A stretch of 63,830 nt of DNA, filler included, from Reclinomonas americana ATCC 50394 (GCA_048213135.1; 6 parts of 5 records of this genome joined end to end with filler, not necessarily neighbours in it); one strand, 5' to 3'. Counted from the whole stretch's first letter, positions 1-63,830 are shown. Numbers and translations are program-made. The notes: generated by a model from the letters alone, not told the origin.

Positions 1-46
<46 letters not shown>

Positions 47-79
47 GTGAGTGCACTGAGTGTGTACGCGCGTGTGTAG

Positions 80-1985
80 GTCCACGGATGACATTGCAGG
101 ACTGTTGGATCTGTGCTTTGAGTCGGAGGTGCACGGCATTGCAGGTGTGGGTGACTGGTGTGATCATTCTCCGCACCTCCGAAACGCTGCTCACTGTGTG
201 TGGCGCAGATGCCATGGCCAAGTACCTGAAGCCGCTGGGCTACAACTATGTCATTCTCGACGACTGCTGGTTTGTGATGCGCCGTGATGAACGCGCATCT
301 CTCTTTCTCAGACATGTGTGCCATGGCATGCATATGCACAGGGCGGCGCATGAACGAGACACGCAGGGACGGCTGCAGGGCGACGCGAAGCGATTCCCCA
401 GTGGCATGAAGGCCCTCGTGGGTGCGTGTGTGTGTGTGCGCTTGTAAGGCAACTTGGTGATTGCGATGATCATATTGCGGACCGCAGACTACGTGCACTC
501 CAAGGGTCTCCGCATCGGCTTTTACACGTGCGCCGGCAACATCACGTGCAAGTACAATCGCCCCGGAAGCTACGGACACTACGAGCTGGATGCGCAGAGT
601 TGCGAAAGACTGGCTGCCGTCACGCTGTGCTGGCTGTTCGTAACGAGGTTTGTTTTTTTGCGTGCACAGCGTTCGCCTCGTGGGGAGCCGATCTGGTGAA
701 GCTCGACAACTGCCACATCCCGCACGATGTGCCCGACCGCAAGGTGCTGTACACGCAGTTCTCGCAGGCGCTCAATGCCACCGGCCGTCCCATGCTCTTT
801 GCGCTGTGCGAGTGGGGTCAAGGAAATCCGGTGTGTACCGCATGGCCACACCTATTTTCTATCGTGTCGCCACACTGACTTAACAGTCTGTTCTTTCTTC
901 ATTGTTTCCGTGCAGTGGGAGTGGGCTGGAGACATTGCCAACTCGTTGCGTTGTCAGCTCGAGATCCTGGTTTAATGATCCGAGATGTGACCATCGTGCT
1001 GCAGGTGGCGCATCCACACCGACCTCCTGCCGTGGTGGTGGGGTTCGCAGGGCACTCTGCAGGTAATCGAATCGGCCGCCAACAGATCGGCGTATGCTCG
1101 TCCGGGGTTCGTGGAATGCGATGTCCTCTCTGCATGGTTTTCTGTCAGTTCCTCACCGCCTCTGCATGTCTCCCACGAATCAGCGCGTGGAATTATCTGG
1201 GTGAGTTTCTTTGTGCGCCACACTCAGTCGCTGTCCTTGTCGCTTACAATTCGTTGCGCTGCAGATATTATGCAAATCCTCACCTTTGAGACTGGCTACA
1301 TTGACTCCAAGACCATGGTAGGGCGTGCGATGCGTACGTTTTCATGTGCTTGATGTGTGTGTGTGACCGACTCCTCCACTCTCCACAGTTCAGCATGTGG
1401 GCCCTGGTCAACTCGCCGCTGGTCACTGGTTGTGACATTCGCGATCTCGGTGCGCCTCGGGTCGTGCACACACTGGCTCGCCATCGCACTCACCTGTTTT
1501 GTCGTGCGCAGGCATCAACAAGCCCAAGGCCGACATTCTCATGAACACCGACGTGATTGCCATCAACCAGGACCCGCTGGCCAAGGCCGGCGACCGCATC
1601 GCTCAGTATGCCGACGGCGGGCAGGTGTGGGCCAAGCCGATCGTCGGCGGCCACGCGGTCGTCCTCTTCAACCCGCACGATGTCGAGACGCGCACCATCA
1701 AGGTTACGTGGGACATGCTCGGCTACAAGGCCGGCACCAAGCTGTCGCTGTACGACGTGTGGACGCACAAGGTGATGCTCCGCGCAGCGGTGCATTGTCT
1801 GTAAGAACACTGCTCACTCGTGCGTGCGCGCATGCGCTGTGCAGTCTCTCGGTGATTTCGTCGACGGCTACGATCACCTCGTGTGGATGCACGGTGAGGG
1901 CGACTCGACCACTGCTCACTGCAATCGCTCCTCTTACCCTCTCTCGCCCACAGATGTGATGATGTTCACCGCCAAGCAGGTGTAA
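80..1985 (+). CDS. Glycoside hydrolase family 27 alpha-galactosidase (multi-exon, 5' end outside window)
   Basis: Spliced translation gives YNYVILDDCW, RFPSGMKALVDYVHSKGL, FASWGADLVKLDNC (nucleophile Asp), ALNATGRPM, NSWRIHTD (acid/base Asp), FSMWALVNSPL, VIAINQDPL; ends TAA 1983-1985; GT-AG introns. Confidence 0.93.
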
Positions 1986-2067
1986 CAACAAGAAAGACGA
2001 GGCCGTGCATTGTGCCGAAGCAATTGTGGGATTGAAGACTGCCTGTCTCTCTCCCTTCACCACTCAC

Positions 2068-2430
2068 TCACGATCCAGACGACAGCACCTCGTTCTCTGC
2101 ACGCGTCAGCGCGCCCTGCTCATCCAGATACCTGGCGTTCTCCAGCCACTTGCACTGCCGACCGATGCGAATCAGCTGATCACACACACTGTCACACACA
2201 CTCTCAAACTCGCACTCACCCACACGCTACACACTTCCGTCAACTCGTCCTGCATCTGCGCCACGCTCTCGCAGTTGCGTCGCAACCGCATCACCTCGCT
2301 CTCCAGTGTGCCCACCGATTGTGCGAGCTCTGTGTGCGACAACGTTTTCCACAAACTCATCGCAACACCCACATGCGCACACACACACGCAACGACGAAT
2401 GACTTCTTCTGCGGCCTCTGCTGTCGCCAT
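2068..2430 (-). CDS. Small (72 aa) coiled-coil protein, 3 exons (2394-2430, 2235-2329, 2068-2154)
   Basis: Two GT-AG introns (64 and 80 nt) join MATAEAAEEVIRQLAQSVGTLESEVMRLRRNCESVAQMQDELTECKWLENARYLDEQGALTRAENEVLSSGS*. Confidence 0.6.
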
Positions 2431-2528
2431 CTGTCGTTCTCAGGTGTGTCAGTTTGGCGTGGGCGGGAATGATCTGGCGATTGATTGGTCCATCATTCCA
2501 AATCGAACACACGTCTTTCTCTCACGCG

Positions 2529-5500
2529 ATGAACAGTGCTGCTGCGACAGACAGTGAAGACGGCGGCGGTGGCAGTGGTNNNNNNNNNNNNNNNNNNNNN
2601 NNNNNNNNNNNNNNNNNNNNNNNNNNNNNNNNNNNNNNNNNNNNNNNNNNNNNNNNNNNNNNNNNNNNNNNNNNNNNNNNNNNNNNNNNNNNNNNNNNNN
2701 NNNNNNNNNNNNNNNNNNNNNNNNNNNNNNNNNNNNNNNNNNNNNNNNNNNNNNNNNNNNNNNNNNNNNNNNNNNNNNNNNNNNNNNNNNNNNNNNNNNN
2801 NNNNNNNNNNNNNNNNNNNNNNNNNNNNNNNNNNNNNNNNNNNNNNNNNNNNNNNNNNNNNNNNNNNNNNNNNNNNNNNNNNNNNNNNNNNNNNNNNNNN
2901 NNNNNNNNNNNNNNNNNNNNNNNNNNNNNNNNNNNNNNNNNNNNNNNNNNNNNNNNNNNNNNNNNNNNNNNNNNNNNNNNNNNNNNNNNNNNNNNNNNNN
3001 NNNNNNNNNNNNNNNNNNNNNNNNNNNNNNNNNNNNNNNNNNNNNNNNNNNNNNNNNNNNNNNNNNNNNNNNNNNNNNNNNNNNNNNNNNNNNNNNNNNN
3101 NNNNNNNNNNNNNNNNNNNNNNNNNNNNNNNNNNNNNNNNNNNNNNNNNNNNNNNNNNNNNNNNNNNNNNNNNNNNNNNNNNNNNNNNNNNNNNNNNNNN
3201 NNNNNNNNNNNNNNNNNNNNNNNNNNNNNNNNNNNNNNNNNNNNNNNNNNNNNNNNNNNNNNNNNNNNNNNNNNNNNNNNNNNNNNNNNNNNNNNNNNNN
3301 NNNNNNNNNNNNNNNNNNNNNNNNNNNNNNNNNNNNNNNNNNNNNNNNNNNNNNNNNNNNNNNNNNNNNNNNNNNNNNNNNNNNNNNNNNNNNNNNNNNN
3401 NNNNNNNNNNNNNNNNNNNNNNNNNNNNNNNNNNNNNNNNNNNNNNNNNNNNNNNNNNNNNNNNNNNNNNNNNNNNNNNNNNNNNNNNNNNNNNNNNNNN
3501 NNNNNNNNNNNNNNNNNNNNNNNNNNNNNNNNNNNNNNNNNNNNNNNNNACCGGCCGCGCCGGTGTCGCCGTCATCATCGTCAGCGAGGTGTCGGACAGC
3601 GCAAGAGTGCGTTCCAACACGCCGCCATCATCGTACAAGTACGCCGTGTCATCGTCAGTCTCAAACAAATCCGCCATGGGCCGGGGAGTTGGTGGTCGCC
3701 TCCGCCCATACGCCTGCTCTCGTGGATGTGGTCTAATCAAGTCCGCATCATCACTCCCACTGTCATGGCGGACCACGCGCCTATCGTCAGGCGCCACTCG
3801 CGCCAACATCATGAACTCATCTGCCGCTTCCGCCTCCTCTTGCTCCTCCTCCTCACTCATCACACGTCCACCATGCGGCGACCTGGCACGCGCGCTAGTA
3901 CGTCGCAACGGCGGCAGGTGTGGCAGAGGAGGTGGCGCCGCTGCCGTGATGTGTGCGTGCGGAGATACGAGAGGCGATCGATGTCGAGAGGAGACCACCG
4001 TCACACGATCGTCACCGTCATCACCCCCTGCGACTGCGAATGGATGGTCGCCGCCNNNNNNNNNNNNNNNNNNNNNNNNNNNNNNNNNNNNNNNNNNNNN
4101 NNNNNNNNNNNNNNNNNNNNNNNNNNNNNNNNNNNNNNNNNNNNNNNNNNNNNNNNNNNNNNNNNNNNNNNNNNNNNNNNNNNNNNNNNNNNNNNNNNNN
4201 NNNNNNNNNNNNNNNNNNNNNNNNNNNNNNNNNNNNNNNNNNNNNNNNNNNNNNGACAGTCTTTGAGGAGCTGGATTTCGATGAGGTGGATGGTGTGGTG
4301 TTGTACCATCAGCGGCAGGCGTGGACTCCGCGACCTCCCTCGCCCATTTTATCGTCGCCGCCGATCTCGCAAGCGAGTAGCAAGCGCCGCATTGTGCCGC
4401 TGCCGGCACGTTCATCGCGCTACTTGACAACTGTGGACATGGATCGCGATTTCCCCAATCCTTTCGAAATACTCTCGAGCTTGTACGGGCAACAGCCTGT
4501 GCCAAAGCTCAACCTGTTGCAGCTGCGGTCCGCCCAACAACTATGGCAGAAGCCGACCTTCGCGCCCGGCGCAGACATTGTTACATACACTCACAACTGG
4601 CGATGGGATGATCGGCGTGCTTCTCGCGCGGAGGAAGATTACGGCGAGGTGATTGACAACTCGTACGGGCGTGAGCGGTTGTTGGATGGTGAAGCAGCCT
4701 CGATGCTCGAGTACGCGCCGGACTTGGTGTCGGTGGCAGTGCCGGAGATCGCACAGGATGGGTGTGTGGGCTGGATGTACTCGGTGGAAGAGCCTTGTGT
4801 CGGTGCCGATCCGCAGTACCAGCTGCTGTTGCGTCTGGGGTGGTGATTGTTCAACAGTGCATTCTCTAACTACGTTGATTCGCAGCCTGCGACCATTGCG
4901 CGGACCTCGTGCTTTCGTGCCCACCGGCGCCGAGGTCAGCAAGCATCGCAGCTCCCGATACAGCAACGTGGAGGTTCCGCGGTTGGCGAAACTGATTCGC
5001 AGCTCTGGCGTACTACATCGCTCCATCATTCACGTAGTGCTGCTGACGATGGCGTTTGTGCATTGGGTGTGTGCGATCGCGTCGGCTGCCCACCTGTGGT
5101 TGGCCGGCTATGTCGCGCTGGGCGCCGTGGTATGCACAGATGAAGTGTGCGAGAACGCCTGCAGCTGGCTTACTTTGTTGGTGGTGTCTCGACGCAGATG
5201 GTGTCGATGCTGGGTGTGTACAGTGTTGTCGTGTGTGGTTGTCACGTGGCTGCGAATCGGGAGCACTGGTTGGAACAGTTGCGTTGCAAGTGCATGCAGG
5301 GAGGTGATGTCTGTGTGTGTGTGTGTGTGGTCTTTGCTGGCTGACTCGCAGCTGCGCAGCTACGGCGTGCGGTCGACATCAGTGGGTGTGTCGCTGGCGG
5401 TCGGAGCCACTGGTGTGTTGCAGTATTATGTGCTACGTGCTGCTGGTCGTGCTCAACGCGGTATGCATCGCAGGCTTTCCGGCCATTTTGTACGGCGCGC

Positions 5501-6827
5501 TGGAGTACGACATTTTTGCCGCTCGACAGCACCTGTCAGACGTGTCGATGCTTGCCACGTGGTACTACTCGATGCATTCGTTGACGTTGGGCGTGTGGAC
5601 CACTGGAGTTGCGTGCAGGGGGAGGCTCTTTGAAGTGTTCGACTGATCCACTGGCTGACAACATGTCTCCTCCAGTTTTTCGTCTTCCTCGTCGTGCAGG
5701 ACCAGATGCTGCACGTGCTCTATGTCGCGGTGCGTGAAGCAGTCCCTCACTCATGCAGATACACATCGTCGCTGACGTGAATTGTTTGTTTTCATTCGCC
5801 TTACCGCAGGGACTCATCTCGAGCGTGGTAATGTTGCACTTTCTGCTGTCGTTCCCGGATTACTCCGGCACCAACCTCGCGTGCCTGAACGGTTGGATTG
5901 CTGTGGAGACCTTCCTGTTCTGTGTTTCAACTCACACACTCTGTTTTTCTGTCAGTGTTTCACACCCCGTGCTCGACCACTTCACTCGTTTTGTACCCGC
6001 TGAACTGGCTGCTGACGCTCGGCATGAGTGGCATGGGCTGCTGGCACATTGGCCTGCTGGGAGCGGCGTTTGGGACGTACAATATGTTCTTTACGATGGT
6101 GGGAGAGGTCAGTCTCGTCGCCTGTCCGCTGCCCTTTTTTGCATTTTTTCCGGTTGCCACTCACTGCGGGACCCTGGTGGCAGGTGGCACTGCACGGCTT
6201 CCTGTTTTTGATTTTCTACCTCGTGGACTGCGAGCGACTGCGAAACCGATGGCCACGCACCTTTCTGTGGACCCTACGCCACCTGCTGAGAGAATTTCGC
6301 ACTGGCGTCATGTTGGCTCTGCACCTCGTCCCCTCGGCACAAGTGTGGTCCGTCACTTTGCGCGAGCTGACGGAGGTATGTTATGCACTTGTGTCCTCAC
6401 AACATCGCAGCGTGTGAACTGATGTCTCTGGCTGACAGAATTCGGAAGTCGTGTCGGCCGGCAAGCAATACGCCTGTTGTTTGACGCTGGTGGCCGTCGA
6501 CTTTTCCTTGTGGTTCGCGGAGTATTCTCTGCAGGGCTGTATCGCCAAGGTCATCTCACTGCCCTTTTGTTGCAGGATCGCGGCGTGTGTGGTTTCACTG
6601 CGCCGCATCTCCACCACGAGTACGATCAGCAGCAGCACGTACCAGTTGTTCCTCACGGTTCGTACACGTCAATCAGTCCCCTTTCGTCGTCATCTCGTCT
6701 CTGATCATTGCTATCGCGGTTGCAGACATCGTTGGTGCTGGGCATTTGGAGTCTGCTCGGCATCTTCTGGCAGCTCTCTCTCAAGCTCATGCTGAAACCG
6801 AAACATCGAGTGGTTCGCGACGTGTAA
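2529..6827 (+). CDS. Uncharacterised multi-pass membrane protein with low-complexity N-terminus (gapped; 3' end approximate)
   Basis: MNSAAATDSEDGGGGSG before the gap; long open exon from 4255; many hydrophobic exons 5000-6800; contig 3550-4055 appears inverted. Confidence 0.5.
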
Positions 6828-7072
6828 ACAACATTACAAACATGTCTCTATTATTCTCTTTCATCGACCAACACGCAGTAGAGTGTGTGACCAGCCTTTT
6901 GGTGGCAAGTGGGGGGTTTGGTGTCCATAGACACCATTGTGAAGAAAGAAGTTGGGGGGTTGGGAGGAAAGGCTTTCCCCACGCGGCCGACCCAGCAAAA
7001 CAATGAGTGGGCCAATCCAGTGGGGGGCAAGTACAGTCGCAGCCACACAGCCAGTAGCAGCAAAGAAGCAGC

Positions 7073-7528
7073 TTACTGGGCGTTGCTGGTGTACTTGGTG
7101 ACGGCCTTGGTGCCCTCGGACACGGCGTGCTTGGCCAGCTCTCCCGGCAGCAGGAGGCGCACGGCAGTCTGGACCTCGCGAGACGAGAGGGTCTTGGTCT
7201 TGCCGTAGCGCACCAGGCGGGAAGCCTCGTTGGCGATGCGCTCGAACACGTCGTTGATGAACGAGTTCATGATGTTCATGGCGCGGTTGGAGACACCAGT
7301 GTCGGGGTGCACCTGCTTCAGCACCCTATTGTTGTATACAAGGTCAGTTTGACATGCACACTTGACGAGAGTGAATGAGCATGGGGAAAAACTCAACTTG
7401 TAGATGTAGGACGAGAAGGTCTCCACACGCTTCTTCTGCTTCTTCTTCTTGTCAGCAGAGCTGGACGCGGGGGCGCTCTTCACGGCCTTGGGGGCCTTCT
7501 GGGCCTTAGCAGCGGTCTTCGGCGGCAT
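7073..7528 (-). CDS. H2B: Histone H2B with one 72-nt intron (7326-7397)
   Basis: MPPKTAAK...[41 protein letters not shown]...[22 protein letters not shown]. Confidence 0.98.
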
Positions 7529-8398
7529 GATGAATGAGAGTAGTTGACTGTGTGTGTGCGCGTGGGATGAGTGCGAGGGGGAAACACAGCAGTGTGCGAA
7601 AAGGGGGGGCGACCAACCTTTGCTCACGGGGAACACGAGAAAACGAATGAGACGTGGAAGGCAAACCTCTGATCGACCGAGTGCACGTGGCCCAAGATGG
7701 GGCCCCTCTTGGCGACGAACCATTTCTCCCGCCAGAACATGCGAGCCAAATTCTCTGTCCATCGATTTGCCATTCACAGATNNNNNNNNNNNNNNNNNNN
7801 NNNNNNNNNNNNNNNNNNNNNNNNNNNNNNNNNNNNNNNNNNNNNNNNNNNNNNNNNNNNNNNNNNNNNNNNNNNNNNNNNNNNNNNNNNNNNNNNNNNN
7901 NNNNNNNNNNNNNNNNNNNNNNNNNNNNNNNNNNNNNNNNNNNNNNNNNNNNNNNNNNNNNNNNNNNNNNNNNNNNNNNNNNNNNNNNNNNNNNNNNNNN
8001 NNNNNNNNNNNNNNNNNNNNNNNNNNNNNNNNNNNNNNNNNNNNNNNNNNNNNNNNNNNNNNNNNNNNNNNNNNNNNNNNNNNNNNNNNNNNNNNNNNNN
8101 NNNNNNNNNNNNNNNNNNNNNNNNNNNNNNNNNNNNNNNNNNNNNNNNNNNNNNNNNNNNNNNNNNNNNNNNNNNNNNNNNNNNNNNNNNNNNNNNNNNN
8201 NNNNNNNNNNNNNNNNNNNNNNNNNNNNNNNNNNNNNNNNNNNNNNNNNNNNNNNNNNNNNNNNNNNNNNNNNNNNNNNNNNNNNNNNNNNNNNNNNCGT
8301 TTTTTGCATTCTCTGGTGAGCCGACGCCGAGTGCGCGCCTCCCACTGTTTGCTTCCTCTTCCACTCATCTCTCTGTGTGTGTGCAGTAACAAGCAAGC

Positions 8399-8734
8399 AT
8401 GTCTGGACGCGGAAAGGGCGGCGGAAAGGGATTCGGCTCTGGCGGCAAGGGCCTGGGCAAGGGCGGCGCCAAGCGCCACAAGAAGGTGTTCCGTGACAAC
8501 ATTCAGGGCATCACCAAGCCGGCTATCCGCCGCTTGGCGCGCCGTGGTGGTGTCAAGCGCATTTCGGGCCTCATCTACGACGAGACCCGCAACGTGCTCA
8601 AGACCTTCCTCGAGAACGTCATTCGCGACGCTGTGACCTACACCGAGCACGGCCGCCGCAAGACCGTCACTGCCATGGACGTGGTCTACGCGCTCAAGCG
8701 CCAGGGCCGCACCATCTACGGCTTTGGTGGATAA
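8399..8734 (+). CDS. H4: Histone H4, intronless, 111 aa with extended N-terminal tail
   Basis: [28 protein letters not shown]...[23 protein letters not shown]. Confidence 0.99.
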
Positions 8735-9236
8735 ATCATCNNNNNNNNNNNNNNNNNNNNTTCACCTCCCCCCTCACTGGAGACCTTCCCTCCTCGGAGG
8801 GAGGGGGTGTTGTTGCCGCGCGCGCCATTTTGTGCGCCATCGCATCCCTTATTTTTTTCGGGATGCGGTGCCACAATGGCGAGCAGGCAGCTACGCTTTC
8901 TCTCGTACTTCTTAATGGCGCTTATTAGCGCCAAACCCCACATACCACCAACAAGAAAAAAGAAGTCATCACGCTTTCGTGTGTGTGCATTGTACGTCAA
9001 TGTGTCATCGTCATTTTTCCAAACAGTGTTCCACGAGGAATTGGAAGGAGCTCGAACTCAAAACCAACCCGTCTCGTTGGCATGGAGAGTGCACGCCGCA
9101 GTTGTTGTGTGTGTGAGGATCCCAATGAAGCGCATTGTTTTCATCGGACGATGTCCCGAATTCCCCGATCTAAAATCCATTCTGCAAGCGTTCTTGTGCA
9201 AAGCACACCCACACTGCCCATCGCGCCTCCGCTGAC

Positions 9237-12200
9237 ATGGGCAGCCGCGCGTCAGTGGCACAGCGCCGAGCTGCAGGCAGCGGTGGTGGTGGCAGCACAA
9301 TGCTGGCATCACAGCTCCACGCACAACCGTCACCGGCCGATGGCGACGAGGAGCAACAGCGGCGGCGTGAACGTCGTCACCGTCGCCACCAGCGCCGCCG
9401 ACACCGTCATCACAAACGACGGCGTCGCCATCGCCATCGTGACGAGGCCGAGATCGATGAAGATCCGACAGGTGATCTCGTCCCTCTGGGCCTCCCCATC
9501 AGCATTTTGCTTCTCCTCATTCTCCGTGTGCCACAGATCGCGGCTCCGACGATGAGCAAGACATGCCACCGATCGCCGAGGAGCCCAGTCCACCATTGTC
9601 GGCGCGTGGCACGTCGCGTCTGCGGGAACACTGGCGACATGTGTGCGACGCCATGACGTCGTTGTCGTTGAGTGCGCATCCGCAGGCCAACGCCGACGGC
9701 TCCGTGTCGCGCCTGTTCCACGTGCCGCTGAAGGTGCTGCTCACTGGGCGCACCGAGCCGGAGCCGGCGTTGGAGGCCATCTCGGCACTGGTGCAGGCCG
9801 TCGATGTGAAGGTGATTCTGGTGTGCGGCGCACCGGGCTCGGGCAAGTCGTCGCTGGTGCAGCAGGCGCTCGGACCGCTGTGGGATGCCGTGACAGTCGA
9901 TGTGGTGCCGGAGACCGATGTGGCGACGTCGACGCTGGCCACAGACACGGAGCTTGGACGGCGGCCGACGGTGCCTGTGTACGCCTTTGCCGACACGTTC
10001 CGATCGCTGCCCTCGTTCTTCTCATCGATTGGCATGCACGACGATGAGGCATGTTGCTGCTGCTGCTGATGATGTAATGCTGCGTTGCTTTCTGACACCA
10101 GATGACGCCAGATCGAGTCGGTTCGCAAGTCGCATCGGATTGTGCTCGTGCTCGACGACTGGGAGTGGCAGTACAAAACCGATCGCAGCATTTGGGATGC
10201 GTTGCAGTTGTCGGTGGGTGCTGCTGTCGTTCATTCTTTCGAGGAGGTCGTGCAATTGATCCGGCATCACTGCGCAGGGTTGGTGCGTGCGGCTGGTGGT
10301 GATTACGAGATGCACGAGCGTCGCCTCGGCCGATGCCATCTGGCTCGGTCCTCCCAACAAGGCCACCCCGCAGAGTCGTCGAGCGTACGTTATCGACTGC
10401 CTCATGCAACCTTTGACTCACACGCAAGTGTCGGACGTCACGAAACGGTGCTGCTTTTGTGTGCACGAAGATCGCTTCCCTCCCATTGTGGCTGCTAACG
10501 TCCCCTTCATCACCCACAGATCGATGGAGTTGGTCGGCAGTGTGGCCAAGAAGCACTTGCCGTCGCATTACTTTCGCCAGTTTCTCGGTCTGCCGGGACT
10601 GGAAGAGCTCACGCAAGTGGTGAGTTCCTTGCCTACAACGACAACAACAACAACAGCGTTGCGACACTAACAACTGTCACTGTAGCCCCTGCATCTCACT
10701 CTGGCGGTGGAGGCGTGGGAATCGTTGTGCCCGGAGCGCGATCCACTGCCGACGGCACCAGTGTTGCAGCGACTGCAAATCTTCCGAGCCTTTGTTCGCA
10801 TGCGCACGGCACACGCGGTGAAGCAGCTCCCGTACGGCAAGGTACGTACACGCACACGGGCACCGTCCTCCTCCTCCTCATCTTTGCCGTGCTGACTCGC
10901 TGCGCAGTTGTACAGGAACGATGCGGAGGCTGTCGAAGCAGAATTGCGCTTCTCTGAAGAAGTCGCTATGAGCATGATGGCACTCGGGTGCCGCTCGGTG
11001 ACTGCGCAGCAGGTGTGAGTGTTGCTGATATACACACGTGAAGTTCACACGCTCACACAAATGTACGCACATGCAGACCGACTTGTGGAACAGGTTCTTC
11101 GACGCGGCCTCGAGCGAGCAAAAGACGTGGTTGCGGGGAGCGGTGAGCTGTCTTCTCCTTCTTTGATGCCACTGCCACCGACGAGTCCTCACGAGTGCAT
11201 GCGCACAGTCGCTGCTGCGTCGTGACTCTCGCGCAACCTATCGCTGGCTGCACCCCACCCTGCTGGAGTACTTTGCTGCCGAGGGCTTCTGCCGATGTGT
11301 GCTGGCGCGTGACTATGCACAGCTCAATCGGCGTCTGGTGGCGCATGAGGTGTGTACAGAGCATGAGAATGGCTGTTGCTGCAGGCTGACTCACGCAAAC
11401 ATGCAGACCTCGTTGATACAATTCATGAGCGACAGCGCGGAAGGAGCAGCTCGCTTGCGCGAGGCACTGCTCGAGACCGTGCTGGCCACTCGTCGCCACC
11501 ACCACCTGGCCACCGCCGCAGCCAATGCCATTACTGGTATGACGATGCATCGGGCCGGGTGTGCCTCAGTGACCTTACTAACCTGCGGTCCGTTGCAGTT
11601 CTCAACGTGTGCCGCCAGCCGCTGAGCAACACTGACTTGCGCGGCGTTCGCATCTGCGGTGCTGATTTGAGCCATGTTTCGTTTGTGTCTTTGTTGTTGC
11701 CACGAAGGCGCCTGCTGCTAATGCATTTATGGCGCAGAGTGTGATGGACGGTGCCATCTTGGATGGTGCTGATTTGGATCAAGTGTCGCTGTCACGCGCT
11801 TGGCTCGCCCGCTCATCGCTGCGCGGAGCCTCGCTGAGCAACGTGTTCATGGACGAGCGACCACGATGCAAGGTAGAGTAGATGTAGTGCTGACGATGTC
11901 TTGCCGGGACTCGCCGCACTCATCACCGCTGCAGATGCACTCCTCCATTGCCGGGTTTGATGTCGGCCCTGCTGGTGTGGTAGTGGCCGATCTCGGTTCT
12001 GGCGGCCCGCAGTTGTGGTCAGCCGCGAGTGACATGCAGCTTCTGAAAACGTTCCAGTTGCCACGCAGTTGCGCTGCTGTCAGTTCGTGAGTGTGATGAT
12101 GGTGAGCGATTCCTCATACATCGCTTGCAGTCGCCACTCTGCCTACCCTGTCTGGCATCTGTTTCGTTCCGCTTCCTGCACGGCGCGATGATGCGTGGCG

Positions 12201-14685
12201 AGCACCGCCGCACCACCAGTTACGAATTCCGCTGATGCAGTTCCTGTTGGGTGCACGCCTCACCTGGGGAATGTGCACAGACTGGTGGCCACGTGCAGCG
12301 TGGACGTATCGGAGGTGAAGCTCTGGGATGCCGACACTGGCCTACCGTTGTCACTTGTGGGCGGGCATTCGGTTGGTGGCGTGTATGCCGTGTGTGCTAC
12401 TCGCGACGGCTCCACGCTGGCTAGCGCCGGCGGCGACGGGACTGTGCGACTGTGGAAAATGACGTACGTCACCTCACTCAACAAGGTCAGGCAGGTGGAG
12501 GTCGCGAGGTTTGTTGCGCCTTTCATATTCCGCCCGCAGCCGATGTGCACGCTCCCTGCTGACTTTCGGTCACGCGTAGACCGGAGGTTGAAGCAACTGT
12601 GGTGTTTCAACGGCATGTGGGACCAGTGTTGTGTGTGGCGTTTGCCGAGGACCGCGACCCGAGCGAGAGCACGCAGTACCAGGTGGTACAAGAGGAGCAA
12701 CCGCCGGCGTGGCCTCCAGCCGAGACGGTGGTGCTGTCGGGTGGCGAAGACTGGACCGTCAATGTGTGGTTCTCACAAGAGGATGTGGTGGCGTGCACTG
12801 GCCACGAGGGTACGTTGCCATGACGATATGTTTTATCCAGTGAGTAAGTGTCGCTAACTGCTGGCGACGCAGGCTCTGTCACATGCGTGGCCGCGTCGCC
12901 GTACGAGTGTGGTCTCGGCTGTTTTGTCTCTGGTTCAGCCGACTGCACCGTTCGCGTATGGGAGCTGTCGTCGTGCGAATGCGTCCACGTTTTGCGCGGA
13001 CACACGCAAGGAGTTGCGTCGACTTGCTGCTTCGTGATCTCGACACGCTGCCACTGACTTTCTTGCAATAGGTCACTGCTGTTGCCTTCTCCGGAGACTC
13101 GATTGCCTCCAGTGCGCAAGACTTGGCCATTCGGCTGTGGTGCGTCGCACGCACGCTTTTTTCGCCATCGCTCAAGCACACTCACTCGTGCACGTCGCAG
13201 GGATCCGATATCCGGGGAATCGCTGCGCATTTTGCGTGGTCACACGTACATTGTCTCGCAGCTGCGATACATTCCCGATCCTGACGGCCGCAGCTTGCCG
13301 ATACTCATGTCGAGTTCGCTGGACGGCACCATCCGACGATGGGCCACCATGCCGCAGCCGTCGGCCTACCGTTCCATGGCCTTCAAGGACATTACCGGCA
13401 TGGTTGTCTCTGGCGACGGTCGCTCCGTGTATGTCATCGATGCAGGGCATTTGTTGCGACTGGATGCGGTCACGGGTTGCCTGCAGGAGGCTTCACCGTT
13501 CCGACTGCGCAAGGTCTGGCTTTCGTTATCGTCGTCGTCGCCACTGGTGAGTGGCCGGCAACTCACCCATGCGTTTGTTTGCAGATTACATGCGCAGCGA
13601 CTTCTGCCAGTGCATTGGTCACCTGTTCGCGCGCTGGCGTGCAAATGTGGATGCCGTCGTCACCAGAGCCGGAAACACTGGATGAGATTGTGGAGGTGTG
13701 ACTTCGTTGGCCCTCCCCTGTTTATGTACTCTTCCTCACCCGCTGGTGGTCGCCGCAGGCCGTGACATCGCGCGTGGCTGTCTCGCGCAACAATGTGTGC
13801 TTGTACATTACTGGAGTGGAGCGCCTGGCGCACCTGTGGAAGCCAGATAGCGACGGATTCATGGATCTGGATCCGGTGCTGTCCACACGTCTGGACGAGC
13901 AGTCGAAGATTGTGTGCATTGCGCTCTCCGACGACGGCCGGCGAGCCCTCACCGGCAACGAGGTCGGTGGTGTTGTGCTGTGGGACGCCGAATCCGGCAA
14001 GAGAATGCACTCGCTGCCGGGCCACACGCAAGCCATTACGTGGTGCGTCGCCGACGGAAAGTCCATGGCGGTAACAGCGACTGTTTCCCTCACTATCGCG
14101 CTCCATCCATGCAGTCTGGCTATCTCAGCCACCGGCGAGTGGGGACTCACGGCGTGCGCGAATCGCGTGAGCAAGCTGTGGAACCTGCCGGGCCAGTACT
14201 CGGTCGACTTGCCGCACCAGGCCATGGCACTGTGCTGTCAGTTCTCGGACGCAGCCTTTTCGACGCCGGTATGTCATTGCTGTGTTGTCTGCGCAACTGG
14301 GGTTTTCCCTCCTTTTCAAACTGCACGCGAAACGCAGGATGGAGGCGCTCTGCGACTAGTCATTGGCAACTCGCGCGGCCACGCGCTGGTGTGGGAGATC
14401 ACCGCCGACGCGGTCAATCTGCTGGTGGACATTGACTGCTTTGTGAGTCCGGGCGTTGAGTTCCCGGCCCGCCAGGTGGCCTTCTGCGCCCCCAACTGCG
14501 TCATTGTGGCTCACATGGGTGTCGTCCGCGCGTGGTACTTTGCCGGTGGCGAACCATCGTTGCTGTGGCGGTGTGGTCCATCGTCGGACTTGGAGGCGCA
14601 CGACGCGCAATTGCGTGGCGTGACCAAGATCGACGTCGCCACGCGGCTGCTGCTGACCGAGCGCAGGGCGATATCGATGAGCTGA
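9237..14685 (+). CDS. NLR-like STAND protein: NACHT-type NTPase + pentapeptide repeats + WD40 repeats
   Basis: Walker A VILVCGAPGSGKSSL, Walker B IVLVLDDWE, winged-helix motif YRWLHPTLLEYFAA, AAANAIT followed by pentapeptides (DLRGVRICGADLS, GAILDGADLDQVSL), many WD40 units (LASAGGDGTVRLW, VSGSADCTVRVWE, SSSLDGTIRRW). Confidence 0.85.
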
Positions 14686-14735
14686 GTGGCTGGTTTATTT
14701 CTATGCCTCGCTGGTCGGCAGGCGACAGCCCGTCA

Positions 14736-16366
14736 CTACTGCTGCTTCCTGCGTGACGGCACCCGTCTGAACGAGTCGACGAGCCAGCGCACTAGGCACA
14801 CGAGCACCAGCACGTGCGCAGCGATGGTGATCATGGCCAGTGCGCGGAACGCAGCGACGCGTTCCCCTGATTCCACCACTGCGTGAGGGGGGAGCAAGTG
14901 AGGAGAACGGAAGTGAATGAACCTCACTTCCCGCGTCCTTAACACATGCACACGCACCCGTGTACCACGTTCGCCACAGCAGCAGCGCGATCGCACTCAC
15001 GAATGCGCAGCCGTACTCCAGTGCCTTGGCAATCGATTGGTTCCACCAGCGGAAATTGTCGGCTGTGCGCACCGCAGCGTGGGTCAGCGGCGGTGCAGGG
15101 AGAGACGCACGTAACTGCTACGCAACGGCATTGCTCGGCGCTGTAGCTCGCTCCAATGTCTTCCTCGAACAGGAGCAGCGGTGGACTCGATACGAGACGC
15201 ACTCCGACGAGAAGGAGCACCACGTACGCCGCACTCCACCACCGCCAGTCGACAAAGACATCAAAGGCCACACGAACGACTGTGTGCTCCCACATGGCAC
15301 TCGGCTGCACTCCACTTCCATGAGTACCTCACCAACACGGCAACACACACACACACACACACACACACACCCACAACCGATGCACAAACCATGTCGCCAA
15401 TGGCAATCAGCGCCGCGTAGTACCACACGGCAATGGGCGCCAACCAACGGTAGCACAGCAGCAGCAGGCGACGCAGCCCGAAAGACCAATCGCTCAGTTC
15501 GATCGGCTGGCGAACCAGACGCTGCGCATGCACACAGAGAGAGAGAGAGAGAGGCGATGAGTGCAAGATGCACCCACGTCAAACACACACCACAAGACCG
15601 ACGCACCACCCACACGGGCAGCGACAGTGCAGCCAGCAGACTTGCACGCGCAAAGTACACAAACAGAGTCGGCACTGCACTGAGTAGCCGCGAGAAAGCG
15701 TCCATGATCCCACCAGAGGCCATCGCCACGAGTCGGGCCTCGGTCGACGACGCAGGCGATGCCGACGACGGCTTTGACGGCATGGCCTGCACGTCGAACT
15801 CGTCGGGATCAAGAGCTCCACTCGACAGCGATGCAGCTCCTGCTTCCGCGCACCACTCAGTGCACAACCCTACGATGCACATACGATCTTTCTTACGTTC
15901 GTACACACCAGCAGGAGAAGGTGATCGCATGACATGGAATCCATCCTGCTGCGCCAGCGGCACACCCAGCGAATCCAACATCCACGCCGATGGACTCATC
16001 CCACGCGTCGACTGGCCCTCCACGCGCCCATAAAAGACCACCACAATCAGCGTGAGGAAGAGGAAGCGTCGAATATACATCGCGCCCTGGAACAGCAGCA
16101 CTTGCTTCCACTTGAGACGTGCCCACCAGTTATGCGCACGTTGCGGCTATCACACATATGTGTGTGTGAGAGAGAAGCACAGAGCGCGAGTGAGAGCGCG
16201 AGTGAGAGAGACAAGTCGCAACTGGCTTTTTTGGCGCCTTCTCGTCGGCCACAGTGACGATGTCCCAGAATTCTTCATCAGTCAGTGGCAGCAGAGGCGG
16301 GTTGCTGGATGGATGCCCCACAATGCCACTGGCCACACCCAGTGCAGTCGCCACCACGTCGGCCAT
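14736..16366 (-). CDS. Uncharacterised multi-pass membrane protein (multi-exon, boundaries approximate)
   Basis: Exons with hydrophobic helices FLFLTLIVVVFY, WLAPIAVWYYAALIAI, WWSAAYVVLLLVGV, LAMITIAAHVLVLVCLV separated by GT-AG introns. Confidence 0.5.
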
Positions 16367-16502
16367 TTTTGCACTAACGTCGCAGGACGTTGGAAAACGA
16401 ACTGCCTGCCTTCCTTCGTTGTGTGCGCCGTGAGTGGACCACAACGCGCGTGTGTGTGTTTCTTGAGTGTGTGTGAGTGTGAGTGTCTTTCTGAGGAGAG
16501 AG

Positions 16503-19500
16503 ATGAGCGACACAATCAAGATCTATGGACGTGTGCGACCGGTGAAACGGCCGAGTGAGAGCTATCACATCGAGCACGATGAGTTGGCCGGCAAGGACTT
16601 TGTCGGTGAGCAACACCCTCTTGCTACTCACTCACTCTCTCTCTCTCTCTCTATTACACTCACTCCCTTGTGCTCTCTCACACACGCAGAGTTCTCGATC
16701 GCACGCGACGCACAAGCCGGCTACGTCAACAACTCACGAGAGAACTACAAGTTTGAGTTCAACCGCGTGTTCGACCGCGACACCCTCCAAGACGAGGTGT
16801 TTGATGTGGTGGCGCGCCCGAGTGTGGTCAGTGCACTGGATGGGTACAACTCGACTATTTTCGCGTACGGACAGACTGGCAGCGGTAAGACGTACACCAT
16901 GACGGGCAGCACCAAGCGCTACGAGGATCGTGGTATCATTCCGCGAGTGATCTCCATGATCTTTGGTGAGCTGCAGAAGGTTTGTATGCGCAAGTCCGTG
17001 TGTGTCTCTCTTGCGGAAGGGTGGCCACGATGAGACTGAGGAGTGCGGTGCGCAGCGATCGGACTATGTCTACACAATTCACATCTCGTATCTGGAGATC
17101 TACAACGAGTGCGGCTACGATCTGCTACATGGCGATGATATCACGGAGATGGACGATTTGCCGTTGCGTCTATCGTGTGATCAGCTGTGCTATGGCTGAC
17201 TCTCAATCATCGCGACCACCATCTCAGCAAGGTGCAACCGCGTGAGGATGCCGACGGCAACATGCATCTGCACAACCTGAGTGCTCGACTCGCCACTCGC
17301 GAGGAGGACGCGCTCAATCTGCTGTTCCTGGGCGATCTCAATCGTGCCGTGAGGTGTGCGATCGCACGCTTGCGTACCCTCCCTCCGGCGATTCTCCACG
17401 CTCACAAGTCGTGTTTGTACGCTCACAGCGAGACACCGATGAACGAAGCCTCGTCGCGTTCGCACTGCATCTTTACGGTGATGATCGAGGCGCGTGCGGA
17501 GGGTTCGGCCATGGTGCGTCGCTCCAAGTTGCACCTGGTCGATCTGGCCGGTTCCGAGCGCGTGTACAAGACTGGTGTCAACGGAACCACGCTGCGCGAG
17601 GCCAAGGCCATCAATCTGTCGCTCCACTTTCTCCAGCAAGTGATTGTGGCACTGACAGAAGGGTGCGCGATGGAGGAGAGGAGTAGTCAAGACTCGCCGT
17701 CGTCGTTGATCATCTCACTCCTCCATTGTTTTTCCTGCCACAGCCAGTCACACATTCCGTACCGCAACAGTCTCATGACGAGTTTGCTGCGTGACAGTCT
17801 CGGCGGCAACTGCCGCACGGCCATGATTGCCACGATGAACCCATCGGACGAGCACTTTAACGTGAGCAGAAGCGCGCTCTTTGGCGTGTGTCGTGTGGTG
17901 TTCATGTCGACTGCCGTATACAGGAAAGCATCTCGACATGTCAGTTCGCCGCACGTGTGGCGTGCATTCGACAGGCAGCTCTCGTCAACGAGGAGCTTGA
18001 TCCCACTGTGGTCATCCGGCGCCTCAAGCGCGAGATTCAGGAACTGAAGGAGGAGCTCGTCTTTTATCGAGGTGAAGGCTCCTCCGAGCCGCTAACAGAG
18101 TCGGAGATGCGCAGGTGTGTCAGCGTGCTGTCTATTGAGGCGACGTAGTTGTGGCTCACTGGCGAATCGCAGAGCACGAGAGACAGTGGAATCGTACGTA
18201 ACAGACCCGTCGCCAGACTCCTCCCTTCCCATGGGTAATCCGGAGAAGATCAAGGCCTTTTATGGCATCATGAAGGTTGGTTGACGCATGTGATGAGTGA
18301 GTGAGTATGGACACAAGAGAGCCCATCCATTTGTGCACAGGAATTGATTCTGGAGGCCCGAAAGAATGTGTCGTCAGCACCGCGTGCGGCCCCAGTCGCC
18401 GCGGCCAAGATGGTCGACTCGACTCCGCCACCGTCAGCGGCTGTTTCGTGCACCGCACGTGTGCTGTGCGAATTCAAGTGTCATGTCCCCCTCACTGTTG
18501 TTCTTGTGCGCCGCAGCCCAAGGCAGCAGCGTCTGCGTCAGCACCGCCGGCAGCCGTCTCGGCCGCAGCTGAGGAACAGATCAATGGCCTCATGCTACAG
18601 ATTGAGGAACGCGACTATGAAATCAGTGAGTGCTGGCGCTTGCGCTTGCGGAGGTGGCTGTGCAGCAAGATACTGACTTGCTTCAACCCCGCAGACATGT
18701 TGTTGTCGTTCCTTAAGAAGCAGAAAAAATCCGGGTCCATGGTGTCGGCTGGCACACAAACGGGCCCCGAGTCGTCGTCGAGTGCCGGCGAAGTGCTGCG
18801 TGAGCGATTCTCGGACCCCACTGGCGTGCCCGACATTACCGACCGCGACACACTGCGGCAGGCGGTGCTGGCAGGTGCACCACCGCGATCACATCATGCG
18901 CGAGCCGCTCCACCGGCGGCCGTGCAGCAAATGGCCGACACAGGTTGGTGTGCATTGCACGCATCCGAGTCTTTAAGAGTGCTCACGCCAGTCGCTGCTG
19001 TGCAGACTTGCTGAGCGATCGCAACAAGGCATTCGAGGTGTTCCGCAAGAGCTACAGGAAGAACGAGGTGTTTGAGGAGCAAAAGGCCTCACTCAAGAAC
19101 AAGTACGACGAGGCCAAGGTGACACACGATGCGGTGAACCTTGCGCGCAAGAATATGGGTGAGTGTGTGTCTTTGATATGCAAGGAGTTGGTTTGACTGT
19201 GACACTCACCGGTGGACGGACACACAGATGCATTGAAGGCCCGCATCGAAGCGCTGCGTGCCGAAAAGGCATTACAGGGCCTGCTGGACAAGTCGGGATC
19301 TGTGAGCGAGACTCGCGATCCAGAAGAACTGCAGTGTTTGCGACAGATTTCAGAGGAGAAGAGAATGTTGCGTGCACGTCTTTCGATGTCTGTCAGTCTC
19401 GAGTTGAGTGGATGCTCACGGCGTCGTGCGTGCATGCAGATACAAGGAGAACTTTGAGCGGCTGCGCATGCTGAAGCAGGAGATTCAGAACATTCACGTG

Positions 19501-20209
19501 CTGCTCGAACGAAGGTGTGTGCGCGTTCCTCGCGTAGGCTCTCTTGTCTCCGACTCGCTCATTTACCACGCAACATAGTCGGGAAACGCTGCAGCGCGAC
19601 TTTGAGCACTGGCTCTCCATCACCATGCAGCAGGGCTCCGTGGGGGCTGCCTCTTCGGTGGGCGCTAGTGGCAGCAGTGCGGCGCCTGCGCCGGTGAGTC
19701 TTGCCAGCAGAATGAGAATGTGGGGAGATGTTTCGTTTACACTCGGGATCGCAGGCGCGACCGGCGTGGAGCGACGGTGCTTCGATGCAGACCGTCGACT
19801 CGTCGTTCTCCTTTGGTACGAGCTCCACCATACCGCAGTCCATGTCGTCGGCACTACATCAGGTGTGTGCGGTTTCTCTCCTTCTTCTTCTGCTAGGTGC
19901 TCACCAACTGTGATCAGAGTTCCGTGAACGCGGGAGTCGATCGTCGAGGCAGTGGCAGTGGCAGCGTCGGAAGCAGCAGCGCCAGCGGAATGCCCCCACC
20001 TGCAGCACCCGCTCGACCCATGCCTGGTGGCACTCCGCCACTGACTGGCGACGCCGAGGCCGACGCAGGCAAGTAACCTCCCCAATTGACTTCAACCTTT
20101 ATATCGTTTCCTCATTCGCCTGTCGCTGTGTCACGCAGAGATTATGCGCTTCTACGAGGCCAGTTCCACAGTCCGACGTGCCTCCAGCTCACAGAGTCTG
20201 CGAAGGTAA
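16503..20209 (+). CDS. KIF6: Kinesin-9 family motor, KIF6-like
   Basis: IFAYGQTGSGKTYTM P-loop, SYLEIYNE, MNEASSRSHCIF, LVDLAGSER, HIPYRNS; coiled-coil tail and C-terminal PLTGDAEADAEIMRFY motif. Confidence 0.9.
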
Positions 20210-20299
20210 CGAACGTGAGACGGAAAAATGAAACGCAAAAGTCCTGTGTCAAGAAGCTCATTCGTTCCGTCGGTCTTCCGTCGTCGTCAGTCAGTGAGC

Positions 20300-20655
20300 A
20301 TGGTGTGTTGTGCATGCTCTCTCTCTCTCTCTCTCTCTCGCAATCTCTGTCTCTCTCTGCTTCCCTTCCTCACACATGCGAGCACACAGAAATTCCGGAT
20401 CTGTGGCAACCTCGACGCACCCGACTGGCTGCTGGCCGAGCTGGCCTACCTCGCCAAGATTGTTTCGCACACACAAGCACACAAACCACCAAGAAGCACA
20501 CAATGAGAGAGAGAGATGTGTGACACGCACTCGCATTCAATCATTCACTCACTCTTCCACACTCTCACACTCACACAGACATCAGTGCGTTTCAAGCTGG
20601 TGGCCACTCAAGTCGTCTCACAACTCGTCGGCAGTGGCATTGATGTTGCGTCCAT

Positions 20656-20717
<62 letters not shown>

Positions 20718-21491
20718 CCCCATTCTCCTCTCTCATGCATGCATGCATTCACACTGTCCAGCATGAGAAAGTGGCCAAGTTGACAGCCGAGGCCATTCCT
20801 GACTCGTCAGATCTGCGCGGAGCTCTCGCCGCACTCACATTCCTCGTGCGCAACGCTGCGCGCTACTCCATCGACGAGGACACACTGATCAATGAGCTGC
20901 AGCAGCTCGGTCTTCCCAAGGGTGTGTTCGTTTGTTTGTTTGCCTCTCGCTTGTGGTGTGCTGCTCACGAGTGCGTAGAGCATGCGGATGCGCTCAAGCG
21001 GCCGTACCGAGACAACCTGGATGCGTTGCGCGCCAAGTTCAGCGAGCAGAGCATCAGATGTTGCGTCTTTCCGAGCCTTTTTCCTCCTTGCTTGTCTGCT
21101 GATCAATGCCTTTCTCTGTGCGTGCAGTGCCTACTGTGTCGTCGCTGGAGTGGAAGGTCAACTTTGTGGTGTCGAGCAGCAAGAGCGGGGTGCGTCCGTG
21201 TGTGCTTCCTTGTGTGTCGAACGGGCGGCTGCTGACTGTCAGATACAGAGCGCGCATGAACCGTACGTGGAGCTGCTGATGGGCGTGCGCTCGGAGGAGG
21301 CGCAGACGCGCAACAAGCGACCGGAGATGGTGCACTTTTCGGCCACACGCGACAAGTTCGACGTGCTGCTCACTGGTGAGACACTCACGCCAAATGAGCT
21401 TGCTGGAAAAGAACGACTCACCCGATTGATTGCTGCAGAACTGAGCGATGCGTATCGTTTGCTGGAGTCTCTGGAGCGCGAGCTGCGATAA
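20300..21491 (+). CDS. COMMD4: COMM domain-containing protein 4
   Basis: M|KFRICGNLDAPDWLLAELAYLAKI|TSVRFKL, ELQQLGLPKEHAD, SLEWKVNFVVSSS, KFDVLLTEL. Confidence 0.92.
20660..20714. repeat. (CA)n microsatellite in a COMMD4 intron
   Basis: Perfect CA run; shorter CA/CT/GA runs occur in many other introns. Confidence 0.97.
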
Positions 21492-21638
21492 CTGCTACGT
21501 CCTTGTGCCGCACGCTGGTTTTGGTGGAGGTGGCATGGTGGACTTCTCAGTGAATTGATATTCCGGTGCAACGAAGGGAAATCATCGCGTCCTCTCTCGC
21601 TTGTTGAGCAGAGAGAGAGGGAGAGACAAAAGCTGACC

Positions 21639-22977
21639 ATGGTCGTCTCTCGTCTCGGTGTGGCATTCACTCTCCTCCGCCTCCTCCACCTATGTGTGTG
21701 AGACGCATATTCTCTCTCCTGATTCACACACAATCGCACACACAGTCCTCGCCTTTCTGCGCAAGTACCTCGTCATCTTCATCCGCGGCTTCCACCGCCG
21801 CCAGTTCAAGTTCTCGCTGCTCAAAGGCCAAAGCACCCTGCGCAATGTTGGTGTGTGTGAGAGAGTGGAGAGTGCATTCTGTATTCTCGACCTGGAGTGC
21901 TGATAATGATGTTCGCAGAACTCAACTGTGTGGTGCTCACTGACCTGCTTCGGCGAGCGGGCATTGGTCAGCTGGATGTTCGCCGTGCCTTTGTCAGCCA
22001 GTGCCTCATCGATGTTGAGTGTGTTCTGCATGCAGCAGTTGGTCATTCTCTTTCTTCACTCGCACTCTCTCTCCTCCTGTGCATGATCATGGCAGATCTC
22101 CATCACCAAGTTGAAGAAGAAGCCAGTGGAGATTCACCTGGAGCGAGTGGTGGTGGAGATTGAGGAGCGCGACGACTGGGAACCGTATCAGCATATTCTC
22201 GAAACACTCCTCAAACAGTATGTCGTTGAATCAGCTGCTCCCGCCCTCTTCCTCCGCTGCTGTTTCCTCACTGGAGTATGCTTTCTGCTGTCATTGTTGA
22301 TGTTGTGAACTCAAGAACGAGAGAGCCGGAGGAGGAGCAAAAGGAGTACACGTTGTCGGATCGACTGGCCGATGGTGCCACGATCACGGTGCAGCATCTG
22401 ACGGTGTTACTCCGCTTCGGCTCGGCCAAGAGTGTGCTGCGACCGCTGCCGTTGCGCATCGATGTGCGCGGTGTGCGTGTCACCACTGTGAACTCGTTGT
22501 GGGAGGTGCGTGTGCGGATGTACAGCTCGGGCGAAGTTGTGAAGAGATGCTCATGATTCTCGGCGGTAGGCGGCTCCTCTCAGCGACTGCATTCCGGCGG
22601 CGGCCGGCAAGAATTCCTTGTACATGTTCCGGTCGGTGGAGATCGAGAGTCTGTCGGTGGCGCTGGTTCAAGGCAATGGCGAACAGCTGTCGCTGATTCG
22701 CGACATGCCACTCAGCATCCGAGTGCGTTCTGTCGTCGAGCATGACCGAGACTCGCGCAGTTGCTGATTTTCTTCGTGCAGTTGGCGGTCAAGAAGCGAC
22801 TGAATCCGCTCATGGAGTTGTCGACGCACACCGAGATCCACATTCCGGCGTTGTCGATTGTGGCAGACAGCCAGTCGTTGGTCGAATGGGTCAGCGCGCT
22901 GCAGCATGCCGACAAGTGCATGGACCGATTGCCGCCCACTGGCCTGAGAGAACGCTTCGCCTCCATGTTGCGTGACA

Positions 22978-23018
<41 letters not shown>

Positions 23019-25177
23019 TACACTGTTTGCGAATGGTGATGCGGGCACCTTAACATTCGACCTGTACGCCAGTGGAGAAATGGACCCGGATCTGCAGGAG
23101 GTCCTGGGTGTGCTGCGATCGAGCGACCAGATGGTGGTGCGTACGTGCAATCTTGTTCACCTCTGTTTTGACTGCGGAGGATGATGGTCGATTTCATGGC
23201 GGTGCGTGACACAGGCCGACACCGAGGCGGACTTGGCCACCATCGACGAGGACACGTCGTCTTCCGAGGAGTACACGTACTCGGCGGCTGTGCCTGGCGG
23301 ATCCACACCCAGCACAATACAGGTGTGCAGTCAATCTCTCGCACGCGCACATCAAAGCATGCAAGCTCTCGTGGTCTGACTTGTCGCTCGTGTCATTGCA
23401 GTCGCCGCTGCTGGAGCTCAACTTTCGCCCCCTCCAAGTCATGAATGTTCTCATCGACAAACTCGACGTGTGCATCATGCCCATCAGTGGTTCCCCGAGC
23501 CGTATTCGAGTCAGCGCCGCACACATTCGGGTACTGTCGCCGTGCTACGTCCCCAGTCAAAAGCATTGGTAAGCTCACCCGCTGCCGCCCACTTGTGCAG
23601 ATTACCAAGTTTCGCTTTCCTTCGCGACCACCAGAGGAGACCACCACGCAGATCCAGTTGCCGGTGCTGGGCATCTACGATGAGGCCGACGAGTCGAGCC
23701 CGTCGCTGTGCATACTTGCGTGTCTGCCACCCTCGCGTCAGCGTTTCGTTGCTCGTCGCACGTCCCTTTGAGAGGAGTGTGTGCTGACGACTCCGTGGTG
23801 CAGGTGCTGCTGCGCGCGATGCACCACCCGCGCAGCCGTTTCCGGTACTCGAACACCGACCGCTCCCTTCGTGGATCGCCGCACGACCTTTCACCGGTGC
23901 GTTCTCTCTTGTCGGCACGCTTTCTTCCATTATCACGAAGCTGATGGTGCGGCGTTGCGTGTAGATCTGCATGACCAGGGCCTGGTGATTCGTATGGTCA
24001 AATCGTACCCGCCGCCGGCCAAACCCGCCATCCCAAAACACATGGAACTCCGTGTGTACCCGTGCGAGGTTGGGAGTGGCGATCGTAAGTATTATCGCCG
24101 AAGCTGACTCACGCCGGTGTGTGTGCCTGCAGATTACTCTATCCCTTCCGTTCCTCTCCAGAGTCATGGTGCTCGTCAAGCAGATTGCGGAGATGCAGGA
24201 GCGCTCGCCGTTGCCCGAGTACGAGTTTGAGCGTGATTTCAACCGCAATCGGTCCATGCACATTGAGTTGGACAGCATGAGCTTCCGATTGCCTGCCGAC
24301 GGTGTGTACGATGGCTCTCCAGTGGTGCAACTTGTCGCGGAGAAAGGTTGCGTGCCCACACACGCTCCCGACTCCGTCGCACCACTCTTATCGTGCGGTC
24401 CGTCGTTGCAGTGTCTGTGCGCATGCCGAGTGCAGAGTTTGACGTGTTGCCCATCCACGACCCCATCTTTGGCTTGGATGTGGCGGAAATGCGCGACCTT
24501 CGGCACACGATGCAAGCGATTGGTGCCAATCTGTGGAGCATGTTTGACACGAGATACCAGGTGTGTGGATGTGAGTGAGAACGGACGGTTGTGAACGCTG
24601 TGTGACGCTCCCGCCTGCTGCAGGTGACTTGTAACAACCTGTATGTGCGGATGAAGGACGAGCATGCGCAAATGTCGCATTTGGTGGAGCCATTCAGGTT
24701 GCGACTGCATGCTGCCCTTGTTTCAGATCCGTTGGTACGTGTGGTGCGCGCGTGCAGCTTCATTCCTAACGAGTCGTGCAGTCTCATGCGACGCGCCCAG
24801 ATTCCGCTGTTGTACCGAACCATTGCATCGTTTGAAGCCACACGTATCGTGGCGGGAGTATCCGAGTGGCAGTTGCGCCCACTTCCGTCTCTCTCTCTCA
24901 CTCTGCGGCGGCAGAATGCTCATTGCTTGTGTGTGTGGGGGAGCGCAGGTTGGGTCACTTGAAGCGCATATCACATGCATTCTCCACCGATCTCCAGCCC
25001 AAGGATGCGAGTGGTGTTGGTGTTGAGGTCCCTGCTGCACCTGTCGATGGTGTGTCTCGGAGAGTCGTCCCTTACTGCAATGCATACATGCTCATTCACT
25101 CGGCGTTGCTCGACAGAGGCAGCCAAAGCGCTCGAGACACTGCAGGAGGGAGCCATGGCTCTCTACACATTCTTGTT
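21639..25177 (+). CDS. Chorein-N bridge-like lipid transfer protein, BLTP3/UHRF1BP1-like (3' truncated at gap)
   Basis: N-terminus LRKYLVIFIRGFHRRQFKFSLLKGQSTLRNVELN...ISITKLKKKPVEIHLERVVVEI matches the Chorein-N pattern; long beta-rich multi-exon continuation. Confidence 0.72.
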
Positions 25178-25221
25178 NNNNNNNNNNNNNNNNNNNNNNN
25201 NNNNNNNNNNNNNNNNNNNNN

Positions 25222-25233
25222 TTAATTAATTAA
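25222..25233. other. Artificial assembly spacer TTAATTAATTAA (also 44918-44929, 55758-55769, 59825-59836, 61826-61837)
   Basis: Identical palindromic six-frame-stop 12-mer flanked by uniform N runs five times; one copy interrupts CCT4. Confidence 0.95.
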
Positions 25234-25306
25234 NNNNNNNNNNNNNNNNNNNNNNNNNNNNNNNNNNNNNNNNNNNNCCTCTCTTTATCACACCCCACCC
25301 CCACTC

Positions 25307-36938: not shown

Positions 36939-39694
36939 TTAATAATTAATGACAAGCCGCGCCACATACACATTGCAACAGATGGTGGAGATGGCACCGA
37001 GGCAGTAGTATCGCAAACTGGTGCGATGCAGTACGTTGCCGATGCGCAGAATGATGGAGCACGAGCGGGGCACGAACAAAAAGTACTCCATCAGTGCCAC
37101 GTTGGCCAGCTCGAAGAAGAGCGACAAGCACGGGTAGACGAGCTTGCTGATATTCCTGTAGTCGGGGAAGAAGTCCTTGTTGTAGCCGAAGTGGAGGGTG
37201 AGGAAGGCGGAGAAGAACAGCGTGAAGGACGAGAGCAGCGAGAGCACGCGCACGGCAATGCCGAGCGCCACAAAGGCTCCCCATAGCTCGCGAGGCACGT
37301 CGGTGCGCAGCAGGAAGAGGCGCGTCTTCGGGCCGAGGAACGTCATGCGATTGATGAGATTGGTGGTGACCACGTAGTACCAGTCGGTGGCGCGGAGGGC
37401 GTACGTCAGCCACTCATGCAGCAAGTGCGCNNNNNNNNNNNNNNNNNNNNNNNNNNNNNNNNNNNNNNNNNNNNNNNNNNNNNNNNNNNNNNNNNNNNNN
37501 NNNNNNNNNNNNNNNNNNNNNNNNNNNNNNNNNNNNNNNNNNNNNNNNNNNNNNNNNNNNNNNNNNNNNNNNNNNNNNNNNNNNNNNNNNNNNNNNNNNN
37601 NNNNNNNNNNNNNNNNNNNNNNNNNNNNNNNNNNNNNNNNNNNNNNNNNNNNNNNNNNNNNNNNNNNNNNNAAACGTCAGCAGCACAAAGATCCAGATGG
37701 CCTGAATGTTCTCGAACAGCGTGCTTCAGGGAGGAGAAAGGGGTGTCAGCACAGAGGGCGGAGGGACACTCGGGAAAGGCGCGTGGGAACACACACCGGT
37801 AGAATGTGTAGTAGTTCAGCAGTGTGGTGACAATGCCCATAAAGTAGTACAACGAGCCGCCGACCTTGCCGGCGTCGATGCCTCGGCCCACCACCTCCAT
37901 CAGCGACTGGATCACCGTCATGATGGTGAGGAACACCAAAAAGTAACCGTAGTAGGCGTAGGTGCCGGCAGCGGCGGAATTGGCTTGCGACTGGAAGAAG
38001 GAAGCAAAGGACTCGCCGAACTGGTACACGGCCAGCGTGAACATCATGAAGAGCGAGCAGAGAATATACTGCGGCGGGTGGGAGGGAAGGAGGTAATTTC
38101 AGCGCGACAGTGGAGAAGGAGGACGGAAGAGTGAAGGTCAGGGTACCTGCCGCACAGGCGAGACACAGAGGCGGAGTGGTGCCTCGCTTCCGCTGACGAC
38201 GCCGCGCAGAACACGCGTGTTGGCCGACGAAGTGGACGTCAGATCGCTCTGCAGCGCCGACGTGGCCAGGGCGGAGGTCGGCAGCAGCGACTCACTCAGC
38301 GTTTCCGTCTTGGTCGTCGCCACTGAAATAATCGGGAACACTGCGCCAGATAGAGAGGTTTGTTAGAAAGGGCACTTCTGTACGCGTACCAACTGTGTCG
38401 ACGCACGTGGTTGGGCGGTGAGCGTAAAGTGCGTGCTTTGTGGTACCACGTACGCCGATGCGGCACTCTCTCCGTCCATGTCGCCTTGACCTGGTGTTTC
38501 GGAATTTCAGTCACACCATGAGAGGGGGAGGACGGGACGATGTGGACGCAACTCTCTTTGTCGGGGGTGTCATCGATGGGTAGCATGGCCGCCTCCTTGG
38601 CTCGCTGCAGTTCGTTCCACTCTCGCCGCAACGGGAACAGACACCAGTACGTGTACACCAGGAATACAATGAGGCCGGACAGGTATGGCGGAAAAACGCG
38701 GAACGGAACCGTGTCGGTGACGGGGAGACGGATTCTGCGACACACGCACGCGATGAGCATCTCCCTGCACAGCAACAACAACACCAACAACAACAGCGTC
38801 TGCAAAAGGTACGCACCTGATGAATACATAATCCAGCACCATGATTATTCCTTGCGAGATGAACAGCAGAATGATTTGCGAACGCAATCCAAAGCCCGGA
38901 ATGCCAAACGACATGCAGTGCAGCAGGATAAAGTACGCCAGAATGGACCACCACAGACCAGAGCCGTAGGCCCACACGTAGATGTTGATGCAACCGGGAC
39001 ACGGGCCGCCGGCGCCGAGTGGCGGCAAGAAAATCAGATACGTGAGGAAGGCACCGATAAAGATGGTCGATAGCGCCACGCGCAAGCTGCTCCAGTACAG
39101 ACGACGGAAGGCCAGTGTCTCCAACGCCACAGTAATCGTGTGCTCCGTGCCCAGTGCCTCCGCTCGCAGCTGATCATAGTTGGACACTCCTCGCCGACGC
39201 GGTGACATGAGCGCCAGCTCCTTGCCCTCCGCCGAGTGGCGTGTCTCTCGCATGTCCACACCATGGTTACCAGCAGCCGCTGCAGCCTCGTGTGCTGCAT
39301 GTGTGCCGGCCTCGCGACGAATGAGCTCCGCATCGCCCTTTGTTCACATGTCAGTTGCAGGCGCAGGCAAGTGAGCAGGGAATGGCCATGCGAGTGTTCT
39401 TTTACCTTGAGGAGACCCACAGCTGCGTGCAAGGAAGTGGTGCTGCTGGCGGGGTTGCTGCGCGGAGGCGCGATTCGAGTGGGCGCGGCGGCCAGCAATT
39501 CGTGTGACGTGGCCGCCGCCCATGGAACGTACATGTTGCTGAGGGAGCCTTGGTGCGACTGTCGTGCCTGCGTGAGTGTGTGTGAGAGGGAGAGAGGGTA
39601 GTGAGTGAGCGAGTGCGCGTGAGACTGCGGAGTTCTTCTCGCAGTGCGCACAGACCTCCTCGGCGGAGCGCACCGAGAGCTGTCGGTCGCTCAT
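36939..39694 (-). CDS. Uncharacterised polytopic membrane protein (many TM helices, gapped)
   Basis: Hydrophobic exons VALSTIFIGAFLTYLIFL, WWSILAYFILLHC, YYGYFLVFLTIMTVI, SLLSSFTLFFSAFLTLHFGYN; stop at 36939. Confidence 0.65.
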
Positions 39695-40045
39695 GGTGGA
39701 GTGTTGAGGCGCGCACTGGAGGAGGGCAGTGCAGTGGGAAGGGAAGAGAGGTGTGTGCGGGGGAGACGGCGACAAAGTGCCGAGAGAGTGTTCGGACTTG
39801 CGATAATATGGGCGGGACAGCAGTCAGTCATGGACGGGAGACCGCCGCCTGCCGCGCAGGGGACGGTCGAGGTGATATCTTTAGCTGATGGCACACGTGT
39901 TTTGAGGAGTGGGAGTGGTCTTTTGCAGGTGAAGGCTGCTTTTCTTCGCTGCGAAGTTGTGGTGCGATACAAAGTTGCGCAGATTTGTCATCCGTATCTT
40001 TGTTCCCCGGATTCATCTTCTCGCTGCGAGAACTTCTCATTCATC

Positions 40046-40274
40046 ATGGTGCTCATCGAGATCGACGGCAGCAACATCGACACTGTCGTTGCGTTACTGC
40101 ACAACACTCTGTGTGCGGTTTAGCTCTCTGTGTTGACATGCTGTGCAGATCACGCAAGAGGCCCCCAACCCCAACTACATCTCGCCAGGCCTGATGGCCC
40201 TGGAGAACTCGTACGGGTGCCCGGCGATGCCTGGCGCCGAGTTTGCCAACTGGTACAACGCGAACTACATGTGA
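40046..40274 (+). CDS. Putative microprotein (55 aa from ATG 40046; possibly extended by upstream exons from 39830)
   Basis: Exons 40046-40087 and 40149-40274 joined by a 61-nt GT-AG intron: MVLIEIDGSNIDTVITQEAPNPNYISPGLMALENSYGCPAMPGAEFANWYNANYM*; strong C/G-ending codon bias. Confidence 0.55.
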
Positions 40275-40342
40275 GAGGCAGCAGAGATCGAGAAAACCAA
40301 GTGTGGTTTCGTTCGCGTAGAGTAGTGTACACTTGCCCGGCA

Positions 40343-41177
40343 TCATTCGACTGGCCTCCACTCGCCCTCCTTGACGTAGAACTCACAGCCGACCTCCTCG
40401 TCCGCCGCCTCCAGACCCCACGTCTCGCCCACTGGCAGCCGAATCCACGTGTGCGCGCCCATCACACGTGCACCACCGCCGCCACCACACTCTCGCAGAG
40501 CACCGCGCAGCACAAAGATCTCCGTCAGCGCCGTGCAGCGCCGGTCGGCCACCGCCGGCGAGTGCCCAGGCGCCCACTGCTCCAGCCGCATCGTATCCGG
40601 AAACGACTCGTGTATGTACAGCACCTTCACCGCCACTCCCGCCGTCTGCGTCGCCTCCCACGGCATACCGCTCGTCTCCACACGCACATGCTCGCGCCCA
40701 CCATGGCCTCCAAACTGGCGCAGCTTGACAAACAACACGGCGCCGTCGTGCGAGCCCGGCGCATGACGATAGCCCTGCGGATTCAGCATGTACGTGCCCG
40801 TGGGGTGCTCGCCGTTGGCATCTGGGCGCAAGGTGAGAAGCACGACGAACAGCAGCAGCAGGCCACACACACACCTTGCCAGCAGCCGCTGAGCACAAGG
40901 ATCTCCTCGCCGTCGGGATGATCATGCTCCGGGAACACACTGCGCTCTGCGTAGCGCACCACACTGGTCACGCGGCCGGACTCCACCGGTCCCTCCAGCG
41001 CCACTCGCCGCCGAAACACCTGTGCGCGACAATCATGATCAGTCAGTGACACAAGTTGTCGCCCACCAATCAAACAACAAAGAGCGCAACTGTGGCAGAT
41101 GGGCTCGCCGTCCACTCCATGGCCTCCGTGTCGACCACCACTCGCACAGAGTAGTCCACGTTGATCTCGTGCGACAT
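40343..41177 (-). CDS. ChrR-like (Cupin_7) double cupin protein, 2 introns
   Basis: MSHEINVDYSVRVVVDTEAMEWTASPS..VFRRRV, VTSVVRY, FPEHDHPDGEEILVLSG, GTYMLNPQGYRHAPGS, LFVKLRQF, EIFVLRG, WIRLP. Confidence 0.85.
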
Positions 41178-41257
41178 CTGAGATGGCGGAGGAGACGGAC
41201 GTAGAGTGTGTCACCGTGGGACATCATCATCGTTTTCGTCTTGGTGTTTCCAGAGAA

Positions 41258-42990
41258 ATGGCGTTTAGCGGTGGCGGCGCACCGCCACTGCCACCGCCCG
41301 CCTCCTCGTCGTATGAGCAGGACGACCCACTGTCGCTGTGCAGCGGGTGGGACGACGGGAGTGCGCAGCTGGCCATGTCGTACGTCGACGAACAACTGTG
41401 GCACACACCACTCATGTGGTCTCACGAGTTGCGCGCGCACCACCCACACACACACACACACACTTTCTCTTCCTTCTGTGCGTGTATGTGTGTATGGCGG
41501 CGACACGCGTGTCTGATTCTCTCGCAGTGTACCTCTCTTTGATGACTTGATGCTCGGTGCGCCCGCCGACGATGTCGACGACATTGACGAGGCGTTGACG
41601 CTGATGGACACGGACGAGGCGCTGATGATGATGATGGAGGACGACGAGGAGGACGACGGGGATGATGACGCGCGCACTGTCAAGTCGACGAGCACGCGAT
41701 CCACCACCAGTGGCAAATCGTCGCTGGCACCCACAGTGGTGGTGCGCTATCGCCACCCGCAGTATCATGTTCACTCTCTTCAGCAGCAACCTGCCTTGCC
41801 TCCTGTGCTGCCTCCATCGGCGCTCTATTCAGCAGTGGCGACCACGACAACGACGACGACGACGACGATGCGGCCGTTGCACGCGTCTAAAGTCTCGATT
41901 CAGATGCCTGCGGTGCCGCTGCCGCCCCCACCTCCTCCTCCACCTCCTTCTTCCAACATGACAGTGCCGCCATCACCGCCGGCGAGCAGTTGTGGGAGTA
42001 GCACGAGCAGTCGCGTGTCGGGTGGCTCGCGGAGCAGGAAACGTGCGGCGGAGTCTTCGTTGCGCTCGGTGTCGCGGCGCCAGCATCATCAGCAGCTGCG
42101 GTTTGCCAGCATGATGGACGAAGCAGGTAGTCGACATCGTGCGGTGACAGGGGCGACGGCGGCCACAGCGGCAGCAGCTGCGGCGCCGCTGTCGACTCGG
42201 CATTTGGCGTCGCACAAGGCGCTGGTGGGAGTGCATGCTGCTGAGGATTTTGTGCGCGACTCGTTGCGTAGCATGGTGCTGTTGAGCGAGGATCCGTCGC
42301 TGCCACCGCTGCCGCCGCTGCCTCCGGACGACGAGCTGATGGATCCGGCCGCGTGCGTGGAGGAGGAGGAGGATGTGGACGACGATTTGGAGTCGGTGTT
42401 GTTGGATGAAGACGACGATGACGAGGATGATGAAGATGTTGGTGAGGAGGACGACGACGCGCTGCGGGATGAGGATGTCGACGATGTGGTGTTTGGCGAC
42501 GCTGCAGTCGAGGAGGAGGAGGTGGATGGAGATGGAGAGCAACGGCGGGGGATTGTTCTGCTGACGGCGCTGCAGTACATTTTCAGCCAGCGGCGAGAGC
42601 AGGAGGGTGCAGTGCCGCGCGACCCGCGGTTACAGATGCAAGAGTGCACAGCAGGTGCGTGGCAACACCTGTGCTTCTTTTCTTTTCATATCAATCCTCA
42701 CAGTATCTTTCCTCCCTGTGCGCACAGCCCCCCGCTGCACCTCCACCACCAGCTCCACGTCGACATCGACAGCAGTGGCGTTGCTCGAGTCAGTGCCCGC
42801 CGTCAAGCGCTGCACGGCGCCCAAACCGCGCAACCAGAAGCGTGGACGCGCGCAAATGTGGACCAAGCGCAAGAAGGGCAAAAGGAAGAAAACGTGGCTG
42901 TTTGCCCGTGAGCAGACGATTCAAGTCAACGATGGGGATGGAGGAGGAGGAGGAGCGGGAGAAGAAGAAGAGGAATGCGTTTCTGTATAG
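41258..42990 (+). CDS. Low-complexity acidic/Pro-rich protein with basic C-terminal cluster (possibly nuclear)
   Basis: 454-codon open exon with D/E, P and T runs; spliced tail containing KRKKGKRKK. Confidence 0.5.
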
Positions 42991-43034
42991 CACTCTTTTG
43001 TAAATCCATCGTCCATTTTGTTTGTTTCCCTACA

Positions 43035-46000
43035 ATGTCGCAAGCGTCAGCATCGGGTGGTCAGTCTGGTGGGCAGCAGAGTGCAGCGCGTCGTGGTGGC
43101 GAGTTGTACGACGAGAAGGGCAAGGAGCGTGACGTGCGCCAGTCGAACATCACCGCCGCCAAGGGTCAGTTTCCCACTCACACGCTTGCTCTCGCCCACA
43201 CACATACACCTCACTCCCCCGCTCACCTCTGTCTCTCTCTGTGTGTGTGACTGTGCGTGTGCGCAGCTGTGGCCGATGGAGTAAGGTGATTTTGCTGTAC
43301 AACTCCCACTTGTCCCTGCGCGTGTGTGTGCAAACGCCTCACACTCAAACACCCTCTCTCTCCACAACCAGAACATCGCTGGGTCCGCGTGGCATGGACA
43401 AGATGGTGAGTGCTGGGGCAGAATGCAAAGAGGCAGAAGAAAGAGAGAGAAGGGGGGAAAGAGAGAGTGTGTTGGGCGAGCTTGAGGATGCTCATGTCAG
43501 CGCGCGCGCGCGCGCGCTCTCACTTTCTGTTTTATCTCACCCCTTATCGTCGCGTCCGTGCAGGTGGTGGATGACCACGGCGAAGTGCTGGTCACCAACG
43601 ACGGTGCCACCATCATGGAGAAGCTGCAAGTGACGCACCCGACGGCGCGCATGGTGCGACATTTGTGCACGTGCACGCACACAGAGAGACACGCACCCGC
43701 AGAGGCATAGAGCAAGAGAGCGGGTTCCATGTGACTGCACACACGCACGCATTGTTGAGTGTGTGTGTGTATATGCTCATGTTGTTTTTTTGGATGGCAG
43801 CTTGTCGAGTTGTCCAAGGCGCAAGACGTGGAGGCTGGCGACGGAACCACATCGGTGGTGGTTCTGGCCGGCTCGCTGTTGGAGGCGTGTGGTAAGCTGC
43901 TGGAGCAGGGCATCCACCCGACCATTATCTCGGATGCGTTTGGACGTGCGGCGGCCAAGTGCGAGGAGATTTTGGAGGGCATGGGTATTCCCATTGACCT
44001 CAGCGATCGGCAGACGCTGGTCGAGGCTNNNNNNNNNNNNNNNNNNNNNNNNNNNNNNNNNNNNNNNNNNNNNNNNNNNNNNNNNNNNNNNNNNNNNNNN
44101 NNNNNNNNNNNNNNNNNNNNNNNNNNNNNNNNNNNNNNNNNNNNNNNNNNNNNNNNNNNNNNNNNNNNNNNNNNNNNNNNNNNNNNNNNNNNNNNNNNNN
44201 NNNNNNNNNNNNNNNNNNNNNNNNNNNNNNNNNNNNNNNNNNNNNNNNNNNNNNNNNNNNNNNNNNNNNNNNNNNNNNNNNNNNNNNNNNNNNNNNNNNN
44301 NNNNNNNNNNNNNNNNNNNNNNNNNNNNNNNNNNNNNNNNNNNNNNNNNNNNNNNNNNNNNNNNNNNNNNNNNNNNNNNNNNNNNNNNNNNNNNNNNNNN
44401 NNNNNNNNNNNNNNNNNNNNNNNNNNNNNNNNNNNNNNNNNNNNNNNNNNNNNNNNNNNNNNNNNNNNNNNNNNNNNNNNNNNNNNNNNNNNNNNNNNNN
44501 NNNNNNNNNNNNNNNNNNNNNNNNNNNNNNNNNNNNNNNNNNNNNNNNNNNNNNNNNNNNNNNNNNNNNNNNNNNNNNNNNNNNNNNNNNNNNNNNNNNN
44601 NNNNNNNNNNNNNNNNNNNNNNNNNNNNNNNNNNNNNNNNNNNNNNNNNNNNNNNNNNNNNNNNNNNNNNNNNNNNNNNNNNNNNNNNNNNNNNNNNNNN
44701 NNNNNNNNNNNNNNNNNNNGCGGCCACCTCGCTCTCCTCCAAGATGGTGTACCAGCAGGCGGATCTGTTGGCCGAGATCGCCGTCGATGCCGTGCTCAGA
44801 GTCGCCGACACGGAAGGCCATCAGGTCGACCTGACTCGTGTGCGCGGTGCGTTGTGGTTGGATTCAGAGTCCCNNNNNNNNNNNNNNNNNNNNNNNNNNN
44901 NNNNNNNNNNNNNNNNNTTAATTAATTAANNNNNNNNNNNNNNNNNNNNNNNNNNNNNNNNNNNNNNNNNNNNTCCCTCCCATGCCCGTCACGTGGCGTG
45001 TGCTCACCTCCCCCTCTTTTTCCGTGTGCAGTGCTGCAAAAGCTGGGCGGCACGGTCGACGACACGGAGCTGGTGAATGGCATTGTGTTCAAGCAAAAGG
45101 CCAGCCACTCGGCCGGTGGACCCAACCGCATTGAGAACGCCAAGATCGGTCTGATTCAGTTCTGCCTCTCGGCACCCAAGACCGACGTTGCGTGCTGTTT
45201 TGGCTGCAGAGAAGAGACGAAGAGAGTTCTCCAGTGGCTTACGTGGATGGTGCTTCGCACAGATGGACAACTCGGTGATTGTCAGCGACTACCACCAGAT
45301 GGACCAGATCATGGCCGACGAGCGCAAGTACCTGCTGCGCCTGGTGCGCCACATCAAGCAGACGGGTGTGTTTGGCGGAGCTCTCATAATGCTGTCGGCA
45401 TGGGGGACTATTCTTTTTTCTCATTCACGCACAAACACACACGCAGGCTGCAATGTGCTGCTTATCCAGAAGAGCATTCTGCGCGATGCCGTGTCACCGC
45501 AGTCGTTGGCCTACCTGGCCAAGGCCGGCATCATGGTGATTCGTGATGTGGATCGTACCGAGATTGAGTTTATTGCCGAGACTCTCGGCTGCATGCCGGC
45601 CGCCAACCTGGCGGGCTTCACTGCCGAGAAGCTCGGTCGCGCCAACCTGGTCGAGGAGGTGCCGACGGGCGAGGGCAAGATTGTGAAGATCACCGGCACA
45701 CCCGACGCCAGGACCACCTCCATTCTGGTGCGTGGCTCCAACAAGCTGATTCTGGAGGAGGCCGAGCGCTCACTGCACGACGCCCTCTGCGTCGTGCGCA
45801 GTCTGGTCAAGCGGAGGTACGTTGCTGTGTGGAACAGGGGGGGAGAAGGGGTGGGGACAATCTCTTCTTCTCTTTGTGGCTGTTGACGATGAGATTCTTG
45901 CTGACACCTCTTCTGAATAACCGTGAGTGATAATGCAAGTGCTGAAACGCGCCCAAGAGAGAGAGAAAGAGAAAGAGCGATTGACCCCACCCTTTTTTTC

Positions 46001-46479
46001 TTTGTCTCTTGTCGTGTGCGATAGTCGTGCTGATCTTCTTCGCGATTGCGCAGGTTCCTGATCACTGGCGGTGGTGCGCCCGAGATGGAGCTGTCGGTGC
46101 AGCTGCAAAAGTGGGCCAAGACCCTCCCTGGCATGGACTCGTACTGTGTGCGCGCCTACGCCGAGGTTTGTGTGTGCGAGATATTTCGTGCAGTGGTTGG
46201 CTGCCTACTCACCTCTGCTGCGCCCAGGCCTTCGAGGTCATCCCGGTGACACTGGCTGAGAACGCCGGCTTGCACCCGATTTCGATCCTCACCGAGCTTC
46301 GCGCAAGGCACGTGGAGGGCGACAAGGCCGCCGGCATCAACGTGAAGCGCGGCCGTGTGACGAGCATGGTCGACGAGCACGTGCTGCAGCCTCTGTTGAC
46401 GAACATCTCGGCCGTCAACCTGGCCACCGAAACCGTGCGCATGATCCTCAAGATCGACGACATTATTGTGGTGCCCTAA
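43035..46479 (+). CDS. CCT4: Chaperonin CCT/TRiC subunit delta
   Basis: [88 protein letters not shown]; includes a 19-nt microexon 43267-43285. Confidence 0.97.
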
Positions 46480-46644
46480 AAGAGGAGCGTCGGTGAGAGG
46501 GAGAGCGACGTCGTCGATGGGAGACGGGGGTGGAGAGAGCGAGAGAGCTGAGAGTAAAGACAACGAAAAAATCTTTCACACGAAGTTTGATAGCAGTTAG
46601 CCAGCTCTACCGCCTTCATTCTTCGTCTCTCGGTCTCTAACTCC

Positions 46645-49013
46645 TCACGCATTGTCTCTCAGAAGCACAACAGCACACAGCACCAGGAGCACGACTGCGA
46701 TCAGTGGAACGATGGCGAAGCAACCTGCTCCCGTCAAGGAGCCACGCTGCAGGACTAATTCAACGGGTGATACGGCAGGTGTTACCCCGCACGCAAGCTG
46801 AGAAAGCACGTTCAACAGCCGAGTACGAAGCGGTGGACCACGACAGCTCGATTGCGTGGAACATTGCAGGAGAGGAGGATGCACATCGACATTTCCTGAC
46901 GGCTTCACCGCCCACAGCAGCATCCACAGCTGCACGATATTGTCTTCCACACCTGGCGGATACTTCCAGTGCCGAACGAGTAACACGGGCCGTCGAGAAA
47001 CGACAAAAAGTGCCACGTCGTGGTCGGCTTGCAAGGCGTCTAGGTCACTCTGATCAAGCACGCTTCGTAGGTCTGACAGCACTTCCTCCAGCTCGGGCGC
47101 GCTGCGGCAGCTGGTGAGTGTACTGTCGCCAACGTCAACTTGGAATCGACAAGGCTTCGTCATCGGTGCCATCAGCAGATCCCGAGACTGGTAGTCAGCG
47201 AGTAGTGTTATCCGTGTTGTCTGCTGCACAAGGAGCATTCGACGAACTCGCGCATCCGAATGCAGACTGAAAACCGACAGAAACTGGCGCCACAGCCCAG
47301 CGTGCGATATCGGATCCGGATCGCCGCCGCGCGACAGGTCAGGTAAGTTACCGAGGGATAACTTCCCTTCACTGCACATGTTGTATATGTAACATGAGAG
47401 CAAACCCCACAGAATGTTGCAAGAGAGCAGCAAGCTCCACTTACTGGAATCGGGCAATGAGACGGTCGGCGCTGAGGTGATTTCGCACGGATGAAAAGCT
47501 GAACATGTAATCCTGCAGAGCCGACGATTCAACCAACAACTCGTGCGTACTGCACTACAGATCATGGACTCAGACCTTGTCCAGCACCCGGTGCCAGTCG
47601 AAAGCGTCGCTCGACAACAAAGGGGGGAGATGAGCCCCCAGTGCCTCCACGAGCACTTGCACGACCCTCAGCCGAAGACCGGCCAAGGTGGACGCCAATG
47701 ACGCCTGTTGAAGTCCAACAACGATCCACCCGTCGTGCATGGCATGTGCGGGGTTCAAATAGCCGTTGACCACAGCAGCGTACGGCGACTCGGCCTCCGG
47801 CACCCATACGGCACCCTCGTACCGCGACGCAAACACGATGCCCTCGTTGCCCGGCAGGAAGAGATTGTCGTCTTGCCAGTGGTCACACACAAACATCGCT
47901 GCCTCGTGCAGTGCCTCGGTGAGAGAGAGCACCGGTGCCATGCGCTGCGCCGCCCACTGTGCTCGGCAACAGCACCCGCAGAGTAAGTCGAGAGTTCATG
48001 AAAGCAGGAGGAGGTGAGCGCTAGCAGTCCGGCACACTTGCCTTGTAGAGCAACGCTTCCAGATGCACGCTCTTGAACGGAGTCTTGAGAAGGCCGCCCA
48101 GTATCTCGAAGCTCATGCACTTGTTCCAGTGCTTCAGCAGCCGGATCACCTCGCGCACCAGTGGCTGCTGCGCTCGCGTCGCTTCCAGCTTGTCCGTGTG
48201 CTCGGGAGGATGCGTGGGCACCCACCGAATGTAGTGCTCGTTCATAACAGCTGGAAGCCGTGTACGGCAGTCACTCGGGTGCACAAACACAGGCACGAAG
48301 TCCGCGTCGACTTGTACAACTGGTGACTTGGGCGAGGCTGCAGACTGAATGAGCGCCAACAGAAGCCTGCGCTGTGGGACACACGGTGCACACCGTACCT
48401 TGCATGCCCAGCCGAAGTTCCACAGAAGCCCGACGGCAAACTGGGTCGGAACATCGCCAAACTTGAACACGATCCGGATCCTGACATCAACATGAGACTG
48501 CAGAGCACGAGACTGCAGAGCAATCCACACACAGACACACACGCGCGCAAGCACACACAGCACGCACACGCGCTCGCTCGCCACCACGAACGCGATTTCG
48601 CGATCGGAAAAACGCACCTGCAGCAACGCGCATGCGTTGACAACGGGGAATGCTCGACCAAGAAAGGCGTTGAACTCGGCAGCGAAGCGTGCGACACCAG
48701 CGGCGTCGCGCTGAAGCACACTCCACACCTCCGACGAGCCGTGCATCGTGACAGTGAAATCCAAGTCACACAACGGATTCCCAGCGGGCGAGCGCACCGC
48801 TGTTCCTCTGGTCGCAGAGCCAGTGGCGGCGATATCCAGGATCTGGAATGGAGGTGGCAACGAAACTCCACGTGCACTGCGCTCTGCATTCTCGAGCTCC
48901 AGCAGCAGCTGCTGTGTGACGACGCGTGCAAAGTGAACGAGGCACAGCCGCTGGCGTTTTGATGGTGTGATGCGTTTCAGATGGGCGCGCAGAACGGCTT
49001 CAGCGCTCTCCAT
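46645..49013 (-). CDS. CD-NTase/SMODS(OAS-like) nucleotidyltransferase with long C-terminal extension and tail anchor (~657 aa, 6 exons)
   Basis: TGSATRGTAV...DLDF, VDADFVP, WVPTHPPEH, VIRLLKHWN, FKSVHLEALL; exons 48618-49013, 48399-48497, 48042-48344, 47576-47956, 47445-47512, 46645-47371; ends CFAIVPLIAVVLLVLCAVVLLRDNA*. Confidence 0.8.
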
Positions 49014-49126
49014 TTTACAGTACGAGTAGTTGGCGGGAGAGGCAGTGTCCCCTCTGTCCTGCAGCGCTCGAAGAGCCGCTTCATATTGTGTCCAATTTCA
49101 GAGCGGAAGGGCCCGCCGCCGCCTCC

Positions 49127-52100
49127 ATGGACCCGCCGGCTGTCATCCGCACCGTGACCGCCTGGCTACGTGAACGCGGTGCGTCTCATCGATCGCACAC
49201 ACACACACACACGCATCCTTCCACAACTCTCACTCTCATGCGTGTTCGACAGGTGCGATCCATGGACTCTTCACGGAACCTGGCGACCAACGCGTCACCA
49301 GTGCACTCTTCAAGGCCGTTGCCTGTTGCGTTCCGCGAGCGAGCGCCAGCGCGCGTGTCTCTCTCTCTCTGTGTCTGTGCGTGAGTGCATCAGTTGGGAA
49401 GGGTCCTTNNNNNNNNNNNNNNNNNNNNNNNNNNNNNNNNNNNNNNNNNNNNNNNNNNNNNNNNNNNNNNNNNNNNNNNNNNNNNNNNNNNNNNNNNNNN
49501 NNNNNNNNNNNNNNNNNNNNNNNNNNNNNNNNNNNNNNNNNNNNNNNNNNNNNNNNNNNNNNNNNNNNNNNNNACTGTGCTTTTGTGGAAACCAGCTGCG
49601 GCATCGGCCGTGGATCGCGTGCTGGCCGAGGTGGCGAACGCCAACGACGCAAGTGCAGTGCACGGAGTCGCACAGTTCCTCGTCGACTACGTGAGCACAG
49701 TGGTGGTGCCGTCGGCGGTGCCCGGTGCGCAAGGCAGTCGCCTGGTTCCGCAGCAACTGGCCGCGGATCTGCTCGATTCTCTTCGTTGCGTGGCGTGGCC
49801 TCCATCTCTGTTTGCTGCTGCGTGGCGCACCGGCTGAGACCTGTTCGGTTTCTCCTGGCCAGACTTGCAGGATGCACAGCATCGCTTGCAGCGTCTGCGC
49901 ACGCTGGTGCAGAATGCGAGTTCCGTGGTGCGGCGATCGCTGCATCCGTTGTTCTCCTACTTGGCCTTTGTCGGCCGCAATGTGCACAGCAGTGGGATCA
50001 ACACGGCCGATCTTGCGGCGGTGCGTGGCATCTCTTTCTGTCTCCCTCTTCCTCGCACTCGTTGTGTGACCCTCGATGTGCAGTTGTTTGGTCCGAAGCT
50101 GCTGCGACCACACACTCGCAGTGCGGGCGACCTGGCGCCGACGGCAGACACCACCGGCACCATGTACAGCCAGGCTGCAGCGGCGTACCCGCTGGCCAAG
50201 ATTTTGATTGACAATTACGCCTTTATCTTTGCGGTACGCGACATGCACACTTTGCTGTCTCCCGCCCCGCCTCGACTCACCTCCNNNNNNNNNNNNNNNN
50301 NNNNNNNNNNNNNNNNNNNNNNNNNNNNNNNNNNNNNNNNNNNNNNNNNNNNNNNNNNNNNNNNNNNNNNNNNNNNNNNNNNNNNNNNNNNNNNNNNNNN
50401 NNNNNNNNNNNNNNNNNNNNNNNNNNNNNNNNNNNNNNNNNNNNNNNNNNNNNNNNNNNNNNNNNNNNNNNNNNNNNNNNNNNNNNNNNNNNNNNNNNNN
50501 NNNNNNNNNNNNNNNNNNNNNNNNNNNNNNNNNNNNNNNNNNNNNNNNNNNNNNNNNNNNNNNNNNNNNNNNNNNNNNNNNNNNNNNNNNNNNNNNNNNN
50601 NNNNNNNNNNNNNNNNNNNNNNNNNNNNNNNNNNNNNNNNNNNNNNNNNNNNNNNNNNNNNNNNNNNNNNNNNNNNNNNNNNNNNNNNNNNNNNNNNNNN
50701 NNNNNNNNNNNNNNNNNNNNNNNNNNNNNNNNNNNNNNNNNNNNNNNNNNNNNNNNNNNNNNNNNNNNNNNNNNNNNNNNNNNNNNNNNNNNNNNNNNNN
50801 NNNNNNNNNNNNNNNNNNNNNNNNNNNNNNNNNNNNNNNNNNNNNNNNNNNNNNNNNNNNNNNNNNNNNNNNNNNNNNNNNNNNNNNNNNNNNNNNNNNN
50901 NNNNNNNNNNNNNNNNNNNNNNNNNNNNNNNNNNNNNNNNNNNNNNNNNNNNNNNNNNNNNNNNNNNNNNNNNNNNNNNNNNNNNTTTGATCGCCTTCTC
51001 TCCCTCGCTGGATAGGATGGCGAAAAGTACGTGGCGACGCACGACTTTGTGTCGGAGAGCGATCACGAGTTGTCGGTTCGAGACGGGCAGCTGGTGCTGG
51101 TGCTGTCGGTCGAGGAGAACGGGTGGTGCTTGGGCCAGATTTACGAGGAGAAGCCAGTCTCATCGCAACTGCAACCAATGGGCTGGGTGCCGCTGTCGCA
51201 CTTGCAGAGGGTTCACGTACCGGGCCCAGAGTCGCTGACACGAACGCCCCCCGCTCGCTTCGAGAGAGACTATCCACCCGCAGGCGCCACTGCCGAGACC
51301 GTGAATCCTCTGTACGCGTCGCCAGCAGCCAAGATGCCCGACGTGAGCTTTGTGGCGCACGCTGACGACACGCCGGTGGTGCCTCGGCGCTCCAGCGTCA
51401 CCATCCGTCCGGATGCAGACACCGCACCGATGGCTGCGGCAGCTGGTCGTCCGCGTGCGGGATCCGCCAGTGGTGGAGTGCCACCGCTGATGCCCGCACT
51501 TCCGCAACTGCCACCGGCGCAGCCACAGCCACAGTCGCAGCCGCAGAACACGGGCACCGGTCGTCCTGCCAACATCTCGCCGGGAAGATCACGCGCCTCC
51601 ACTGTCGGAGCGATGCCGAGCGCACTGAACACTGCCAAATTCCTCGCGCATCCCGGTGCCTCGGGCATGCAGCAGCTATCGCTGCCTCTCCCACCGCAGC
51701 TGCCGGCCAGAATTCCGGCACAGGGATCGCAGTCGAACCGCTCCTCTCGTGGTGCGTGCATCCGTGAGAAGCTCTGTGTGTGTGTTTTCCTCGCTGCTCA
51801 TGTGCTGCCTCGGCGCAGATTTGACACCAGCGGCGCCCGCCTCACAAGGAGAAGCCGGTATGCTCAATCCAATCCCAACGCCGCCGGCAATGGCGCGTCC
51901 TGCCCCAGTGGCTCGACCGGCGCTCTCGACACGGAATGCACCCGGTGGCACCAACAATCGCGACTCGTTCCGCGAGTTGCCGCTGGACGAGGAACCAATC
52001 GGTAAATACGCACTACTGTGGTAGTGTGGTAGTGTGTGTGGCTTGTGCACTCACGTGTGGTGATTTGCATCTGCAGTCAATGGCGTGTCCACGGTTCAGC

Positions 52101-54509
52101 CGCCGTCGCAACGGTACGTTTGGAATCGTGTGTTCCATTTCTCCGCCCTCGTCACCGCTGCTCATCTTCTCTCCACATGCAGTGAGGGCGAACTGCGCAG
52201 TGTCAAGTACTGGAAGGACAGAAGCATGATGCTGGAGAATGGTGTGTGTGCTGACAGAAGTCATGCTGTACCGCCGACCCGTGCTTTTGTCAACTAATCG
52301 GTGATTTGCAGAGGCCAACGAGCTGAAGCACAACAATGAGGTTCTGGGGAAGCGAGTCCAGGAACTGGAGCGCGATCAGTCCAATGTGCGTGCGAGGGAC
52401 GGAAGAGGCATTCATGTATTTCCGTGCGAGGCACACGCTGACTGCGTGCGAAAAATTCGTGTAGGTGGAGTTGGAGATTCACACATTGGCCTCGGAGCTG
52501 GAGAGGGAGCGTGAAACCTATCGGGAACTGGAACAGAAGCTGGGTATGGGATCGAATGGGCAAGACGGAGACAGCCCGTCAAAGCGACCATTCGATGCCG
52601 TCGCAGCCGATGTGTTGCGTTTCTTCAATGTTGAACCCTCGTGGAACGGGACTTGCTGCTGATGTTTGGAGACACACACACATACAGACTCAAGGAACAA
52701 GTGCAACATCTGCAAGAGGAACTCATTCGTGCCAAGATGTCCAACGAGCAGCTGCAGTCGGAGAACGCACACTTGCATGGGTGCGTAGTTGACAGTGTGC
52801 ACATGCACACTTCGATGGCTGACTCAATCAATGGTGTCGTGTCAGTCTGGTGCGCAAGTACAAGAAGGAGAACGCGGTAGCTAACGCAGCCGTGGCGGAG
52901 GCGTCTCAAGAAAAGACCAAACTGGAGCAGGAGGTCGAGAAGGACACAATGGCGAACGACCGCGTGCAGCGACTGACACGTGAGAACGCCCGTCTCAAGT
53001 CGTACGTCGACGACTTGATTCGTGAACGATCGAGTGAGTCGAGCTTGCTTGCGTTCTTCACCCCCACGTACTGCCTTCTGAATTGAACTTTTTTGTGTGT
53101 GTGGTAGCACTGAGCCAGCGTGTGGACGAACTGGCGGAGAGACTAAAGGCAGCAGAGGCAAACAGGCCACCGGTTGTCGAGCCTGTTCGGACGGCGACGC
53201 GGACTCAGTCGGTATGTATTCCTCGTCGCCTACCGCATACTCCCGCTGCCCTTCCCCCTCGTTGTTGCCTTTCGCCCTCCCCCCTTCCTCCCCCCTCCTC
53301 CCTCCCTTTCCCCCCTCCCTCCCCCTTTCTGTCTCCCTCTCCCTCCCTCCCCCTTCTGACACGTCTTGTTATTTCACAGCCACTCTCATTCTTGGCCGAC
53401 GTCCCCCCTGCTCCTCGCATGCCATCGTTTTCTGTGTATCCGTACGCACAGCGTGTGCCAGCAGAGTCAGCACCATCACTCGAACCGGCTCCGTCTCGAT
53501 TGTCTTCCGCTCTGCCGATGCCGATGATGACAGACGTCAAGTTGTGTGCACGCGCTCAGTCATTATTCGTGTGTGCGAGTTGCTGACATTTACGCCAGTG
53601 CTGCACCTGCGACATTTGGCGGTCACCACAGACACGGTGAGCCGCTTGACTCCATCTCTTCGGTGGCGGCAGCGGCACCGTCGAACCGAAATCCATCGGC
53701 ATACGAGCTTGACGCATTGGAGCGTCGGCTGCGTGACAGTCTGCGGCGAATGGAGGAATCGAACTCGACTCTTGTGAGTGGTGAACCCGGTGGCGGTGGT
53801 GGTGGTGGGCGAACTACGGCGCCAACAGCAGGCGCCGAATTCCGCTCCTACTACCATCCGCGGTCGGCTGACCCCATTGGTGCGTCGCCCATGCTTCAAC
53901 TCGACGTCAAGCGGCCGGCAATCGTCTCTGCTGCGGCCGATCTTCGCGCACGCACGAGTGCAGTCGATGGCTACTCACCGGTATGTGTGGTGTGGCATGT
54001 TTCTCTGACACTCCACCACCCTTTAGCTCACCAACTTGCACACACAGGATCATGGTGGCGGCCGTGCCGATCCGTTCCGCTCGTTGCAACGCGAACGAGA
54101 ACGCCTCCTACAAGACCAACTGATGTACCCGCTGCCGTCGGTGCTCGGCAACGGCCACATCCCTGTTGCCGGCGTGCGACCCACGACTCCCCCTTCGCCC
54201 GGACGCTCGACCAGTCCATACGACGCACTGGTATCGCGCATACAAAACAAGCTGGAGGAGGTGAGTCGCGATCGCGGCGCACCAACCCGGACCGCCGGCC
54301 GTAGTACGGTGCTGCGAAATCCATTCGAGGCCACCCTGCCGCCAAGCCACCTGCCTCCAGCCTCCTCCTCGTCATCGCGACCCTCCAGCCCCACCGAGTA
54401 CGGCAGTCGACCGTCGCTGAACGGACATGCCTACGCCGGCAACTCCCGAAAGGCTCCTCCACACCGCAAACCGCCACCCCCACACTACGGCGTGTCGGGG
54501 TTGTACTGA
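49127..54509 (+). CDS. RhoGAP-fold (pseudo-GAP) + SH3 + Pro-rich + coiled-coil protein (gapped)
   Basis: WLRERGAIHGLFTEPG, VHGVAQFLVDY, YLAFVGRN..INTADLAA.LFGPKLLRP; SH3 YVATHDFVSESDHELSVRDG..NGWCLG..GWVPLSHL. Confidence 0.75.
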
Positions 54510-55819
54510 ATACACATAACAATCTCTCATAGTTGTGTAAAAAACAAAAGCGGTCGCGAAGGGCGTGGAAAAGGCGGGACCAAAATCGCGCAGTGTCNNN
54601 NNNNNNNNNNNNNNNNNNNNNNNNNNNNNNNNNNNNNNNNNNNNNNNNNNNNNNNNNNNNNNNNNNNNNNNNNNNNNNNNNNNNNNNNNNNNNNNNNNNN
54701 NNNNNNNNNNNNNNNNNNNNNNNNNNNNNNNNNNNNNNNNNNNNNNNNNNNNNNNNNNNNNNNNNNNNNNNNNNNNNNNNNNNNNNNNNNNNNNNNNNNN
54801 NNNNNNNNNNNNNNNNNNNNNNNNNNNNNNNNNNNNNNNNNNNNNNNNNNNNNNNNNNNNNNNNNNNNNNNNNNNNNNNNNNNNNNNNNNNNNNNNNNNN
54901 NNNNNNNNNNNNNNNNNNNNNNNNNNNNNNNNNNNNNNNNNNNNNNNNNNNNNNNNNNNNNNNNNNNNNNNNNNNNNNNNNNNNNNNNNNNNNNNNNNNN
55001 NNNNNNNNNNNNNNNNNNNNNNNNNNNNNNNNNNNNNNNNNNNNNNNNNNNNNNNNNNNNNNNNNNNNNNNNNNNNNNNNNNNNNNNNNNNNNNNNNNNN
55101 NNNNNNNNNNNNNNNNNNNNNNNNNNNNNNNNNNNNNNNNNNNNNNNNNNNNNNNNNNNNNNNNNNNNNNNNNNNNNNNNNNNNNNNNNNNNNNNNNNNN
55201 NNNNNNNNNNNNNNNNNNNNNNNNNNNNNNNNNNNNNNNNNNNNNNNNNNNNNNNNNNNNNNNNNNNNNNNNNNNNNNNNNNNNNNNNNNNNNNNNNNNN
55301 NNNNNNNNNNNNNNNNNNNNNNNNNNNNNNNNNNNNNNNNNNNNNNNNNNNNNNNNNNNNNNNNNNNNNNNNNNNNNNNNNNNNNNNNNNNNNNNNNNNN
55401 NNNNNNNNNNNNNNNNNNNNNNNNNNNNNNNNNNNNNNNNNNNNNNNNNNNNNNNNNNNNNNNNNNNNNNNNNNNNNNNNNNNNNNNNNNNNNNNNNNNN
55501 NNNNNNNNNNNNNNNNNNNNNNNNNNNNNNNNNNNNNNNNNNNNNNNNNNNNNNNNNNNNNNNNNNCCCCTGAATTTTTGTCGATCCCATCTCACACTGT
55601 CGCCCAGTGTCGCACTTCTCGCCAAAAGCGTCCATTTGTGCTCTCCATATGTCAATGCGTGGGCACACGAAGCCACGACGCGTCAGCGCGTGCCGCAGAG
55701 CAACGAGGGGAGTNNNNNNNNNNNNNNNNNNNNNNNNNNNNNNNNNNNNNNNNNNNNTTAATTAATTAANNNNNNNNNNNNNNNNNNNNNNNNNNNNNNN
55801 NNNNNNNNNNNNNCTGTGT

Positions 55820-57072
55820 TTACTTTGGGATCCAGTAGCCTAGCTTGCTCCGAGCTGGATGCTCGGGATTGAAGACCAACTCCTGCCACGCCTTGTGCGT
55901 CTCCTCGACAATGTCGAGAGCGTACTTGACGCCGCGGTACTCGCCGTTGAAGGCGAACTCGTTCTCGCCCTTGCCCTCGGCGGTCTTGTAGTACCGGAAC
56001 CAGTGGCGAATGGCGTCCAGCTGCCCGGGGAACACCTTGTCCACGTCCGTAATGTCTGCAAAGCCACGGTGAGCACCAGCAACACAACAGCAACAACATC
56101 CATCTCACGACACGCACCATTTAGCTCAGCCGCACGCTGGTGATTCTTGCGAATGGCCACCACCTTCCAGTCGGTCTCTCCGCCGTCCACCAAGCCCAGC
56201 ACGCCAAGCACCTTGACGGGCACCGTGTCGCCCATGATGATCGGAGTTTCGCCAATCTCCACCACATCGAGCGGATCGCCGTCGCCCATGAAGCCCGTGT
56301 CGGGGTGCTTGTGTTCTGGGTTCTCCCACGTCCGCGGGAAGCACCCGTAGTTGAACGGCATGGCGCCGTACTTGAAGAATCTGCTCCACGGAACCGTGTT
56401 AAAGAGTGCGCCACACGAAGAGAGGGGAGTGAGCGACTAGGTACGTAACCGCAGTTCGCCCTTCTTGAGATCCTGCTTCAGCGGATTGTGGGGCTCCTCC
56501 TTGTTGACCTCCATCTTGGGGTACGTTCTACAAACAAAACGGACCGTGAGCGCGGTCCACGTGGCATGCATGCACTGCAAAGAGAGACGCGTAACGCAAC
56601 CCCTTGGGGATCTCATTGACAAACGTGAACACCGGATCGCGTGCGCCCGGCGCCGTCAACGCCAGCGGCAAGTCATGCCACGGCGACAGCCGCACACCCG
56701 CAGCAGTCTTGAGAAACACGCGAAACTCCTTCGTCTCTGGCTTGCCAATCAGTTCCACGTGTTGCTGCAAATGCATGCATGCACAAGGTCAGTCATGCAT
56801 TACTCCTCTCTCTGTGTGTGTGTCTCTCTCTACATCGCGTGACTACCTCATTGCTGCCTCTCTCCTCGTCGACAGCGACCCACATCCACATCATGGCAAT
56901 GCACACGCCGACAAACAGCACCGCCACTGTCATCATGCTCGTGCTCTACAACATAAAAACACGCGTGTGTGTCTATGTGCTCAACACACACACACACAAT
57001 GAGAGAGAAGGACGCAACAGTGACAGCGGTGCTGAACCGACGCAGACACCGTCCAAGCATGCCAATGACCAT
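55820..57072 (-). CDS. Family I inorganic pyrophosphatase with N-terminal presequence-like segment and TM helix
   Basis: LSPWHDLPL, VNEIPKGTYPKMEV, NPLKQDLKKGELR, NYGCFPRTWENP, GDGDPLDVVEIG, LVDGGETDWKV, HWFRYYK. Confidence 0.95.
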
Positions 57073-57123
57073 CGTCTCTCTCGCTCTCTTGCAACAAACA
57101 CGTGTAATTTCGTTTTCTTTGTG

Positions 57124-59728
57124 ATGCGCTTCGTGGCGGGCGGTGCACTGCGGTCACCGCGGTTAGCCGCCGTCATTGTGCTGCTAGTGGTGCTCACAGC
57201 CATGGGCGCTGTGTATGCGCTGCTCACCACGCGGTTCGCGCTCTCTCTCAGTCTCTCTCTGTCTCTCTCGCTCGTGTTCTTTACGTTTTCGTTTGCAGGT
57301 GTCAGCGGCAACTGTACGCCGTGGAGAGTGTGAGTCAGGCGCAGACGGCGTCGCTGCTGCGTCGTAAGAATGCGGTGGTGGAGCGACTGAAAGATCGCAT
57401 TGGCGAGTTGCGCAGTCGAGTGCGCGAGTTGGAGAAGCAGGTGCGTGCGGCCGCCAAGCAGCAAGAGGGCGCAGCGGTGGTCGACGAGCAGCCAGGAGAT
57501 GATGATGTTGATGTCGATGTTGATGATGATGATAACAATGGCGACGATGATGTGGACTTGTGGGAGGGCGAGGAAGCGATCGATGACAACGCGGATGATC
57601 GTGACAAGTCGTCGACACCGCCTGTCGACAAGCCGTCGTCGGCGGTGGTGCCCATTCCGCTGGTGATCATGACGTACAATCGTGCCGATTACCTCAAGCG
57701 ATGCCTCGATTCGGTGTTCTCGAGGCTGCCGCCGGCAACCGGCGACAGTCAGTCGTGGGCGTACGACATTTACGTGTCGCAGGATGGCAACGACCCATCG
57801 ATCCCGCGCGTCACGCAGCAGTATTCGCGCATTGTCGAGCACTTTCAGCATCCGCGCATCCCGCCGCTCCCGAGTGCGCTGCCGCCGGGCGAGCTGCCGG
57901 TGTATCACGCCATTGCTGCGCATTACAAGTGGGCCATTGATCGCGTCTTTGCCGAGAATCCGGCCTACAAGGAGATTGTGCTGCTGGAGGGTGAGTGCTG
58001 CGGCGAGTCAGAGTAGGCGGCTTGGCGCGCACGATTGACCTCGCGGTGCAGAGGATCTGGAGATCGCGCCTGACTTTTTCGAGTACTTTGCCGCCATGCG
58101 CCAGCCCCTGCATCGCTTTCCGTACATGTACTGCGTGTCGGCATTCAACGACAATGGGAACCCGGAGTTTGTGCGGTACGAAGAAGCACGCGCGTGTGTG
58201 TGCGTATGTGTGGGTTGTTGTCGCTCACTCCACGCAGCGATCCACAAGCGTTGCATTTGACCGACTTTTTCCCTGGTCTGGGTTGGATGCTGACACGCAA
58301 ATTGTGGGAGACCGAGCTGCGCTCCAAGTGGCCGTCGGGCTACTGGGACGACTGGCTGCGGCTGCCGCAGCATCGGCAAAAGCGATTCTGCATCCGACCA
58401 GAGGTAGTTGCCGATGTTGCTGCCGCACGACAATATGTGTGTAACTAGAGTATGGCGGAACAGGTTTCGCGCACCAAGACATTCGGCGAGCGTGGCAGCA
58501 GCGAGGGACAGTTCTACGCGCAACATCTGGCTTCCATTAAGTTGAACAGCGAGATGATTCGGTGGACCAAGAAGAACCTGTCGTTCATTGAGCAGGTACG
58601 TGTGACGCACGTGCCCGTGCGTGTGTGTGTGTATGGGCAAGCACCCACCGACGCCAACGCTNNNNNNNNNNNNNNNNNNNNNNNNNNNNNNNNNNNNNNN
58701 NNNNNNNNNNNNNNNNNNNNNNNNNNNNNNNNNNNNNNNNNNNNNNNNNNNNNNNNNNNNNNNNNNNNNNNNNNNNNNNNNNNNNNNNNNNNNNNNNNNN
58801 NNNNNNNNNNNNNNNNNNNNNNNNNNNNNNNNNNNNNNNNNNNNNNNNNNNNNNNNNNNNNNNNNNNNNNNNNNNNNNNNNNNNNNNNNNNNNNNNNNNN
58901 NNNNNNNNNNNNNNNNNNNNNNNNNNNNNNNNNNNNNNNNNNNNNNNNNNNNNNNNNNNNNNNNNNNNNNNNNNNNNNNNNNNNNNNNNNNNNNNNNNNN
59001 NNNNNNNNNNNNNNNNNNNNNNNNNNNNNNNNNNNNNNNNNNNNNNNNNNNNNNNNNNNNNNNNNNNNNNNNNNNNNNNNNNNNNNNNNNNNNNNNNNNN
59101 NNNNNNNNNNNNNNNNNNNNNNNNNNNNNNNNNNNNNNNNNNNNNNNNNNNNNNNNNNNNNNNNNNNNNNNNNNNNNNNNNNNNNNNNNNNNNNNNNNNN
59201 NNNNNNNNNNNNNNNNNNNNNNNNNNNNNNNNNNNNNNNNNNNNNNNNNNNNNNNNNNNNNNNNNNNNNNNNNNNNNNNNNNNNNNNNNNNNNNNNNNNN
59301 NNNNNNNNNNNNNNNNNNNNNNNNNNNNNNNNNNNNNNNNNNNNNNNNNNNNNNNNNNNNNNNNNNNNNNNNNNNNNNNNNNNNNNNNNNNNNNNNNNNN
59401 NNNNNNNNNNNNNNNNNNNNNNNNNNNNNNNNNNNNNNNNNNNNNNNNNNNNNNNNNNNNNNNNNNNNNNNNNNNNNNNNNNNNNNNNNNNNNNNNNNNN
59501 NNNNNNNNNNNNNNNNNNNNNNNNNNNNNNNNNNNNNNNNNNNNNNNNNNNNNNNNNNNNNNNNNNNNNNNNNNNNNNNNNNNNNNNNNNNNNNNNNNNN
59601 NNNNNNNNNNNNNNNCCCCCACGCAGGCACCATTCGACAAGGCACTGGTACAGACACTACGCGAAGGCACGCGCATCAACAGTGTGGAGGAAATCGAATA
59701 CCAGCAGGGGTCGACAGTGCTGCTCAGG
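57124..59728 (+). CDS. MGAT1: Alpha-1,3-mannosyl-glycoprotein beta-1,2-N-acetylglucosaminyltransferase I (GT13), 3' truncated
   Basis: N-terminal TM, TYNRADYL, VSQDG, IAAHYKWA, LEEDLEIAPDFFEYF, DFFPGLGWML, WDDWLR, RPEVSRTKTFGERGSSEGQFY. Confidence 0.93.
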
Positions 59729-59894
59729 TGGGTGGTGGGGTGGGCAACACGCACACAACACGCACACACACGCGCGCGCGNNNNNNNNNNNNNNNNNNNN
59801 NNNNNNNNNNNNNNNNNNNNNNNNTTAATTAATTAANNNNNNNNNNNNNNNNNNNNNNNNNNNNNNNNNNNNNNNNNNNNCTCCCGTGTCACAC

Positions 59895-60711
59895 ATGGAG
59901 CTCGACGATCACACCGCGTACTCGGCTAATCCACCACCACCACCACCACCACCACCACCACCACCACCACCACCACCACCACCACCATCTTCATCTTCCG
60001 CCCAACAAGTGAGCGAGGCCATTTTGTGGAACGCGCACGGTCTCACTGTCGAGAATGTTGAGAGCGATGCGCCAGTTGGCGGGGATGATGGAGGCAGCCT
60101 CAGCAGCTCGGTGTCGCAGTTTCGTGTTGTTCCGTACCACTCGCCCACGCACAATGTGACTGACGTGAATGCGCAGGCCGAATGAACGCAAGAGAAGACG
60201 AGAGAGCGATGACAGTGACGAGGTGGATGAGCCAGCACAAAAGAAGGCTGTGCCGGCAGTAGCGCAAGCGCGGCGTCTGTGGATTGAACTGTGTACGGCT
60301 GGCACCGTTGAGGGACCATTGGGTGGGTGGCTGTCGGATTCTGTTGTCGTTGGGATGTTGTGTGTGTGTGTGTGTGCTGACTGATGTTTCGTGTAACTCT
60401 TGGTGCCAGACGGTGTGCGAGTTCCGCTCCGAATCATTCGCAGCACAACACTTGAGGACTTTGGGCGACTGGCGAAGCAGCAAGTCCGAGCCGTGCTGCA
60501 GCGCGACCCGCATGTACTGTGGTATCACATTGGCGACAAGAGAGTGGAGCTGCCGCTGGCGTCGACAGGCGGTATCGATGACGACGACGTGAATCAATGG
60601 GCCGACTTGCGCCGCCTTGCGTGGCAGCAATCTGTCCTTGATGGTGATGAGGGCGGTGAGCGGGCAGGGGATCAGCTGCAGGAGGCGCCCATCCTGCTCT
60701 TTGCCTCATAG
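59895..60711 (+). CDS. Hypothetical protein with poly-Pro N-terminus (multi-exon)
   Basis: Open exons with (CCA)19 poly-Pro; final exon VRVPLRIIRSTTLEDFG...PILLFAS*. Confidence 0.4.
59931..59987 (+). repeat. (CCA)19 trinucleotide repeat (poly-Pro)
   Basis: Perfect CCA run. Confidence 0.97.
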
Positions 60712-60797
60712 TATCACGAAGAGGGAGGGAAACATTTAAAGAGAAACAAGAAATACAATAACGCTTGCGCAATGATAACTTTACGAGACCGGAACTG

Positions 60798-62359
<1,562 letters not shown>

Positions 62360-62439
62360 CGCCCCTGCTCAACGGCACGCGCGCGATCAAAGTGTGATTG
62401 AACGGCAGGACGCGCGCAGGACAGCCGTTGTGAACTGCC

Positions 62440-63082
62440 ATGGTGCGAAGCGCGTTTGCCTGTGCGCCCTCATCGCCTGTGTCGTCGCTGACTTCTCTCT
62501 TTGTAGGCGAGTATTCTCTCAGACGAGGCGTGCGACGTCGCGCGGCAGTTGTTCGCGACGTTGGCGGAGGGCGCAGCACCGCGCATTCGATTGAGCGTGT
62601 TGACGTCGGTGATGCAGTGCGTGGACCAGACGTTCACCGAGAGCGATGTGCGCTCGTGGGCACTGGAGGCGCGCGCGAATACGCAGCTCATTGATGCGTC
62701 ACTTCAGCAGCAGCAAGCAGAGGCCATCAGTGCGCGAAGTCATCGCAGTGGAAGCACTGGTGCCATCGAAGGCGGTGATGACGACGAGGGTGTATCGTTT
62801 GATGAGTTCGTATCGGTGCTGGCGCGCACGGAGCGCGATTGCGACAAGGAGAGCGAGCTGCGCGTGGTGTTTGCGCAGATTGCGCAGCCGCCCGATGTGC
62901 GCACGCTGACGCCCGCGGCGATTGCGGCGTTTCTGGAGGAGGAGGAGCGGCAGCAGCGGAGGAAGCCGGGGGCGTTGAGTTTGACGGCGGAGGAGATGGA
63001 GCAGTTGTGCAGGTTGGCGGATTTTGGGGGTGATGGGAGGGTGGATTTTGAGGATTTTGTGCGCGTCACGTGCCCTAATTGA
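62440..63082 (+). CDS. Divergent calmodulin/centrin-like EF-hand protein
   Basis: ATG-only exon, then ...GVSFDEFVSVL...ESELRVVF...LTAEEMEQLCRLADFGGDGRVDFEDFV; only the last EF loop looks intact. Confidence 0.75.
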
Positions 63083-63687
63083 AGCAGTGGGAGGAGCGGG
63101 AGAAGGGAGGATGGAGGGAGAAGGGGGAAAGGGGGAAAGGGGGAAAGGGGGGAAGAGAGGGAGGGAGGGAGGGAGGAGGGAAAGAAGTGGCTTTGTTTGC
63201 CTTCTGCTGAGCATCCGTGCTGATGTGGGCCTTCTCTCTCTTGTTTCGTTATTCTTCATCACCGATGACTCCTTGTTTTTGCGCCGGACCCGGCTGTGCT
63301 TTGTTTTGCTTCGGTCTCGGACTTCTGCTTCGTGCACATGCGTTCGCTTGCAACGCCACTGCCAATGTGAGCGTTTTCTCTCTCTCTCAGTCTCTCTTTC
63401 TCTCTTTCTTTCTTCTTTTCTTCGTGTGACGACTTCTTTGCTCTTGCTCGCCAGAACTGGCTGTGCATTGTTTGTTTGGTCATGGAATTCTCCTGGGCGC
63501 CCATGCAAGCGCGTATTCTGTCAAGTTTCTCTCTCTCTCTCATTCTTTCTTCATTCTTTTTTCGCCAGCTCAACCTCATGAGCACTGACGACTCCGTTGC
63601 TTTTGCTTGTCGGACTTATTTGCTTTGGTTCTGGACTTCTGCTGGGCGCCCATGCAAGTGCGCCTGCGGCGCCGCTGCTGATATGGG

Positions 63688-63691
<4 letters not shown>

Positions 63692-63754
<63 letters not shown>

Positions 63755-63760
63755 CTCTCT

Positions 63761-63830
<70 letters not shown>
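63692..63830. repeat. Imperfect (CT)n microsatellite
   Basis: CT run to the window end. Confidence 0.95.

Follow-up and report, generated by a model that had tools for sequence, protein, structure and literature searches.

The window analysed is a 63,830-nt stretch of Reclinomonas americana DNA in which 6 parts of 5 records of a gapped genome assembly are joined with filler, and all counts given here refer to this one 64-kb window. Among its genes are those for an alpha-galactosidase, histone H2B, a KIF6/9 kinesin, COMMD4, a BTB-domain protein, a ChrR-like cupin, CCT4 and an inorganic pyrophosphatase, and they contain introns that begin with GTTGCGT or a close variant of it (Table 1). The preliminary description had listed 24 such donors, claiming that more than 20 introns start in this way and that most lack an exonic AG. 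The sequence check found every one of the 24 positions to be the G of GTTGCG(T/A/C) (22 sites) or of GTTGAGT (2 sites), the breakdown being GTTGCGT 17, GTTGCGA 3, GTTGCGC 2 and GTTGAGT 2, but eight of them stand as candidate donors only. The last exonic nucleotide is G at 2 of the 24; exonic AG occurs at 1, so that most lack it, as had been claimed. Four more sites of this kind lie beyond that list, three GTTGCGT and one GTTACGT, so that the variants of the motif are GT+T+GCGT, GT+T+GAGT and GT+T+ACGT.

Table 1. Introns and candidate donors of the GTTGCGT type in the window (sites marked "additional" were not in the preliminary list)
Position	Strand	Feature	Motif	Length (nt)	Basis or remark
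599..669	+	alpha-galactosidase intron	GTTGCGA..CAG	71	Pfam continuity; donor-blind models
945..951	+	candidate donor	GTTGCGT		motif present; picked by no model
2387..2393	-	candidate donor	GTTGCGT		only the first, cruder gene model picked 2393
7326..7397	-	histone H2B intron, in frame	GTTGAGT..TAG	72	H2B motif restored
13013..13019	+	candidate donor	GTTGCGT		upstream coding score near zero; models take 13140 GTGCGT
15063..15126	-	intron, additional	GTTGCGT..CAG	64	donor-blind and donor-aware models
16147..16222	-	intron	GTTGCGA..TAG	76	donor-blind models; read-through frame stops after 90 nt
17163..17227	+	kinesin KIF6/9 intron	GTTGCGT..CAG	65	motif-blind homology scan
19367..19439	+	kinesin KIF6/9 intron	GTTGCGT..CAG	73	motif-blind homology scan
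20645..20761	+	COMMD4 intron, contains (CA)n run	GTTGCGT..CAG	117	motif-blind homology scan
21060..21127	+	COMMD4 intron	GTTGCGT..CAG	68	motif-blind homology scan
22014..22020	+	candidate donor	GTTGAGT		motif present; picked by no model
22967..23072	+	probable intron	GTTGCGT..CAG	106	donor-aware model only
24347..24353	+	candidate donor	GTTGCGT		models favour in-frame donor 24302 GTGTGT, same acceptor
29693..29758	+	intron	GTTGCGT..CAG	66	donor-blind models; read-through frame stops after 29 nt
30042..30048	+	candidate donor	GTTGCGA		models favour 30069 GTTTGC
31728..31793	+	intron before EF-hand exon	GTTGCGT..CAG	66	donor-blind model
36627..36689	+	BTB-domain gene intron, in frame	GTTGCGT..CAG	63	Pfam continuity; donor-blind models
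38341..38552	-	intron, additional	GTTGCGT..CAG	212	donor-blind models
40088..40148	+	intron	GTTGCGT..CAG	61	donor-blind models; read-through frame stops after 33 nt
41020..41090	-	ChrR-like cupin gene intron	GTTGCGC..CAG	71	donor-blind model; read-through stop after 18 nt
41428..41434	+	candidate donor	GTTGCGC		models favour 41398 or 41380, same acceptor 41527
45187..45262	+	CCT4 intron, at KTD/MDN	GTTGCGT..CAG	76	motif-blind homology scan
49785..49862	+	intron	GTTGCGT..CAG	78	donor from donor-blind models; acceptor uncertain
52614..52687	+	probable intron, additional	GTTGCGT..CAG	74	donor-aware model only
56381..56449	-	inorganic pyrophosphatase intron, additional	GTTACGT	69	motif-blind homology scan; donor-blind models
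56528..56600	-	inorganic pyrophosphatase intron	GTTGCGT..TAG	73	motif-blind homology scan
57012..57018	-	candidate donor upstream of pyrophosphatase coding exons	GTTGCGT		without coding signal upstream

Junction scans were carried out in which GT..AG candidates were ranked by protein homology alone and the donor motif was ignored. At seven junctions removal of the intron gave the top homology score. In the kinesin gene the intron at 17163 led the 14 candidates when these were scored with a 50-homologue profile (126.8 bits, 116.9 for the runner-up) and that at 19367 the best of 29 (48.2 vs 36.5 bits); in COMMD4, 20645 was the best of 69 (103.2 bits, the best candidate with a different donor scoring 84.5) and 21060 the best of 57 (111.2 vs 93.2 bits). 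The CCT4 intron at 45187 ranked first of 75 (146.2 vs 129.8 bits), and Pfam Cpn60_TCP1 runs over its junction from 168-215 to 217-367. In the pyrophosphatase gene 56600 ranked first of 88 (79.0 vs 71.0 bits) and 56449 first of 16 (193.2 bits, 185.2 for the best candidate with a different donor). In the H2B gene, splicing at 7397 yields YIYK/VLKQVHP whereas retention would put 24 residues inside the H2B motif, and the Pfam Histone match picks up at profile position 62 downstream of the intron. Thus, the preliminary claim that donors are pinned by conserved protein sequence in CCT4, H2B, pyrophosphatase, COMMD4 and KIF6 agrees with scans that were blind to the motif or, for H2B, with the restored motif. 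The exons flanking the intron at 599 match Pfam Melibiase_2 at 79-119 and 120-163 with no gap. At 36627 the upstream exon of 42 residues matches positions 27-55 of the BTB profile at residues 6-33 (weak, E 0.069) and the downstream exon matches positions 67-107 at residues 2-42, so that the junction is gap-free by extrapolation. In all, 9 of the 24 listed sites are supported by homology (599, 7397, 17163, 19367, 20645, 21060, 36627, 45187 and 56600).

Six further listed sites (16222, 29693, 31728, 40088, 41090 and 49785) were picked by a donor-blind gene model whose only inputs were GT, AG, codon log-odds and acceptor/branch features. The exon downstream of the intron at 41090 bears Cupin_7 positions 29-64, and that downstream of 31728 begins at EF-hand_1 profile position 6 (weak, E 0.011). 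The intron at 49785 was 54 nt long in the first crude model and 78 nt in the later donor-blind one. The exon that precedes 22967 scores 15.0 for coding over 70 codons. The additional introns at 15063..15126, 38341..38552 and 52614..52687 have, respectively, CTGAC 21 nt, CTAAC 22 nt and CTGAT 25 nt from their 3' ends. The other eight listed sites (945, 2393, 13013, 22014, 24347, 30042, 41428 and 57018) were chosen by neither the later donor-blind nor the donor-aware model, and a Pfam search of the exon pieces between 800 and 1520, around 945, gave no match. If the site at 57018 is real, it could be the donor of a 5'-UTR intron with the acceptor 56765 in common.

In the 18 offset-class donors of our gene model, +3 is T in 18 of 18, +4 is G in 17, +5 is C in 17, +6 is G in 18 and +7 is T in 15. 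These donors are nearly invariant over 7 nt and tighter than the normal donor class. Counted on both strands, GTTGCGT occurs 33 times where an order-3 Markov model expects 11.6 (z 6.3), and 33 of the 57 occurrences of TTGCGT follow a G. Among the 120 N-free introns predicted by the donor-blind model no donor hexamer is as common as GTTGCG, which starts 11 of them. This is 9-fold above the 1.22 expected from all 7,649 GT sites (p 5.2e-8) and 19-fold above the 0.58 that a position-independent donor matrix predicts (p 2.6e-11), the latter being a comparison that the preliminary description had called for at the scale of the genome. Background TG/CG-rich composition, which it had named as a source of GTTGCG that would undo the claim, thus fails to account for the frequency in the introns of the window. 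The offset class makes up 12 of 120 introns (10%) in the donor-blind model and 18 of 153 (12%) in the donor-aware model, which gives a bonus to both donor classes; the latter share becomes about 20 of 153 once two homology-pinned sites missed by the model are added. We estimate that about 10-13% of the introns in the window, roughly one in eight, belong to this class, and the earlier figure of 10-20%, made by eye, holds for the window while the genome-wide figure is uncertain. A literature search found no paper on a GTTGCGT donor motif. GTTGCGT-type starts are a second, sharply defined donor class in the window.

Apart from their donors these introns look ordinary. All 20 in the set examined are GT..YAG, and 14 of the 20 have a branch-like CTNAY motif whose A lies 13-28 nt from the 3' end, compared with 10 of 12 pinned normal introns. 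The median length is 71.5 nt vs 76 nt for normal introns. These sequence features are best explained if the introns are genuine members of the major type (GT-AG, U2-type), whose branch and acceptor signals are the ordinary ones. U12-type introns, too, coexist with ordinary introns as a second class; they have a 5' motif that is long and nearly invariant, RTATCCTT, and a tightly spaced TCCTTAAC branch site. These are unlike GTTGCGT and the CTNAY and YAG that the offset introns use as their neighbours do, and the branch-like motifs, CTSAY as in neighbouring introns, likewise do not place them among U12-type introns. Mobile copies of the introner type were looked for by an all-against-all blastn of the 20 offset introns, and only matches of at most 12 nt, mostly (CA)n, were found; the introns have nothing in common beyond their first 7 nt and (CA)n runs.

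When G/GTGCGT is aligned with /GTTGCGT, six of seven letters agree, the second motif being the canonical -1 to +6 heptamer with U for G at its second place and the cut one base upstream. The exon ends differ between the two classes. Exonic -1 is G at 2 of 18 offset donors vs 38 of 54 normal donors (p 1.5e-5) in intron sets that come from our own gene model and contain errors, and at 2 of 9 vs 11 of 12 (p 0.002) in the homology-pinned sets. The log-likelihood of the offset exon ends is -53.7 under the canonical profile slid by one, -70.5 under the unslid profile and -56.6 under background composition. It is firmly shown, therefore, that the -1 G preference is absent in the offset class, rather than that a shifted preference has taken its place; the slid profile is only 2.9 log units above background. 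This absence fits a reading offset by one nucleotide because the intron G at +1 would then take the slot of the exon G at -1 of normal donors. A plausible reading, to which we would give an even chance, is that these are GT-AG introns with a second donor motif, N/GUUGCGU (rarely GUUGAGU or GUUACGU), that is the normal G/GUGCGU one nucleotide out of step. The UGCGU core would lie at +3 to +7 rather than at +2 to +6, and U1 and then U6 would bind it in a register displaced by one nucleotide, as in the rare mammalian GUUAAGU sites; later steps would fix the cut at GU so that cleavage still falls directly before it. With a partner derived from the window (the complement of AG/GTGCGT) a nearest-neighbour model favoured the shifted register at 11 of the 20 offset sites, pairing of the core alone at 8 and the bulged register at 1, the median energy being -5.8 kcal/mol.

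Pairing to a conventional U1 gives a different picture. The standard U1 5' end is ACUUACCUG and the standard U6 sequence is ACAGAGA. With this U1 end GUUGCGU scores +1.9 kcal/mol shifted, +2.7 bulged and +0.5 as the free best duplex, whereas mammalian-type GUUAAGU scores -2.4. The free best duplexes of the offset sites span +0.5 to -4.0 and do not share one register; pinned normal donors range from -3.8 to -12.3. The +4 G and +5 C are also not what pairing with a conventional U1 would select, since A pairs better. Taking the U1 of the organism as conventional, the offset sites would thus not form the stable shifted helix expected of sites of the Roca and Krainer type, and because GUUGCGU is predicted to be unstable with this U1 and +5 C is near-invariant the mammalian mechanism is not simply transferable. 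Of the earlier proposal that U1 reads this class shifted by one nucleotide, then, the class itself, its hexamer one base downstream and its lack of an exonic AG at most sites have stood, but shifted pairing with a conventional U1 has not. The accompanying inference of altered U1/U6 snRNAs or 5' splice-site factors is now more attractive. A search of the 63,830-nt window for snRNA genes found none.

The first alternative is that a dedicated or altered reader, such as a U1 with a GC-adapted 5' end, an additional variant of U1 or U6 type, or a GUUGCGU-binding protein, recognizes the motif by specific complementarity. The near-invariance of all seven nucleotides, the bad pairing of GUUGCGU with the conventional end in every register and the good pairing with the window-derived partner all speak for it, as do the normal donors, which here favour C/T over A at +4 (41 of 54), unlike what U1 position 5 would select. 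Against it, pairing with the conventional end is acceptable at pinned normal donors, and to our knowledge eukaryotes, GC-rich ones included, have an almost invariant U1 5' end; we regard this alternative as less likely than the offset reading. A more specific form, in which the core of the reader RNA (a further snRNA resembling U1, or a U1 with an altered 5' end) would be complementary to UGCGU and two cut-to-core spacings, G/GU-GCGU and N/GUU-GCGU, would be used, is unlikely; if true, it would be a natural case of a genome-wide variable distance between the core bound by U1/U6 and the scissile bond.

It could also be that the same U1 pairs with G+1 and U+2, leaves U+3 looped out and continues the helix from GCGU onwards. 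All pairs of the normal GUGCGU helix would be kept, the consulted part of PMC4856993 lists human sites with a +2/+3 bulge register, and 56600, the sole offset site with GG at -2/-1, folds bulged with the window-consensus partner. A bulge, however, predicts an equal or stronger need for the -1 G, which is what the offset donors lack; its energy with conventional U1 is worse than that of the shifted helix, and it is favoured at only 1 of 20 sites with a GC-adapted partner. We therefore consider it improbable. That there is no signal at all, the sites being due to composition, mis-traced junctions, mobile introner copies or an extra-T assembly error at GTGCGT donors, is very improbable and has been largely refuted: the window is indeed TG/CG-rich with long (GT)n runs, its assembly is gapped and stitched, eight listed sites lack confirmation and a first coding-asymmetry test gave no enrichment (it was powerless, GTGAGT likewise not being enriched), but seven listed sites win the motif-blind scans or restore the H2B motif, both enrichments stand, the introns are alike only at their starts and in (CA)n runs, and the -1 G preference would have survived if the assembly were in error at normal donors, so that its absence argues against an artefact.

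The reading of the offset donors as normal donors one nucleotide out of step has its closest parallel in mammals. Shifted and +2/+3-bulge U1 registers have been described in human, and according to the consulted part of PMC4856993 all validated noncanonical registers together account for 1.5% of 201,541 sites, so that they are rare exceptions there. The /GUUAAGU shifted-register sites of mammals (Roca and Krainer 2009, reference 10 in PMC4856993) are, as presented in that part, similar in having GU plus an extra U, the usual +3 to +6 letters one place downstream and the cut at GU, and in that the exon -1 G is dispensable, its slot being taken by G+1. They differ in being very rare in human, whereas here the class is the commonest donor hexamer, and in having the core AAG and not GCG, with the difference in conventional-U1 energy given above. 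For the +2/+3 bulge (Roca et al. 2012, reference 16 in PMC4856993), the same source predicts 68 sites among the 201,541 in human, of which curation left 54; these sites also have one extra nucleotide after GU that is accommodated in the U1 helix, but the -1 G that the bulge model would keep is not preferred in the offset class. An organism with an offset donor as its commonest single motif would be a natural test bed for how the cut site is fixed independently of the U1 helix, and for how far U6, U5 and Prp8 allow the spacing between GU and the paired core to vary. A gene finder that has learned just one donor matrix would mis-place about one in eight junctions here, and our own gene model mis-placed those at 17163, 19367 and 21060, which homology corrected.

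The preliminary description named 24 donors at which the usual hexamer is displaced by one T, so that the conserved G lies at +6 and not at +5 as in normal donors of the G/GTGCGT type (a slash marks the exon end). The motif is present in the sequence at every one, 22 positions being the G of GTTGCG and two that of GTTGAGT, and, as had been said of most of them, they lack an exonic AG (it stands at 1/24); G occupies -1 in only 2/24. Introns that begin in this way, or with GTTACGT, are called offset introns here. With both strands counted, GTTGCGT has 33 copies where an order-3 Markov chain predicts 11.6 (z 6.3), and it ranks among the most over-represented 7-mers, simple repeats aside; TTGCGT is preceded by G in 33/57 cases. 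Just 3 of the 33 copies are antisense to predicted genes. A coding-asymmetry test for each hexamer had no power, GTGAGT and GTGCGT themselves showing no enrichment in it.

The window, of 63,830 bases (7,124 N in 23 runs; 58.6% G+C without N), is eukaryotic nuclear DNA, rich in introns. Most of the gene map in the table comes from a Pfam scan of 116 ORF pieces of high coding potential. The H2B and H4 genes are divergent (7076-8728). In database searches the closest match to a CCT4 exon was from the jakobid Seculamonas (76%), with most others near 70%, while KIF6/9 matches reached at most 57% and pyrophosphatase matches at most 69%; the closest metagenome contig was at 71%.

Genes, tested donors and other features of the window
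Feature	Position	Strand	Basis or score
Alpha-galactosidase	139-1777	+	Pfam, ORF pieces
Histone H2B	7076-7534	-	Pfam, ORF pieces
Histone H4, adjoining H2B	8414-8728	+	Translation
WD40 genes			Pfam, ORF pieces
KIF6/9 kinesin	16500-19654	+	Pfam, ORF pieces
COMMD4	20390-21374	+	Pfam, ORF pieces
Kelch/BACK gene		-	Pfam, ORF pieces
BTB exon		+	Pfam, ORF pieces
ChrR-like cupin		-	Pfam, ORF pieces
CCT4	43083-46476	+	Pfam, ORF pieces
SH3 protein			Pfam, ORF pieces
Inorganic pyrophosphatase	55859-56773	-	Pfam, ORF pieces
GNT-I glycosyltransferase			Pfam, ORF pieces
EF-hand protein			Pfam, ORF pieces
Donor, KIF6/9	17163	+	126.8 vs 116.9 bits, 14 candidates
Donor, KIF6/9	19367	+	48.2 vs 36.5 bits, 29 candidates
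Donor, COMMD4	20645	+	103.2 bits (84.5 for the next donor), 69 candidates
Donor, COMMD4	21060	+	111.2 vs 93.2 bits, 57 candidates
Donor, CCT4	45187	+	146.2 vs 129.8 bits, 75 candidates
Donor, pyrophosphatase	56600	-	79.0 vs 71.0 bits, 88 candidates
Unsupported listed sites	945, 2393, 13013, 22014, 57018		
Unsupported listed sites	24347, 30042, 41428		In-frame competition from a nearby ordinary donor
Weak Rfam miRNA-family match	41444-41497	-	
Weak Rfam miRNA-family match	46527-46646	+	
Weak Rfam miRNA-family match	63133-63410	+	
Spacers	25178-25277, 44874-44973, 55714-55813, 59781-59880, 61782-61881		

The junction tests were built so that the donor motif stayed invisible to them. Profiles were made from database homologues (50 CCT4, 50 KIF6/9, 37 pyrophosphatase and 23 COMMD4 sequences), every frame-open GT..AG pair between neighbouring exon matches was enumerated, and the spliced peptides were ranked by hmmsearch. 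At all six junctions with a score in the table the listed site ranked first, and the inner GT, that is the last two letters of GTTGCGT, lost as a candidate at 45192 and 21065. Ordinary donors were pinned by the same scans (GTTTGT, GTGAGC, GTGAGT, GTGTGT, GTGCGA, GTGCGT and GTACGT). A GTTACGT donor, 56449 in the pyrophosphatase gene, came out of these scans as well (193.2 bits, with 185.2 for the next donor), which shows that the extra T occurs before ACGT too. The pinning by conserved proteins that had been claimed holds for CCT4, COMMD4, KIF6 and pyrophosphatase by these scans and for H2B by motif: excision of the H2B intron at 7326-7397 (minus strand, GTTGAGT..TAG) yields a 16-residue motif, whereas its retention adds 24 residues in frame inside that motif. 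Since this 72-nt intron is in frame and has no stop codon, simple ORF calling would leave its 24 residues in the predicted H2B. The exons flanking 599 match positions 79-119 and 120-163 of the Melibiase_2 profile, and extrapolation leaves no break in the BTB profile at 36627, where the upstream exon match is weak (E 0.069). The first COMMD4 donor, 20462 on the plus strand (aagatt, then GTTTCGCAC), is also fixed by homology (68.6 bits, or 51.5 when the same donor is joined to a different acceptor). This donor has G at +6, not at +5, without the full offset motif, and may belong to the class in degenerate form.

Abundance was estimated with a small generalised-HMM gene model whose only inputs were GT, AG and self-trained codon log-odds, to which a second version added the -3 base and any CTNAY motif ahead of the acceptor. 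This donor-blind model merged genes and misplaced several donors as judged by later homology. GTTGCG was nevertheless its top donor hexamer, in 11 of 120 N-free introns with one GTTGAG in addition, where 1.22 would be expected from a draw among all 7,649 GT sites (p 5.2e-8) and 0.58 from a position-independent matrix of the model's own donors (p 2.6e-11). GTGCGT came second (9 vs 1.55). Its choices included six listed sites without a homology test (16222, 29693, 31728, 40088, 41090 and 49785) and, on the minus strand, the unlisted 15126 and 38552. A donor-aware run, which gave an equal bonus to donors with G at +5 and to those matching GTT[AG][AC]G, returned 153 N-free introns (132 canonical, 18 offset and 3 other) and gained 22967 and 52614. 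Of the introns in this window, about 10% (12/120) to 13% (20/153, including two homology-pinned sites absent from the model) are therefore offset, within the 10-20% that had been judged by eye.

As donors, 16 of the 24 listed sites are supported, nine by homology, six by the donor-blind model and one by the donor-aware run only, and four sites are new. The other eight, for which there is no deciding homologue, were picked neither by the second donor-blind version nor by the donor-aware model; a Pfam search of ORF pieces from positions 800-1520 gave no match to place the donor at 945. Further sense-strand GTTGCGT copies lie at or within model-predicted introns at 4828 (5 nt from a predicted donor), 5278, 5608, 23954, 27321 and 49325 on the plus strand and at 61293 and 61298 on the minus strand, and some of these may serve as offset donors for exons absent from the model. 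In this one window, then, the earlier observation is confirmed and somewhat extended, and its interpretation was right on pattern and abundance.

The proposal that these donors are read in a register shifted by one nucleotide is supported by exon-end statistics. Aligned by their cores, G/GTGCGT and /GTTGCGT are identical at six of seven places, and the offset motif (T at +3 in 18/18, G at +4 in 17/18, C at +5 in 17/18, G at +6 in 18/18 and T at +7 in 15/18) is more tightly conserved than normal donors. A one-nucleotide shift puts G+1 in the slot of G-1 and so predicts that the exonic G should be lost; it is present in 2/18 offset donors against 38/54 canonical donors with G+5/T+6 (Fisher p 1.5e-5), and in 2/9 against 11/12 when only homology-pinned donors are counted (p 0.002). 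When the final two exon bases of the offset class are scored, sliding the canonical profile by one gives a log-likelihood of -53.7, far better than leaving it unslid (-70.5) and only slightly better than background (-56.6). If instead U+3 were looped out, as in the one-nucleotide bulges described at human donors, G-1 would still be wanted, and the opposite is seen. Likewise, a spurious T introduced by assembly error at ordinary GTGCGT donors is ruled out because such sites would have retained G-1.

Pairing was calculated by nearest-neighbour energies with the U1 5' end AUACUUACCUG as printed in PMC4856993. All 12 pinned normal donors took the canonical register with this conventional U1 (-3.8 to -12.3 kcal/mol), whereas the 20 offset donors reached just +0.5 to -4.0 kcal/mol in no consistent register. 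Forced on the offset consensus, the shifted register gave +1.9 and the bulged one +2.7 kcal/mol, compared with -2.4 and -1.6 for mammalian GUUAAGU. Thus, the mammalian mechanism is not simply transferable. Within the offset motif, conventional U1 would favour A at both +4 and +5, where the conserved letters are G and C; at +4 of normal donors in this window C or T stands rather than A in 41/54. With a hypothetical partner complementary to the window's own AG/GTGCGT, a calculation only, with no evidence that such an RNA exists, the offset donors paired at a median of -5.8 kcal/mol (11 shifted, 8 by the UGCGU core alone and 1 bulged), which shows that the altered recognition factors proposed earlier are a live possibility. 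A UGCGU-complementary core or a second variant would support that reading, while the standard U1 5' end ACUUACCUG as the only one would point to a shifted or bulged register under strain, or else to a protein.

For human, PMC4856993 describes a shifted register as well as bulges of one nucleotide, the +2/+3 bulge among them (68 predicted sites), and estimates validated noncanonical registers at 1.5% of 201,541 donors; in this window, by contrast, a single motif of this kind ranks first among donor hexamers. The genome of Andalucia godoyi is intron-poor with GT..AG introns, and the accessible parts of its description (PMC7050145) make no mention of donor motifs. No GTTGCG(T)/GUUGCG donor class was apparent among the matches listed in open-access full text, and nothing relevant on jakobid introns was found there.

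Offset introns are short (61-117 nt, one of 212; median 71.5 vs 76 for canonical introns), and their acceptors are all YAG (17 CAG, 3 TAG). In 14/20 a branch-like CTNAY has its A 13-28 nt before the 3' end, much as in homology-pinned ordinary introns (10/12). Introns throughout have a branch-like CT(C/G)A(C/T) 13-28 nt from the 3' end (e.g., 17163-17227, 19159-19227 and 46166-46227) and a (C/T)GCAG type of acceptor, with no obvious polypyrimidine tract. G stands at position -4 in 70% of 53 canonical and 39% of 18 offset introns, a small sample in which the classes may differ. Nothing similar to U12-type signals was seen in offset introns. Pairing between the 5' and 3' ends of the same intron was not convincing (own ends -4.65 vs swapped -3.93 kcal/mol, 18 offset introns). 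That offset introns are copies of a mobile element is ruled out because all-against-all blastn of the 20 gave matches of at most 12 nt, mostly (CA)n.

No Rfam family reached its gathering score in the window; at E <=1, three miRNA-family matches (25-31 bits, where the gathering scores are 80-100; E 0.05-0.45) were set down to chance. Five identical spacers, 44 N + TTAATTAATTAA + 44 N, look like six-frame-stop linkers for stitching contigs, so the adjacency of neighbouring pieces may be false; one falls within the CCT4 gene region. Microsatellites of (GA)n and (GT)n/(CA)n are very abundant in the whole window (GAGAGAG 237 and GTGTGTG 216 on both strands; e.g., 20660-20720 and 22980-23015), and several lie within short introns.
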